Shown: positions 1 to 64,000 of the stretch, piece after piece
Position numbering within the stretch: the first letter of the stretch is position 1
Layout: each line of letters opens with the position of its first letter
The notes under the pieces: generated by a model
What the model was told of the DNA's origin: nothing
Seen by the model: the letters and a program-made list of their open reading frames with translations, nothing else
Database searches by the model: none
Program-made: the position numbers and the translations under genes
Source: Bacilli bacterium
GTDB taxonomy: Bacteria > Bacillota_I > Bacilli_A > RFN20 > CAG-826
Reading direction: 5' to 3'
DNA length: 64,000 nt
NCBI GenBank assembly: GCA_017477255.1
Contig: JAFUXB010000003.1
Location: 19,697-83,696 of the forward strand

Positions 1-79
1 AGCAGAAAAAGCTGCTAAAGAAAACGAAGCTGCTGAACCAGTAGCTGAAGAAGAAGCCCCTGAAGTTGAAGGAGAATAA
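1..79 (+). CDS. rpsB: 30S ribosomal protein S2, C-terminal fragment (gene starts upstream of window)
   Basis: Open frame from nt 2 (AEKAAKENEAAEPVAEEEAPEVEGE*) ending TAA 77-79, directly upstream of tsf as in the conserved rpsB-tsf pair. Only the acidic tail is visible, so the call rests on synteny. Confidence 0.5.
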   Translation, partial: AEKAAKENEAAEPVAEEEAPEVEGE

Positions 80-81
80 TA

Positions 82-942
82 ATGGCAAATATTGAATTAA
101 TCAAAGTTTTAAGAGATAGAACTGGCGCAGGCATGATGGACTGCAAACATGCTCTTGAAGAATGTCATGATGATGTTGATGCAGCATGTGACTGGTTAAG
201 AGAAAAAGGAATTGCTAAAGCTGCTAAAAAAGCTAGCAGAATTGCAGCAGAAGGTTTAACTACTGTATTAGTTTGCAAAGAATGCGGAAAAGCAATCGTT
301 GTCGAAGTTAACTGTGAAACTGATTTCGTTGCTCAAAGTGATCCTTTCAAAGAATTAGTCGCTGAAGTTGCTAAATCACTTTTAAAAGGAAACGTTGCTA
401 ACTTTGAAGAAGGTAAAGCTCTTGTTGAACCATTATTTACTGATGCAACTGTTAAATTAGGTGAAAAATTAACATTAAGAAGATTTGAAATCGTTGAAGG
501 CGGAAACCTTGGTTCATACATTCACATGGGTGGAAAAATTTCAGTATTAGTCGTCTTAAAAGAAGAAAATGCTGAATTAGCAAAAGGTCTTGCAATGCAC
601 ATTGCTGCTAATAATCCAAAATATATTTCACAAGCTGATGTTCCAGCAGAAGTTATTGAATCAGAAACTAAGATTCAATTAGAAGCAGCTAAAAACGATG
701 AAAAATTAAAGAACAAACCAGAAGCAGCTCTTGCTAACATCATTAAAGGTAAAGTTAACAAAGTCTTATCAGAAGTTACTTTATCAGAACAAACTTACTT
801 AATGGATGGTTCAAGAACTGTTAAAGATGTACTTGCTAGTGAAAAGAATGAAGTTTGTAAATTCATTAGATTCCAAGTTGGTGAAGGTCTTGAAAAGAGA
901 GTTGATAACTTTGCTGAAGAAGTTATGGCTCAATCAAAATAA
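82..942 (+). CDS. tsf: Translation elongation factor Ts
   Basis: 286 aa. N-terminal EF-Ts/UBA-like motif LIKVLRDRTGAGMMDCKHAL. GGAG RBS at 71-74. Confidence 0.95.
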   Translation: MANIELIKVLRDRTGAGMMDCKHALEECHDDVDAACDWLREKGIAKAAKKASRIAAEGLTTVLVCKECGKAIVVEVNCETDFVAQSDPFKELVAEVAKSLLKGNVANFEEGKALVEPLFTDATVKLGEKLTLRRFEIVEGGNLGSYIHMGGKISVLVVLKEENAELAKGLAMHIAANNPKYISQADVPAEVIESETKIQLEAAKNDEKLKNKPEAALANIIKGKVNKVLSEVTLSEQTYLMDGSRTVKDVLASEKNEVCKFIRFQVGEGLEKRVDNFAEEVMAQSK

Positions 943-956
943 GAAAATTAATATTA

Positions 957-982
957 AAGGCACACAAAGTTGTGCCTTTTTG
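957..982 (+). terminator. Rho-independent terminator after tsf
   Basis: Stem GGCACA (959-964) / TGTGCC (971-976), followed by a T-run. A TATAAT at 984-989 follows for pyrH. Confidence 0.7.
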
Positions 983-1009
983 TTATAATAACAAAAGAGG
1001 TAAAAAAAT

Positions 1010-1729
1010 ATGGCCAAATACAAAAGGATAATTCTCAAATTAAGTGGAGAAGCTCTTTCTTGTAAAGATGATAGTTCAATTATCGATCCAAACAAACTTG
1101 AAACTATTGCTAAAGCTGTAAAATTAATACATGAAGCAGGAGTTGAAATTGGTATCGTAATTGGTGCTGGTAATATCTTTAGAGGACAATTTGCCGATTC
1201 AATCGGAGTAGATAGAACTAACGGAGATTATATGGGAATGCTTGGTACAATTATAAACTGTATCGCTTTAAGTAGTGCCCTTGAAAGAAATGGGCTCGTT
1301 ACTAGAGTAATGACTGCAGTTGAAGTTAATAAAATTGCAGAACCATATATCTATAAAAAAGCTATTGCTCACTTAAATTGTAATAAAGTTGTTCTTTTTG
1401 CAGGAGGCACAGGAAATCCTTATTTCACAACTGATACATGTGCTGCATTAAGAGCTCTTGAAATAAATGCTGATGCAATTTTAATGGCTAAAAATGGAAT
1501 TGATGGCGTTTATGATAGTGATCCAAGAGTTAATAAAAACGCAAAATTCTTATCAAAACTTACTTATAAACAAGTAATTGATATGGATTTAAAAGTAATG
1601 GATCAAACTGCAATTACAATGTTAATGGGTAGAAATAAAGAAATTAGAGTATTTTCAATGGAAAACGTTGATAACTTTATAAAAGTAGTTAATGGAGAAG
1701 ACATTGGAACTACAATTAAGGAGGATTAA
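1010..1729 (+). CDS. pyrH: UMP kinase
   Basis: 239 aa. KRIILKLSGEAL and GAGNIFRG motifs typical of the amino-acid kinase/UMP kinase family. tsf-pyrH-frr synteny. Confidence 0.95.
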   Translation: MAKYKRIILKLSGEALSCKDDSSIIDPNKLETIAKAVKLIHEAGVEIGIVIGAGNIFRGQFADSIGVDRTNGDYMGMLGTIINCIALSSALERNGLVTRVMTAVEVNKIAEPYIYKKAIAHLNCNKVVLFAGGTGNPYFTTDTCAALRALEINADAILMAKNGIDGVYDSDPRVNKNAKFLSKLTYKQVIDMDLKVMDQTAITMLMGRNKEIRVFSMENVDNFIKVVNGEDIGTTIKED

Positions 1730-1731
1730 TT

Positions 1732-2280
1732 ATGTTAGATCAATATGCTGAATTAGCTAAAGAAGAAATGGAATTAAGCGTTGAAGCATTAAAAGAAGCA
1801 CTTGCTGTTTTAAGAACAGGAAGAGCTAGCGCATCTGTTTTAAATGGTTTACAAGTTGAATATTATGGCGATTTAATGCCAGTTAATCAAATTGCATCAG
1901 TTAAAGTTCCAGAACCACGTCAACTTTTAATCATTCCTTATGATAGAAATGATATCAAAGCAATTGTTGCTGCAATTAATAAAAGTGATATCGGAATTAA
2001 CCCTATCGTTGATGCAAATCAAATTAGACTTGTTTTCCCTGCATTAACTGAAGAAAGAAGAAGAGAATTATCTAAAAAAGCAAAAACAATGAGTGATGAA
2101 TATAAAGTCACAATTAGAAATCTTAGAAGAGATGCAATGGATCAACTCAAAAAAGATGAAAGTTACACTGAAGATACTAAAAAAAGAGCTGAAGAAGACA
2201 TTCAAAAAGTAACTGATGAATACATTGCAAAAATTGAAGTAGTATTTAAAGAAAAAGAAAAAGAAATAATGAGCATTTAA
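1732..2280 (+). CDS. frr: Ribosome recycling factor
   Basis: 182 aa, RRF-like throughout (LRTGRASASVL, IRNLRRDA). Synteny. Confidence 0.95.
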   Translation: MLDQYAELAKEEMELSVEALKEALAVLRTGRASASVLNGLQVEYYGDLMPVNQIASVKVPEPRQLLIIPYDRNDIKAIVAAINKSDIGINPIVDANQIRLVFPALTEERRRELSKKAKTMSDEYKVTIRNLRRDAMDQLKKDESYTEDTKKRAEEDIQKVTDEYIAKIEVVFKEKEKEIMSI

Positions 2281-2281
2281 G

Positions 2282-3286
2282 ATGAATCACGATGAACAAA
2301 TAATAAATACTTTAAGTGTTGATGCTAAAAAGTCATTAAGAAATCGTGTAATCGTCGCAATAATAATGGTTTTAATTGTAGTACCATTACTTTTTGTTGG
2401 TGATTATGGTTTTTATGCACTTGTTTTATTTGTTTGTGCTGTTTCAACTCATGAAATAATTCATACTGTTGATAAAGAAAAGAAATTAAATAAAGCAACA
2501 TATTTTGTTTCTTATTTAGTTACTTTATTACCAATAGCTTTAAATCCGCTTTTTAATAATTTAATTTTAGGATTACCACTTTATGATTTAGTAAGTGGTT
2601 CAATGAATTTATTATTATCTTTTGGATATGTTGCCTATGTAATTATTGTTAATTTTGCTTTATCAATTTTTAATCATCCTAAACTAACAATATCTGATAC
2701 AATGACTGTTTCAATTTTAGAAATTTTAGTCATTTTAGGTGCATTATCTGCATTTTATTTAAGAAATGTTAGTCTTTATGATATTGCAGTTAATAGTGGA
2801 GCAACTGGAGTATATTCAAGTAAAATTAGTTTAGTTGATAGATTTTTAACATCATCAACTTTATTAATTTATGTAATTTTAGGAATCATAATGACTGATT
2901 TATGCGCATATTTTGTAGGTATTTTCTTTGGTAAACACAAAATGTGTCCTCAAATTTCACCTAAAAAAACTTGGGAAGGATTTGTTGGTGGAATAGTTGG
3001 TTCATTTATAATTAGCTCGGCTTTTGCTATTTTATTAGCTGTTTTTAATTACCCAATCTTAGCTCAATTTGATATAGCTCATTTTTATAGGATCTTAATT
3101 GCATCATTCATTATGCCTTTTGTTGCAACAGCAGGAGATCTTGTATTTAGTTTAATTAAAAGACATTATGAAATTAAAGATTTCGGTACTATTTTAGGAA
3201 GTCATGGTGGCTTCTTAGATAGACTTGATAGCATATTTATTACTCTAATTATTGCTTGTTTTATCGTAACATTAGTAAGGCTTTAA
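2282..3286 (+). CDS. cdsA: Phosphatidate cytidylyltransferase (CDP-diglyceride synthase) with long N-terminal membrane region
   Basis: 334 aa polytopic. C-terminal CTP-transferase signature SLIKRHYEIKDFGTILGSHGGFLDRLDS. Confidence 0.85.
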   Translation: MNHDEQIINTLSVDAKKSLRNRVIVAIIMVLIVVPLLFVGDYGFYALVLFVCAVSTHEIIHTVDKEKKLNKATYFVSYLVTLLPIALNPLFNNLILGLPLYDLVSGSMNLLLSFGYVAYVIIVNFALSIFNHPKLTISDTMTVSILEILVILGALSAFYLRNVSLYDIAVNSGATGVYSSKISLVDRFLTSSTLLIYVILGIIMTDLCAYFVGIFFGKHKMCPQISPKKTWEGFVGGIVGSFIISSAFAILLAVFNYPILAQFDIAHFYRILIASFIMPFVATAGDLVFSLIKRHYEIKDFGTILGSHGGFLDRLDSIFITLIIACFIVTLVRL

Positions 3287-3288
3287 TT

Positions 3289-4452
3289 ATGAAAATTATA
3301 CTTTTAGGAGCTAGTGGATCAATTGGTTCACAAACTCTTGAACTTTTAGAAAAATATAAAAATAAGTGGGATTTGCATGGTTTTTCAGTTGGAAATAGAG
3401 TTGAAAAGATACATGAAATCCTTTCTAAATTTGACAAAGTTAAATATATTTGTGTTAAAAATAAAGGTGATTATTTAAAATTAAAAAAGCAATTTCCAAA
3501 TATAAAATTTTATTATGGAGATGAAGGATTAATTAAATTAATTAATTCAAATAAAAATGCTTATGTTTTAAATGCTTTAGTTGGTTTTGTAGGTTTAAAA
3601 CCAACATTAAAAGCATTAAATAATAATCAAACTGTCTTGCTTGCAAACAAAGAATCGATTGTTTGTGGAGGAGATTTAATTAAGGATTTATTAAAGAAAG
3701 GAAAAGGAAAAATCATTCCTATTGATAGTGAACATGTAGCGATTGCTAAATGTTTATATGGGCACGATATTAATGAAGTAGAATCTATTACAATTACAGC
3801 AAGTGGTGGACCATTTTATTTCCTTGGTAAAGATGAATTTAAAAATATTAAATTAGAAGATGCATTAAACCATCCTACATGGAAAATGGGAAATAAAATT
3901 ACAATCGATAGTGCAACGCTTGTTAATAAAACATTTGAAATAATCGAAGCTTTTTATCTTTTTGATATGCCACTAGAAAAAATAAATGTAGTAGTTGATA
4001 GAAAATCTTATGTTCATGGATTTGTTAAATTTAAAGATGGAAGTGTTACTTTAAACGTTTCAAAACCTTCAATGCTTGGTCCAATTGATTATGCTTTAAA
4101 TTTAGGTATACCTTCAAATGGGCAATTTGAAGATCTTGAACAAAACACTTTAGATAAATATGAATTATTACCTTTAGATAAAGAAAAATTTAGCGTAATT
4201 AATAACGCAAACACAGTAATTTTAAATAAAGGAACGTCTGGAACTATCTTAAATGCAGCAAATGAAAAATTAGTAAATTTATTTTTAAATAAGCGCATTA
4301 ATTTTTTGCTAATATATGAATTTATTGATAAAATAATGAATACAACTAGATTTGAAAAATCTAGAAATTATTCGCAACTTAAGAAAATAGATAGTCAAAT
4401 TAAAGAAAGAATTGAGGAGGAGTTGAAAAATGGTAGTTTTATTAACAAATAA
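3289..4452 (+). CDS. dxr: 1-deoxy-D-xylulose 5-phosphate reductoisomerase
   Basis: Start moved to ATG 3289 (MKIILLGASGSIGSQTL NADPH-binding motif), just after the cdsA stop. DSEH and NHPTWKMG motifs present. Confidence 0.85.
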   Translation: MKIILLGASGSIGSQTLELLEKYKNKWDLHGFSVGNRVEKIHEILSKFDKVKYICVKNKGDYLKLKKQFPNIKFYYGDEGLIKLINSNKNAYVLNALVGFVGLKPTLKALNNNQTVLLANKESIVCGGDLIKDLLKKGKGKIIPIDSEHVAIAKCLYGHDINEVESITITASGGPFYFLGKDEFKNIKLEDALNHPTWKMGNKITIDSATLVNKTFEIIEAFYLFDMPLEKINVVVDRKSYVHGFVKFKDGSVTLNVSKPSMLGPIDYALNLGIPSNGQFEDLEQNTLDKYELLPLDKEKFSVINNANTVILNKGTSGTILNAANEKLVNLFLNKRINFLLIYEFIDKIMNTTRFEKSRNYSQLKKIDSQIKERIEEELKNGSFINK

Positions 4453-6145
4453 TCCATTAACAATCATCTTATCGATAATTCTTTTTTTGGTTGCTTTAGG
4501 AATTTTAGTTGCAATCCATGAATTTGGTCATCTTATTGCAGCTAAATCTTTTGGAGTTTATTGTAGTGAATATTCAATTGGATTTGGTCCAAAAATTATA
4601 AAATTCAAAGGAAGAAGCAAAGAAACTCAATATTCTATTGGAGTTTTACCTTTTGGTGGATATGTTGCAATGTATGGTGAAGGCACTGTCATTGATGAAA
4701 ACTTAGAAATTTCTAGAAAAAGATCTCTAGAAGGTATTAAAAGATGGAAAAGATTAATAATAATGGCAGCAGGAGTTACAACTAACTTCATTTTGGCTTT
4801 CATTATTTTCTTTATTTGTGATTCTTGTTTCCCTCAATATAAAGTTAATTATGTAAATGTTATCAGTACTTATAAAAACGAAAATTATAAAACTGATCCT
4901 AAACTTGTAACTACAAATGGTGGAACAATTCCATTTGAACTTGATGGTAAAAAAGTTTTAACTGGAGTTAATTTAACTACTTATGATGCAGAAGGAAAAG
5001 AACAATATAAAATGCCATTTGTATTTAAATCATACGATGCAGTCAATAAAAAATATAATGACTCATATATTTCATATTATGATGAAACTGATGAAGTTAC
5101 AAAATATTTTGTAGTTGGAATTAAATCACAAATCGATTCAATTTATAGTTTAGAAGATTATAGTAATATATTAGTTATTTATCCTGCTGAACAATATGAC
5201 ACAAAATATGTTGTAAAAGATGGAGAAAGTGAAAAAGAAGTAAGTGATAAACTTTATCTTCCAAAAGTTAAAGATAATCAAATTTCAACTTATTCTTTAT
5301 CAGAAGAAATGAATTTCACTGATTTAGAAGTATCTTTAAAAGATATTGATGATGAAACAAACGCAACTTTAACTACAGCTTATTTAAGATTAACTAATAA
5401 AAACCAAAAAAATAAAATCGATAATTTAAACTTTGGTGTTGATTATACAAAATATTGGAATGGCTGGAATTCATTTAAAGCAGCTGGAGAAGATTGGGTC
5501 GAATCAACAACAATTATTAGTAGAACTTTAGTCGGATTATTTGCTGGAAAAGGATGGAATAATGTTGGTGGAGCTATCTCAATTTTCACTCAAACAACAT
5601 CAATTTTAGAAAATAACCCATTCAATTATTACCTTCAAACTTGGGGAATTATTAGCGTAAACCTCGCTTTATTTAATCTTTTACCATTCCCAGGACTTGA
5701 TGGATGGCAAATTTTAGTCACTGTTTTAGAAGGTGCAGTTAATATATTTAAACGTAAAAAATATAACAATGATCATAGAGATGTTGATAAAGAGCAACTT
5801 TTAAAAATTGAAGATTTACAACTCGATATTGAAGAAAATGAAAAGATTTATGAAAGTGTATTAGAGAAAAAATATAATCATGAAGAATTAAAAGCTAAAT
5901 TTGAAGTAGAAGAGCCAGAAAGAGCTGATGAAACCGGAAAAGAACTTAAGTATTATACTAGAGAAAAAGAAAGAGTTTTAGCACTTGAAAATTATCAAAC
6001 TGAAAATAATTTAGAAAACGTTCAACCATTCAAAGAATGGAAGATTCCTGAAAAAGTTAAAGGAATTATTTCAACAGTTGGATTAATTATTTTATTCGCA
6101 TTCATCGTCTTAATTTTAATTAAAGACATCATTAAGCTTTTCTAA
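4430..6145 (+). CDS. rseP: RIP site-2 zinc metalloprotease (RseP/RasP family), atypically long
   Basis: HEFGH in TM1 and NLLPFPGLDG in a later TM. GGAGGAG RBS upstream. 571 aa, with a divergent middle region and a charged insert of about 110 aa before the last TM. Confidence 0.8.
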   Translation: MVVLLTNNPLTIILSIILFLVALGILVAIHEFGHLIAAKSFGVYCSEYSIGFGPKIIKFKGRSKETQYSIGVLPFGGYVAMYGEGTVIDENLEISRKRSLEGIKRWKRLIIMAAGVTTNFILAFIIFFICDSCFPQYKVNYVNVISTYKNENYKTDPKLVTTNGGTIPFELDGKKVLTGVNLTTYDAEGKEQYKMPFVFKSYDAVNKKYNDSYISYYDETDEVTKYFVVGIKSQIDSIYSLEDYSNILVIYPAEQYDTKYVVKDGESEKEVSDKLYLPKVKDNQISTYSLSEEMNFTDLEVSLKDIDDETNATLTTAYLRLTNKNQKNKIDNLNFGVDYTKYWNGWNSFKAAGEDWVESTTIISRTLVGLFAGKGWNNVGGAISIFTQTTSILENNPFNYYLQTWGIISVNLALFNLLPFPGLDGWQILVTVLEGAVNIFKRKKYNNDHRDVDKEQLLKIEDLQLDIEENEKIYESVLEKKYNHEELKAKFEVEEPERADETGKELKYYTREKERVLALENYQTENNLENVQPFKEWKIPEKVKGIISTVGLIILFAFIVLILIKDIIKLF

Positions 6146-6146
6146 T

Positions 6147-9100
6147 ATGGAATTTGAAGTAGATAGTAAAATATTAAGATTTTTAAAATCAATTGGAATT
6201 GAAAATTCAGATCCATATGATTTTAATTTTGTCTCAATCTCAGCTTCTGGAGAAGATAAAAAACATTATTCATATGTTATTCAAAAGTTTTCACCTTGGA
6301 ATTATGCCGATTTAGATAGATTTATTAATGCACTTGGAAATATAACAACTTATACATTCGATTTAAGTTTTATTTATAGTTTTAATTATTCTTTTGATGA
6401 TTTATTACCTTTAATTAAGGAGTGGTATACAAGTAAATTTTTTGAACCTTGTGATTTCTTTGATATTTCATTAAAAGGAAGCGTTTTAAATATTATCCAA
6501 TATAAAGAACATCCAAATTTTGAAGCAAAAATGGATGAATTAATGAGTTTTTTACGTTTTATTGGTCTTTCTTATAATTTAAAAATTACTGAAAAATATA
6601 AAGAAGAAGAGAATAAAAAAGTAGTAATTAATGAAGAAGAAATTGCTAAAGGAAACGAAGAAAACTTTAATCAAATTGTAGAAAAAACAGAAGAAGAAAT
6701 TATTTTAGAAGCAAAAAATAATTATAAATTAATGCTTGAAGAAAGAAAGAATTCCAAAATGTGGAAAAGAGGCGATTATGTCCATGTTTTATGTAGTCAA
6801 ATCGATTCTAATTCACAAAACGTTGATGTTGATGGAAAGATTTTCCAAATTAGTAATAGAGAATTAAAAAATAAAAAAGTAATGTTTAATATTGGTATTT
6901 TTGATGATACCGGTGCAATTACTGTAAAAGCAATTGCAAACAATAATTCAATGCCAATTGAGGTTTTATCTAAATTAGACCCAGGTAAAAATATTAGAGT
7001 TAGAGGCGCAATTGCAATTGATTCTTTTAGAGGGAATAACTACATAAATTGTCACTTTTTAGATCTTTTACCTGATGATGAACTAAGAAATGATGATTAT
7101 GAAGGTAAAAAAAGAGTAGAACTTCATTTACACACTAAAATGAGTGAAATGGATGGAGTTAGTGAAATTGAAGATTATGTCAAACTTGCTAAACACATGG
7201 GCCATGAAGCAATTGCTGTTACAGATCATGGTGTTGTTCAATCATTCCCAAATGCTCAAGAAGTCGCTAAAAAGACTGGAATGAAGATTCTATATGGTTG
7301 CGAACTTTATATGATCGAAGATTATTTAAAGGGTTCAAAAAACGCAACTGATCTTAAATTAAATGATGCAACTTTTGTTTGTTTCGATCTTGAAACTACA
7401 GGTCTTTCAACAACTTATGATAAAATCACTGAATTTGCTGGAGTAAAAATGAGAAATGGTGTCGAAATCGATAGATTAGACATTCTTATTAATCCAGAAA
7501 TGAAAATTCCTGAAAAAATCGTTAAAAAAACTCATATTACAAATGAAATGGTTGCTGATAAACCAACTATTAAAGAAGCTTTACCTTACATTTTAGAGTT
7601 TTTAAAAGGAACAGTTTTAGTATCACATAATATTGAATTCGATTATGGAAAATTAAACGAAGCAATGGTTAATAATGGCTTTGGTGAATTAAATATGCCT
7701 GCCATTGATACTTTAGATTTATCAAAATTTATTTTCCCATCATCTTTAAAACATTCACTTGGTGCTTTAAGTAAAAGACTTGAAATTGTTTATGATGATG
7801 AAGATGCACATAGAGCCGATTATGACGCACAAGTTTTAGCAAAATGTTTCCCATTAATTACTGATAAATTAAAAGAAATATTTAAAGATTGCACATTAAA
7901 AGACATTGAAAGACTTCAAATGCCTAAAGAATTATTTAAAGCTAGAACATTTAAAACAAATCATGTTGTGGTTTTATGTAGAAATCAAAAAGGATTAAAA
8001 GATTTATACGAAATTGTTAGTACATCCCACATTGAATATATGGGAAATATTCCTTTAACTCCACGTTCACTTATTGAAAAATATAGAGATACATTAATTG
8101 TTGGAAGTGCATGTTTTAATGGCGATGTATTTTATGCTGCTAGAAATTTAAGTAAAAAAGATTTAAGAGAAAGAATAAAATTCTACGATTATATCGAAAT
8201 TCAACCTTTAGAAAATTATTCATATTTAATTAATATGGGTGAAGTTGATAGTGTTGAAGAACTTAAAAAATATTTAACTGATATTGTAACTATTGCAAAA
8301 GAAGAAAATAAATTAATTTGTGCAACTGGAGATTGTCATTATTGCAATCCAAAAGATAAAGTTTATAGAGACATTTTCATTGCTAACCAAGCAGTTGGTG
8401 GATTTAATCATCCTTTGTACCCATTTGCTAGACAAAAAATGCCTCATTTTGAAAACCCAGATCAACATTATAGATCAACCACTGAAATGCTTGATGCTTT
8501 TAGTTGGCTTGGTGAAAAAGATGCATATGAATTTGTAGTTGAAAATACAAATAAAATTGCAGAAATGTGCGAATTTATTAAACCAATTCCTGATGGAATT
8601 TTCCCTCCAGAAATTGAAAACTGTTCTAATTTATTACGTGAATTATGCTATGAAAATTTACATAAATATTATGGAGAAAATCCTTTACCTGAAATTAAAG
8701 AAAGATTAGATAATGAGTTAAACGGTATTATTAATAACGGCTATAGCGTTACTTATTATATTGCTCATAAACTTGTTAAATTATCGAATGATGCAGGTTA
8801 TATTGTTGGAAGTCGTGGATCTGTTGGTTCATCATTTGCTGCAACAATGGCTGGAATTACAGAAGTTAATCCATTAGCACCACATTATAGATGTCCAAAT
8901 TGTAAACATACTGAATTTTATAAAGGTAATGAATATCGTGATGGTTATGATTTACCTGATAAATTCTGCCCTGAATGTGGAACTTTAATGATTGGTGATG
9001 GACATAATATTCCATTCCAAACATTCTTAGGATTTAATGCTGAAAAAGTTCCAGATATTGACTTAAATTTCCCTGCAGATTATCAATCTACAGCTTTTGA

Positions 9101-10514
9101 ATTTACAAAAGATTTATTAGGTGAGAAAAACGTTTATAGAGCAGGAACAATTTCAACTGTTCAAGAAAAAACAGCATTTGGTTATGTTAGAAAATATATT
9201 GAAAGTTTCTTAAAAGAAAATCCTGATAATTATGACGGAAATTATATTGCTGCTTTAGCTTATGGATGCGTTGGAACTAAACGTACAACAGGACAGCACC
9301 CTGGTGGAATCGTTGTTATTCCAAATAAAAATGATGTTACTGACTTTACACCAATTCAATGGCCAGCAGGTGATACTGAATCAAGTTGGAAAACAACACA
9401 CTTCGATTTCCATAAAATCCACGATACAATCTTAAAACTTGATATGTTAGGACACGTAGATCCTCAAGCTTTGAAGATGATGTGTGACTTAAAAGGAATT
9501 GATTATAAAGCTATTCCATTAAACGATAGAAAAGTTTATTCATTATTTATTAATGATGATGCTTTAAACATGCAACATAAATATATGAAACCAGATAATG
9601 GAGCATTAGGACTTCCTGAATTTGGTACAAAAATATGTAGACAACTTTTAAGAGAAGCTAAACCTCATAATTTTGCTGAAATTGCTGTTGTTTCTGGATT
9701 ATCTCATGGAACTAATGTTTGGGCAAATAACCAAGAAGATTTAATTTTAAATGGAATTACTGATTTAAATGGTCTTATCGGATGTCGTGATGATATTATG
9801 GTTTATTTAATTTCTAAAGGAATTGAACCATCAAAAGCCTTTAGTATCATGGAAACTGTTAGAAAAACAGGTAAGAAATTATCTTTAGATGATTTAGAAG
9901 TAATGAAAGAACATGATGTCCCTCAATATTATATTGATGCATGTAATAAAATTGCTTATTTATTCCCTAAAGGACATGCTTGTGCATACTCAATTATGGC
10001 TTTAAGAGTTGGATATTTTAAGATTTATTATCCATTAGAATTTTATGCTACATATTTCACTTTAAGATGTGATCAATACGAAATTGAAACTATGATAAAA
10101 GATATTGATGGAGTAAATGATAGAATTAATGAACTCAGATCAAAAGAAGCATCAAAAATGAAATTAACTGATAAAGAAAAAGCTATTTTAGATACTTTGC
10201 TTGTTGTTTTAGAAATGTACGAAAGAGGCATTAAGATTAAAAATATTGATTTAGAAAAATCCGATGCTTCCGCATTTATTGTTGATGAAGAAGATAATGC
10301 TTTAATTCCTCCATTTAAAGTTTTAGATGGACTTGGTGAAATTGCTGGACAAAGTGTAGTAGATGCTAGAAAAGAAAGACCATTCTCTTCAAAAGACGAT
10401 TTATTAAAAAGAACAAAACTCAGTAAGACTAACGTTGAACAATTAAGTAGACTTGGAGCTTTGAAAAATTTGCAAAATGATGAAGAAATCTCACTTTTTG
10501 ATTTCTCGTTTTAA
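6147..10514 (+). CDS. polC: DNA polymerase III alpha subunit, PolC type
   Basis: 1455 aa. PHP region (ELHLHTKMSEMDG), DEDDh exonuclease (FVCFDLETTG ... HRADYDA), Zn module CPNCKH...CPECG, polymerase core. Confidence 0.97.
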   Translation: MEFEVDSKILRFLKSIGIENSDPYDFNFVSISASGEDKKHYSYVIQKFSPWNYADLDRFINALGNITTYTFDLSFIYSFNYSFDDLLPLIKEWYTSKFFEPCDFFDISLKGSVLNIIQYKEHPNFEAKMDELMSFLRFIGLSYNLKITEKYKEEENKKVVINEEEIAKGNEENFNQIVEKTEEEIILEAKNNYKLMLEERKNSKMWKRGDYVHVLCSQIDSNSQNVDVDGKIFQISNRELKNKKVMFNIGIFDDTGAITVKAIANNNSMPIEVLSKLDPGKNIRVRGAIAIDSFRGNNYINCHFLDLLPDDELRNDDYEGKKRVELHLHTKMSEMDGVSEIEDYVKLAKHMGHEAIAVTDHGVVQSFPNAQEVAKKTGMKILYGCELYMIEDYLKGSKNATDLKLNDATFVCFDLETTGLSTTYDKITEFAGVKMRNGVEIDRLDILINPEMKIPEKIVKKTHITNEMVADKPTIKEALPYILEFLKGTVLVSHNIEFDYGKLNEAMVNNGFGELNMPAIDTLDLSKFIFPSSLKHSLGALSKRLEIVYDDEDAHRADYDAQVLAKCFPLITDKLKEIFKDCTLKDIERLQMPKELFKARTFKTNHVVVLCRNQKGLKDLYEIVSTSHIEYMGNIPLTPRSLIEKYRDTLIVGSACFNGDVFYAARNLSKKDLRERIKFYDYIEIQPLENYSYLINMGEVDSVEELKKYLTDIVTIAKEENKLICATGDCHYCNPKDKVYRDIFIANQAVGGFNHPLYPFARQKMPHFENPDQHYRSTTEMLDAFSWLGEKDAYEFVVENTNKIAEMCEFIKPIPDGIFPPEIENCSNLLRELCYENLHKYYGENPLPEIKERLDNELNGIINNGYSVTYYIAHKLVKLSNDAGYIVGSRGSVGSSFAATMAGITEVNPLAPHYRCPNCKHTEFYKGNEYRDGYDLPDKFCPECGTLMIGDGHNIPFQTFLGFNAEKVPDIDLNFPADYQSTAFEFTKDLLGEKNVYRAGTISTVQEKTAFGYVRKYIESFLKENPDNYDGNYIAALAYGCVGTKRTTGQHPGGIVVIPNKNDVTDFTPIQWPAGDTESSWKTTHFDFHKIHDTILKLDMLGHVDPQALKMMCDLKGIDYKAIPLNDRKVYSLFINDDALNMQHKYMKPDNGALGLPEFGTKICRQLLREAKPHNFAEIAVVSGLSHGTNVWANNQEDLILNGITDLNGLIGCRDDIMVYLISKGIEPSKAFSIMETVRKTGKKLSLDDLEVMKEHDVPQYYIDACNKIAYLFPKGHACAYSIMALRVGYFKIYYPLEFYATYFTLRCDQYEIETMIKDIDGVNDRINELRSKEASKMKLTDKEKAILDTLLVVLEMYERGIKIKNIDLEKSDASAFIVDEEDNALIPPFKVLDGLGEIAGQSVVDARKERPFSSKDDLLKRTKLSKTNVEQLSRLGALKNLQNDEEISLFDFSF

Positions 10515-10515
10515 T

Positions 10516-10593
10516 GCCCCTGTAACTCAGCCCGGATAGAGTAGCACCCTCCTAAGGTGAAAGTCGTACGTTCAAATCGTATCAGGGGCGCCA
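10516..10593 (+). tRNA. tRNA-Arg (anticodon CCU), CCA encoded
   Basis: Cloverleaf folded by hand: acceptor GCCCCTG/CAGGGGC, D stem ACTC/GAGT, anticodon loop CT-CCT-AA, T arm GTACG-TTCAAAT-CGTAT, G73-CCA. Starts 2 nt after the polC stop. Confidence 0.85.
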
Positions 10594-10605
10594 ATCGCTA
10601 ATTAC

Positions 10606-10640
10606 AGTATCGAAATCAATCGATGCTTTTTTATTTTTTT
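10606..10640 (+). terminator. Rho-independent terminator after polC-tRNA-Arg
   Basis: Stem AGTATCGA / TCGATGCT (one G-U pair), 6-nt loop, then TTTTTTATTTTTTT. Confidence 0.6.
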
Positions 10641-10863
10641 ACAATTTCGAATGTCTAATTTTGTAAGAATTCGCAAATTTGATAATAGAGTCGGGAAACG
10701 TTTTAAATCCTCTCCAGGGTGGTTACCGATTTAAATAAACAATTGTGGTTACTTAAAGTTTAAGTTGATAGCAACATATCAAAGCTAAGTAGCAAATATA
10801 TAAAACTAATAACAACCTATCATTTTAATATAGTAAGTTTTTAATTTAATATGAGTTACAAAA

Positions 10864-10872
10864 TGATATAAT
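10864..10872 (+). promoter_or_regulatory. Extended -10 promoter element (TGaTATAAT) for the 1065-aa ORF
   Basis: TGATATAAT ends 13 nt before ATG 10886 and no SD sequence lies between, implying a very short leader. Confidence 0.35.
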
Positions 10873-10885
10873 AGAATATATTTTT

Positions 10886-13800
10886 ATGAATTTATCTCAG
10901 AAAAACAGAATACTTTCTTTTGTTGAAGAAATAGATAGCCTTAACTTATCTAAGTACGTTTTCAATTCTAATTACGCAAATATTGACGGTTTTGAATCCA
11001 GAGTCATTCAAATTTATGAGTGTCTTTTTAAAAATGTCTTTTTGCCAGTTAATTATAAATATAAGAAACCTAATTTCCATACTTTATTAACATCCCGAGA
11101 CAGAGAAATTTTCAAAGTTAGAAATAATATTTTAAAGCTCGATTCTCATGATTGTGATTTCCTTTTGAAAATAGCTCAATATACCAGAAACCCATTGGAA
11201 CATGGCACTTATAAGAAAAGCGATGATTCTCTCAAAGAAAAGCTGGCAGAGATTCTTTTTTGTTCTTTAAAGAACGCATACGAGTACAAAACCAACAATT
11301 CTTTAGACGTTTCTTTTTCTGACTTCTTAGAGTCTCTCAAATATTCTAAAGAGCAACAATTAGAAAAGAGCAATAAGGAATTGAAACAAAGCAACGAAGA
11401 AAAAGATAAGATAATTGCTGAATTAAACGAAAAACTTTCTTTATCGATTAATAAAGTTGAAATCATAAGCGTAAAACCAAAAAAAAGAGCCACTAAAGTA
11501 GTGGAAAAAAAAGAACTAAAAATTGAAAAAGAAATAAAATACTCAAAAATTCAAAAGAATGATAAATATATAATCCCTAAAGAATTAGGTCAAGATACAG
11601 TTGCGCCTCATTCTTCCCATATTGATATTGCTTTTGACTTCCTTGAAAAGGGATGGTTTGAAGAAGCTAAAAAAGAGATTTTAGGATCAACTCACCCTTT
11701 AACAAGCTATGTTCTATTTTTGGCGAATAATAACTTAAAAAATATTAATGATTTAATCTCTTCATCAAACTATGAGTTGTTACTTAGCGACCTAATAAAA
11801 TTATTGAGTGAATTACCAGTTAAGAATGTTCGTGAAATTACTTCTCAACTTATAGTTGCTTTCTGTTCAATTGGACCAAAAGACACAAAGAAAAAAATTG
11901 ATGTATTCGCATCATTAATATCTATGACAACTTCTAATGAAAATAACTTCAAAGATAACTTCTTTGAATATTTGCTTAAATCTGAGAGTGAATTTGAAGT
12001 TTTACGTGGTGGGTTTGACTTATATTTCTCATCATTTAAAGATAGCGAATATGGTGCATCGATTATAAAAGCTTTTGAAACAATGCTTAAGAGACATCAA
12101 TTTAACTTAATGTTTAATGTTAAGGAAGTGGTCCTATACAACATTGAAGATCCTACAATAATTAGAATGATGTTTATGGCCCAAGCTAGAGCTGAGTCTT
12201 TTGATAAAGTGTTTATAGGTCTGGATGGGGTTTTTAATTCGTCATATCTAAGCCCTTTACTTAATTATGATTTTTATAATGACAAAAAGGAATTTGAAAC
12301 TTTAAAGGGATGGATAATTAGAAGTATTAAAAATTCATCCAAGTTGATTGGGGTTCACAAAGAAACCAATGCAATTGTTTTATTAAATTGCATATCTCAA
12401 TATTTAGATGAAAAAGAATATTGTTCTTTAATTGACTTGTTGGTTGATTTATTCAAGACCGAACAAGTATGGACATCACACACAAAAGAGTGCTTACTTT
12501 TAATCGATTTACTTAGAAATAAACCTTCAACTATTTCAGAAATGATTAATTGTTGGGTTAAGAGTTCTAAAGATAATCGTTTTGATTTTTATAAAGAAGC
12601 AGTTTCTAAAGCTACTAAATATTGTTTAGATGATGATACTTTATTGAAAATAAACATCTTGTTATCTTTGTCGCTGAATTACAATTATAAACCTTTCAGC
12701 AAGAATCCAAAAGGAATATCTTCTATCCAAATAGAAAACTATTTAAAATTGTCTGATGACTATGAATTCATAGATCATTTATTAACGGCGATCGTGAGAG
12801 AAGCTAACGAAATAAACATAATTGTTTATTCTAATGCGTTTGAGATTCTTCTCCCATATTTCAAAGGTAATGAAAAAGACACATTTGAGAAGATTAAGGG
12901 GCTCGCTTCTAAACTAGTTGAAGCTAGTAAATTTGATATTGCTGAGAAATTCTACAGATATATGCTAAGTTTAAATATAAATTCAAGCGTATGTTACTGG
13001 GGATTATTGTTTTGCGAATATAAAGTTTCAAATATTGAGCAGTTATCTAATGTAGAGAATTTATATGATAATGAAAAATTCCAAGCGACCCTTCATTCTA
13101 GCAAAGAAGAAAGTCCTGAAATTTATAAAAAATGTTTGGATGTATACTCTAGCCATAAAGTCAATAAAGCGAATCGTATAAAAGAAGCTAAGAATAAGCG
13201 TGAACGCAGACTATCATTTATCGTTGCTCTATCACAAGTTATTTCAATGTTTGCTTTCGCAGCAGTAGGCTTTTTAAATGCCGCTGTTATGTGGCCTTTC
13301 TTTATAGTAGCAGCCATTATCTTAGTTTCAATTATTCTTTATCAAAATGTACTTGTCTATCCACCAAAGAGAAATCTAATTAGTGGAATCGTTATTCTTT
13401 GTGCTGAGGTGATTTCTTGGTCTGTCCTCGCTGGTGTTCATATTGGCAGAGCAGCAATGGCAGCAACTCATTACAATGAGTTAAGTAATATGATGATGGA
13501 CGTCAGATATGAGTTAGATGCTTATTTAATTAAAAAGAAAATTAGAGAAATCCCATATACATATCGAAATATCGGATCCATTAAAAATGAATTAAAAGAT
13601 CTTGAATGGGCATTTAATCGTCCATATGGAAGAGAAGAATTCAGCAAAGTAAATAATTTTAGCGTCAATCATTCAAATTGGGATTGTTCAGCGTTCCTTT
13701 ATGATTACAATTTTAAATCTTTATTTTTTGGTGCAAATTGGAAGGTTGACGGAACAAGCGAGACTCTTTATTACTATCGTGATAGTTCAAAAAACGAAAG

Positions 13801-14083
13801 ATTCTCAGCTCCTTCAAGCATTTTGCCTAATGACATGCAATTAGGGAAAGATTACTATTTTTACGATGAATACGATTACCTAAACGATAAGGATGCATTA
13901 GTTAACCAATACATGAAAATCGGATTCGTAAATAAGAACGATCCATCAGATAAATTCTTAGCTTACGAATTTAGTTGCTATCATTTTAATAAAGATGGTC
14001 AAATACGTATCGAAGTGTTCTGCTATAGTGATAGTAGTAATCATTATTTAATCTATGATGCCGAACATTACCGCTATATATAA
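10886..14083 (+). CDS. Large orphan membrane protein
   Basis: Uninterrupted 1065-aa ORF with no family I recognise. Layout: N-terminal helical domain, coiled coil, long helical-repeat region, 3 TM helices, C-terminal ~200-aa domain. Coiled-coil/K-E-rich stretch around aa 150-220. Three hydrophobic helices around aa 775-855 (nt ~13210-13450). Codon usage richer in CGT/GCG/TCG than the flanking core genes. Confidence 0.75.
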   Translation: MNLSQKNRILSFVEEIDSLNLSKYVFNSNYANIDGFESRVIQIYECLFKNVFLPVNYKYKKPNFHTLLTSRDREIFKVRNNILKLDSHDCDFLLKIAQYTRNPLEHGTYKKSDDSLKEKLAEILFCSLKNAYEYKTNNSLDVSFSDFLESLKYSKEQQLEKSNKELKQSNEEKDKIIAELNEKLSLSINKVEIISVKPKKRATKVVEKKELKIEKEIKYSKIQKNDKYIIPKELGQDTVAPHSSHIDIAFDFLEKGWFEEAKKEILGSTHPLTSYVLFLANNNLKNINDLISSSNYELLLSDLIKLLSELPVKNVREITSQLIVAFCSIGPKDTKKKIDVFASLISMTTSNENNFKDNFFEYLLKSESEFEVLRGGFDLYFSSFKDSEYGASIIKAFETMLKRHQFNLMFNVKEVVLYNIEDPTIIRMMFMAQARAESFDKVFIGLDGVFNSSYLSPLLNYDFYNDKKEFETLKGWIIRSIKNSSKLIGVHKETNAIVLLNCISQYLDEKEYCSLIDLLVDLFKTEQVWTSHTKECLLLIDLLRNKPSTISEMINCWVKSSKDNRFDFYKEAVSKATKYCLDDDTLLKINILLSLSLNYNYKPFSKNPKGISSIQIENYLKLSDDYEFIDHLLTAIVREANEINIIVYSNAFEILLPYFKGNEKDTFEKIKGLASKLVEASKFDIAEKFYRYMLSLNINSSVCYWGLLFCEYKVSNIEQLSNVENLYDNEKFQATLHSSKEESPEIYKKCLDVYSSHKVNKANRIKEAKNKRERRLSFIVALSQVISMFAFAAVGFLNAAVMWPFFIVAAIILVSIILYQNVLVYPPKRNLISGIVILCAEVISWSVLAGVHIGRAAMAATHYNELSNMMMDVRYELDAYLIKKKIREIPYTYRNIGSIKNELKDLEWAFNRPYGREEFSKVNNFSVNHSNWDCSAFLYDYNFKSLFFGANWKVDGTSETLYYYRDSSKNERFSAPSSILPNDMQLGKDYYFYDEYDYLNDKDALVNQYMKIGFVNKNDPSDKFLAYEFSCYHFNKDGQIRIEVFCYSDSSNHYLIYDAEHYRYI

Positions 14084-14227
14084 GATAAGTTATTTGAAGC
14101 GTAGTTTATAATTGATCTAACTCTATACATAGTGTGATGTCATTTCACCCATAACAATTTACTATTAATGTCATTACATTAAGACATTTCAAATTTTGCA
14201 AGTTAATAACTTGTCAGAATTCAGAAC

Positions 14228-14257
14228 AGTACTACTAAGTAGTACTTTTTTGTTTTT
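14228..14257 (+). terminator. Rho-independent terminator after the 1065-aa ORF
   Basis: Stem AGTACTAC / GTAGTACT, loop TAA, then TTTTTTGTTTTT. Confidence 0.75.
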
Positions 14258-14540
14258 ATGGAGATAATCATTGGGCAAAAGAATAGCCCAATTTATCGAA
14301 ATGGGCAGAATTTGAACAGTCGGCCAATTAGACCTCAACGTGACTCCAAACCAATTCAAGTCACATTTAGGTTGCCTTTTATCTATTAAAATAGATTCCA
14401 AAGTCTACGTTTTATAATTGTGCTTTTATTTTAATTTGGGTATTTACTATTTAAGACCTTAGACTAAATTCATCCATTAGGATGTCATTTAACCTTCTTA
14501 AAGAATCAAAAAATAATTATATTTATAAAAATAATAAAAG

Positions 14541-14549
14541 TGCTATAAT
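14541..14549 (+). promoter_or_regulatory. Extended -10 promoter element (TGcTATAAT) upstream of the ABC exporter genes
   Basis: Consensus TGnTATAAT 44 nt upstream of ATG 14593. Confidence 0.45.
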
Positions 14550-14556
14550 CTCATAT

Positions 14557-14574
14557 AGTTAGTCATTACTAACT
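14557..14574 (+). promoter_or_regulatory. Perfect 7-bp inverted repeat at the predicted 5' end of the ABC exporter transcript
   Basis: AGTTAGT-CATT-ACTAACT lies between the -10 and the RBS (AAGGAA). Could be an operator or a 5' stabilising hairpin; function not determinable. Confidence 0.3.
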
Positions 14575-14592
14575 CTAATTAAAGGAACGTGT

Positions 14593-15294
14593 ATGAGTCT
14601 AATAGAATTTAAAAATGTGAGTCGTATTTATAAAGTAGGCGACCACGAACAAAAAGCACTAGATGATATAAATTTAAAAATAGAACAAGGTAAATTCATC
14701 GTTATTTTGGGACCTAGTGGTGCAGGTAAATCAACCTTGCTTAATTTATTAGGTGGTTTAGATTCGCCCACTAACGGGACGATATTAGTGGAAGGCAATG
14801 ATATATCTAAACTCGATAATAATGCTTTGGCGGATTATCGTGCTTCGACAGTTGGATTTGTTTTTCAATCATATAATTTAATTCCAACTTTAACCGTTTT
14901 TGAGAATGTCTCATTAGTTAAAGAAATAGTTAAAGATCCTTTATCTGTTAATGAAATGCTTGAACAAGTTGGTTTGGCTGATCACAAAGATAAATTTCCT
15001 TCTGAATTAAGTGGTGGGGAACAACAAAGAGTTTCTATCGCAAGGGCTTTAGCTAAAAATCCAAAGATTTTACTATGTGATGAACCAACAGGGGCTCTTG
15101 ATAGCGAAACAGGAGCAATGGTTTTAAAAGTTTTACTAATGATGGCGAGAAATTATCAAAAAACCATTATTATTGTCACTCACAATCAAAATATCGCCAA
15201 AATGGCTGACACTATTATAAGAGTAAAATCTGGTCATATTAAAGAAATTATTAATCAAGATAAACCATTAAGTGTTGATGAGGTGGATTGGTAA
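14593..15294 (+). CDS. ABC transporter ATP-binding protein (MacB/LolD/FtsE-like subfamily)
   Basis: Walker A GPSGAGKST, signature LSGGEQQR, Walker B ILLCDEPTGALD, H-loop VTHN. Confidence 0.9.
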   Translation: MSLIEFKNVSRIYKVGDHEQKALDDINLKIEQGKFIVILGPSGAGKSTLLNLLGGLDSPTNGTILVEGNDISKLDNNALADYRASTVGFVFQSYNLIPTLTVFENVSLVKEIVKDPLSVNEMLEQVGLADHKDKFPSELSGGEQQRVSIARALAKNPKILLCDEPTGALDSETGAMVLKVLLMMARNYQKTIIIVTHNQNIAKMADTIIRVKSGHIKEIINQDKPLSVDEVDW

Positions 15295-15296
15295 TT

Positions 15297-17588
15297 ATGC
15301 TATTTAAAAAATTATTAAGAACAATCTGGCATTACAAAGCTCAGTTTATTTCCATGATTATCATGGTCCTTTTAGGTATTGGTGTTTTTGTTGGTTTCCA
15401 AGGTGAATGGTATTCCATTGAAAAAGATACTTATTCTTTTTATAATTCCACCGGTTTTGCGGATTATCGCCTCGTAAGTGAAACTGGTTATTCTTTAGAA
15501 GAAATGAATAAGATAAGTGAAATAGAGGGAGTAAGTAAAGCCAGTCGTTATATTTCTATTAAAACTAATGAAAGTAAAGAAAATGATGTTGTCGCGGTCA
15601 CAATAACAACTGATTATGAAGTTTCTGGCTTTAAAGTCATTGATGGTGAACAATATGATAAAAACGCTCTTGATGCTATTTGGATAAGTGATCAATACGC
15701 TAATAAAAACAATTATAAATTAAACGATAATATTACTCTTAAATATGGTTCTATTTCTATAACTGGGCAAATAAAAGGGCTCATTAAATCAAGTGAATAT
15801 TTAATTTGTACACCTGACGAAAATCAAATGATGCCTGACTTTAACACATATGGTTATGTTTATATTTCTCCTGCGATGTATAAAAGTGTTTTAGGAGGAT
15901 TTGAATTTTATTCAGAAATACATGCTATATCTAGTCTTTCTAAGAAGGAATTTAGCGACTCAGCTAATGAGAAATTAGGAAAAACAAATCTTATCTTGAC
16001 TAAAAATGAAATCATCTCTTTTTCAGAAGCTCAAGGTGAAGCTACTGAAGGCAAAACAATGGCATCCATTTTGCCAGTCGTTTTTTTAGGTATCGCTGTT
16101 TTAATTATGGCCACTACAATGCAGAGATTAACAATCAATGAAAAAACACAAATTGGTACGCTTAAAGCGCTTGGTTTTAGAGACGCTAAGATTGTTAAGC
16201 ATTATACGCTATTTGGCTTATTTATTGGTGTCGTTGGTTCTATTTTAGGCATTGGTTTTGGCTATTTTATTGCTTGGTTTATTTTTAACCCAAATGGCTC
16301 AATGGGAACTTATTTTGATTTGCCAGATTGGGGCATTCATATGCCATGGTGGACTTTCTTAGTTGTTATCGCGGTTATTTTATTTATGACTTTAATCTCT
16401 TATATATCAGCGAAAAATATGCTAAAAGGAACTGCATCAGATGCTTTAAAACCATATACACCTAAAGCGATGAAAAGGTTAAAAATTGAAGATAGTAAAA
16501 GCTGGAGAAAATTAAAATTTGCCACAAAATGGAATCTTCGTGATTTATTCCGCCATAAAGCAAGAAGTGGCATGACTTTATTTGGGGTTTTTGGCTGTAC
16601 AATTTTACTAATTGCATCATTTTTAATGATGGATTCAATGGTGGGCTTTGTTAATAAGTTTTATTATGGTTCGTTAAATTATGAATCACAAATCTCATTA
16701 AAAGAAGAAACCACTAATGAAAAGGCTTTAGAAATTGTTTCTTATTATGAGGCTGATTATGCCGCGAGCACAAATGTCTCATTAAATGAAGAAGCAATTG
16801 CTATGGACATCTATGATGTGAGCCATAATTATGTACGCTTTTTAGATAAAGATATGAACTATGCTTCTTTAAAAGATGATGGCGTTTATATCGGTCAAAG
16901 ATTAATTGAATCTAATCATTTAAAAATAGGTGATGAATTTGAAGTTGCTGTTTTTGGCAGTGATATTAAATACACTCTTAAATTAGCGGGTGAGCTTAGA
17001 ACATTAACTAAAAGCGTTATTATGAGCGAAAATTACGCTAAGGAAAAAGGCATTAATTATAAAATTAATCAGATTTACACTAATAAGAATAAAGCCGATA
17101 TTAATAAAGATACCATTTATAGCGATTATATAAGCATCGTAAAAAGTAGAAACGACATTATCAAATCATTTGATAGCTTTATGGAAGTAATGTATGTGAT
17201 GATTGGGGCTTTAATCGTTTTATCAATTATTTTAGGTGTAGTTGTTTTATATAATTTAGGAACGATGTCATATTTTGAAAGATATAGAGAGTTATCAACT
17301 TTGAAAGTTGTAGGCTTTAAGGACAAAAAGATTGGTAAACTTTTAATAACACAAAATATGTGGTTAACAATCATTGGCTTTTTAATTGGCTTCCCAAGTG
17401 GCATTGGAGTGACTTATATTTTAGTGAAAGCTTTAGCGAGTGAATATGAAATGAAACTAATATTTGGTTGGATGACATTTGTCATTCCAATCATCTTAGT
17501 ATTTGGTGTTTCTTTGTTAGTCTCATGGCTTGTTTCTAAAAAGAATAAGAAAATCAATATGGTAGAAGCCCTTAAGGTGCCAGAATAA
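15297..17588 (+). CDS. ABC transporter permease, FtsX/MacB-type with two FtsX modules
   Basis: Start set at ATG 15297 (GAGGTGG RBS 10 nt upstream). About 763 aa. Two repeats of TM + large extracytoplasmic loop + 3 TM (LKALGFRD..., LKVVGFKD... motifs). Confidence 0.85.
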   Translation: MLFKKLLRTIWHYKAQFISMIIMVLLGIGVFVGFQGEWYSIEKDTYSFYNSTGFADYRLVSETGYSLEEMNKISEIEGVSKASRYISIKTNESKENDVVAVTITTDYEVSGFKVIDGEQYDKNALDAIWISDQYANKNNYKLNDNITLKYGSISITGQIKGLIKSSEYLICTPDENQMMPDFNTYGYVYISPAMYKSVLGGFEFYSEIHAISSLSKKEFSDSANEKLGKTNLILTKNEIISFSEAQGEATEGKTMASILPVVFLGIAVLIMATTMQRLTINEKTQIGTLKALGFRDAKIVKHYTLFGLFIGVVGSILGIGFGYFIAWFIFNPNGSMGTYFDLPDWGIHMPWWTFLVVIAVILFMTLISYISAKNMLKGTASDALKPYTPKAMKRLKIEDSKSWRKLKFATKWNLRDLFRHKARSGMTLFGVFGCTILLIASFLMMDSMVGFVNKFYYGSLNYESQISLKEETTNEKALEIVSYYEADYAASTNVSLNEEAIAMDIYDVSHNYVRFLDKDMNYASLKDDGVYIGQRLIESNHLKIGDEFEVAVFGSDIKYTLKLAGELRTLTKSVIMSENYAKEKGINYKINQIYTNKNKADINKDTIYSDYISIVKSRNDIIKSFDSFMEVMYVMIGALIVLSIILGVVVLYNLGTMSYFERYRELSTLKVVGFKDKKIGKLLITQNMWLTIIGFLIGFPSGIGVTYILVKALASEYEMKLIFGWMTFVIPIILVFGVSLLVSWLVSKKNKKINMVEALKVPE

Positions 17589-17782
17589 TAAATATAAGAA
17601 TGGAGCGGAAGCTCTGTTCTTTTTAATAAAATTTTTACAGAAACAAATGTTATAAATCTACTGATAAATAAATAGCTAATGCTCTATTGAAATTAAATAG
17701 ATTATTTATAAGGCAGATGATTAGTTCTAATCTTTTTATTTTAGATAAATCAATGTAAAATAATAAGGATAGGAGAAGCAAT

Positions 17783-18124
17783 ATGGCAGTTTTAAAAAGA
17801 TATTTTGGTAGCCCATTACTTGAAATTTCTAATGGAACAATTAAAGAATACTTTGGTAAAAATTTATATCAAATTCAAGGAAACGTAGTCAAAGAATATT
17901 TCGGCAAGCCTTTATTTGAAATTGATGGTGATAGAATCAAAAGATATTTCGGAAGTCCTGTATTAGAAGTTAAAAATGGTGTTGTAAAAAGATATTTCGG
18001 AAGCCCGGTTGCAGAGATTAAAGGATCTACAATTAAAGAGTATTATGGTAGTCCTTTATATGAAATTCAAGGGTTTGTTTCTCATACAGAATTAATGGCT
18101 TTAATAGCAATTTTATTTGCATAA
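17783..18124 (+). CDS. Small protein made of six tandem 16-residue repeats plus a hydrophobic C-terminal tail
   Basis: Repeats with consensus x(I/V)K(R/E)YFG(S/K)P(L/V)xEIxGx, 48-nt period. AGGAG RBS upstream. C-terminal tail LMALIAILFA. Confidence 0.8.
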   Translation: MAVLKRYFGSPLLEISNGTIKEYFGKNLYQIQGNVVKEYFGKPLFEIDGDRIKRYFGSPVLEVKNGVVKRYFGSPVAEIKGSTIKEYYGSPLYEIQGFVSHTELMALIAILFA

Positions 18125-18148
18125 CCCTGCAGAACTTAACTATTTTTT
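18123..18148 (-). repeat. Dispersed repeat copy a (complement orientation)
   Basis: AACCCTGCAGAACTTAACTATTTTTT, overlapping the TAA stop of the repeat-protein gene and ending 8 nt before the next RBS. Confidence 0.8.
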
Positions 18149-18166
18149 AAGAAATTGGAGTATTTT

Positions 18167-19057
18167 ATGGATGAATTTAGAGATTTATTAACGAATAAAA
18201 AAGAAGAAGCTAATGTCTTTTTAGTTGGTGTCCCTTTTGATGGAAATGCTAGTGTTGGTAAAGGCACATCACATGCACCTAAAGTTTTAAGAGAATTAAG
18301 TTATGCCCTTCCTGCATTAGATAGATTAGGAAATGATTTGAGTAAACTTAAACTTTATGATCTAGGTGATATTGAAGTTAAAAAAGAATTTTTAAAATTA
18401 CATGAAGATTTTAAAAATGTTTTATATAAAGAAAAAGGTTTCCATTTAATTTTTGGTGGAGATCATTCAATTGCTATTGGAAGCGAAAGAGCGTTCTTTG
18501 ATTATGCAAAATCATTAGGAAAAGAACCAGTTATTATTCATATTGATGCCCATCCAGATATTTGTGATGTTTATGAAGATTCAAAATTCTCACATGCTTG
18601 CCCAATTTTTAGATCTTTAGAATATGGTTTTAAAGATGAAAATATAACATTGGTAGGAATTAGAGGTTTTGAAGCTCAAGAAATTGAAACTTTCAAAAAG
18701 CATCCTAAACTTGATGTTTTTAAAGCAGAAGATGTTAAAAAGATGGGTGTTGAAACTTTAATTTCTTATCTAAGAACAAAATATAGAGATCCAAAATACT
18801 TAATTTATATTAGTTATGATATCGATGCTAATGACCCAGCATATGCTCCAGGAACTGGAACTCCAGAAGCATTTGGACTTACAAATGAGCAAACTAGAGA
18901 AATAATTACAAGTATTGTTAGACATTTAAATGTTGATTCACTTGATATTGTAGAAGTTGCTCCACCACTTGATATTAACAATATAACAAGCTGGTTAGCA
19001 CTTAAAACTTTATATGAAGTTTTCTATGAATTACTTCAAAAACCATGCAAATCCTAG
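18167..19057 (+). CDS. Arginase-family hydrolase (agmatinase / formimidoylglutamase-like)
   Basis: Start set at ATG 18167 (GGAG 7 nt upstream). Mn-binding motifs GGDHSI, DAHPD and SYDIDANDP. Confidence 0.75.
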   Translation: MDEFRDLLTNKKEEANVFLVGVPFDGNASVGKGTSHAPKVLRELSYALPALDRLGNDLSKLKLYDLGDIEVKKEFLKLHEDFKNVLYKEKGFHLIFGGDHSIAIGSERAFFDYAKSLGKEPVIIHIDAHPDICDVYEDSKFSHACPIFRSLEYGFKDENITLVGIRGFEAQEIETFKKHPKLDVFKAEDVKKMGVETLISYLRTKYRDPKYLIYISYDIDANDPAYAPGTGTPEAFGLTNEQTREIITSIVRHLNVDSLDIVEVAPPLDINNITSWLALKTLYEVFYELLQKPCKS

Positions 19058-19072
19058 GTATTTTTTATAAAA

Positions 19073-19732
19073 ATGGAAAATTGGAGTGATTTTTTAGCTT
19101 TAGAAAAGAAGAAGGAATTCTTTTTAGAGTTACAAAATTTCATCAAAAAAGAAAGAGAAAATTATGTCATCTTCCCTAAAGAGGAAGATGTTTTTAAAGC
19201 TTTTGAACTTACCAATTTAAAAGACATAAAAGTTGTTATTTTTGGACAAGATCCTTACCCAAATGTTGGTCAAGCGATGGGTTTAGCTTTTAGTGTTCCA
19301 AAAGATATAAAATTACCACCTTCTTTAAAGAACATTTATAAAGAAATTGAAACAGAATTTGGCAAAGAATTTATTAATAGAGATGGCGATTTAACGTATT
19401 TAGCAAAGCAAGGAGTCTTACTTTTAAACCCAATTTTAACTGTTAGAGAAAAAGAACCATTAAGTCATGATAATGAATTGTATAAGCGATTTTTCATTGA
19501 TGTAATCGAAGAAATCGAACATAACGATAACCCTATTGTTTATTTATTATTTGGTGGAAAAGCTCATAAATACGAAAAATATATTACAAATAAAAATCAT
19601 TTAGTAATTAAAACAAATCATCCTTCACCATTAAGTGCAAATAGAGGTGGTTGGTTTGGCTCCAATTGTTTTAAAGAAGCAAATAATTTCTTAATTAAAA
19701 ATCAAATAAAGCCTATTGAATGGCTTAAATAA
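19073..19732 (+). CDS. ung: Uracil-DNA glycosylase
   Basis: GQDPYP water-activating loop and HPSPLSA motif; 219 aa. Confidence 0.92.
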   Translation: MENWSDFLALEKKKEFFLELQNFIKKERENYVIFPKEEDVFKAFELTNLKDIKVVIFGQDPYPNVGQAMGLAFSVPKDIKLPPSLKNIYKEIETEFGKEFINRDGDLTYLAKQGVLLLNPILTVREKEPLSHDNELYKRFFIDVIEEIEHNDNPIVYLLFGGKAHKYEKYITNKNHLVIKTNHPSPLSANRGGWFGSNCFKEANNFLIKNQIKPIEWLK

Positions 19733-19747
19733 TGAGTTATAATATTT

Positions 19748-19836
19748 TTGGGTGCTAGAGAACTGGCTGAGATAAGTGTGATACTCACTTGACCATAACT
19801 GATCTAGGTAATGCTAGCGTAGTGGATGTTTTAAAT
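19748..19836 (+). promoter_or_regulatory. TPP (THI-box) riboswitch aptamer
   Basis: GGGTGC...CTGAGA...ACC...CTGATCTAGGTAATGCTAGCGTAG.GGA matches the conserved THI-box elements. Located upstream of a ThiT-like gene. Confidence 0.8.
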
Positions 19837-19840
19837 GTTT

Positions 19841-19868
19841 AACTGCCTAGCGTTTAGGCAGTTTTTTA
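19841..19868 (+). terminator. Riboswitch expression-platform terminator
   Basis: Stem CTGCCTA / TAGGCAG followed by TTTTTTA, immediately before the RBS GGAGGG. Confidence 0.7.
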
Positions 19869-19880
19869 TTGGAGGGAAAT

Positions 19881-20906
19881 ATGAAATTTAAAGAATTTGT
19901 TAAAAAATATGTACTTGAAATAGTTGCATGTTTTGTCTTTTTAGCCTTTATTGGATTTTCATTTATTCCATTAATTAAAGCTGAATACGATGGCGTAACT
20001 TATAATCTTTCAATTATGAGATTAATGCTTGGTGTTAAACTTACTGATGTTAGTTTAAGACCTGATGTAATGTTTATTACAATATTCATTATATTTGTAA
20101 TTTCTCCAATTTTAGTGGGGATTAGAAGTGTTTTTGTTGAAAAAGGCAAAGAAAATGTAGCTTCTAAATTATTAGTTGCAACTAATTGGCTTCTTATTGT
20201 TGCTAACATTTTAATGCTCATTTCATTTAGATATTTACCAGTTTATGATGAAGTATATGGAGCTATTGAAACTGAATTATTAGTCCTTCCAGCAATCTTA
20301 TATGTTGAAGCAAGTCTTGTTTTAATAATCTTTACTTTAAGAGTTTATTTCAGTGATAACAAGTTCAGTATTTTTGATTTAGTTGAAATGGCAATGCTTG
20401 TTGCTTTAGCAATTGGGTTAGATAAATTAGTTTTATGGAAAGCTCCAACTGGTGGAAGCATCAATTTATCATGTGTTGCTTTATGTATTTACGCTTATAG
20501 AAGGGGCGTTTTTAAAGGATTTATTGCCTCTTCAGTAATTTTTGGAATTTTATCATGTACTTTAGATGGCTATGGATTTCAAACTTATCCATTTGATTAT
20601 TTTATAGCGTTTAGTGGTTTTGCTTTATGTGGAATTAAAGTTAAATTATTTAAAGAAAAATTAAATTTCCTAAATATTGCTATATCATTTAGTATCGGTT
20701 GCATCGCAGGTTTTGCAACTAGAATGATTGGTTCAACAACATCATCAATGGTTTATTTCTTATCATATTTATCAGATCAAACTTTAAGAGGAGCATTAAT
20801 TTATAATGTTGCTTATATTGGACCAAGTGCAGGAATTGTTCTTGCTGTTTTAATTGCTTTAAGTAAACCAATCGAATTAATTGATAGGATTTATCCTGCA
20901 AAGTAA
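19881..20906 (+). CDS. ThiT-like thiamine ECF S-component fused to an extra N-terminal membrane domain
   Basis: Start set at ATG 19881. The C-terminal ~180 aa resemble ThiT (YRRGVFKGFIASSVIFGILS compared with LRRGLTAGLVGGLIWGIL). The N-terminal ~165 aa add 4-5 TM helices. Confidence 0.6.
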   Translation: MKFKEFVKKYVLEIVACFVFLAFIGFSFIPLIKAEYDGVTYNLSIMRLMLGVKLTDVSLRPDVMFITIFIIFVISPILVGIRSVFVEKGKENVASKLLVATNWLLIVANILMLISFRYLPVYDEVYGAIETELLVLPAILYVEASLVLIIFTLRVYFSDNKFSIFDLVEMAMLVALAIGLDKLVLWKAPTGGSINLSCVALCIYAYRRGVFKGFIASSVIFGILSCTLDGYGFQTYPFDYFIAFSGFALCGIKVKLFKEKLNFLNIAISFSIGCIAGFATRMIGSTTSSMVYFLSYLSDQTLRGALIYNVAYIGPSAGIVLAVLIALSKPIELIDRIYPAK

Positions 20907-20930
20907 ATAACGCTATAAAATTTCTTTTTT

Positions 20931-20951
20931 CTTGTCTATAATATAGACAAG
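20931..20951. promoter_or_regulatory. Perfect 21-bp palindrome containing TATAAT
   Basis: CTTGTCTAT-AAT-ATAGACAAG, 22 nt upstream of ATG 20973. No T-run follows on the + strand, so an operator/promoter is more likely than a terminator. Confidence 0.35.
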
Positions 20952-20972
20952 TATTGAAGGAGTATATTTTAT

Positions 20973-21977
20973 ATGGCATTAAAGAAAATCGAGGACAAAC
21001 CTGTTGTAACTGAAGAACAGGTTGAAAATAGTTCTCCATCGACTGAAGAGGTCGAAAAAGAAAAAATAGAAATTGATTTAACTGAAACTGAAAAAGAAGT
21101 TCAAGATCGTGTAAATCAAAAAAGAGCTGAATATCAAGAAAATTTCAAAAAAGCTAAAAAACTTAACAACATTACAACTGTTGCATTACTTGCCGTAATG
21201 GTTGCTGGCTTTGTTTTAATGATGATTCAAACTCTTCCAAGTTACTTTTTGTACATCGGTATTGGAATTTTAGTTATTGCATTAATTGCTTCATTTATTA
21301 TTAGTAGACAAGTAAAAAACAATGTATCAGCTAAAGCTCAAGAATACATTGATCAATTTTATTTAAATACTAATAGTTTTATTTTTGGCGAATACGTCGA
21401 AGAAATTAATTCTTTAAAAACTCAATATGCTACTCAAAAATTTGTTGATGCTCATTTTTATAACGACATAAGACAATCAAAAAGTAGAAATTATATTGAA
21501 TTAACTTATAAAGGTGAAAAAATTGAAGCTGCTGATCTTGCTGGAAATGTTTTAGAAAAAGGCAGAACATCCCCAATGTTCTTAGGAAAATTTTATTCCT
21601 ATAAAGCAAATTATAATAAAGAAGGTCAAGTAATCTTATTCCAATTAAAAGGTGAAAACTTATCAAAACCAATCAATAATATTGAAAATATTAAACTTCA
21701 AGAAAATAACGATACTTTTGTTATTTATTCTAATGATGATGATTATGGAAAAGTATTAACTAATGAAGTTTTACGTGTTTTAAAAAGTTTTGAAATAGAC
21801 GAAACTTTAATCGATGTAATCTTATCAATTAAAGATAATCAAGTCTTTTTAGGAATTGATTATAGTGACGATTATATGAATATTCCAGTCGAAAGTGATT
21901 TCAAAATGAAATATGCTATTCGCACTAAAAAAGATTTTGAAAAAGTAATTAAGATTTTTGACTTATTAAATCGCTAA
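20973..21977 (+). CDS. Hypothetical membrane-anchored protein
   Basis: 334 aa. Acidic N-terminus, two TM helices (aa ~68-110), then a ~220-aa soluble domain. GAAGGAG RBS. No recognised family. Confidence 0.7.
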   Translation: MALKKIEDKPVVTEEQVENSSPSTEEVEKEKIEIDLTETEKEVQDRVNQKRAEYQENFKKAKKLNNITTVALLAVMVAGFVLMMIQTLPSYFLYIGIGILVIALIASFIISRQVKNNVSAKAQEYIDQFYLNTNSFIFGEYVEEINSLKTQYATQKFVDAHFYNDIRQSKSRNYIELTYKGEKIEAADLAGNVLEKGRTSPMFLGKFYSYKANYNKEGQVILFQLKGENLSKPINNIENIKLQENNDTFVIYSNDDDYGKVLTNEVLRVLKSFEIDETLIDVILSIKDNQVFLGIDYSDDYMNIPVESDFKMKYAIRTKKDFEKVIKIFDLLNR

Positions 21978-21995
21978 TCTTTTAAGGAGTTTTTT

Positions 21996-22529
21996 ATGAA
22001 TAACTTAAAGGGTAAGTGGATAGAAATCCAAGGTTATAAGCATGATGGACGCATGCATAGAATCTGGGATAGTGTATATGTTTTAGATGAAACAGAAGAA
22101 TATATCGTTGTTTGTTCTACAAAAACAAAAGTTGTAGAACATGATTTTAGAATACGGTATACAAAAGAACCTGCAATAATGGTGTTTTTTAAGAATTCTT
22201 GGTGGAATGTTATTGCTATGCTTAAAAAAACAGGCATAACTTACTACGTAAATCTTGCATCACCATTTATTGTTGATAGTCAAAAAATTAAATATATTGA
22301 TTATGATCTAGATTTAAAAATGTATCCAAATGGGGACATTAAAGTAATCGATGTTAGAGAATATGGATTTCATAGAAAAAAATATGGTTATAGCGAAGAC
22401 ATTGATACAATTTTAAGATACAATTTAGTAGCTGTTAAAAAAGAAATGCAAGATAAGAATTTCCCATTTGACAAAGATAAAATTGTTGCCTATTATGAGC
22501 AATTCGTTAAGGAAGTAAAAAATGATTAA
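21996..22529 (+). CDS. DUF402/UPF0374 family protein (nucleoside tri/diphosphatase Ntdp-like)
   Basis: 177 aa. The pattern KHDGRMHRIWD ... YVNLASP ... YIDYDLDLK is characteristic of the family as I recall it. Confidence 0.65.
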   Translation: MNNLKGKWIEIQGYKHDGRMHRIWDSVYVLDETEEYIVVCSTKTKVVEHDFRIRYTKEPAIMVFFKNSWWNVIAMLKKTGITYYVNLASPFIVDSQKIKYIDYDLDLKMYPNGDIKVIDVREYGFHRKKYGYSEDIDTILRYNLVAVKKEMQDKNFPFDKDKIVAYYEQFVKEVKND

Positions 22530-22986
22530 AAATATAAAAACAAATACTAAAGAAGAAACTTTAGAACTTGGTAAAAAACTTTCTAATTTTTTATTTAAAG
22601 GTTCTGTTGTTTTATTGTGCGGTGATTTAGGGGCTGGTAAAACAACTTTAACTAAAGGTATTGGAAAAGGATTAGGAGTTGAAGAAGAAATTAATTCCCC
22701 AACTTTTAACATTTTAAAATGTTATTTTAATAAAACTTTAAATTTATATCACATTGATGCATATAGATTAGAAGATGTACCAGAAGAAAATAAAAATATA
22801 GGTTTAGAAGAAGTTATTGATGGTGATGGTTGTGCAATTATTGAATGGCCTCAATTTATAAGTGAGTTTATTGATTATAAAAAAGCATTAATAATCACAA
22901 TCACAATTGATGAAAATAATGTTAGAAATTTTAAGTTGGAAACTGAAAATTTGAAATTTGAGGGGCTTTTTGCAGGGTTATTATGA
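22522..22986 (+). CDS. tsaE: tRNA t6A37 biosynthesis ATPase TsaE
   Basis: P-loop GDLGAGKTTLTKG, SPTFNI motif. tsaE-tsaB-rimI-tsaD synteny. Confidence 0.9.
   Translation: MIKNIKTNTKEETLELGKKLSNFLFKGSVVLLCGDLGAGKTTLTKGIGKGLGVEEEINSPTFNILKCYFNKTLNLYHIDAYRLEDVPEENKNIGLEEVIDGDGCAIIEWPQFISEFIDYKKALIITITIDENNVRNFKLETENLKFEGLFAGLL
22968..22982 (+). repeat. Core-only copy of the dispersed repeat (TTTGCAGGGTTATT)
   Basis: Lies in the last codons of tsaE (LFAGLL*) and abuts the tsaB start. 14 nt identical to copy j. Confidence 0.5.
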
Positions 22987-23567
22987 TTAGTTTAATTTTA
23001 GACAGTACTAACAGAGACTTAAATGTTGGCTTAGGAATAGATGATAAATTAGTTGATTTTGTTAGTTATGAATGCTGGCAAAGACAATCTGAATCTATGA
23101 TTCCAGAAATTGAAAAGTTATTTTTAAAGCATCAAATTAATCCAAAAGATGTTAATGAAATAATCGTTACTAAAGGACCTGGAAGTTATACAGGTATGAG
23201 AATTGCTTTAACTATTGCTAAAATTTATTCTTATAGCTTAAACATTCCTTGCTATGCAATTAGTGCTTTAGCTGCTTTATCTTGCGAAGATAAAACTTCA
23301 ATTTGTTTAATGAATGCAAGAAGTGCAAGAAGTTATTTTGGCGTATATAAAAACGGAAATATTATCATTAGTGACACAATAAAAACTAACGATGAGGTCT
23401 TAGAATTCGCTTCTAAGCATCCTGAATATGTTCTTTGTGGAGATCTTGAATATTTAGATAAAGAAGGCTATAAAGCAAATGTTTTATATAACTTATTAAG
23501 ATTTAAAAGTGAAGCAAACAAAGTTGATGATATTTTCAAATTAAAGGCAGTTTATTTAAAGGATTAA
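22983..23567 (+). CDS. tsaB: tRNA t6A37 biosynthesis protein TsaB
   Basis: 194 aa. GPGSYTGMRI motif. ATGA overlap with tsaE. Confidence 0.88.
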   Translation: MISLILDSTNRDLNVGLGIDDKLVDFVSYECWQRQSESMIPEIEKLFLKHQINPKDVNEIIVTKGPGSYTGMRIALTIAKIYSYSLNIPCYAISALAALSCEDKTSICLMNARSARSYFGVYKNGNIIISDTIKTNDEVLEFASKHPEYVLCGDLEYLDKEGYKANVLYNLLRFKSEANKVDDIFKLKAVYLKD

Positions 23568-23568
23568 T

Positions 23569-24006
23569 ATGGAGTTAGTTAAAATTACAGATAAATTATT
23601 AGATGATGTTGTTTTAATTGAAAACGAATCTTTTAAAGCGCCTTTTAAAAAAGAGAACTTTGAATATGAATTAAAAGAGAATCCATTTTCAAAATTTTAT
23701 GGTGTAACTGAAGATAATAAACTTGTAGGTTACATTATATTTTGGATCACATTTAACACATCAACTCTTTGTAAAATCGCAGTTCAACAAAGTAAAAGAA
23801 ACAGGGGTTTTGCAGGGTTTTTGATGAAAAACATGGAAAAAATGTTATTAGAAAACGAAGTAGAAAGTATGACTTTAGAAGTAAGAAAATCAAACGAAAA
23901 CGCCATTAATTTATATAAGAAATTTGGCTTTAAAGAAATAACTATTAAACCAAAATATTATGATGATGGTGAAGATGCAATTTATATGGGGAAATTATAT
24001 TTATGA
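23569..24006 (+). CDS. rimI: Ribosomal-protein-alanine N-acetyltransferase (GNAT)
   Basis: 145 aa GNAT fold (QQSKRNRGFAGFLM acetyl-CoA loop). Position inside the tsa cluster. Confidence 0.8.
   Translation: MELVKITDKLLDDVVLIENESFKAPFKKENFEYELKENPFSKFYGVTEDNKLVGYIIFWITFNTSTLCKIAVQQSKRNRGFAGFLMKNMEKMLLENEVESMTLEVRKSNENAINLYKKFGFKEITIKPKYYDDGEDAIYMGKLYL
23808..23824 (+). repeat. Core-only copy of the dispersed repeat (TTTTGCAGGGTTTTTGA)
   Basis: Inside rimI, read as GFAGFL. 16/17 identical to the core of copy g. Confidence 0.6.
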
Positions 24007-25025
24007 ATAAAAAGATTATATTAGCTTTAGAATCAAGCTGTGATGAAACAGCATGTGCAATATTAATTGATGATGAGCTTGTAGCAAATGTTATTTCTTC
24101 ACAAATTGAAGTTCACCAAAAATATGGTGGTGTAATGCCAGAAATCGCTTCTAGATTACATTTAGAAAATGTGCTTGTTGTTATTGATGAAGCTTTAAAA
24201 AAAGCTAATATTTCAATGGATGATGTAACAGCAATCGCAGTAACTAGAGGTCCAGGATTAATTGGAGCCTTACATGTAGGTTTACAAGCTGCAAAAACTC
24301 TAGCATTAATTTATAACAAACCATTAATTCCAGTTCATCATTTAGCTGGACACATTTATGCAAATGAGTTTGTTAAAAAACTAGAATTTCCTTTATTAGC
24401 TGTTGTTGTTAGTGGAGGAAATACTGAATTAGTTTATATGAAAGAGCATTTATCTTTTGATGTCATAGGACAAACAAAAGACGATGCAATTGGCGAAAGC
24501 TTTGATAAAGTTGCTAGAGTACTAGGTCTTCCTTATCCTGGTGGAGTTGCAATTGATAAATTAGCTAAAGAAGGTAAACACACTTATAAACTTCCTGAAC
24601 CATTGAAAGATGGAACACTTGATTTATCTTATAGTGGTTTAAAAACTGCAGTTATTAATTTAGTTCATAAATTAGAACAAAATAACGAAGAAATAAATGT
24701 TCCAAATATGGCTAAATCTTTCCAAGATGTTGCAATTAAAGAACTTTTAGATAAAGTTGCTCTTGCTACAGAATTACATCAAGATGTAAAGCAAATAGTT
24801 TTAGCTGGTGGAGTTAGTGCAAATAGTTATTTAAGAGAACAAATTGTAAAACAATATGAAAACACCGATATTTCCGTTATTATTCCACCAATTTGGTGTA
24901 CTACAGATAATGCTGCAATGATTGCAAAAGTTGGTTCTTATTTATATGATCAAAACATATTTGCAGATTTATCACTTTCAGTTGATCCTAACTGGAAGAT
25001 AGAAGATTATAAAAACTTTAAATAA
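24003..25025 (+). CDS. tsaD: tRNA N6-adenosine threonylcarbamoyltransferase TsaD
   Basis: 340 aa. LALESSCDET start, HHLAGH metal motif, GGVSAN. Confidence 0.95.
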   Translation: MNKKIILALESSCDETACAILIDDELVANVISSQIEVHQKYGGVMPEIASRLHLENVLVVIDEALKKANISMDDVTAIAVTRGPGLIGALHVGLQAAKTLALIYNKPLIPVHHLAGHIYANEFVKKLEFPLLAVVVSGGNTELVYMKEHLSFDVIGQTKDDAIGESFDKVARVLGLPYPGGVAIDKLAKEGKHTYKLPEPLKDGTLDLSYSGLKTAVINLVHKLEQNNEEINVPNMAKSFQDVAIKELLDKVALATELHQDVKQIVLAGGVSANSYLREQIVKQYENTDISVIIPPIWCTTDNAAMIAKVGSYLYDQNIFADLSLSVDPNWKIEDYKNFK

Positions 25026-25074
25026 TTATTTTAGAAGAAAATAATTAATTATATAATATTTACGAGGTAATGAT

Positions 25075-26454
25075 ATGAGTAAAAACGTTTTAACAAATAG
25101 AAAGTTATTTCTATTAAATGATGACAAAAAACTTGAAGATGGTTCAAAAGTTGTTTTAACTGGATGGGTAAGAACAAATAGAAATAGCGGATCAATCGGA
25201 TTTATTGAATTTAATGATGGAACACATTTTAAGAATGTCCAATTAGTTTATGAAAGTTCTAATAAAAATTATGAAGAAATGGCACATATTAAATATGGTT
25301 CAGCTATTGAAGTTAATGGAACAACTAAACTTACACCAGATGGAAAACAACCATTCGAAATTACTTTGGAAGAATTTAAATTACTTGGTGATTGTACTGA
25401 TGATTATCCTCTTCAAAAGAAAAGACATAGTTTTGAATTTTTAAGAGATATAGCACATTTAAGACCAAGAACTAATACATTTAATGCAGTTTTTAGAGTA
25501 AGAAATGCTTTAGCTTATGCAATTCATAAGTATTTCCAAGAACATGGATTTATGTATATTCATACTCCATTAATTACAGGAAATGATGCTGAAGGTGCAG
25601 GTCAAACATTTAAAGTTATTACTGATTTAAAACATCCAAATGATTTCTTTAAAGCAAATGCTTCATTAACTGTTAGTGGTCAACTTCATGTTGAACCATT
25701 TGCACTTACTTTTAGAGATGTTTATACATTTGGACCTACATTTAGAGCAGAAAATTCAAATACAGTAAGACATGCAAGTGAATTCTGGATGATTGAACCA
25801 GAAATGGCTTTTGCTGATTTAAACGATAACATGGATGTTATTGAATCATTCATTAAATACATTATTAAATATGTATTAGAAAATTGTCCTGATGAAATGA
25901 AATTCTTTGATTCATTTATTGAAAAAGGATTACTTGAAAAAATTAATCATGTTTTAAATAGTGAATTTAAACGTTTACCTTATACAGAAGGAATTAAAAT
26001 CTTAGAAGAAGCTGTAAAGAATGGTCATAAATTTGAAAATAACGATATCTTCTGGGGAATGGATCTTCAAAGTGAACATGAAAGATACATTACAGAACAA
26101 GTTATTAAAGGTCCAGTTTTCTTAACTGATTATCCAAAAGATATTAAAGCTTTCTATATGAAATTAAATAGCGATGGTAAAACTGTTGCAGCTTGTGACT
26201 TACTTGTTCCAACTGTTGGAGAACTTGTTGGTGGAAGTCAAAGAGAAGAAAATTATGATATTTTAAAAGCTAAGATGGAAGAACTTGGCAACGATAAGGG
26301 ACTTGAATGGTATCTTGAACTTAGAAAGTTCGGTGGCTGTGTACATAGTGGATTTGGTCTAGGATTTGACCGTTTACTTATGTATATCACTGGTATTTCT
26401 AATATTAGAGACGTTCAACCATATCCACGTACACCTGGAAGTTTGAGATTCTAA
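25075..26454 (+). CDS. asnS: Asparaginyl-tRNA synthetase
   Basis: 459 aa class IIb. FRAENSNTVRHASEFWMIEPEMAF is the AsnRS-type motif 2 region. GFGLGFDRL motif 3. Confidence 0.9.
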   Translation: MSKNVLTNRKLFLLNDDKKLEDGSKVVLTGWVRTNRNSGSIGFIEFNDGTHFKNVQLVYESSNKNYEEMAHIKYGSAIEVNGTTKLTPDGKQPFEITLEEFKLLGDCTDDYPLQKKRHSFEFLRDIAHLRPRTNTFNAVFRVRNALAYAIHKYFQEHGFMYIHTPLITGNDAEGAGQTFKVITDLKHPNDFFKANASLTVSGQLHVEPFALTFRDVYTFGPTFRAENSNTVRHASEFWMIEPEMAFADLNDNMDVIESFIKYIIKYVLENCPDEMKFFDSFIEKGLLEKINHVLNSEFKRLPYTEGIKILEEAVKNGHKFENNDIFWGMDLQSEHERYITEQVIKGPVFLTDYPKDIKAFYMKLNSDGKTVAACDLLVPTVGELVGGSQREENYDILKAKMEELGNDKGLEWYLELRKFGGCVHSGFGLGFDRLLMYITGISNIRDVQPYPRTPGSLRF

Positions 26455-26457
26455 TAT

Positions 26458-26619
26458 ATGGCAGAAGAATTAGTAGAACAAAAAGAATTATCTAAAGAAG
26501 AACTAGAAAAAAAGAAAAGTCATTTTAGACTTTTCTGGCTTTTTGTTGGTTTAGATGTAGCTTTATTTATACTTATTGTTGTAATGGTAGTTCAAATCTT
26601 TGTTAAATCTATTGGTTAA
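26458..26619 (+). CDS. Possible 53-aa tail-anchored membrane peptide
   Basis: ATG 4 nt after the asnS stop. Sequence MAEELVEQKELSKEELEKKKSHFRLFWLFVGLDVALFILIVVMVVQIFVKSIG*. Below the ORF-track cutoff, no clear RBS, overlaps the convergent gene end by 11 nt. Confidence 0.4.
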   Translation: MAEELVEQKELSKEELEKKKSHFRLFWLFVGLDVALFILIVVMVVQIFVKSIG

Positions 26620-27301
26620 GATTACTATTGTTATTATTATTTGAATTTATATTAGTACTATTATTAAAAATAGTGGCTAAATCAACATTATCTAAATTTT
26701 GAGAGAACATTGTTTCTCTCAATTTTTTTATTCTAAACATTCTTGCAATATAACCTTGAACATTTATTAAATACCAAATAATTCCTACCGCAAAGAATAA
26801 AGCAATAAAGTAATTTATCATTTGAACATTTAATAAGAAATGAGGAGTGTTTTTAAGTTCAACACCACCAATTCCAAATGGGAAAACATAATAAGCATTT
26901 GAGAAATCCCAAGTGAAAAATAATGTTCCAATTCCGGTTGTATCATTTAAAAATGATTCACCCCAATTACCTACAAATGAGTGGTAAGTGATCCATAATA
27001 AAAGTGCAAAAATTATAAAAATAACTGGGATTAGCGAGGTTTTGAAGAAATATTTCTTATTTTTAGTGCTTGCTACTGTGTAGAATTTTTGTTCCTCATC
27101 AATAAGTCCACTAAGAATAAGTGGTGCCATTAAACGATCAATTTTTCTTGATTGGAAATCAATAATTTTCTCTACTAATCTACCAACTAAACCAAAAATA
27201 GCAAAGAAAGCAATAATAACAAACAAAACAGCTAAAAGAATTTTCCAGAAATTGGAATCAGTAAATTTAGATAGCACTAGAAAATTAGTAAGTAAAGTCA
27301 T
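26609..27301 (-). CDS. Hypothetical polytopic membrane protein with Asn-rich C-terminal tail
   Basis: 230 aa, about 4 TM helices, tail NNSTNINSNNNNNSNLNQ. 17-nt overlap with the upstream gene suggests translational coupling. Confidence 0.7.
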   Translation of the reverse strand: MTLLTNFLVLSKFTDSNFWKILLAVLFVIIAFFAIFGLVGRLVEKIIDFQSRKIDRLMAPLILSGLIDEEQKFYTVASTKNKKYFFKTSLIPVIFIIFALLLWITYHSFVGNWGESFLNDTTGIGTLFFTWDFSNAYYVFPFGIGGVELKNTPHFLLNVQMINYFIALFFAVGIIWYLINVQGYIARMFRIKKLRETMFSQNLDNVDLATIFNNSTNINSNNNNNSNLNQ

Positions 27302-27737
27302 TTTTACCGTCCTCCTTAACTAAATTTTCTTCAGTTTCGTTATTTTGTTCATAACCTATATAATTAGGTTCATTCATATTTAATTGATCTGGATTATTTT
27401 GAGGGATTTGTTGATTGTTTTGTTGTTGTTGCATCTGTCTAAATGCATCAGGAGTAACATTTATTGTGTTATAAGTATTATTTACAGTATTAGTAGTGGA
27501 CATTTGAGTAGCTAATTGCTCTGATTTTCTAGCTTTTAATATTTCATAAGCTTGCTCATCTAAATCATCTTTAACTTCAAATTTCTTACCTTTAAAGAAA
27601 TAGACAAGAGTTTTGAAAATATAAACAATAAAGATAAAGAAAAGATAAATTCCATAGATAACTAATCCAATTATCATAAATGGAAGTAATAAGAAATATA
27701 AAATACCTTTTCCGAATGTCTTAAAAAATGAGTCCAT
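27285..27737 (-). CDS. Hypothetical membrane protein with Q/N-rich cytoplasmic tail
   Basis: 150 aa. Two N-terminal TM helices, then QQMQQQQNNQQIPQNNPDQ low-complexity sequence. Confidence 0.65.
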   Translation of the reverse strand: MDSFFKTFGKGILYFLLLPFMIIGLVIYGIYLFFIFIVYIFKTLVYFFKGKKFEVKDDLDEQAYEILKARKSEQLATQMSTTNTVNNTYNTINVTPDAFRQMQQQQNNQQIPQNNPDQLNMNEPNYIGYEQNNETEENLVKEDGKNDFTY

Positions 27738-27745
27738 TAATATTA

Positions 27746-28714
27746 TTATACTTTATTTTTGATATTATTTAATATCAAAATTGTTAAATGTTTGATAGAA
27801 ATTAAAATTGGGAAAACTAGCATAATTACAAATGAATTTATAAGAGCGAAATTAGAATAAGTTGCAACATAAACTAGCCATGTAATTACTACTAAAACGA
27901 TAAAAATAATTGAGTTCTGCAGGGTTTTTGATTCAAAATCATATAAAATTGCAGATGAAACAACGCTTAAAAACATGAATAAATAAAAGAAGCTTATATC
28001 AAAAAAGTAATAAATTAATGATGTAATAGCTAAAGCAAAAGGAATAGTAGCTGATAATAAATAGTTTGTTTTAAATGATTCATTAATTTGATAAATCTTT
28101 TTAATTTCTCCTAAACTTATTAAAAGTAATATAAAGGTTTCAATTAAACTATAAGTGTAAATTATAGTTGGAATAAATATTTCTAAAATGCCTTCAACAT
28201 TTACATTTATTATTGCAAATAATTGATTAATCATTTTTACTTTGAATATAGCTTCGATTAAATATGTATTTCCAACATTAATTAAAGCAATAACAGTTGA
28301 AATTATAACAAGAATATATTTTAAACTTAGTTTTTGTTTGATTAATAATCCTAAAAAGAAACCTAAAATTAAACTTGGTAATAAATCAAATAAACAATAA
28401 GCTAAATTAAACATTGTAACAAGCACTGATAAAGCAAAAGTTACAACAAAAAATATTGGATAGAATCGACTTTTTATGAATAAACCAATTATTGCACAAG
28501 GGATTGGTAAAATAAAAATTAAAACCAAATTTAAAAAAGGAAAATAATTCATTAAAGCGATAATTACGATGCACAAAGCTGACATTAAAGCTATTAATGG
28601 AAGACTAGTTTTTAAGTTTTCTTTTTGTTCAAATAGTTTCATAATCTGATTACTTAAAATTATAAAACTATTTTTATTGTTTTTATATAAAAACAAATAA
28701 AAAAGTGCTATCAT
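27746..28714 (-). CDS. Hypothetical polytopic membrane protein (8-9 TM)
   Basis: 322-aa ORF. Start uncertain: ATG 28714 lies 6 nt from the divergent pcrA start, so the alternative ATG 28642 (MKLFEQKEN) may be the real one. Confidence 0.7.
   Translation of the reverse strand: MIALFYLFLYKNNKNSFIILSNQIMKLFEQKENLKTSLPLIALMSALCIVIIALMNYFPFLNLVLIFILPIPCAIIGLFIKSRFYPIFFVVTFALSVLVTMFNLAYCLFDLLPSLILGFFLGLLIKQKLSLKYILVIISTVIALINVGNTYLIEAIFKVKMINQLFAIINVNVEGILEIFIPTIIYTYSLIETFILLLISLGEIKKIYQINESFKTNYLLSATIPFALAITSLIYYFFDISFFYLFMFLSVVSSAILYDFESKTLQNSIIFIVLVVITWLVYVATYSNFALINSFVIMLVFPILISIKHLTILILNNIKNKV
27903..27931 (+). repeat. Dispersed repeat copy b (full length), inside a minus-strand CDS
   Basis: AAAATAATTGAGTTCTGCAGGGTTTTTGA. 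Read on the complement as (S)KTLQNSIIF within the membrane protein. Confidence 0.9.
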
Positions 28715-28720
28715 TTAAGC

Positions 28721-32928
<4,208 letters not shown>

Positions 32929-32931
32929 TTG

Positions 32932-33225
32932 ATGAAAGAAATAAATAAAGATGTCTTAGTTGATGCTAGTAATCGTCTTTTATTTAAGATGGAAGATAGC
33001 GAATATGAAACATTATTAAGTGAATTTGATGTAATTCAAAAACAATTCGAAATTATGGGTCATATTGAAGGTGTTGATGAAGCAAAGCCTATGACTTTTC
33101 CATATGACATTCGAATTGATTATCTTAGGGATGACGTTCCATCAACTCCTTTAGCAAAAGAAGACGTCTTAAAAAATGCAGGAAGTGTAAAAGATGGTCA
33201 AATTAAACTTCCAAAGGTGGTGTAG
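32932..33225 (+). CDS. gatC: Asp/Glu-tRNA amidotransferase subunit C
   Basis: Start set at ATG 32932 (GGAG 8 nt upstream). About 97 aa. gatCAB order. Confidence 0.85.
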   Translation: MKEINKDVLVDASNRLLFKMEDSEYETLLSEFDVIQKQFEIMGHIEGVDEAKPMTFPYDIRIDYLRDDVPSTPLAKEDVLKNAGSVKDGQIKLPKVV

Positions 33226-33227
33226 TT

Positions 33228-34697
33228 ATGCATTTTTTAGATTTAACAATTAGAGAAATTCATGAAGCTTTACTTGCTAAAAAAGTTACTGTAAGTGAGC
33301 TTGTTTTAGAAGCTCTTAAAAGAGCAAAAAATAATAATTACAATGCTTTTGAAACAATTTTAGAAGAAGAAGCAATTAAAAAAGCTCAAGAACTTGATAA
33401 ATTAGAAGTTCCTGCTGACAATTATTTATTTGGAATTCCATATGTTGCTAAAGATAATTTCAGCACAAAAGATATTGAAACAACTGCTAGCAGTAATATT
33501 TTAAAAGGTTATAAACCATTATTTAATGCTACTGTTATTGAAAAATTAAATGAAAAAGGAATGGTTTTAATTGGAAAAACTACCTTAGATGAGCTAGCAA
33601 TGGGTGGTACAGGAACTAGTGGTCATAAAGGAATTACTTATAACCCTTATGACAATAGTCATACTAGACTTGTTGGTGGATCAAGCTGTGGAAGTGCAGC
33701 TGCAGTAAGTGGAGCGATTGTTCCATTTGCTTTAGGAAGTGATACAGGTGATAGTGTAAGAAAACCTGCTTCATTTGCTGGACTTGTTGGTTTTAAACCA
33801 ACATGGGGAAGAATTTCTAGATGGGGATTATTTCCATTTGCACCAAGTTTAGACCATGTTGCATATTTTACAAGATCAGTAGATGATGCTGGTTTAATCT
33901 TAAATTGCTTATCTGGAAGAGATGAAAAAGATTTCACTTCAAGTTTAAAACCTGTGAATAACTATGATTTAAATCACACTGTAAATTTAAAAAATATAAA
34001 AATAGGTGAGATTTGCGGGGTTATTGATTCAATTACAGATAAAAACGTTTTAAATGATTTCAACAATTTAGTAGAAAAGTTAAATAAAGAAACAAAAGTT
34101 GAAAAAGTTAATTTTGATACAAAATTATTAGAATCAATTTATCCAGCTTATGTTGTTATTAGCTGTGCCGAAGCTACAAGTAATAACGCAAATTTAGATG
34201 GAATTAAATTTGGTCCATATTATGATGGAAAAACTTATCAAGATGTTATGATGCAAGCTAGAACTAATGGCTTCTCAGAACTTATTAAAAGAAGATTTGT
34301 TATTGGTAGTTATTGCTTAATGAGAGAAAACCAAGAAGAATTATTTTTAAGAGCTCAAAGAGTTAGAAGATTAATTGTCGATGCATTCAATGAAAAACTT
34401 GATGAATATGACGTCTTAATTGCTCCAGCAGCACCATCAATTGCATCATTAATTAATAATTCTAGTGATAAATTATCATCAGAATATTTAATTGCTGATA
34501 ACTATTTAGCATATGCAAACTTTGGTGGTCAACCATCTATTACTATCCCACTTGGTTTTGAAAACGGTATGCCATTTGGTGTTAATTTAACTTCCAAAAT
34601 ATTTAATGAAGAAGAACTTTTATACATTGCAAAAGAATTTGAAAAAATACTTGGATTTAAGAACTTAAGTATTAACAACATGAAAGGAGGCAAATAA
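33228..34697 (+). CDS. gatA: Asp/Glu-tRNA amidotransferase subunit A
   Basis: Amidase signature GGSSCGSAAAVSG...GSDTGDSVRKPA. Confidence 0.93.
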   Translation: MHFLDLTIREIHEALLAKKVTVSELVLEALKRAKNNNYNAFETILEEEAIKKAQELDKLEVPADNYLFGIPYVAKDNFSTKDIETTASSNILKGYKPLFNATVIEKLNEKGMVLIGKTTLDELAMGGTGTSGHKGITYNPYDNSHTRLVGGSSCGSAAAVSGAIVPFALGSDTGDSVRKPASFAGLVGFKPTWGRISRWGLFPFAPSLDHVAYFTRSVDDAGLILNCLSGRDEKDFTSSLKPVNNYDLNHTVNLKNIKIGEICGVIDSITDKNVLNDFNNLVEKLNKETKVEKVNFDTKLLESIYPAYVVISCAEATSNNANLDGIKFGPYYDGKTYQDVMMQARTNGFSELIKRRFVIGSYCLMRENQEELFLRAQRVRRLIVDAFNEKLDEYDVLIAPAAPSIASLINNSSDKLSSEYLIADNYLAYANFGGQPSITIPLGFENGMPFGVNLTSKIFNEEELLYIAKEFEKILGFKNLSINNMKGGK

Positions 34698-34698
34698 T

Positions 34699-36123
34699 AT
34701 GAATTTTGAAGCTGTTATTGGTCTTGAAATACATGTTGAATTAAAAACAAAAACTAAAATGTTTTCAGATGCACCTATAAATTTCAATGATGAACCAAAT
34801 ACTGATGTTCAACTTTTAGATATGGCCTTCCCAGGCACAATGCCAAGAGTTAACAAAGAAGCAGTAAGGTTTGCAATTAGAATGTGTAATGCTTTACACA
34901 TGGAAATCGATAAAGAAATTTGGTTTGATAGAAAGAATTATTTCTATAGTGATTTACCAAAAGGATTCCAAATTACTCAACAATTTAAACCTATAGGAAA
35001 AGAAGGTTATCTTGAAATTGAAGTAGATGGAAAATTAAAGAAAATTGAAATTGAACGTTTACATATGGAAGAAGACACATGTAAACAATTACACTTTAGC
35101 GATTATTCTTTGCTTGATTATAATCGTGCTGGTGTTCCTTTAATTGAAATCGTTTCTAAACCATTAATGAGAAGTGGTGAAGAAGCAAGAAAATATGTCG
35201 ATAAAATCAGAGAATTAGTTACTTTTGCTAATGTTAGTGATGGAAAGATGGAAGAAGGAAGCTTACGTTGTGACGTAAATATTTCTCTTAGACCTTATGG
35301 ATCAGATAAATTTGGTACTAAGGTCGAAATTAAAAACTTAAATAGTATTGCCAATATTGAAAAAGCAATTGATTATGAAATTAAAAGACAATCAGAGCTT
35401 TTATTCTTAGGAAAATCAATTCAACAAGAAACACGTAGATATGATGAAGCTAAAAAAGAGACTGTTTTAATGAGAGTTAAAACTGATGCTGCAGATTATA
35501 AATATTTTGTTGAACCAAATATTTTCCCAATTTTATTAACTGATGAGTTCGTTCAAGATGCAATTGATACTTGTCCAGAATTATATGATGCAAAATTAAA
35601 GAGATTCATTTCTCAATATCAATTAGAAGAAGTTGATGCAAAGATTTTAATAAATAATGAGGGTTTTGCAGACTTTTTTGAAAAAACATGCGAATTTTCT
35701 AAGAATTTTGTAGCTATTTCAAAGTTCTTAATTAGTGACGTTATGGGTTATTTAAACAAAGAGAATTTACCAATTAGTAGTTTTCCAGTAGATTGCAAGT
35801 ATATTGCTGAGATGGTTGACTTACTTAAGAGCAATGAAATTAATTCATCTCAAGGTAAACAAGTGTTTGCAAAATTATTAGTTGAAAATAAATCGCCATT
35901 ACTGATCAAAGAAGAATTAGGATTTACTTTAATTAATGATGAAGATGCAATTTTAAATATTATCAGAAGAGTTTTAAATGAAAATCCAACACTTATTGAT
36001 GACTTTAAAGCTGGTAAAACTCGTGTTCAAGGCTTTATTATGGGCCAAGTTATGAAAGAAACAAAAGGAAAGGTAAATCCTGGAGTTGCAAATAAATTAA
36101 TCTTACAAGAATTAAATAAATAA
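34699..36123 (+). CDS. gatB: Asp/Glu-tRNA amidotransferase subunit B
   Basis: 474 aa. AVIGLEIHVELKT N-terminus and GatB/YqeY C-terminal domain. Confidence 0.93.
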   Translation: MNFEAVIGLEIHVELKTKTKMFSDAPINFNDEPNTDVQLLDMAFPGTMPRVNKEAVRFAIRMCNALHMEIDKEIWFDRKNYFYSDLPKGFQITQQFKPIGKEGYLEIEVDGKLKKIEIERLHMEEDTCKQLHFSDYSLLDYNRAGVPLIEIVSKPLMRSGEEARKYVDKIRELVTFANVSDGKMEEGSLRCDVNISLRPYGSDKFGTKVEIKNLNSIANIEKAIDYEIKRQSELLFLGKSIQQETRRYDEAKKETVLMRVKTDAADYKYFVEPNIFPILLTDEFVQDAIDTCPELYDAKLKRFISQYQLEEVDAKILINNEGFADFFEKTCEFSKNFVAISKFLISDVMGYLNKENLPISSFPVDCKYIAEMVDLLKSNEINSSQGKQVFAKLLVENKSPLLIKEELGFTLINDEDAILNIIRRVLNENPTLIDDFKAGKTRVQGFIMGQVMKETKGKVNPGVANKLILQELNK

Positions 36124-36133
36124 GGAGTTTATT

Positions 36134-37120
36134 ATGGTCAAGATTGAAGACAAAGGAAGAGCCAAAACAATTGAAGTTACTAATAAAACAGGATTAAAAA
36201 TAGTTTTATGTACTTATGGTGCTTCAGTATTTAGTTTAAAAGTTAATGATAAACCATTAATCTTAGAGTTTGAAAATTTCGATGAATTCTTGGATTCTTT
36301 AGGATATCATGGTAAAACTTTAGGTAGAGTTGCTGGAAGAATTCTTTCACCAATTGAAATTGATGGTGTTAAATATGAACTTAAAAAAGAATTAGATTTC
36401 CCATATGCTTTACATGGTGGAAGCCAAACTTCACTTTCTTATGTAAATTGGGATTATAAGATTAAAAAAGGTTTAGGCTTTACTTCCGTTGTATTTTCAA
36501 TTTTAGATAAAGATTTAAATAATGGTTTCCCAGGAAATGTATTATTTAAAATTACTTATAAAATATTTAATAATAAAAATGAATTTAGATTAATTCAAGA
36601 AGCTAAAACTGACAAGAAAACATATATTAACTTATCAAATCACATGTATTTTAGCTTCTCAAATGATTTAAATTTGAGTGATTATGTCCTTAAAATGGAT
36701 GCTTCTAGATATGGTGATGTAAGAAAAGATATTTTAATTACTGAAACCAAACAAGTTCCTGAAATGTTGAACTTTAAAGAAGGTGCAAAGCTTGGAGAAA
36801 AATTAGATATTATCGAAAAAGAATCATTCCTCGGAACTATTGATAATACATTCTTATTTGATAATTCAACAGATTCAGAAGCTGATGTTACTTTAGAAAA
36901 TCAAGATTTTAAACTTGTATTAAATACAAATTATCCAGCAATGAATATTTACTTGGATAATTCAATGGGTGATCAAAAATTTGTAAATAATAAAGGAATC
37001 AATAAAAGAAGAGCAATCGCATTAGAACCACAATTATACGATTTAGAATTAGATTCAATTACATTTGATAAAAATCATAGTTATAAATACTTTATAAACT
37101 ATCAAATTATAAGCAAATAA
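36134..37120 (+). CDS. galM: Aldose 1-epimerase (galactose mutarotase-like)
   Basis: 328 aa. YALHGG motif and typical beta-sandwich length. Adjacent to galK. Confidence 0.7.
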   Translation: MVKIEDKGRAKTIEVTNKTGLKIVLCTYGASVFSLKVNDKPLILEFENFDEFLDSLGYHGKTLGRVAGRILSPIEIDGVKYELKKELDFPYALHGGSQTSLSYVNWDYKIKKGLGFTSVVFSILDKDLNNGFPGNVLFKITYKIFNNKNEFRLIQEAKTDKKTYINLSNHMYFSFSNDLNLSDYVLKMDASRYGDVRKDILITETKQVPEMLNFKEGAKLGEKLDIIEKESFLGTIDNTFLFDNSTDSEADVTLENQDFKLVLNTNYPAMNIYLDNSMGDQKFVNNKGINKRRAIALEPQLYDLELDSITFDKNHSYKYFINYQIISK

Positions 37121-37131
37121 GGAGTTAGATT

Positions 37132-38298
37132 ATGTTTAGAAGAAAAGCATTTTTAAATGAGTTCTGCAGGGTTTTTAAAGAAAAACCAACTTATTTAATG
37201 GACACAGGTGGTCGTTTAGAAATAGTAGGAAATCACACTGATCATAATCATGGATTATGCTTAGTTGCAAACTGCTCTTTAAGAATTTATTGTGCAATTA
37301 ATAAAAATCCGTTAAAAGTTAGAATCAAATCAAAAGGATATAAATATTTTGAATTCCCTGTTGATGATTTAGAACATAATCCAAATGAAAACTCCACTAC
37401 ATTAGCTATTGTTAAAGGTGTTTTATTTAAACTTAAAGAAGAAGGTTATAAAATTGGAGGATTTGATGCTTATATTGAAAGTGAAATTCCTGATGGAAGC
37501 GGTGTTTCAAGTAGTGCAGCAATCGAATCTTTATTTGGCTATTTAGTTTCTTATTTATATAACGATGGAAAAATTCCATCAGTTACAATCGCAAAAATTG
37601 GACAATTTAGTGAAAATGTTTATTTTAATAAACAATGTGGTATGTTAGATCAAATTGGAACAGCTTTTGATTCGAGCAATTTTATTGATTTTTCAAATAT
37701 AAAAGAACCAAAAGTTACTACATTACCATTTAATTTACCATTATCAATTTTCTTAGTTAAATCTGTTGGTGATCACAGCAATTTAACCCCATTATATAAT
37801 GCAATTCCAAGTTCAATGAAAGCTGCAGCTAAATTAATCGATGGTAGCGAAGTTTTAATGGATGTTAAAGTCAAAGATCCATATGCAGCGATTGATAAAA
37901 TTGATTTAGATGATGCTTCAAAAAGAAAAGCAAAACATTTCTTTAATGAATGTGCTAATGTTTTAGAAGCTAAAAAAGGAATTGAAGAAAATAATGTTGA
38001 ATTATTCCTTGATGCTGTAAGAAAATCGCAAGATTCAAGTAATAACAACTTAGAAAATACATATGTTAGAGGTGAATATGAAGATTCTCCTCAAAATATT
38101 ATTGATCAAGTTAACGAAGTATTAAAAGATCATGGTGCAGTAAGAATTCATGGTGGTGGATTCAAAGGAACAGTTATTATATTCGTTAAGAATGAATTCA
38201 AAGAAGAGTTTAAAGAATTCTTAAGCAAAACTTATCCAAAGAACAGATTCTTTGAAGTTAAAATTCCTGAAAAAGCTGTTCATTTTGAAACTTTATAA
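37132..38298 (+). CDS. galK: Galactokinase-like GHMP kinase
   Basis: GGRLEIVGNHTDHNHG (galactokinase signature variant) and GHMP ATP motif PDGSGVSSSAA. Confidence 0.75.
   Translation: MFRRKAFLNEFCRVFKEKPTYLMDTGGRLEIVGNHTDHNHGLCLVANCSLRIYCAINKNPLKVRIKSKGYKYFEFPVDDLEHNPNENSTTLAIVKGVLFKLKEEGYKIGGFDAYIESEIPDGSGVSSSAAIESLFGYLVSYLYNDGKIPSVTIAKIGQFSENVYFNKQCGMLDQIGTAFDSSNFIDFSNIKEPKVTTLPFNLPLSIFLVKSVGDHSNLTPLYNAIPSSMKAAAKLIDGSEVLMDVKVKDPYAAIDKIDLDDASKRKAKHFFNECANVLEAKKGIEENNVELFLDAVRKSQDSSNNNLENTYVRGEYEDSPQNIIDQVNEVLKDHGAVRIHGGGFKGTVIIFVKNEFKEEFKEFLSKTYPKNRFFEVKIPEKAVHFETL
37159..37176 (+). repeat. Dispersed repeat copy c (18-nt core GAGTTCTGCAGGGTTTTT)
   Basis: Inside the galK N-terminus, read as EFCRVF. 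Identical over 18 nt to copies b/e/f. Confidence 0.75.
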
Positions 38299-38300
38299 TT

Positions 38301-38528
38301 ATGTGGTTAGATAAGCAAAAAAAGAGTATTAAGATTTTATTTTTAATTCCAATTTGGGGATGGTTAACTAGTGCAATTTATCGAATTATTCGATATAAAA
38401 CTAGCAAAGACTCCTTAACTTTATTTATTGGAATAATTTGTTTATTTCCTTTTATAGGAATTATTCTTTCGATTTGTGATATTATTACAATAGTAATAAA
38501 TGATGAAATTAAAGTTTTAGCGGAGTAA
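38301..38528 (+). CDS. Small two-TM membrane protein
   Basis: 75 aa, two hydrophobic helices. ATG 2 nt after the galK stop. Confidence 0.55.
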   Translation: MWLDKQKKSIKILFLIPIWGWLTSAIYRIIRYKTSKDSLTLFIGIICLFPFIGIILSICDIITIVINDEIKVLAE

Positions 38529-38530
38529 TT

Positions 38531-39235
38531 ATGAACAAGAATGATAACGACTTTTTAAAGTATATTAAGAATCTAGAAAAATATGAGTTACCAACTTATA
38601 ACGAACTTCCAGAAATTCCACTTTATATGGAACAGGTTGTTGGTTATATTAATGAGGTTTTGAATGATTTAACTCAAGATAGTGAAACAACAATCACCCC
38701 ATTTATGGTAAATAATTACGTTAAAGCAAAAATTATTTCATCACCTGTTGAAAAGAAATATAGTAAAGATAATATTGGTTATTTAATTGCAATTTCAATT
38801 TTAAAATCAGTTGTTTCAATGAAAAATATGGCTGTTTTAATTGATATTGATGAAAAAGTTAGAACTAATACAAATAATGGAGATTTTGAAACTTTATATA
38901 GCCTATTTAAAAAGATTGAAGGCGAATCAATTAAAAACGTTGTAAGAAAAGTAAATGCAAGAGTTGAAGTAATTGAAAAAGCTTCAAGAAATAATAAGAA
39001 AAATTCAAAATATTCAAAAGAAGATGAAGAAAAAGTTAATTTAGCTTATATAGCTCTTAGACTCTATATTGAATCTGAAGTTAATAAGCTTGTTGCTGAT
39101 AATTTAATGGAATATATTTCAAAAGAAGTTCTTCCAGAAGAGTTCTTAAAAGAACCTAAAAAAGCAGCAAAAATGGATAAAAAGAAAACAAGTGTTGAAG
39201 CTAAAAAGTTGGCAGATAGACAAAGGAGAAAATAA
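38531..39235 (+). CDS. DUF1836-like protein with lysine-rich C-terminal tail
   Basis: 234 aa. The N-terminal pattern LPEIPLYMEQVVGYIN ... TPFMVNNYVKAKIISSPVEKKYSKDNIGYLI matches my recollection of DUF1836. Confidence 0.5.
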   Translation: MNKNDNDFLKYIKNLEKYELPTYNELPEIPLYMEQVVGYINEVLNDLTQDSETTITPFMVNNYVKAKIISSPVEKKYSKDNIGYLIAISILKSVVSMKNMAVLIDIDEKVRTNTNNGDFETLYSLFKKIEGESIKNVVRKVNARVEVIEKASRNNKKNSKYSKEDEEKVNLAYIALRLYIESEVNKLVADNLMEYISKEVLPEEFLKEPKKAAKMDKKKTSVEAKKLADRQRRK

Positions 39236-39237
39236 AA

Positions 39238-40251
39238 ATGAAAGTTTTAGTTACTGGTGGATTAGGCTTTATTGGAAGCCATACTGTTGTTGAATTAATT
39301 AATAATAAGGACGAAGTCGTTATTATTGATAACTTATATAATAGTAAATTAGTTGTTTTAGATAGAATTAAAGAAATAACTGGTGTTAAACCAAAATTCT
39401 ATCAATTTGATGTTCAAGATGTTGAAAAATTAGAAGAAGTATTTAAAGCTGAAAAGCCAGAAGCAATAATTCATTTTGCTGGTTATAAAGCAGTTGGTGA
39501 AAGTGTTCAAAAACCACTTGAATATTATGAAAATAATTTAACATCAACATTTGCTTTACTTCATATGATGAAAAAATATAACTGCAACAATTTAGTTTTT
39601 TCAAGTAGTGCAACAATTTATGGAGTACCAGATCACACTCCATTAAAAGAAAGTGACCCAAGAAAAGAAGCAACATCACCTTATGGTGAAAGTAAAGTTA
39701 TGATCGAAAGAATTTTAGAAGATGTTGCTCATGTAAATCCACAATATAACATTGCAATTTTAAGATATTTCAACCCAATTGGTGCTCATAAGAGTGGCTT
39801 ATTAGGTGAAGATCCAAATGGTTTACCAAATAACTTATTACCATATATTAATAAAGTTGCAGTTGGTGAACTTCCATATTTAAGAGTATTTGGAAATGAC
39901 TATGACACAGTTGATGGCACTGGAGTTAGAGATTATATTCACGTTGTTGATTTAGCTGTTGGTCACGTCTTAGCTTTAAATAAATTAAAAACAAATTCTG
40001 GTTTAGTTACTTATAATTTAGGAACTGGGAAAGGAACTAGTGTTTTAGAAATTGTTAAAGCTTATGAAGAAGCAACTGGAGTTCATATTCCAATTCAAAT
40101 TCAACCACGTAGAGATGGTGACGTTGCATCTAACTATGCTAACTGTGATAAGGCTTATAAAGAATTAGGCTTTAAAGCTAAATATACTGTATTTGATGCT
40201 TGCAAAGATGGATATTATTTCCAAAAATGTGAGCAAAATCGTAAAAAATAA
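39238..40251 (+). CDS. galE: UDP-glucose 4-epimerase
   Basis: 337 aa. GGLGFIGSH Rossmann motif, YxxxK (SPYGESK). The last codons and TAA lie inside repeat copy g. Confidence 0.92.
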   Translation: MKVLVTGGLGFIGSHTVVELINNKDEVVIIDNLYNSKLVVLDRIKEITGVKPKFYQFDVQDVEKLEEVFKAEKPEAIIHFAGYKAVGESVQKPLEYYENNLTSTFALLHMMKKYNCNNLVFSSSATIYGVPDHTPLKESDPRKEATSPYGESKVMIERILEDVAHVNPQYNIAILRYFNPIGAHKSGLLGEDPNGLPNNLLPYINKVAVGELPYLRVFGNDYDTVDGTGVRDYIHVVDLAVGHVLALNKLKTNSGLVTYNLGTGKGTSVLEIVKAYEEATGVHIPIQIQPRRDGDVASNYANCDKAYKELGFKAKYTVFDACKDGYYFQKCEQNRKK

Positions 40252-40273
40252 TTGAGATTTGCAGGGTTTTTGA
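40245..40273 (+). repeat. Dispersed repeat copy g (full length)
   Basis: AAAATAATTGAGATTTGCAGGGTTTTTGA. Contains the galE stop codon and precedes the galE terminator. Confidence 0.9.
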
Positions 40274-40275
40274 AA

Positions 40276-40304
40276 AAATATAGGTTAAATGCCTATATTT
40301 TTTA
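40276..40304 (+). terminator. Rho-independent terminator after galE
   Basis: Stem AAATATAGG / CCTATATTT, loop TTAAATG; the TTTTTT run begins within the 3' arm of the stem (40298-40303). Confidence 0.7.
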
Positions 40305-40324
40305 CCCCCTGATATAGGTGTTTA

Positions 40325-40792
40325 ATGAGAGTTTGTTATATCTTAACTAGTGTTCCTGGAAGTGGCAAATCAACTTGGTCACTTAACTTTAAGGCTACTC
40401 ATTTAAATACTTTTATTATCTCTAGTGATGAAATAAGAAAAGAACTTGGTGGAAGTTATCAATACTTTAAAGAAGAAGATCGAGTTTGGAAAATTTTCTT
40501 TGCTAGAGCTAACAAATACACAAAGTTATATCGTGATGTTAATGTAATTTTAGATTCAACTTGTATAAACGATTATTATCGCGAACTCTATATGAAAAAA
40601 TGTACTGGTTTTGATAAATTCGTTTTGGTTTTCTTTGATATTCCTTTCGCTGAATGTAGAAAAAGAAATAAACAAAGAAGTAAAGAAAAAATAGTTCCAG
40701 AAAAAGCTTTTGATCAAATGCTAAAAAAATTTAAAGCACCTTCTGAAGAACTTATAGCTCTTTTTGACGATTACATCGTAGTTAAAAATTAA
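40325..40792 (+). CDS. P-loop kinase-like ATP-binding protein (AAA_33 / polynucleotide-kinase-like fold)
   Basis: 155 aa. Walker A SVPGSGKST, then SSDEIRKE and a Walker-B-like VILDST. Substrate not inferable. Confidence 0.55.
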   Translation: MRVCYILTSVPGSGKSTWSLNFKATHLNTFIISSDEIRKELGGSYQYFKEEDRVWKIFFARANKYTKLYRDVNVILDSTCINDYYRELYMKKCTGFDKFVLVFFDIPFAECRKRNKQRSKEKIVPEKAFDQMLKKFKAPSEELIALFDDYIVVKN

Positions 40793-40793
40793 T

Positions 40794-40870
40794 TGGCGTG
40801 TAGACAAATGGTAAAGTCACTTGTCTCTGAAACAAGGTTCTTATTGGTTCGAGTCCAATCACGCCAGCCA
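40794..40870 (+). tRNA. tRNA-Gln (anticodon CUG), CCA encoded
   Basis: Acceptor TGGCGTG/CACGCCA with the U1-A72 pair and G73 typical of tRNA-Gln. Anticodon stem CTTGT/ACAAG, loop CT-CTG-AA, T arm ATTGG-TTCGAGT-CCAAT. Starts 2 nt after the kinase stop. Confidence 0.85.
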
Positions 40871-40879
40871 ATTGTCAGT

Positions 40880-40905
40880 AATGCTTCTTTAGAAGCATTT
40901 TTTAT
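40880..40905 (+). terminator. Rho-independent terminator after tRNA-Gln
   Basis: Stem AATGCTTC / GAAGCATT, loop TTTA, then TTTTTAT. Confidence 0.8.
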
Positions 40906-40949
40906 TGTTAATAGTGAAAATAAGGTATTAAAATAGTAAAATATAAATT

Positions 40950-41567
40950 ATGGAAAAAGAAGAAATAGTTAAAATTTTACTTTCGAAAAAAGTATATGAT
41001 CCAGGAATACCTGAGATAGCACCTTTTCAGTTATCTAGGCTTGAAATGGTAAATGAGTTTAATAGAATTCCTTCGTCGTTAGAAGGAGTAGCTTTAAGAC
41101 GAGCTAAATTAAAGGAAATGTTCGCTTCATTTGGAGAAAATTGTTATATTGAACCTCCTTTACATGCAAATTTTGGTGGTTTAAATGTACATTTTGGAAA
41201 CAACATTTATTCAAATTCCAATTTAACTTTAGTAGATGATGGAGAAATCATAATTGAAGATAATGTTATGATTGGACCAAATGTTACTATTGCCACAGCA
41301 CAACATCCAATTTCACCTAAATTAAGAGAAAAAGGTCTTCAATATAATTTACCAGTACATATAAAAAGAAATGTTTGGCTAGGAAGTGGAGTTATTGTTT
41401 TACCAGGAGTAACAATTGGTGAAAATTCTGTTATTGGTGCAGGTTCAGTAGTTACAAAGGACATTCCTGCTAATGTAATTGCTGCTGGAAATCCTTGTAA
41501 AGTATTACGTGAAATAACTGAAGAAGATGACAAATATATTCATGGAAAATTAATTGAAATTATTTGA
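40950..41567 (+). CDS. maa: Maltose/galactoside O-acetyltransferase (hexapeptide-repeat family)
   Basis: 205 aa. Left-handed beta-helix hexapeptide repeats (IGPNVTI, LGSGVIVLPGVTIGENSVIGAGSVV). Confidence 0.8.
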   Translation: MEKEEIVKILLSKKVYDPGIPEIAPFQLSRLEMVNEFNRIPSSLEGVALRRAKLKEMFASFGENCYIEPPLHANFGGLNVHFGNNIYSNSNLTLVDDGEIIIEDNVMIGPNVTIATAQHPISPKLREKGLQYNLPVHIKRNVWLGSGVIVLPGVTIGENSVIGAGSVVTKDIPANVIAAGNPCKVLREITEEDDKYIHGKLIEII

Positions 41568-41574
41568 TTGAAAT

Positions 41575-41604
41575 TCAAAAACCCTGCAAATCTTTATTAT
41601 TTTT
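41575..41604 (-). repeat. Dispersed repeat copy h (full length, complement orientation)
   Basis: TCAAAAACCCTGCAAATCTTTATTATTTT. Its reverse complement matches copy g at 27 of 29 positions (29 of 31 if the alignment is extended two bases past the TTGA end). Starts 7 nt after the maa stop and ends 7 nt before the next ATG. Confidence 0.9.
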
Positions 41605-41611
41605 GTAAATT

Positions 41612-42286
41612 ATGACATTTGAAGAACTAATTTCTGAATTAAAAAATAATAGTGCAAAAAGCATTATTATGTATAAAAAAATAATTAATACTAATTATGA
41701 TGTTTTTGGTGTTAATGTTCCTAAGTTAAAAGAGATTAGTAGAAAGTGTATTGATTTAGATTTTAGTAATGTTGAATTTAAATATTATGAAGTTGTATTT
41801 GTATATTTTTATAGTCAATTATATAAATATAGAAATGATCTTAAAAAACAATTAGATTTTATTCATAAAAATTCATATTTAATTGATAGTTGGGCAATTA
41901 CTGATTCAACTGTTCAACTTTTAAAAGGAATAACTTTAAATGAAGTTATCTGGTTTTTAAATCAAGAAAGTGAATTTGAAATTAGATATGGTTATGTAGC
42001 TTTGCTTTATTTTTCTAAAGATAAAAAGAACTTAGATTTCATTTTTAACTCTTTAAAAAATGATGATAGATATTATGTCTTTATGGCTGAAGCGTGGTTA
42101 ATTTCTTATTGCTTTATTTATCACTTTGAAGAGACTTATAATTTCATAAACCTTGCAGATCTCGACTTAAATTTGAAAATTAAGGGAATTCAGAAGTCTG
42201 TTGAATCATTTAGAGTTAGTAAAGAAAACAAAGAAAAACTTAAAAAATTAAGACAAGAATTTAGATTAAAACAAAGAGAACAATAA
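41612..42286 (+). CDS. DNA alkylation repair (AlkD-like HEAT-repeat) protein, tentative
   Basis: 224 aa. Overall pattern (VFGVNVPKLKEISRK ... WAITDS) resembles the pfam DNA_alkylation family from memory. No SD upstream. Confidence 0.45.
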   Translation: MTFEELISELKNNSAKSIIMYKKIINTNYDVFGVNVPKLKEISRKCIDLDFSNVEFKYYEVVFVYFYSQLYKYRNDLKKQLDFIHKNSYLIDSWAITDSTVQLLKGITLNEVIWFLNQESEFEIRYGYVALLYFSKDKKNLDFIFNSLKNDDRYYVFMAEAWLISYCFIYHFEETYNFINLADLDLNLKIKGIQKSVESFRVSKENKEKLKKLRQEFRLKQREQ

Positions 42287-42300
42287 AATTAATTTTTAAT

Positions 42301-42326
42301 AAATGTGTATTTTATACACATTTTTT
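42301..42326 (+). terminator. Rho-independent terminator
   Basis: Stem AAATGTGTA / TACACATTT, loop TTTTA, T-run. TATAAT at 42329-42334 follows. Confidence 0.7.
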
Positions 42327-42359
42327 AATATAATAAAGAAAATTAAAGAGGTAATAGTT

Positions 42360-42707
42360 ATGAGTGAAAAACTTAGTTTTAATGTCTATCAAAAAGAAGC
42401 ATTTGAATTAATAAGTGCTGAAGGTAGAAAGGATATGGTTTTAAATGGAGTTTTAGGACTTGCTGGAGAAACAGGCGAATGCTGTGACATCGTTAAAAAG
42501 TATAAATTCCAAGGTCACGAATTAGATAAAGAACATTTAAAAGATGAACTTGGTGATGTTTTATGGTACATTGCTGAAACTTGCTCTGGTTTAGGAATAA
42601 CTCTTGAAGAAGTTGCACAATATAATTTAGATAAACTTCACAAAAGATATCCAAAAGGTTTTGAAGCTCAAAAATCTATTAATCGTAATGAAAAGGAATA
42701 TAAATAA
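42360..42707 (+). CDS. MazG-like nucleotide pyrophosphohydrolase
   Basis: Start set at ATG 42360 (AAAGAGG RBS). ExxE...ExxD pattern LAGETGECCD ... LKDELGDVLWY. Confidence 0.8.
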   Translation: MSEKLSFNVYQKEAFELISAEGRKDMVLNGVLGLAGETGECCDIVKKYKFQGHELDKEHLKDELGDVLWYIAETCSGLGITLEEVAQYNLDKLHKRYPKGFEAQKSINRNEKEYK

Positions 42708-44182
42708 TGGAAAAATATGTTTTAGCTATTGATCAAGGCACAACATCATCACGTGCTATCTTGTTCAATAAAGAAGGTAAAATCGTTTACAAAACTCAAG
42801 AGGAAGTTGCTTGCTTATTTCCAAAAGAAGGCTGGGTTGAACAAAATGCATTAGACGTTTGGTTAAGTGTTTTAAATGTTATTAATGACTGCTTAACTAA
42901 AATGAATATTACATACGATAATATCGATTCAATCGGAATAACTAACCAAAGAGAAACAACTATAATTTGGGATAAAAAAACTGGAATGCCAGTTCATAAT
43001 GCTATCGTTTGGCAATCCCGTCAATCAGTCGAAATTTGTAATTCTTGGGAACAATATAAAGAATTAATTCATAAAAAAACTGGTTTAATTCTTAACCCAT
43101 ATTTTAGCGCTTCTAAAATTAGATTTATCTTAGATAATATTGAAAATGGTCAACAAAGAGCTGAAAATGGTGAATTATTATTTGGAACAATTGATACATG
43201 GTTAATGTATAAAATGTCTAAAGGAAAAATATTTAAAACTGATGTAAGTAATGCATCAAGAACAATGTTTTTCAATATAAATACTTTAAAATACGATGAT
43301 AAATTATTAGAAATCTTTAATATTCCTAAGAAAATGCTTCCAAAAGTAGTCGAATCATCAGGTGATTTTGGTGAAGCTAGCTTTTTACATAAGGGTTTAA
43401 AGATTTGTGGTGTTGCTGGTGACCAACAAGCAGCTTTATTTGGACAACGCTGTTTTAATGAAGGTGAAATTAAATCCACATATGGAACTGGTTGTTTTAT
43501 GCTTATGAATTGTGGAACTAAACCAGTTTTAAGTAAAAAAGGACTTGTTTCAACAGTTGCTTGGAAAATTAATGGTGAAACACATTATGCATTAGAAGGT
43601 AGTGTTTTTATGGCTGGAGCTAGTATTCAATGGTTAAGAGATCAATTAAAAGTTATTGATAAAGCTAGTGATAGTGAAAAATTTGCAACAAGTGTTGATG
43701 ATGATTTAGGAGTTTATGTTGTTCCTGCATTTGTAGGACTTGGTGCTCCTTATTGGGATAATGAATGTAAAGGTGCTATTTTTGGACTCACAAGAGGTGC
43801 AAGTAAAGAACACGTTATTCGTTCAGTAATTAACTCAATCGCTTATCAAGTTAGAGATATTGCAGATGTTATGTGTAATGAATCAGGAGTTTGTGGAGTT
43901 GCTTTAAAAGTAGATGGAGGAGCAACTGCAAATTCATATTTAATGCAATTCCAAGCTGATATTTTAAATGTCGACATTATTTTACCTGAATGTCTTGAAA
44001 CTTCAGCATTAGGTGCCGCATATTTATCAGGTCTTGGAAGTGGATTCTGGAAAGATATTGATGAAATTAAAGCATTAAAGAAAGAAAGTAAAAAATTCAC
44101 TCCAATAATGAGTAAAGAAGAAAGAGATAGAAGATACAATAAATGGCTCAAAGCTGTTGAAGTAGCAAGAATGTTTAAATAA
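42707..44182 (+). CDS. glpK: Glycerol kinase
   Basis: 491 aa. YVLAIDQGTTSSRAILF and FGGY family motifs (GDQQAALFGQ). Confidence 0.95.
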   Translation: MEKYVLAIDQGTTSSRAILFNKEGKIVYKTQEEVACLFPKEGWVEQNALDVWLSVLNVINDCLTKMNITYDNIDSIGITNQRETTIIWDKKTGMPVHNAIVWQSRQSVEICNSWEQYKELIHKKTGLILNPYFSASKIRFILDNIENGQQRAENGELLFGTIDTWLMYKMSKGKIFKTDVSNASRTMFFNINTLKYDDKLLEIFNIPKKMLPKVVESSGDFGEASFLHKGLKICGVAGDQQAALFGQRCFNEGEIKSTYGTGCFMLMNCGTKPVLSKKGLVSTVAWKINGETHYALEGSVFMAGASIQWLRDQLKVIDKASDSEKFATSVDDDLGVYVVPAFVGLGAPYWDNECKGAIFGLTRGASKEHVIRSVINSIAYQVRDIADVMCNESGVCGVALKVDGGATANSYLMQFQADILNVDIILPECLETSALGAAYLSGLGSGFWKDIDEIKALKKESKKFTPIMSKEERDRRYNKWLKAVEVARMFK

Positions 44183-44814
44183 TGAATGATTTAGAAAATT
44201 TAAAAGTTTTATTTACAGGAGAGAAAGAAGAAGTTTATAAAGCTCTCCAAGAAAAAAGTACTTGGATTGATAAAGTTTTTTATATTCCTGGAAACATTGA
44301 TCAATCTTTTGATGAACATGGAAAAGTGCATTATAAATTTATTGAAAGTGTTTATAATGGAACTTTCTTATTTAAAAAAATAGATGTTGATTCATTAAAA
44401 GTTGATGATGATTTTAAAAATAGAATTAGAAATTTTTCTAATGATTTAAGAATTTTACATTTATATGATACAATTGATAAATCAATAGATGTTCCATTTT
44501 GGATTGAAGTTGATTTTAAAAAAGCAGAGCTTTCTTTCTATAGAGATTTATTCCCAAATTTTTATAGATGTTTAGGTGAAGAAGTTTTAAGTGATTTAAA
44601 AGAAGAAGATGAAGCTTTTAACTTATTTAAAACCTTAATTTATGGAAAAACCCTGCAGAACTCAATTATTTTATACGAAAATAAATTAATTGATGATCAA
44701 TATTATTGTCCAATTATGTCTAAAATCTATCATTTAAAAGGGATAGATAATTCATTAATTGAGTCGTTAGAAGAAATTGCAAATACACACGGAGTAGAAG
44801 TAGAGGAAATTTAA
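44182..44814 (+). CDS. Hypothetical protein (210 aa), translationally coupled to glpK
   Basis: TAATG overlap with the glpK stop. No recognised domain. Contains repeat copy d in frame. Confidence 0.65.
   Translation: MNDLENLKVLFTGEKEEVYKALQEKSTWIDKVFYIPGNIDQSFDEHGKVHYKFIESVYNGTFLFKKIDVDSLKVDDDFKNRIRNFSNDLRILHLYDTIDKSIDVPFWIEVDFKKAELSFYRDLFPNFYRCLGEEVLSDLKEEDEAFNLFKTLIYGKTLQNSIILYENKLIDDQYYCPIMSKIYHLKGIDNSLIESLEEIANTHGVEVEEI
44646..44673 (-). repeat. Dispersed repeat copy d (complement orientation), inside a CDS
   Basis: AAAAACCCTGCAGAACTCAATTATTTTA, read as KTLQNSIIL. 28/28 identical to 45936-45963. Confidence 0.9.
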
Positions 44815-45933
44815 ATGGCAAAACCTTTAAGCAAAGAAATGTTTAATTTAGTCCTTACTTATCTTAATGTAGTTGAAACATTAGATAAGGATTTTCTTTA
44901 TGATATCTATGAAGTTGTAAATGATGGAATTGATGGACTTATTAATAACGAAGAAAATAAAGCAATTCGTTTTGTTCCAGTAAATCCAATTTCTGTAATT
45001 TTATATATCTTAAATGAATATGTTTATTCAATTAAAGGTTTAAATAAAGAACAAATTGAAAAATTATCTAGTGATGAAAATTTTGCTAGTAAATTAGCAT
45101 CAATTTGTGCTGATAAATATATTACAAATGAACAATTAAATTTCAAAACTGTTAAGTTTATGAACAAGTATAATCCTCCGATTTCATCGTTAGAATTGTA
45201 CTTAAATTTTGCTCTTAGAAGCTTAAATAATATTAAAAGTGATAACCCATATGATAACCTTGTTTCAGACATGCTTAAAAAAGCATTTGGACTTGGTCAA
45301 TGTATCTTAAATTTATTAATTGATGGTTTTGAAACTGAAGCATTTTCTACTTGGAGAACACTTCACGAAAATGAATGTATTTTAATTTGTTTAATTAAAA
45401 ACGGTGAACCAATGTTTAGATCATATTTTAAACATATTAAATATGCTTTAGCTTATAGAGGTCAAATTAAATCAAAAGAAGAAACAGATCAAATCTTTGC
45501 AGAAATTAAAGAAGAAATGAAGAAATATGATTTAAAGAGCAAAGATATGAAGAAATTCATTGAATATGGCTATCTTTTTGAAGTTGAAGGTATCAAATTA
45601 AATGATGACTTCAAACTTAATTTTAGAGATGGTGTTCAAAAACTTGCTGGATTAGGTAGATATTCAAAAGTTTATGAAATGAGTAGTGAAATTTCACACA
45701 GTTCCCCATTATTGCTTTTTTCAAGTAAGGAATATTATTTTACAATTACAATTAAGCATTTATATGAATCTTTCTTTAGATTAGAAGATATTTTTGATAA
45801 ATTCTATAAGTCATTTGTAAGTAAAGATTTCTATAATCAATACTTAGTTTTAAAGAGTACTTACATGCAACAACTCCAATATATTTATAGAACAATTGGT
45901 CCAATTAATATCTTAGATAAAGCAGAGAATTAA
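44815..45933 (+). CDS. Hypothetical protein (372 aa), all-helical by composition
   Basis: ATG abuts the stop of the preceding gene. No domain confidently recognised; the central WRTLHENE ... SEISHSSP pattern vaguely recalls DUF5677. Confidence 0.65.
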   Translation: MAKPLSKEMFNLVLTYLNVVETLDKDFLYDIYEVVNDGIDGLINNEENKAIRFVPVNPISVILYILNEYVYSIKGLNKEQIEKLSSDENFASKLASICADKYITNEQLNFKTVKFMNKYNPPISSLELYLNFALRSLNNIKSDNPYDNLVSDMLKKAFGLGQCILNLLIDGFETEAFSTWRTLHENECILICLIKNGEPMFRSYFKHIKYALAYRGQIKSKEETDQIFAEIKEEMKKYDLKSKDMKKFIEYGYLFEVEGIKLNDDFKLNFRDGVQKLAGLGRYSKVYEMSSEISHSSPLLLFSSKEYYFTITIKHLYESFFRLEDIFDKFYKSFVSKDFYNQYLVLKSTYMQQLQYIYRTIGPINILDKAEN

Positions 45934-45963
45934 TCAAAAACCCTGCAGAACTCAATTATTTTA
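45934..45963 (-). repeat. Dispersed repeat copy e (full length, complement orientation)
   Basis: TCAAAAACCCTGCAGAACTCAATTATTTTA, starting at the first base after the TAA stop. Followed by a terminator. Confidence 0.9.
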
Positions 45964-45964
45964 C

Positions 45965-45996
45965 AAAAAAATGACTCCGAAGAGTCATTTTTCTTT
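45965..45996. terminator. Bidirectional Rho-independent terminator between convergent genes
   Basis: Stem AAATGACTC / GAGTCATTT, loop CGAA, with an A-run on the left and a T-run on the right. Confidence 0.8.
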
Positions 45997-46008
45997 GCAA
46001 AGATTTTA

Positions 46009-47658
46009 TTATGATAATTTTCCGTCTCTATAACAAGATCCACCAATAAATTCTCTTAATATTGAGTTACATGGAATCCATTTATCATCAATATCTTTAA
46101 AGTATTTTAAGAATTTGATTAATCGTTGTGCATCAGGATAATAAGGATTATTGATGTCTATTGGTTGAAGAAGTGGCATTGCATATTTTTTAAGAATGCA
46201 GAATTCATAACATAAGAAGCTATCAAATACATAATCTGCATCATTTTGTGTGCTATAAATCCATTTAAATTCTCCAGCTCTAACATTTGGCCACATTGAG
46301 AATGTTTCAGTGGCGCTTGCTCCGCGATATTGGTAATCTCTAACAATTCTTCTTAAGAGTCTAATATCTGATAATGAAACTGGATTTTCTCTATCAAGGT
46401 TGATTTGAGCTTGTGGAGCAATATAAATTTTAAATTTTAAATACTTAGGAATTAATTCAGTCATTTTTTCACTTAAAGCATGAATTCCTTCAATGACTAA
46501 TGGATCAGAATCACCGATTTTTAATGTTTTTCCTGGAAGTCTCTTATTTGTTTTGAAATCAAATATAGGAAGGGTGACTTCTTGACCATCTAATAAATTG
46601 ATGATGTCTTCGTTAAATTGAGCTTTATCTAATGCATCAATTGATTCAAAGTCTGGTTTTCCATCTTCACCTAGAGGTACTTCCTCTCTTGGTTTATAGT
46701 AGTCATCAATAGAAATTCTATGTGGGTGAATTCCACGACTTTCAAGTTCCATAACAAGTCTATCACTAAATGTAGTTTTACCTGAACTTGATGGACCAGC
46801 AATACAAATTAATCTAATGTTATCAATTTTGGATTCAATTAAGTCTCCAAGTTCACAAAGCATTCTGTTGTGTTTATTTTCACAAAGATTGATTGTTTCG
46901 ACTGCTTCTTTGTTTTTTATTGATGAGTTAATTCCAAATACTCTATCAAATCCAACCTTTTGAGCCCATGATCTTGATGTATGAAGTGCTTTAGCAAATA
47001 TTGGTTCATCAATATCTTCAGGGATAGCGCCATTAGCTTCACTTCTTGGATAAGAAAGCAACATTCCTGGAGTGTATGCTCTAAATTTGAAATCTTTTAA
47101 ATACCCAGTTGAAGCGACCATTCTGTTATACATGTAGTTGTAGTAGTCACCACATTTATAAAAGTGAACAGTTTTTTCAGGTCTATAATTTAAGATTTCA
47201 GATTTGTCATCCATTCCAAATTTTTTATAGATTTCTAATGCTTCTTGTTGGGAGACGATTAATCTTTCAAGTGGGATATCTTGTTTTACGAGTTCACGCA
47301 TTTTCTTTTCGATGGTATCCATCATTTTTGAAGTAATAATTTTGCTATCGTGTCCTAAATGAACAAATAATGATCTTGAAACACCATAATTTATAAAGAA
47401 TTTTTTATCTGGGTAACAAATGTATGCTGCCATACAGAATAAATATCTTAAACTTGCTTCATAAATAAGCATTGCATCACGATCATTTAAAGTTAAGAAA
47501 TCAATTTTTGAATCTGAATCAATTTCATAATAAAGATCACGAGTTTTATTATTAACTCTGCAACAAATGATAGATTTATCATCTTTTACTAAATCAATTA
47601 CTTTAATTTTCTTATCATAAAAAAATTCTTTGTCTCCGACAGTTATTTTGAAACTCAT
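46009..47658 (-). CDS. Long uridine-kinase/phosphoribulokinase-family nucleoside kinase with ThrRS-like N-terminal domain
   Basis: Start set at ATG 47658 (GGAGGAG RBS). P-loop GPSSSGKTTF in the C-terminal half. The N-terminal ~250 aa are TGS/second-additional-domain-like. Confidence 0.55.
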   Translation of the reverse strand: MSFKITVGDKEFFYDKKIKVIDLVKDDKSIICCRVNNKTRDLYYEIDSDSKIDFLTLNDRDAMLIYEASLRYLFCMAAYICYPDKKFFINYGVSRSLFVHLGHDSKIITSKMMDTIEKKMRELVKQDIPLERLIVSQQEALEIYKKFGMDDKSEILNYRPEKTVHFYKCGDYYNYMYNRMVASTGYLKDFKFRAYTPGMLLSYPRSEANGAIPEDIDEPIFAKALHTSRSWAQKVGFDRVFGINSSIKNKEAVETINLCENKHNRMLCELGDLIESKIDNIRLICIAGPSSSGKTTFSDRLVMELESRGIHPHRISIDDYYKPREEVPLGEDGKPDFESIDALDKAQFNEDIINLLDGQEVTLPIFDFKTNKRLPGKTLKIGDSDPLVIEGIHALSEKMTELIPKYLKFKIYIAPQAQINLDRENPVSLSDIRLLRRIVRDYQYRGASATETFSMWPNVRAGEFKWIYSTQNDADYVFDSFLCYEFCILKKYAMPLLQPIDINNPYYPDAQRLIKFLKYFKDIDDKWIPCNSILREFIGGSCYRDGKLS

Positions 47659-47817
47659 ATGTCTCCTCCAAATTGGTAATGTTATTTTAACATTAACGGA
47701 AAATATTATCAATCTAAGCAATATTTGTCAAATGTATTCGAAATAAATTGAGAATTACCCTAAAACAAGTTAAAATAATATGACTTTAGTTTCTTAATTA
47801 ATTAAGAACACTAAAAG

Positions 47818-48225
47818 ATGGAGAAATTAATGAAATTATTTAAATCAATCAAATCAACAATTTTAGTTTATTGCGTGCTAGTTGTAATACTTGCAGGCTT
47901 ACTCTGTATCGGTCTTATATTCAATATATGGGAATTAGTCGCATGTTTTGGCATTGCTGCATTTTTTGATTTATTTGTTTTAATGATTTTATTATTTCAA
48001 GTTGGACTAGACACAAGTAGTGCTGATAAAAAAACAATGTTAAAAATTACAGCTTTTAACGTCATTAGATTTTTACTTATTGCGCTTGGTGTAGGAGGAG
48101 CTTTATTAGTTTTAAGACTTACTCAAACTGAAAATAAGTTTAGATATTTATTTAGTTTAATAAGTTTACTTCCTTTACTTGTTAGTTTTGGAGTTTTTTA
48201 TTTAAATTTGAGAAATAGACAATGA
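47818..48225 (+). CDS. atpI: ATP synthase protein I (putative)
   Basis: Small 4-TM protein immediately upstream of, and overlapping, atpB. The alternative start ATG 47830 has a better GGAG spacing. Confidence 0.5.
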   Translation: MEKLMKLFKSIKSTILVYCVLVVILAGLLCIGLIFNIWELVACFGIAAFFDLFVLMILLFQVGLDTSSADKKTMLKITAFNVIRFLLIALGVGGALLVLRLTQTENKFRYLFSLISLLPLLVSFGVFYLNLRNRQ

Positions 48226-49007
48226 TTAAAGTATTAGCTGGATTAAATCTTGATAAATTAACTTCCACAAATCCAAAAGATATTTTGAGTGGAACTTTTT
48301 TATCAACTATAATTCTTTGCTTTTTACTTAGTATGTTTGCTTTATTCTGCTTTTTGAGCTCAAAAAGACATGAAAAAGATGACGTTACTCAACCAAAAGG
48401 ATTATTTGGAATAATTGTTTTATTTGTTGATTTTATTGAGAATTTTATAGTCGGAATAATGGGTGAAAGAAATAGAGATTTCGCTAAAATCATGTTCCCA
48501 ACAATGCTTTATTTATTCGTAAGTTTTATTTTTGGATTAACTGGTTTACCAAGTCCAATGCAAAGCTTATCTTTCCCGTTAATGTTTGGATTCTTTGCTT
48601 TAATTTTGATCCATACAACATCTATAAAATATAAAAAATGGGGTTATTTTAAAAGATATGTTGAGCCACTTTGGCCATTTTTACCAATCAATTTACTTTC
48701 GATGTGGTCCCCAGTTTTGAGTTTATCTTTACGTTTATTTGGTAATATTACTGCTGGATATTGCCTTATGACAGTTTTCTATTTTGGTTTTGCATCAATT
48801 GGAAAAATGATTACAAATGCCGCAACTACATGGGGCCCAACAACATTTTTCTTCCCATCACCAATAACAGCTGTATTGCATCTTTATTTTGATTTATTTA
48901 CAGCTTTAATTCAAACAGCAGTTTATTCGATGGTAACAATGATTTTGGTACTTCAAGAACAACCTGAAGAACCAGAACAAGTTATAAATGAAATTCAAAT
49001 TCAATAG
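48222..49007 (+). CDS. atpB: F0F1 ATP synthase subunit a
   Basis: 261 aa polytopic. Conserved LSLRLFGNITAG arginine motif. Confidence 0.92.
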   Translation: MIKVLAGLNLDKLTSTNPKDILSGTFLSTIILCFLLSMFALFCFLSSKRHEKDDVTQPKGLFGIIVLFVDFIENFIVGIMGERNRDFAKIMFPTMLYLFVSFIFGLTGLPSPMQSLSFPLMFGFFALILIHTTSIKYKKWGYFKRYVEPLWPFLPINLLSMWSPVLSLSLRLFGNITAGYCLMTVFYFGFASIGKMITNAATTWGPTTFFFPSPITAVLHLYFDLFTALIQTAVYSMVTMILVLQEQPEEPEQVINEIQIQ

Positions 49008-49021
49008 GAGGTTTCGAGAAT

Positions 49022-49285
49022 ATGAATTTATTACAAAGCTTAGGCACTATCTTATTAGAGGCAGGAAGTGCAAAATTTATTACTATTGCAGTTTGTGCAT
49101 TTGCAATGGTAGCAAACGCTATCGGTGAAGCTTTAATCGTTATTAAATCAGTCGATGGCATGAGCAGAAATCCAGAAGCAGCTAGCAAATTACAAACAGC
49201 TATGACTCTTGGTTGTGCCCTTGTTGAAACAACAGCTATTTACTCATTATTAATCGCTATTTTAGTTTTATTCGTTGCTAACTAA
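49022..49285 (+). CDS. atpE: F0F1 ATP synthase subunit c
   Basis: 87-aa hairpin proteolipid. RNPEA loop and a carboxylate in helix 2 (LVETTAIY). Confidence 0.92.
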   Translation: MNLLQSLGTILLEAGSAKFITIAVCAFAMVANAIGEALIVIKSVDGMSRNPEAASKLQTAMTLGCALVETTAIYSLLIAILVLFVAN

Positions 49286-49293
49286 GGATAAAT

Positions 49294-49899
49294 ATGAAAC
49301 AAAGAAAGAAAGTATTATTAGGATTAATTCTTTCTTGTTCTTTACTTTTAACTAGTTGTGAAGCTGATAAACTTGGTGAAGATATTTCAAGTTCAATTCA
49401 AGAAAATTTAGTACCAAATTTATATTCAACTTTAGCTCAAATATTAGCAACTGCAATAATGTTTACTCTTATTATTGTATTTGCTTATAAACCTGCCAAA
49501 AAGTTTTTAAATAAAAGAAGAGAAAAACTTGATGGTGAGGTAAAAGAAGCATATTCAAAAAATATGGAAGCTTCAAAAAATGTAAAAGCAAGTGAAGAAA
49601 ACCTTGCTTTAAGTAAAGTTGAAGCAAAAAGAATAGTTGATGATGCCACTAAAGAAGCTCACAAAAAAGAAGCTTTAATTTTAGAACAAGCTGAAAATGA
49701 ACGCAAAAAGATCGTAGAAGATGGTCGTCTTCAAATTGAAAAAGAAAGAGAAGAAACTGTCACTGAAATTAAAAATATGGTCGTTGACGTTGCTTTTGAT
49801 GCTTCAGAAAAAATATTAGAACGTGAAATTAACAAAAAAGATAACGAAAAAATTATCGATGATTTTGTCAAAGAAATTAATGAAGATAAGGACAAGTAA
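49294..49899 (+). CDS. atpF: F0F1 ATP synthase subunit b, with lipoprotein-type signal
   Basis: 201 aa. Lipobox LLLTSC at aa 17-22, a TM helix, then a long charged helix. Operon position. Confidence 0.85.
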   Translation: MKQRKKVLLGLILSCSLLLTSCEADKLGEDISSSIQENLVPNLYSTLAQILATAIMFTLIIVFAYKPAKKFLNKRREKLDGEVKEAYSKNMEASKNVKASEENLALSKVEAKRIVDDATKEAHKKEALILEQAENERKKIVEDGRLQIEKEREETVTEIKNMVVDVAFDASEKILEREINKKDNEKIIDDFVKEINEDKDK

Positions 49900-49901
49900 G
49901 A

Positions 49902-50444
49902 ATGACTAACGCATTAACAATAAATTATGCTATTGCTTTATTAGATGCTTCTAAAGAAGAGAAAAAAGATTTATATCTTTTAGAAAAAGAAGTGAGTTTT
50001 TGTGTTGAAATTTTTAAAAATAATAGGGATTTAGCTAGGTTTTTAGAATTAACAACAGTTACTAATGAAGAAAAATATAAGGTTATTGATAATGTATTTA
50101 AAGATTTTGATTCTATCATAGTTAATTTTATTAAACTTATTGTTTTAAGGTCTAGAGCACATTATATTTATGATATTTTTAAAGAAGCAGAAAAGAAATT
50201 TAATGCTTATTTGAAGGTAGAAAAAGTTATTGTTTACTCATCGGAACCTTTATCAATAGAGAACTTAGAAAAAATTAAAAAAGCTTTAGAATCTAAAAAT
50301 AATAAGAGATACGAACTTAAAAACGAAATTGATAAAGCTTTAATTGGAGGTATTAAAGTTGTTACTGAAAACGATATTTATGATGCTTCAGTTAAACAAA
50401 AAATTGAATCAATGAAAAAAGCTCTTTTAAAAGGAGGAAACTGA
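49902..50444 (+). CDS. atpH: F0F1 ATP synthase subunit delta
   Basis: 180 aa, OSCP-like (YAIALLDA ..., C-terminal LIGGIKV). Operon position. Confidence 0.85.
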
Positions 50445-50445
50445 T

Positions 50446-51963
50446 ATGCAAATTAAACCAAATGAAATTTCTTCAATAATTAAAGAACAACTTAAACAAT
50501 TTGAATCAAAAATTGAAATGTCTAAAGATATAGGACATGTTATAACAATCGGCGATGGTATCGCTATTGTTTCAGGTCTTGAAGATTGTATGCTTGGTGA
50601 ACTTTTAGTTTTTGGAAGTGATGTTTATGGAATGGCAATGAACCTTGACGAAGATAGTGTTGGTGTTGTTTTACTTGGTGAATCGAAATCAATTAAAGAA
50701 GGTGAAATTGTTAAAAGAACTAAAAAAGTTGTTGAAGTACCAGTTGGTGATGCCTTACTTGGTAGAGTTGTTAATGCTTTAGGTCAACCTTTAGATGGAC
50801 TTGGAGAAATTAAAGCAACAAAAACTATGCCTACTGAAAGAAAAGCTCCATCAATTATGGATAGAGAATCAGTTAATTCTCCTCTTGAAACTGGAATTAA
50901 AGCAATTGATGCAATGATTCCAATTGGAAAAGGACAAAGAGAACTTATCATTGGTGATAGACAAATTGGTAAAACAGCTATTGCAATTGATGCAATTATT
51001 AATCAAAAAGGTAAAAACGTTAATTGTATTTATGTTGCAATTGGTCAAAAGAATTCAAGTGTTGCATCAATTGTTGAAAAATTAAAAGAACACGATGCAA
51101 TGTCATATACAACAGTAGTTAATGCTAGCGCAAGTGAACTTGCTCCTTTACTTTATCTTGCTCCTTATAGTGGAATGACTATGGCAGAAGAATGGATGTA
51201 TCAAGGAAAAGATGTATTAATTATTTTTGATGATTTATATAAACACGCAATTGCTTATCGTGCATTAAGCTTACTTTTAAAAAGAAGTCCAGGTAGAGAA
51301 GCTTTCCCAGGTGATATTTTCTACTTACATTCAAGACTTTTAGAAAGAAGTGCAAAATTAAATAAAGAATTAGGTGGTGGATCAATTACTGCCCTTCCAA
51401 TCGTTGAAACTTTGGCTGGAGATATCAGTGCTTATATTCCAACTAATGTTATTTCAATTACTGATGGACAAATATTCTTACAAACTGATTTATTTAATGC
51501 TGGTCAAAGACCTGCAATTGATAGTGGATTAAGTGTTAGCCGTGTTGGTAGTGCAGCTCAATTTAAAGCAATGAAAAAGGTATCAAATGCTTTAAAAATG
51601 AACCTTGCAAGTTATCAAGAACTTCAAGCTTTTGCTCAATTTGGTAGTGATTTAGATGATTCAACAAAAACTATCTTACATCATGGCGATATTTTAATGG
51701 ATATTTTAAAACAAGAACAATATGCACCTTTATCACTTGATAGATGCGTAATTGAATTATTCTTAGCAAAATATAATTTCTTAGACAAATTAGAAGTCAA
51801 AGATGTTAAAGGATATATAAATGAAGTTTATGATTATATTTCTCAATTCCATAAAGAAATACTCGATAAAATCAATGAAACTCACGATATTAAAAAACCA
51901 GATCGTGATGCATTAAGAGAAATTATTAGAAAATTTGAAGTAGAAAAGGAACTTGTTAAATAA
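50446..51963 (+). CDS. atpA: F0F1 ATP synthase subunit alpha
   Basis: 505 aa. Walker A GDRQIGKT and extensive alpha-subunit conservation. Confidence 0.97.
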
Positions 51964-52826
51964 TGGCAAAAAACATTATCAAAGTTAAAAAGAGAATTGC
52001 TACAGTTAAATCTACTCGTAAAATTACTAACTCAATGAAACTTGTTAGTAGTGTTAAGGTTAGAAAATTAACTAAGGAATATAGTGCAAATTGTGCTTAT
52101 TTTGACGAACTCTTAAAACTTTTTGATAAGTCAATTTTCTATGTCGAAGATGAAAAAATCACCTTTGATTCACCTTATTTAAAAGAAAATAATTCCTCAA
52201 ACAAAACTCTCTATATTATCATTTCTTCAAATATGGGGCTTTGTGGATCATATAATGCAATGTTATTTAAATTCTTTGAAGAAATATATAAAACTGATGA
52301 TGAAATTATTGTTATTGGTAAAAAAGGAATTAACTATTTTAAAGATTTTGAGAAAAAAGAGGCGGATTTTGCAGGGATTTTGCATCATATAAGTATTGAT
52401 GATGTTTACAAATTAACAAATTACATCATGAAAAAATATGAAAGTGGAGAATTTAAAGAAATCAAATTTGTCTATGAAAAATATATCAATTCTTTAAAAT
52501 TCAAACCTTCAACTTTCAAAATTTTGCCTATTGAAGTTAAAACAAAACCTTTTACAGATTCATTTGAACCAATATATGAAGAAGGAAAAAATAACTTTAT
52601 TCAAAGCTTTATTCCTGAATTTGTAAAAAGTTGTGTTTTACATATTTTATATGAAGCAAGTTTAAGTGAAGAAACTAATAGAAGAAATTCTATGGATAAC
52701 GCAAATAAAAATATTGATGAATTATTAAAAGATTTAAATCTTGAATATAACAAAGCTCGTCAAGCAGCCATTACAAATCAAATTAATGAAGTTGTTAGTG
52801 GCGCTCAAGCAATTAAGAATGATTAG
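51963..52826 (+). CDS. atpG: F0F1 ATP synthase subunit gamma
   Basis: 287 aa. N-terminal IKKRIATVKSTRKITNSMKLVS and C-terminal ITNQINEVVSGAQA. Confidence 0.93.
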   Translation: MAKNIIKVKKRIATVKSTRKITNSMKLVSSVKVRKLTKEYSANCAYFDELLKLFDKSIFYVEDEKITFDSPYLKENNSSNKTLYIIISSNMGLCGSYNAMLFKFFEEIYKTDDEIIVIGKKGINYFKDFEKKEADFAGILHHISIDDVYKLTNYIMKKYESGEFKEIKFVYEKYINSLKFKPSTFKILPIEVKTKPFTDSFEPIYEEGKNNFIQSFIPEFVKSCVLHILYEASLSEETNRRNSMDNANKNIDELLKDLNLEYNKARQAAITNQINEVVSGAQAIKND

Positions 52827-54654
<1,828 letters not shown>

Positions 54655-54656
54655 TT

Positions 54657-55853
54657 ATGAAAAATTTTGTTTTTATTTCACCTCATTTTCCTGATAATTT
54701 TTGGAAATTCTGTTTAGCATTAAAAGATAGAGGTTTTAATGTGTTAGGAATTGGCGATGCACCATTTAATGAAATTAGTGATGAGTGCAAATTCGTTTTA
54801 ACTGAATATTATGTTTGTCCAAATATGGATGAATTTGAAAACGAAGTTGAAGCAGTAAGATATTTTAAAGAAAAATATGGACCAATTGATTATCTAGAAT
54901 CAAATAACGAATATTGGCTTGAAAAAGATGCTAAACTTCGTGAAATTTTTGATATTCCTCATGGACCTTATACAAAGCAAGTCCAATATTTTAAAAAGAA
55001 ATCTTTGCAAAAAGAAATTTTAATTAAAAACAATATTAAATGTGCTGATTATACTTTAGATATTACTAAAGAAGGACTTGAAAAATTTGCAAAAAAAGTT
55101 GGTTTTCCAATTTTTGCTAAACCTGATAATGGTGTTGGTGCAATTGGTACATTTAAGATGAATTCTTCTGATGACATCGATGAATTCCTTTCTAAGAAAG
55201 ATGATTCTCAATATATAGCTGAACAATTTATCGATGGAAAAATTATTTCTTTTGATGGAATTTGTAATTCACACAGTGACTTATTATTTTTCACATCACA
55301 CGAATTCTCAGATAACATTTCAAACATTGTAAAAACTGGTGCTGATGAAATGTATTTCTGCACAGGCGACGTTGATGTAACTTTAGAACAATTAGGAAGA
55401 CAAGTTGTTAAAGCATTTAATCTTCAAAATAGATTTTTCCATATCGAATTCTTTATTTTAAATAAAGATCATAAAGGATTAGGAAATAAAGGCGATTATA
55501 TTATTTTAGAACCAAATATGAGACCTGCTGGAGGATATACAACAGATATGATTAACTATGCTAATAGTTTAAACTGTTACACCATTTACGCAGATTCAAT
55601 TGCTTATGATTCAACACTCGAGCAACCTCATGACAAGAAATATTTTGCAATATGTTCTAGTCGTCGATATAATAACTTATATAGATTTAGTGATGAAGAA
55701 ATAATTGAAAAATATGCACCAAATATTTGTATGAGAGGAGTTTTCCCTAAAATCTTAAGTAGTGCTATGGGTGATATTTATTACATTGCTAAATTCAATA
55801 CAAAAGAGGAAATGTTTGAATTCGATAAATACGTTAGAGAAAAAAATAGTTGA
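54657..55853 (+). CDS. ATP-grasp domain protein of unknown specificity
   Basis: 398 aa. ATP-grasp-like central region (KKSLQKEIL..., [21 protein letters not shown]..., [10 protein letters not shown]). The last 3 codons and TGA lie inside repeat copy f. Confidence 0.55.
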
Positions 55854-55870
55854 GTTCTGCAGGGTTTTTG
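55843..55870 (+). repeat. Dispersed repeat copy f (full length)
   Basis: AAAATAGTTGAGTTCTGCAGGGTTTTTG. Spans the ATP-grasp stop codon (TGA within TTGAG) and ends 7 nt before the ppa RBS. Confidence 0.9.
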
Positions 55871-55888
55871 TTAAAAAAGGAGAGTTTT

Positions 55889-56422
55889 ATGACTGAAAAA
55901 GAAAGATTTAAAGCGTTTGAAAATAAGCCTCTAAATGAGCTAAGTTTTCATGTTGTTATTGAAATTTCAAAAGGCAGTAAAAACAAATATGAATATGATT
56001 TAGAAACTGGATTTTTAAAACTTGATAGAATTCTTTATACATCTACCCACTATCCTCACAACTATGGATTTGTACCATTAACATTAAGTGAAGATGGTGA
56101 CCCATTAGATGTTTTAGTTGTTTCTAGTGAGCCAATACTTCCAATGTCTATAGTTGAATGTAAAGCTATTGGCTTACTTGAAATGATTGATGGTGGAAGA
56201 ATGGATTATAAACTTATCGCTGTTGCTGTTAATGATCCTTTCTATAATATTTATGATAATATTTCAGATTTACCAAGTCATATTAGTGATGAAATTAGAC
56301 ATTTCTTCACAGTATATAAATCGCTTGAAGGAAAAGTTACAACTATTGGTGAATTAAGAGGTAAAACAAGAGCAAAAGCGGTTTTACAACAATGCGTTGA
56401 AGCTTATCAAAAAGAAAATTAA
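55889..56422 (+). CDS. ppa: Inorganic pyrophosphatase (family I)
   Basis: Start set at ATG 55889 (AAGGAGAG RBS). YPHNYGFVP and DGDPLDVLV motifs. Confidence 0.92.
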
Positions 56423-56451
56423 AAAAAGTAAGTCAATTGACTTACTTTTTT
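56421..56451. terminator. Bidirectional terminator between ppa and the convergent kinase gene
   Basis: Near-perfect palindrome AAAAAAAGTAAGTCAATTGACTTACTTTTTT. Overlaps the stop codon of the minus-strand gene. Confidence 0.8.
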
Positions 56452-57281
56452 GATTCTATTGATTTATTAACTCTGCTTAATTTTTCTAAAGCAATTTGTT
56501 TATAAATTTGAGTTCCTCTACGTTTGTAGTAATAAAGTCCCCAGTAATAGAAAAGTATATCGAGGAAATCTACAAATATAGAAACTCTTTTTCTTTTTAA
56601 ATCGTTTAATCTTGAACCAAAGTAAACACTTAAGAAGTACTCGGCTTGTTTATCATTTAAATTATTTTCACTTATAAAGCTTGCTAAATCAAAATATGGG
56701 TTATTCATACCTGCATATTCCCAATCGATTAAAACTAAGCCGTTAAATTTATATAAAAGATTATTTCTAACTAAATCATTATGGCAAAGAACCATTTTAT
56801 CTTTAGCAAAAATTTTTCTAACTTCCTTGATTACTTGTTTTTCATATTTTTCATCGATATATTGGAAGTCATCAAGTGAGTTTTTATAAACATCAAATCT
56901 ATGGAACATTTGATAACCAAAAGGAACTTTTAATCCTGAATTATGTAATTTTTTCAAAGTTTTAGCAGTAAATAAAATTTGCTCATCAGTAGGAGTTTTT
57001 ACGTAATGTCTAGCTCCATGGACAAATTTAGAAATTTTAGTGCCATCTTTTGTGTCAAAATAAACAATTTTTTCAGAAATATTTAAAGGAGCAATAGTAT
57101 CATAAACTCTTTTTTCTTTGATGTAATCTAATGTTTCGTCTGCATCATCAAGAACAGATCTGAAAGCATAAACATCATTGATGTTGTAATTTTCATTACA
57201 AAAACCTTCCTCGAAAGGAGTACATGTTCTGACTTGTTTGCCAGTTGCTTCAGTAAATCTTTTAATAATTTTTTGTTTCAT
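56442..57281 (-). CDS. Choline/ethanolamine kinase-family phosphotransferase (LicA-like)
   Basis: 279 aa. Brenner motif HNDLVRNNLL and IDWEYAGMNNPYFDLA. Confidence 0.7.
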   Translation of the reverse strand: MKQKIIKRFTEATGKQVRTCTPFEEGFCNENYNINDVYAFRSVLDDADETLDYIKEKRVYDTIAPLNISEKIVYFDTKDGTKISKFVHGARHYVKTPTDEQILFTAKTLKKLHNSGLKVPFGYQMFHRFDVYKNSLDDFQYIDEKYEKQVIKEVRKIFAKDKMVLCHNDLVRNNLLYKFNGLVLIDWEYAGMNNPYFDLASFISENNLNDKQAEYFLSVYFGSRLNDLKRKRVSIFVDFLDILFYYWGLYYYKRRGTQIYKQIALEKLSRVNKSIESKK

Positions 57282-57330
57282 GCCTTAATATAATACACAA
57301 TTTTTTATAAATTGTGTTATTATTTTTGTT

Positions 57331-57855
57331 ATGATTACTATTATTTTATACCAACCAGAAAAACCTTCCAACCTTGGAAACATTATGAGAACTTGTATGG
57401 CTACTGGGTCAAAACTCGTTGTCATTGGTCCTTTAACTTATACTTTAGATGATAAGAGTTTAAAAAGAGCTGGAATGGATTATATAGATGAGCTTGATTT
57501 TGAATTTTATGATTCTTACGATGGCTTCTTAAAAAAATACAAAAACAAAAATATTTATTACGTTACTCGTTATTCTAAAAATTTATATAGTGATGTAGAT
57601 TTTTCTAATGTAGTAGAAGATGTATTTTTAATGTTTGGGAAGGAATCTAGTGGAATCCCACATGATATTTTAAGAGAGAATTTTGAAAAAACCATCAGAA
57701 TTCCGATGGTTATTGATGCTAGAAGCTTAAATTTATCTAATTGTGTCGCTTTAGTTACTTATGAAGTATTAAGACAAAGAAAGTTTTTTGGTTTAGCAAC
57801 ACATGAAACAATTAAAGGCGAAGATTTCTTGTTTGAAGAAGTTAAAAACGATTAA
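57331..57855 (+). CDS. trmL: tRNA 2'-O-methyltransferase TrmL (SpoU/TrmH family)
   Basis: 174 aa. PSNLGNIMRTC, FGKESSGIP and IPM..DARSLNLSN knot motifs. Confidence 0.8.
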   Translation: MITIILYQPEKPSNLGNIMRTCMATGSKLVVIGPLTYTLDDKSLKRAGMDYIDELDFEFYDSYDGFLKKYKNKNIYYVTRYSKNLYSDVDFSNVVEDVFLMFGKESSGIPHDILRENFEKTIRIPMVIDARSLNLSNCVALVTYEVLRQRKFFGLATHETIKGEDFLFEEVKND

Positions 57856-59215
57856 CTTCATTAAATAATTCATTAAAATTGTTTGTTATTTTTCTTATTG
57901 TATAACTTTCATATTTTAATAAATTTACTAAACCTAAAGTACCAGATTTTTTAACATTGCTTATTTTTGTATATTGAAGTTCACCATCATTCTTATTTGA
58001 TAAATAAAGAGCAAGTTCTAAAGCAAAAGTAATAATTTCATCAGATGGATTTTCATCAAAAATAACAACGTGAGATCCATGAAGATCTTTTATATGAACA
58101 AAATAATCATTTTTCCTAGCTAATTTAAATGTTAATTCATTGTTTTGTTTTGCATTTTTTCCAAAACCAATTCTAACTCCATTTTTTAAAAAATAGTAAG
58201 GTTTTGAAGGGTTTTTCTTTAAATTTGCAGGGTTTTTGATTTTAAATTCAACAATTTTTCTTTCTTTAAGTTCGTCAATTAAATCTAAATAATCATCCTC
58301 TTTGTATAAAGAAGTACAGTTTAAAATTGACTCAATATAATCGACTTCATTTTGCGATTCATCAATGTATTGATCAAGCATTTTTAAAGATGTTTTTGCT
58401 TTTTTATAAATCTTAAAAAATTTCTGTGATAAATCAGCAGGATTTAAATTATATTTAGTAATATCAATACCAATTAATTCAGTTGAAGAACCAGGATTTT
58501 CATTTAATTCATCTAAATAAGAAAGAATTAATTCGCCATAATCCTTATAAACTAAATTCTCTTTAGCTTTTTCTTTTTCTTCAATAAGTTTTTTAACTTT
58601 TGTCACTAAAGATTTATGCTTTCTTTTTAAAGAAATTAAGATTGGATTATATTTTTCCTTTAAATATGAATCTTCAATAGTTTTTGGATAATTTGAAACG
58701 AATTCTTCCTTATTAAATTCTTTAAATTCAGATATTTTTTGAGGTGGGAGATAACTTAAACCATGAATTATCGGATGTTTAGTTTCAATTCCTCTATATC
58801 TAAGAGCAAAAGATATTTTATTTTCTTCTAAAAGTATAATATTTGGGTTAGCTTTAAAAAGTTCAACAATTAAAGAATAGTGAATTTTATCATAAGTTTC
58901 AGTTGTTTTGATAAAATCCATTTTAACGATGTTATCACCATTAACTGTGCTAATATCAATAAAATGTGAGTTCAATAATTTATTTTTAATATTGTTTAAA
59001 AAGAAGGTTGTATTTGAGAAATTAATCTTATCATCAATGACGTTTATAAAAGGATAAGTAGTGTTTAAACTGATTATTAAACTTTTGCCTTTCCCTTTTG
59101 AAAAAGAAATAACCAAATCTAATTTACTGGGTGAGTAAATTTTATTTATAAATGAATGCAAAAACTCGTTTTTAATGTTGTTTATGTTTTCAATTAATTT
59201 CTCATAAATGTTCAT
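57842..59215 (-). CDS. NFACT-family protein (RqcH/FbpA-like, short form)
   Basis: 457 aa. N-terminal NFACT-N-like region and C-terminal NFACT-R/DUF814 motif (FVHIKDLHGSHVVIF). 14-nt convergent overlap with trmL. Confidence 0.65.
   Translation of the reverse strand: MNIYEKLIENINNIKNEFLHSFINKIYSPSKLDLVISFSKGKGKSLIISLNTTYPFINVIDDKINFSNTTFFLNNIKNKLLNSHFIDISTVNGDNIVKMDFIKTTETYDKIHYSLIVELFKANPNIILLEENKISFALRYRGIETKHPIIHGLSYLPPQKISEFKEFNKEEFVSNYPKTIEDSYLKEKYNPILISLKRKHKSLVTKVKKLIEEKEKAKENLVYKDYGELILSYLDELNENPGSSTELIGIDITKYNLNPADLSQKFFKIYKKAKTSLKMLDQYIDESQNEVDYIESILNCTSLYKEDDYLDLIDELKERKIVEFKIKNPANLKKNPSKPYYFLKNGVRIGFGKNAKQNNELTFKLARKNDYFVHIKDLHGSHVVIFDENPSDEIITFALELALYLSNKNDGELQYTKISNVKKSGTLGLVNLLKYESYTIRKITNNFNELFNEVNRF
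58222..58239 (+). repeat. Dispersed repeat copy i (core AATTTGCAGGGTTTTTGA), inside a minus-strand CDS
   Basis: Read on the complement as IKNPANL in the NFACT protein, a different frame from copies b/d. Confidence 0.7.
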
Positions 59216-59260
59216 AATAATATTTTAAAAGTATTATAGAAATAAATCTACAAATTTATA

Positions 59261-59289
59261 AAAATAGTTAAGATTTGCAGGGTTATTGA
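59261..59289 (+). repeat. Dispersed repeat copy j (full length, 3 mismatches to copy g)
   Basis: AAAATAGTTAAGATTTGCAGGGTTATTGA, in the spacer between the apt terminator and the NFACT gene start. Confidence 0.85.
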
Positions 59290-59290
59290 A

Positions 59291-59317
59291 TAAAAAAGCA
59301 GTGATTTTACTCACTGC
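59291..59317 (-). terminator. Rho-independent terminator of apt
   Basis: Stem GCAGTGA / TCACTGC. On the minus strand it is followed by TTTTTTATT. Confidence 0.75.
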
Positions 59318-59335
59318 ATATTGGTAAACTAATTT

Positions 59336-59878
59336 TTATTCACCTTCAAATTTTACAAGTGATATAACAGGAATTTTTGCTTGCTCTTCAATTAATTGTC
59401 TTCCTTTTAAATCTGGCAATTCAATATAGAAAGCAGCACATACTGGATTTCCTTTTGCCATTTTAACTAAATTAATCATTGCTAATGAGCTTCCACCAGT
59501 TGCAAGAAGATCATCTAAAATTAAACATTTTTCTCCTTCTTTAATTGCATCATCAGAAATAACTAATTTGTTTTGTCCATATTCTAAAGTGTAGGAATAT
59601 GATAAGCCTGGTCTAGGAAGTTTGTTTGGTTTTCTAGCAACTACAATCCCTTTACCCATTTTATAAGCTAAAGCAGCACCGAACAAAAATCCTCTAGCTT
59701 CAGCACATACGATTTTATCGAACTCATATTTGCTTACTTCAGCTTCTAAAGCATCAATACATTCCTTGAATGCTTTAGGATTTTCTAAAGTAGGAGTAAT
59801 GTCTCTAAAGATAATTCCTTTAATTGGAAAGTCGTAAACATTTGCGACATATTGTTCAAAAAAATTTTGGTAATTCAT
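59336..59878 (-). CDS. apt: Adenine phosphoribosyltransferase
   Basis: Start set at ATG 59878 (AGAGGTG RBS). PRPP motif LILDDLLATGGS. Confidence 0.92.
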   Translation of the reverse strand: MNYQNFFEQYVANVYDFPIKGIIFRDITPTLENPKAFKECIDALEAEVSKYEFDKIVCAEARGFLFGAALAYKMGKGIVVARKPNKLPRPGLSYSYTLEYGQNKLVISDDAIKEGEKCLILDDLLATGGSSLAMINLVKMAKGNPVCAAFYIELPDLKGRQLIEEQAKIPVISLVKFEGE

Positions 59879-59984
59879 GTTTTCACCTCTCACAAATACT
59901 ATTCTAGCAAACTTTTAAAAATTAAAAATTTATTTCTTTACTTTTTAGCTTTTTCTTTCCATAATGATTATGTCGATGGTGATC

Positions 59985-60055
59985 GACTTCGTATAATTCC
60001 CTAATTGGTGGGTAAGTCTCTACACTTGACCGTATAATCAAGTACTACGAATTAA
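59985..60055 (+). promoter_or_regulatory. Purine riboswitch aptamer, guanine class
   Basis: CTTCGTATAAT-TCCCTAATTGGTGGG-TAAGTCTCTAC-ACTTGACCGTATAATCAAGT-ACT-ACGAA. Three-way junction with the U47/U51 equivalents in J2/3 and C (not U) at the position 74 equivalent. Confidence 0.8.
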
Positions 60056-60104
60056 CTTTTTTGATTTTTTTACGTTGAGTCATAAAAAGTTTGTTTCCAG
60101 TAGA

Positions 60105-60135
60105 GGCTCCTAAATTGGAGCTGTTTTTTATTTTT
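60105..60135 (+). terminator. Riboswitch expression-platform terminator (weak)
   Basis: Stem GGCTCC / GGAGCT (one G-U pair), then GTTTTTTATTTTT, just upstream of the RBS AAGGAGG. Confidence 0.5.
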
Positions 60136-60155
60136 AAAGGAGGTAGAAAAAACAC

Positions 60156-61403
60156 ATGAAAAAATTATCACGAATTTTCTTAGCCGTTTTATCAGGAGCA
60201 ATGATGTCTTTAGCAGGATGTTCAGAAGTTAAAGCCAAAGTTTACGAAAAAGGTAAACCAGTCAAAATCGGTTTAATCTGCTTACATGACAATCAATCAA
60301 CTTATGATAAGAATTTTATCGATGCAATGGGCGAAGCTGCCAAAAATTTAGGTGCATCTAAAGTTGATGGCGAACCAATTATTAAAACAGGTATTGGTGA
60401 AGACAATAACTGTTATAATGCTGCAAGAGATTTAGTTAAACAAGGTTGTAACGTTATTTTCGCAGACTCGTTTGGACATGAATCATTTATGTTAAAAGCT
60501 GCTAAAAAATGGCCTGAAGTTACATTCTGCCACGCTACTGGAACACAAGCAAAAACAGCAAATGTTAGTAATTATCACAATGCATTCGCATCAATTTATG
60601 AAGGTCGTTATTTAGCAGGTTATGCTGCAGGATTAAGACTTGCTGCAATGTCCGCAAATGGTGAACTTAAAGCCGAAAACTTTGATAAAGATGGAAATAT
60701 TAAACTTGGATATATTGGTGCTTTCCAATATGCTGAAGTTATTTCTGGTTATACATCATGGTATTTAGGTGTCAAAGAAGTAGTGCCAAATGTTGTAATG
60801 GATGTTACATTTACTAAATCATGGTATGATCCAGTTGCTGAAGAAGCTGGTGCAACAACTTTAATTGATAGAGGCGCTGCTTTAATTTCTCAACACGCTG
60901 ACTCAATGGGTGCTCCAGGAAAATGTGAAGTCGCTGGTGTCCCAAATGTTTCTTACAATATTTCAACTAACGCTGATTGTCCAAAAACTTATACAGCTTT
61001 CTCAAAAATTAACTGGGCTCCATATTATGAAGCAGTAATTAATTCATTATTTGAAGGAAAACCAATCGCTGGTGAAGTTAACAACAACTTTACTGGTACT
61101 CTTGATACTGATTCAGTTCAATATGATGCAAAAGATCAAAACGCTAAAGTAGCTTGTGAAGTTATTAAAGCTGAACTTGAAGCAGGAACAAGAAAAGTAT
61201 TTGATTGCTCAAAATTCACTGTTGAAGGTGAACATCTTACTTCCTATTTAGCAGATGTTGATGATTTTGGTGATTTTGTGAAAGAAACTGAAGCTATCAA
61301 AACTGAAGGTGGAATCACTTTCTTTGATGAATCAGCTCTACGTAGTGCTCCATACTTCGATATCGCAATCGATGGAATCACAACTTTAAATAGCGGATTT
61401 TAA
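60156..61403 (+). CDS. BMP-family (PnrA/NupN-like) nucleoside-binding lipoprotein
   Basis: 415 aa. Signal peptide with lipobox SLAGC. BMP family pattern. Followed by ABC ATPase and permease genes. Confidence 0.82.
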   Translation: MKKLSRIFLAVLSGAMMSLAGCSEVKAKVYEKGKPVKIGLICLHDNQSTYDKNFIDAMGEAAKNLGASKVDGEPIIKTGIGEDNNCYNAARDLVKQGCNVIFADSFGHESFMLKAAKKWPEVTFCHATGTQAKTANVSNYHNAFASIYEGRYLAGYAAGLRLAAMSANGELKAENFDKDGNIKLGYIGAFQYAEVISGYTSWYLGVKEVVPNVVMDVTFTKSWYDPVAEEAGATTLIDRGAALISQHADSMGAPGKCEVAGVPNVSYNISTNADCPKTYTAFSKINWAPYYEAVINSLFEGKPIAGEVNNNFTGTLDTDSVQYDAKDQNAKVACEVIKAELEAGTRKVFDCSKFTVEGEHLTSYLADVDDFGDFVKETEAIKTEGGITFFDESALRSAPYFDIAIDGITTLNSGF

Positions 61404-61415
61404 TTAAGTTTTAAT

Positions 61416-61446
61416 AAGGGTTGGTTAACGCCAACCCTTTCTTTTA
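61416..61446 (+). terminator. Intra-operon hairpin/attenuator between the binding-protein and ATPase genes
   Basis: Stem AAGGGTTGG / CCAACCCTT, loop TTAACG, then TCTTTTAT running into ATG 61446. Confidence 0.6.
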
Positions 61447-63101
61447 TGGAAAAAATTAGATTTGAAAATATAACAAAAACATTTGGTAGTACTGTCGCTA
61501 ATAACGATATTTCTTTTTCAATTGAAGCAGGAGAAGTTTTTTGTATCTTAGGAGAAAATGGATCTGGAAAGACAACATTACTAAATGTTCTTGCTGGTAT
61601 TTATAAACAAGATGCAGGGAGAGTATTTATCGATGGGAAAGAAGTAAATATTGAATCTCCAAAAGATGCTTATAAATACAAAATTGGAATGGTTCATCAA
61701 CATTTTAAATTAGTTGAAGTTTTTACTGCTTTAGAAAACATTTTATTAGGTTTAAAACAAAAACTTACTGAAAAAGATGTTATTGAAATATGTGATAAAT
61801 ATGGGTTCAAACTTGATCCTAAAAAATATGTTTATGACATGTCGATTAGTGAAAAGCAAACTTTAGAAATCGTAAAAACTTTATTCAGAGGTGTTGATAC
61901 TTTAATTTTAGATGAACCAACTGCAGTTTTAACTCCTCAAGAAATTACTCATCTTTTTGAAATTATTAGAAACATGAAAAAAGATGGAAAAACAATTATT
62001 ATCATTACTCATAAATTAAATGAAGTAATGGAAATATCAGATAGAATCGCTATTTTAAGAAAAGGTGAATATATTGTTACAGTTGATACTGCTTTAACTA
62101 ATGAAAGAAGACTTGCTGATTTAATGGTTGGTCATAAAACAGATTTAAATATCAAAAGAAGTGAAATTCCTAACACAGGAGTTAGACTTTCAATTAAAAA
62201 TTTAAGTGCTTTAGATATTGATGGAAATAAAGCTCTTGAGGACATTTCTTTTGATGTTTATGGTTCTGAAATTTTAGGTGTTGCAGGAATTAGTGGAAGT
62301 GGACAAAGAGAACTTCTTGAAACTATTGCTGGTTTAAATAAAGAAACTAAAGGATCAATTATTTTTACAAATCCTAAAAAAGATAAACCAGTTACTTTCT
62401 ATCATAAAAACGTTAATCAAATTAAAGAACTTTCAAAAGAAGGTAAATTTTACTATGCAGATACTAAAGAAAAATGTGATTTAACTAATAAAACAAATAA
62501 AGAAATTACTGATTTAGTAAATGCAGAAAAAATATTATTTTATGAAGATGAAATCATTGATTTAAAAGATAAAAAACCACTTGAAATTAGAGATTTAGGA
62601 ATTAAATTGTCATTTGTTCCTGAAGATCGACTTGGAATGGGACTTGTTGGTAACATGGATTTAACCGATAACATGATGCTTAGAAGTTATAGAAAAGGTA
62701 AACAAGGTTTTGTTGATAGAGAAAAACCTCATGAACTTGCTGAAAAAATTGTTCAAGAACTTGATGTTAAAACTCCATCATTAAATACTGAAGTTAGAAA
62801 ATTATCAGGTGGAAATATTCAAAAAATATTAGTTGGTCGTGAACTTTCAAGTCGTCCAAAAATTTTAATGACAGCTTACCCAGTTAGAGGATTGGATATT
62901 AATTCCTCATACTTAATTTATAAACTTTTAGATGAACAAAAAGTTAAAGGTACAGCAATAATTTTTGTTGGTGAAGACTTAGATGTTTTAATGGATTTAT
63001 GCGATAGACTCTTAATTTTATCTAATGGACACATTACAGGAATTGTTGATCCTAGAAAAATTACCAAAGATGAAATTGGATTATTAATGACACAAGGATA
63101 A
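61446..63101 (+). CDS. Nucleoside/sugar ABC transporter ATP-binding protein (tandem ATPase domains)
   Basis: 551 aa. Walker A GENGSGKTT in the first domain and GISGSGQRE in the second, signature LSGGNIQK. The second domain appears to carry an extra ~60-aa K/E-rich segment. Confidence 0.88.
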   Translation: MEKIRFENITKTFGSTVANNDISFSIEAGEVFCILGENGSGKTTLLNVLAGIYKQDAGRVFIDGKEVNIESPKDAYKYKIGMVHQHFKLVEVFTALENILLGLKQKLTEKDVIEICDKYGFKLDPKKYVYDMSISEKQTLEIVKTLFRGVDTLILDEPTAVLTPQEITHLFEIIRNMKKDGKTIIIITHKLNEVMEISDRIAILRKGEYIVTVDTALTNERRLADLMVGHKTDLNIKRSEIPNTGVRLSIKNLSALDIDGNKALEDISFDVYGSEILGVAGISGSGQRELLETIAGLNKETKGSIIFTNPKKDKPVTFYHKNVNQIKELSKEGKFYYADTKEKCDLTNKTNKEITDLVNAEKILFYEDEIIDLKDKKPLEIRDLGIKLSFVPEDRLGMGLVGNMDLTDNMMLRSYRKGKQGFVDREKPHELAEKIVQELDVKTPSLNTEVRKLSGGNIQKILVGRELSSRPKILMTAYPVRGLDINSSYLIYKLLDEQKVKGTAIIFVGEDLDVLMDLCDRLLILSNGHITGIVDPRKITKDEIGLLMTQG

Positions 63102-63104
63102 AAA

Positions 63105-64000
63105 ATGGAACGTGTAAAAGAAGAAAAGAAGAAGTTTAAGTGGCCATTTTATATAACCAAGAAAATTGGCTTACCAAAATGGAAGTACTGGCTCATTAGA
63201 GTTGGTGGAATTCTTTTAGCATTCTTAGTTGCAGGTATTACTTGTGCAATTTTAAAGCCCGGTACATTTGGCTTATTTTATAGCGAAATGTTTAGAGGTT
63301 GCTTTGATTTTAGTGATATTTCATCAGTTATTGATTTATTTGTAGAATTTTCACTTTTACTTTTAATTGCTTTAGCTTTGACTCCAGCATTTAAAATGAA
63401 ATTCTGGAATATTGGAGCAGAAGGACAAATCTTAATTGGATGTTTAATTTCAGCTTGGATTGCTCGATTTGCTCCAAGTGAGTGGCCAAATTTCTTAATT
63501 TTATTATGTTGTGGAATTGGCTCAGTTGTAGCAGGCATGATTTGGAGTGTAATTCCTGCATTATTTAAAGCGTTTTTCAATACAAATGAAACTTTATTTA
63601 CTTTAATGATGAACTATATTGCAAAGATTTTATCAGCACTTGCAATTTCGTTATGGATTAAAAATGGTTCTCAATCGTTTGGTGTTTTAACTCAAGGTAC
63701 ATTCCCAGAAATAATGCAAAATAGTGGCACTTTAGTAATAGTTTTTGCAATTGTTGCTTTTGTAATGCTTTATTTTTACTTAAAAAACAGCATTCATGGA
63801 TATGAAATTAGTGTTGTTGGTGAAAGTTTAAATACTGCAAGATATGTTGGAATTGATGTTAAAAAAGTAATTATAAGAACAATGATTTTCACCGGATCTT
63901 TAATGGGATTTATTGGATTTTTAATTGTTTGTGGCGTACATCAATCATTTAATGATTCAATTGTTGCAGGTAAAGGATTTACTGGTGTTTTAATTGCTTG
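63105..64000 (+). CDS. ABC transporter permease (NupP-like), 3'-truncated by the window end
   Basis: My translation from ATG 63105 (MERVKEEKKKFKWPFYITKK...) is open to the window end and polytopic. It is absent from the ORF track because it has no stop in the window. Confidence 0.8.
   Translation, partial: MERVKEEKKKFKWPFYITKKIGLPKWKYWLIRVGGILLAFLVAGITCAILKPGTFGLFYSEMFRGCFDFSDISSVIDLFVEFSLLLLIALALTPAFKMKFWNIGAEGQILIGCLISAWIARFAPSEWPNFLILLCCGIGSVVAGMIWSVIPALFKAFFNTNETLFTLMMNYIAKILSALAISLWIKNGSQSFGVLTQGTFPEIMQNSGTLVIVFAIVAFVMLYFYLKNSIHGYEISVVGESLNTARYVGIDVKKVIIRTMIFTGSLMGFIGFLIVCGVHQSFNDSIVAGKGFTGVLIA

Follow-up and report, generated by a model that had tools for sequence, protein, structure and literature searches.

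A stretch of 64,000 nucleotides of Bacilli bacterium DNA (the window) carries a dispersed sequence element that far exceeds its expected abundance, is restricted to one clade, differs in dialect between species, occurs independently of orientation, lies within genes in copies made by substitution and, at one orthologous site, follows the dialect of each genome. The copies are unlike classical transposon insertions. We infer, tentatively, that the element may be read by the DNA-uptake machinery and that its drive may act via transformation.

Sequence and copies of the element

The family word is AAAATAGTTGAG-TTCTGCA-GGGTTTTTG, and the element is an asymmetric word of about 20-30 bp that consists of AAAATAGTTGAG, a variable 7-bp centre and GGGTTTTT, is flanked in phase by A/T tracts and holds about 40 bits of information in total. 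Scored with a 37-column weight matrix built from 72 copies, the window contains 22 copies, about one every 3 kb, and its shuffled versions contain none. Markov-1 shuffles gave no hit at 12 bits or more, and DNA of unrelated low-GC genomes gave no copy in 90-216 kb and no non-trigger hit at 8 bits or more in 90 kb.

The dispersed repeat described in the first-pass annotation is confirmed. The 13-mer TGCAGGGTTTTTG does occur exactly 7 times in the window, against 0.00 expected from 100 dinucleotide-preserving shuffles (17 occurrences with at most two mismatches, against 1.95 expected), the eight near-full copies all lie at the positions and on the strands claimed, and the sites listed as core-only or weaker copies, at 37159, 58222, 23808 and 22968 (27.7, 15.4, 33.6 and 8.3 bits) and at 30016, about 52365 and about 35659 (17.1, 20.4 and 8.2 bits), are members of the family. 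Copies at 19031(-), 27015(+), 33996(+), 42139(-), 58187(+) and 20106(+) had been overlooked, and the statement that the first 18 kb hold no copy is contradicted by a degenerate one in dxr (3356-3392). The claimed lack of an internal dyad stands in that neither strand folds beyond its shuffles, but a weak 6-bp terminal symmetry (CAAAAA...TTTTTG) is present.

Table. Copies of the element in the window, with matrix scores and gene context
Position	Strand	Bits	Context
3356..3392	+	22.9	Degenerate, in dxr (ATAAAAATAAGTGGGATTTGCATGGTTTTTCAG); sense in ORF 3256-4452
18113..18149	-	35.9	Near-full; fills spacer before arginase gene, overlaps stop of ORF 17783-18124
19031..19067	-	28.7	Over arginase stop and spacer before UDG; orthologous copy in sister species
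20106..20142	+	9.4	Weak, in Thia_YuaJ-like gene
22953..22989	+	8.3	Weak, core-only; tsaE 3' end / tsaB start (..GLFAGLL*)
23793..23829	+	33.6	In gene, on GNAT acetyltransferase RxxGxA motif (RGFAGFL)
27015..27051	+	12.2	Weak, antisense in hypothetical gene 26609-27301(-)
27900..27936	+	48.8	Near-perfect, antisense in DUF2232-like membrane protein gene (FESKTLQNSIIFI)
30001..30037	+	17.1	Degenerate, in pcrA (EAGFAGLSM)
33996..34032	+	34.8	In gatA (IKIGEICGVIDSI)
35649..35685	+	8.2	Weak, in gatB
37147..37183	+	27.7	On galK N-terminus (NEFCRVFKEK)
40242..40278	+	48.7	Near-perfect; gives galE TAA, then terminator hairpin
41570..41606	-	34.0	Fills 44-bp spacer, hexapeptide transferase / DNA-alkylation-repair-like gene
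42139..42175	-	16.4	Degenerate, antisense in gene 41612-42286
44639..44675	-	44.5	Near-perfect, antisense in hypothetical gene 44182-44814 (GKTLQNSIILY)
45929..45965	-	46.8	Near-perfect; convergent DUF5677 / PRK-like junction, right after terminator hairpin
52352..52388	+	20.4	Degenerate, in atpG (EADFAGILHH)
55840..55876	+	52.2	Best copy; gives ATP-grasp gene TGA, directly 5' of ppa RBS
58187..58223	+	27.1	Antisense in rqcH linker
58208..58244	+	15.4	Second, overlapping rqcH-linker copy (KIKNPANLKKNPS)
59258..59294	+	41.0	Between two minus-strand genes; adjoins terminator 59298-59317(-)

Placement and origin of the copies

Most copies had been placed between genes, but just 6 of the 22 are mostly non-coding, and about two-thirds of the window copies lie inside genes; the six are nevertheless a strong enrichment (P = 0.0016), because non-coding DNA makes up 6.1% of the window. 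Gene 3' ends are strongly enriched for copies, about 16% of gene junctions carry one, convergent spacers hold 10-12 against 3-4 in divergent spacers, and of the window's 7 copies that are intergenic or overlap a stop, 3 adjoin terminators. The element does supply the stop codons of galE (TAA) and of the ATP-grasp gene (TGA), as had been noted, and it also overlaps those of ORF 17783-18124 and the arginase gene. The first 18 kb, in which all genes are housekeeping genes, polC included, contain one copy where eight are expected (P = 0.0025). Intergenic enrichment and this depletion show that copies favour permissive sites.

In tandem spacers 13-14 copies are sense and 11-15 antisense, and intergenic copies are unpolarised (3:4), whereas those in genes prefer the leading, G-rich strand (13:2); a GC skew of about +0.2, which favours G-rich proto-sites, can account for this bias. 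Near-perfect copies are found inside long genes, and the only copies in stop-containing frames are those that have lost their stops. An inverted partner lies near 6 of 76 copies; in one locus (L009) the right half of the element pairs with a partial inverted copy downstream, giving a terminator stem of 13 bp without mismatch. No target-site duplications or real terminal inverted repeats were found at the copies, and Rfam gave no match to the element even at E <= 1. The earlier view of a signal at the level of DNA rather than of a peptide, RNA or promoter is supported by orientation neutrality, the lack of a fold and of an Rfam hit, and the several reading frames used.

Comparison with homologues covered nine in-gene copies from eight genes; eight add no length and the one in CysS is ambiguous, so that the proposed RPE-like insertion in frame is rejected. 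At the element, GatA is colinear with GatA 2df4 and 4wj3, PcrA with PcrA 1pjr and UvrD1, and KsgA with its homologues, the AtpG stretch is gap-free against the ATP synthase gamma subunit 6q45, the linker copies of RqcH show no insertion against B. subtilis RqcH, and the DUF2232-like membrane protein is colinear with three orthologues and gap-free. These copies and that in GalK align without insertion and therefore arose by substitution. The galK gene of L102 has equal length but a different sequence at the site (KEFSYFYKED, against NEFCRVFKEK in the window), and the motif was therefore made by about 6 substitutions; the copy is retained in a strain that is 97.7% identical. In the GNAT gene, L145 has a match at the same offset as the window, the L150 gene is also matched, and the centres of the copies differ (GFAGFL vs GLGGFL, by hand translation).

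Clade distribution, dialects and orthologous loci

All genomes that gave several hits come from uncultured low-GC Bacilli, and the family is restricted to one clade of uncultured Bacilli from gut and rumen. More distant relatives lack it (L152, at 67% amino-acid identity, and relatives at 51-58%), as do viral contigs and plasmids, and we did not find it in the literature. Its core of about 20 bp is conserved even between species whose housekeeping genes are just about 70% identical in nucleotide sequence, and within SUG1359 the near-identity of copies extends over about 45 bp. Flanks and centre are lineage-specific, with GAGTTC in SUG1359, GAGATC in SRP141132 and GAGTTT in O80 and BRZ; the centres TGCAGGG, TAGAGGG and TAAAGGG occur among sister species, and the syntenic sister species L145 and L144 have TTTTAGAGGG and TTTTAAAGGG.

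At the arginase/UDG junction, the orthologous copy lies 5 nt from the UDG ATG in the window, L144 and L145, where its centre reads TGCATGG, TAAAGGG and TAGAGGG, respectively. In each genome this copy is close to that genome's own dialect, which suggests concerted evolution at this one site; the evidence for dialects and concerted evolution comes from a small number of copies (3-5 in each sister locus) and a single clean orthologous site. The arginase stop abuts the UDG start in L150 and L152; compared with these the copy adds about 25 bp net, and at least one intergenic copy is a gain of this size. Copies at this junction have opposite orientations in different species. The galE copy is absent in SUG1359, where galE abuts tRNA-Gln, and is kept in strains that are 96-99% identical. 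Downstream of glpK the window, L074 and L062 differ in arrangement, and in L074 the hypothetical gene 44182-44814 is missing between glpK and DUF5677, with a forward copy there instead. A 770-bp segment of L144, absent from L145, starts at a copy or includes one.

Copies of the element break short-read assemblies. Contigs L129 and L139 start or end at the 45929..45965 copy and contig L130 ends at the 55840..55876 copy, and a same-species public contig of 18148 bp suggests a break at the 18113..18149 copy.

Explanations and known systems

The hypothesis from the first-pass annotation that fits best is a USS/DUS-like sequence, because of the species dialects, the substitution-made genic copies, the avoidance of stop frames and the build-up in permissive DNA, and we tentatively regard the element as possibly a self-tag that enhances DNA uptake and is kept by molecular drive. 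A trans-acting factor would read a lineage-specific word on double-stranded DNA, and its specificity would drift between species. Copies would arise and persist wherever they are tolerated, behind stops, beside terminators and in poorly conserved protein stretches, and in genes they would settle in whichever frame is free of the TAG/TGA of the element. The engine would be biased uptake of tagged DNA in natural transformation followed by homologous replacement, a drive analogous to that of the USS of Pasteurellaceae and the DUS of Neisseriaceae. Counting for this reading, the traits of the element match published descriptions of DUS and USS, which have dialects, genic and intergenic copies, permissive regions and frame constraints, lie in terminators in about half of cases and show AT-rich flanks and molecular drive (bioRxiv 10.1101/2025.10.24.684340; PMC7811141). 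Counting against it, copies lie at or inside variable segments, unlike DUS and USS, which are depleted in newly acquired DNA (PMC7811141); the density across loci (0.08-0.35 copies per kb) is below the roughly 1 per kb of USS/DUS; the near-identity in SUG1359 exceeds the need of a receptor and resembles copying; and the gain at arginase/UDG and the rarity of terminator-forming inverted pairs (6/76) also weigh against it. The window contains no competence genes or uptake receptor, and neither a pilin nor ComEA turned up when about 0.5 Mb of loci were scanned crudely. To our knowledge, no Gram-positive bacterium has uptake specificity. Just two families are named for such specificity (bioRxiv 10.1101/2025.10.24.684340); if the element is an uptake tag, it would belong to a class of signals otherwise known from two Gram-negative families only.

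It is somewhat unlikely that the element is a selfish miniature repeat without host function, spread by short-patch templated gene conversion or by some transposition mechanism, with the A-rich and T-rich ends serving as microhomology and the dialects reflecting successive master copies. This would suit the near-identity in SUG1359, the gain relative to L150 and L152, the opposite orientations at one junction, the variable segments bordered by copies, the absence of strand bias among intergenic copies and the weak CAAAAA...TTTTTG termini, but in-gene copies never add length, target-site duplications and real terminal inverted repeats are lacking, neither the window nor annotated sister loci contain a transposase, RAYT or recombinase, viral contigs and plasmids lack the family, the orthologous arginase/UDG copy tracks the genome dialect without decay, and the core kept at about 70% nucleotide identity implies a conserved reader. 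More doubtful is an array of individually selected sites bound by a chromosomal protein specific to the clade, which could be nucleoid-associated or act in segregation, or else a Chi-like 'self' signal by which a nuclease is tempered. The bipartite word, in which a variable centre separates the conserved half-sites TAGTTGAG and GGGTTTTT by about one helical turn, the phased A/T tracts, the overwriting of genes by substitution, as in Chi and KOPS, and the strand preference in genes point to it; against these stand the lack of intergenic polarity together with a genic bias explicable by GC skew, an information content far above the need for specifying a few hundred sites, the rapid turnover of the centre among sister species, which is hard under site-by-site selection, and a length of 20-30 bp, as known signals are short and polar (Chi, KOPS and SRS are 5-8 bp and strongly polar).

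The notion of site-specific recombination at the borders of exchangeable gene cassettes, which had also been raised, is weak and very improbable. Three variable segments do border a copy (galE/element-terminator-AAA_33 kinase/tRNA-Gln in the window against galE/tRNA-Gln in SUG1359, the region downstream of glpK in the window, L074 and L062, and the L144 segment missing in L145), and conserved arms around a variable 7-bp centre are reminiscent of a crossover spacer. Given the share of junctions with copies (about 16%), this co-occurrence, a pattern spotted post hoc, has a chance probability of about 2-3%; the arms form no dyad of mutual inverted copies, the segments lack two consistently oriented bracketing copies, Pfam reveals no recombinase nearby, and exchange between copies would be lethal since they lie in essential genes in both orientations. 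A signal in RNA or transcription (promoter, terminator, 3'-UTR element or sRNA target) is hardly credible: although enrichment behind genes, above all in convergent rather than divergent spacers, the copies adjoining terminators and the L009 stem would agree with it, sense and antisense copies are equally frequent, neither a fold above shuffles nor an Rfam match exists, inverted partners are rare, near-perfect copies lie within long genes and promoter-like sites vary in their distance from copies.

Among known systems, Chi and KOPS/SRS are likewise G-rich asymmetric words that arise by substitution within coding sequence and are recognised on DNA by machinery of the host, as proposed for the element, but are 5-8 bp long and strongly co-oriented with replication. 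Rickettsia palindromic elements also lie within ORFs and are translated, but insert 100-150 bp and so add residues, whereas the copies here are colinear with homologues (CysS being ambiguous). With REP/BIME, REPIN, STAR, BOX, RUP and Correia elements our element shares short length, dispersal behind genes in both orientations and the breaking of short-read assemblies; unlike them it has no palindrome, hairpin, TIR, TSD, RAYT or transposase, and about two-thirds of its window copies are length-neutral overlays inside genes. The DUS of Neisseriaceae resembles it in being a motif shared across a family, invariant in a sub-core and lineage-specific at its dialect positions, and in strong enrichment in intergenic DNA and near terminators, but is 10-12 bp long and often forms terminators as inverted pairs, whereas the element is mostly single; we know of no ComP-type receptor in its host clade. 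The USS of Pasteurellaceae is itself an uptake signal, and the likeness of the element to it concerns sequence traits alone; the element has a Gram-positive-type Bacillota without an outer membrane as its host, is 3-10 times less dense and is conserved over a longer stretch, with near-identity within a genome that can reach about 45 bp, and the sequences are unrelated. In both, however, the word is asymmetric and about 29-32 bp long, with phased AT-rich flanks around a G/C-containing core; it is found in either orientation, within genes as well as spacers, has species dialects, is depleted in strongly constrained genes and enters genes by substitution where the protein is poorly conserved, with a bias of frame.

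Abundance and distribution of the repeat

The window is ~28% GC and ~94% coding, and its genes follow a Bacilli-type order (tsf-pyrH-frr-cdsA-dxr-rseP-polC; tsaEBD; pcrA-ligA-gatCAB; galM-galK, galE; glpK; the atp operon, ppa and rqcH). Its polC, its gene order and the related MAGs place it in Bacilli, and an assignment to Campylobacterota from the atp operon and GC content is rejected; exact look-ups of AtpD and MazG gave no match. The 13-mer TGCAGGGTTTTTG occurs in it exactly 7 times, compared with 0.00 in dinucleotide-preserving shuffles; the count agrees with the first-pass annotation. With <=2 mismatches, 17 matches are found against 1.95 expected, and the 7-mer TGCAGGG is present 17 times. 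A weight matrix of 37 columns, built from 72 copies in the window and related genomes (consensus AAAAAAATAGTTGAGTTCTGCAGGGTTTTTGAAAAAA), detects 22 copies in the window with a threshold of >=8 bits, and 15 of them score >=20 bits. The same matrix gives zero matches at >=12 bits in Markov-1 shuffles and, in 90 kb of low-GC DNA from unrelated genomes, no match beyond those that had recruited the loci. Chance or a codon artefact is ruled out by the shuffles, the mismatch counts and the matrix controls. The eight near-full-length copies lie at the positions and on the strands annotated earlier, the "core-only" copies are recovered by the matrix, and seven further copies are added. One of these falls in the first 18 kb, a stretch of housekeeping genes where 8 copies are expected (P=0.0025), so that the earlier statement of none in this region was nearly right, short of this single copy. 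In sister loci picked without reference to the motif the density is 0.14-0.24 copies per kb, which by extrapolation would amount to some hundreds per Mb.

To survey other genomes we scanned one genome per species with the query AGWTYTGCAGGGTTTTTG. Among the matches listed, all genomes with multiple matches are MAGs of uncultured low-GC gut or rumen Bacilli, including SUG1359, SRP141132_co3_321, BRZ_QT__bin77, O80_L2 bin.52, BRZ_E bin40, E22 bin81, O103, O104, RGIG4434, Candidatus Onthovivens, one "Mollicutes" bin and others. Genes of these genomes are at ~70% DNA identity to the window, and the motif is present in at least 14 MAG species, which differ in its flanks and centres. The remaining listed matches are single chance ones or fall in one conserved clostridial coding stretch (VAEFCRVFDMNV in Clostridium, Anaerocolumna and Sporomusa). 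Judged from its peptide, the coding stretch containing the 18-mer looks like a dehydrogenase gene, and these matches are a peptide-level coincidence with the only open frame of the element, not members of the repeat family. The direct repeats in a Bacteroidales MAG (L108) belong to an unrelated hairpin repeat or array within which the 18-mer happens to fall. A phage-borne or plasmid-borne element is rejected, as the 9 viral matches are each single and due to chance, in contigs of 43-55% GC, and there are zero plasmid matches. The motif has no copies in more distant relatives: where the PRK-like protein is at 51-58% identity, ~110 kb at 26-31% GC holds neither a copy nor any repeated 11-mer.

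Even with the cut-off relaxed to E<=1, a scan with Rfam 15 matches none of the copies, so by covariance models the element is no described RNA family. The only matches in the window are two tRNAs and a purine riboswitch, and the genes led by this riboswitch are probably a purine-nucleoside uptake operon. Searching the literature by sequence returns unrelated oligonucleotides only, and the repeat family is undescribed.

Coordinates of features in the window and in compared loci (L numbers, loci or contigs from public genomes and metagenomes)
Locus	Position	Strand	Feature
Window	3356	+	Matrix-added copy
Window	19031	-	Matrix-added copy
Window	20106	+	Matrix-added copy
Window	27015	+	Matrix-added copy
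Window	33996	+	Matrix-added copy
Window	42139	-	Matrix-added copy
Window	58187	+	Matrix-added copy
Window	58187-58244	+	rqcH lysine-rich linker: two overlapping antisense copies 21 bp apart, coding KIKNPANLKKNPSKPYYF
Window	10886-14083	+	1065-residue ORF between tRNA-Arg and an ABC/FtsX pair; zero Pfam matches
Window	59969-60067	+	Purine riboswitch aptamer (Rfam RF00167, 48.2 bits), upstream of the next two genes
Window	60156-61403		Bmp/PnrA-type substrate-binding protein
Window	61446-63101		ABC ATPase
Window	40279-40793		Terminator to AAA_33/KTI12-like kinase gene, between galE and tRNA-Gln; missing from SUG1359 (L045)
Window	44182-45933		Region downstream of glpK
L074	6400-8000		Region downstream of glpK
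L062	1-2400		Region downstream of glpK
L144	1025-1794		770-bp segment with two small ORFs, after the peptidase M3 gene
L144	1065-1101	-	Copy at the start of the 770-bp segment
L145	1799-1807		Site where the 770-bp segment is absent
L021 (SRP141132)	2421-2524		Two direct copies 67 bp apart in one spacer
L108 (Bacteroidales MAG)	3100-3340		Three direct CCAGCAGGGGCAGTTTTGCAGGGTTTTTGCCCCTGGT copies, spacings 53-116 bp
L028, L060, L081, L090, L105, L016, L025, L039, L106			18-mer within conserved coding stretch ..GKKVAEFCRVFDMNVLAYARN..
L129			Contig spanning window 45933-59285
L130			Contig ending at window 55843
L139			Contig spanning window 40251-45961
Window	45929-45965		Copy in which contigs start or end
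Window	55840-55876		Copy in which contigs start or end
Window	40242-40278		Copy in which contigs start or end
Window	18113-18149		Copy in which contigs start or end

Lineage forms of the motif

The form of the repeat differs between MAGs. It is ATTTTTACAAAAATAGTTGAGTTCTGCAGGGTTTTTGAGAAATTT in SUG1359, with copies near-identical across ~45 bp, and ..AAAAAATAGTGGAGATCTGCAGGGTTTTTG.T.AAAAA.. in SRP141132, and in O80 and BRZ it extends scarcely beyond TGAGTTTTGCAGGGTTTTTG. For a comparison independent of the motif, loci were recruited by arginase homologues, syntenic with the window at 18-29 kb, and scored with the central 7 columns of the matrix masked; in the controls the masked matrix gives 0 non-trigger matches in 216 kb.

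Loci recruited by arginase homologues and the form of the repeat in each
Locus	Arginase identity to window	Copies	Form
L145	76%	5 in 21 kb	AAAATAGTTGAG-TTTTAGA-GGGTTTT
L144	77%	3 in 21 kb	..TTTAG-TTTTAAA-GGGTTTTTT
L150	73%	2-3 in 15 kb	TGCAG(G/C)G type
L148	70%	weak copies only	GATTTGCAAWGTTTTT forms
L152	67%	none	

The centre varies by lineage between two conserved outer parts, TAGTTGAG and GGGTTTTT, on only 3-5 copies per locus, the centres in the syntenic sister species being TGCAGGG, TAGAGGG and TAAAGGG. The orthologous copy at the arginase|UDG junction reads TGCATGG in the window, TAAAGGG in L144 and TAGAGGG in L145, and each is close to the dialect of its own genome. Matches at the same position of a GNAT gene in the window, L145 and L150 behave similarly (GFAGFL versus GLGGFL). 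One copy in L144 retains TGCAAGG, which suggests that turnover of the centre is still ongoing. Among strains that are 96-99% identical the copies are stable.

Position and origin of the copies

The window together with 46 clade loci supplied 89 copies at >=20 bits for classification; 48 are intergenic, 14 lie across gene ends and 27 are within ORFs. In tandem spacers 13-14 copies are sense and 11-15 antisense, and convergent spacers hold three times as many copies as divergent ones (10-12 versus 3-4, P=0.06). Folding of both strands is no better than in shuffles (z -0.9 to +1.6), and a nearby inverted partial core accompanies only 6 of 76 copies. In one locus (L009) an inverted pair gives a perfect 13-bp terminator stem, and in the window 3 of the 7 intergenic or stop-overlapping copies adjoin an independent terminator hairpin. 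Near-perfect copies nevertheless lie amid long genes, namely a 1884-residue helicase-like ORF, an ABC-FtsX fusion and CysS, indicating that the element is not a terminator or roadblock. In the spacer of L021 the first direct copy and the intervening CAAAAACCCC pair into a terminator-like hairpin. The equality of sense and antisense, together with the lack of a fold and of an Rfam match, bears out the earlier view of a DNA-level signal as opposed to an RNA or a promoter.

By strand, the window copies divide 16:6 overall (P=0.05), with in-gene copies 13:2 on the G-rich leading strand (strand GC skew ~ +0.2) and intergenic copies 3(+):4(-), as would follow if base composition favoured the proto-sites from which in-gene copies grow. 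Judged by alignment, the copies inside genes did not enter as insertions. Against solved homologues there is no gap at the element in the window's GatA, PcrA, AtpG and RqcH or in the KsgA of L098, and the DUF2232-like membrane protein hosting the near-perfect copy at 27900 is colinear with three orthologues; a homologue search with the DUF2232-like gene gave one distant match. The CysS alignment of L021 is ambiguous, with two 3-residue gaps. The in-frame insertion of RPE type proposed earlier is thus rejected, the host proteins being colinear with their homologues apart from the ambiguous CysS. In GalK the window has NEFCRVFKEK where the equal-length orthologue in L102 has KEFSYFYKED, a difference of ~6 substitutions in 20 bp. 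The window against L074, and L020 against L023, are too diverged or non-syntenic for alignment, and the ABC-FtsX genes compared are not orthologous. On the forward strand of the element TAG and TGA occupy two frames, and therefore high-scoring sense copies use a single open frame (10 cases); the other two frames hold degenerate copies only, with the stops lost.

At the arginase|UDG junction the two genes meet stop to start in L150 (TAA|ATG) and L152 (TAAat|ATG), whereas the window, L144 and L145 have ~25 extra bp that make up a reverse-orientation element, 5 nt from the ATG in all three. On this alignment the spacer copy is a DNA gain of ~25 bp, giving at least one such spacer case. In L148 a partial forward copy overlaps the UDG ATG, and at a second junction the element has opposite orientations in BRZ_QT77 and SUG1359. 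No 4-5-bp flanking direct repeat is seen among 39 strong copies and no true terminal inverted repeats are detectable, only a 6-bp CAAAAA/TTTTTG symmetry.

Three variable gene segments start at or include a copy, with a chance of ~2-3% for an association noticed post hoc. In SUG1359 galE abuts the tRNA, and the extra segment of the window opens with a repeat copy. Downstream of glpK, three species have hyp210 and DUF5677, DUF5677 alone, or two unrelated ORFs, and the copy differs in place and orientation. Public metagenome contigs 96-100% identical to the window occur in several assemblies, and many of them, 99-100% identical ones included, start or end exactly within copies, showing that the ~30-bp repeat breaks (de Bruijn) assemblies. 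The species is represented in runs SRR12529324, SRR12529329, SRR12529340 and DRR595528. The practical consequence is that metagenome assemblies of organisms of this clade break exactly at copies.

Interpretation and comparison with known systems

We rank first, tentatively, the reading of the element as a self-tag of USS/DUS type that molecular drive maintains. It is placed there because of its lineage restriction and dialects, its information-rich asymmetric word with AT-tract flanks, its orientation independence, its accumulation in permissive DNA under frame constraints with overlays in poorly conserved protein stretches, its depletion in the first 18 kb and its concerted change. The step from a drive-maintained tag to DNA uptake is one that we infer. 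Under such a mechanism, natural transformation in the clade would tell self from foreign DNA by a bipartite ~29-bp tag, and its central 7 bp would co-evolve with a putative receptor, e.g. a ComG minor pilin or ComEA, to yield the species dialects. Pfam identifies no competence genes in the window, and a pilin regex and a ComEA consensus have no match in a very small sample of loci, too little sequence to weigh. That this would be the first system of DNA-uptake-enhancing sequences outside Proteobacteria, in an uncultured gut/rumen Bacilli clade, is doubtful but conceivable.

The main rival, a selfish, gene-converting mini-repeat, we regard as somewhat unlikely; it is kept alive by the poor fits of the element to USS/DUS families, namely the lower density, the few inverted pairs, the ~45-bp near-identity in one genome and the 25-bp spacer gain. 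Among known mobile repeats, a MITE is rejected on terminal symmetry of only 6 bp, the missing target-site duplication and in-gene copies that are not insertions, and REP/REPIN on the lack of a hairpin fold and of any HUH or RAYT gene seen with Pfam. A binding-site array for a chromosomal protein is less probable again; the conserved word of 20-30 bp and the even split of intergenic copies between strands do not fit Chi, KOPS or SRS, which are 5-8 bp and replication-co-oriented. Recombinase sites are very unlikely, since the arms are not inverted copies, as against dif/lox/attC-type sites, and no recombinase lies in the window or annotated sister loci (nor, by Pfam, a transposase in the window). 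Least probable of all is an RNA or transcription signal: a structured RNA, REP hairpin or terminator is rejected by the missing fold, the missing Rfam match and the few inverted partners, and a sigma-70 promoter by putative -10 boxes at varying distances and by copies in convergent junctions and antisense to genes. Should uptake prove not to be the explanation, this is still an unusual repeat, which enters genes without length change and is alike across the genome, and such behaviour would indicate a drive or a gene-conversion process of an undescribed kind.

Documented cases of sequence-specific DNA uptake are confined to Neisseriaceae and Pasteurellaceae (bioRxiv 10.1101/2025.10.24.684340), and whether it evolved beyond them is now directly testable. 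A Gram-positive-type clade shares the genomic footprint of uptake tags in abundance, dialects, gene overlays and concerted change, and the natural dialect series TGCAGGG, TAGAGGG, TAAAGGG offers a route to a co-evolving reader. USS/DUS frequently lie in terminators, often as inverted pairs, whereas copies here often adjoin terminators but rarely have an inverted partial partner. USS/DUS are depleted in recently acquired DNA; here copies are found at or in the three variable segments and are absent from viral contigs and plasmids. USS/DUS copies originate in place through mutation and drive, not insertion; here the in-gene copies are length-neutral, yet the arginase|UDG copy gains DNA. USS/DUS number hundreds to thousands per genome, far in excess of composition; here such an excess is clear within 64 kb (22 copies versus 0 in shuffles and controls), the motif forms a species family with lineage dialects, and copies occur in both orientations, in genes and spacers and in permissive DNA, avoiding stop frames. 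The traits on which the first-ranked reading rests together make up the footprint published for DNA-uptake-enhancing sequences (bioRxiv 10.1101/2025.10.24.684340; PMC7811141).
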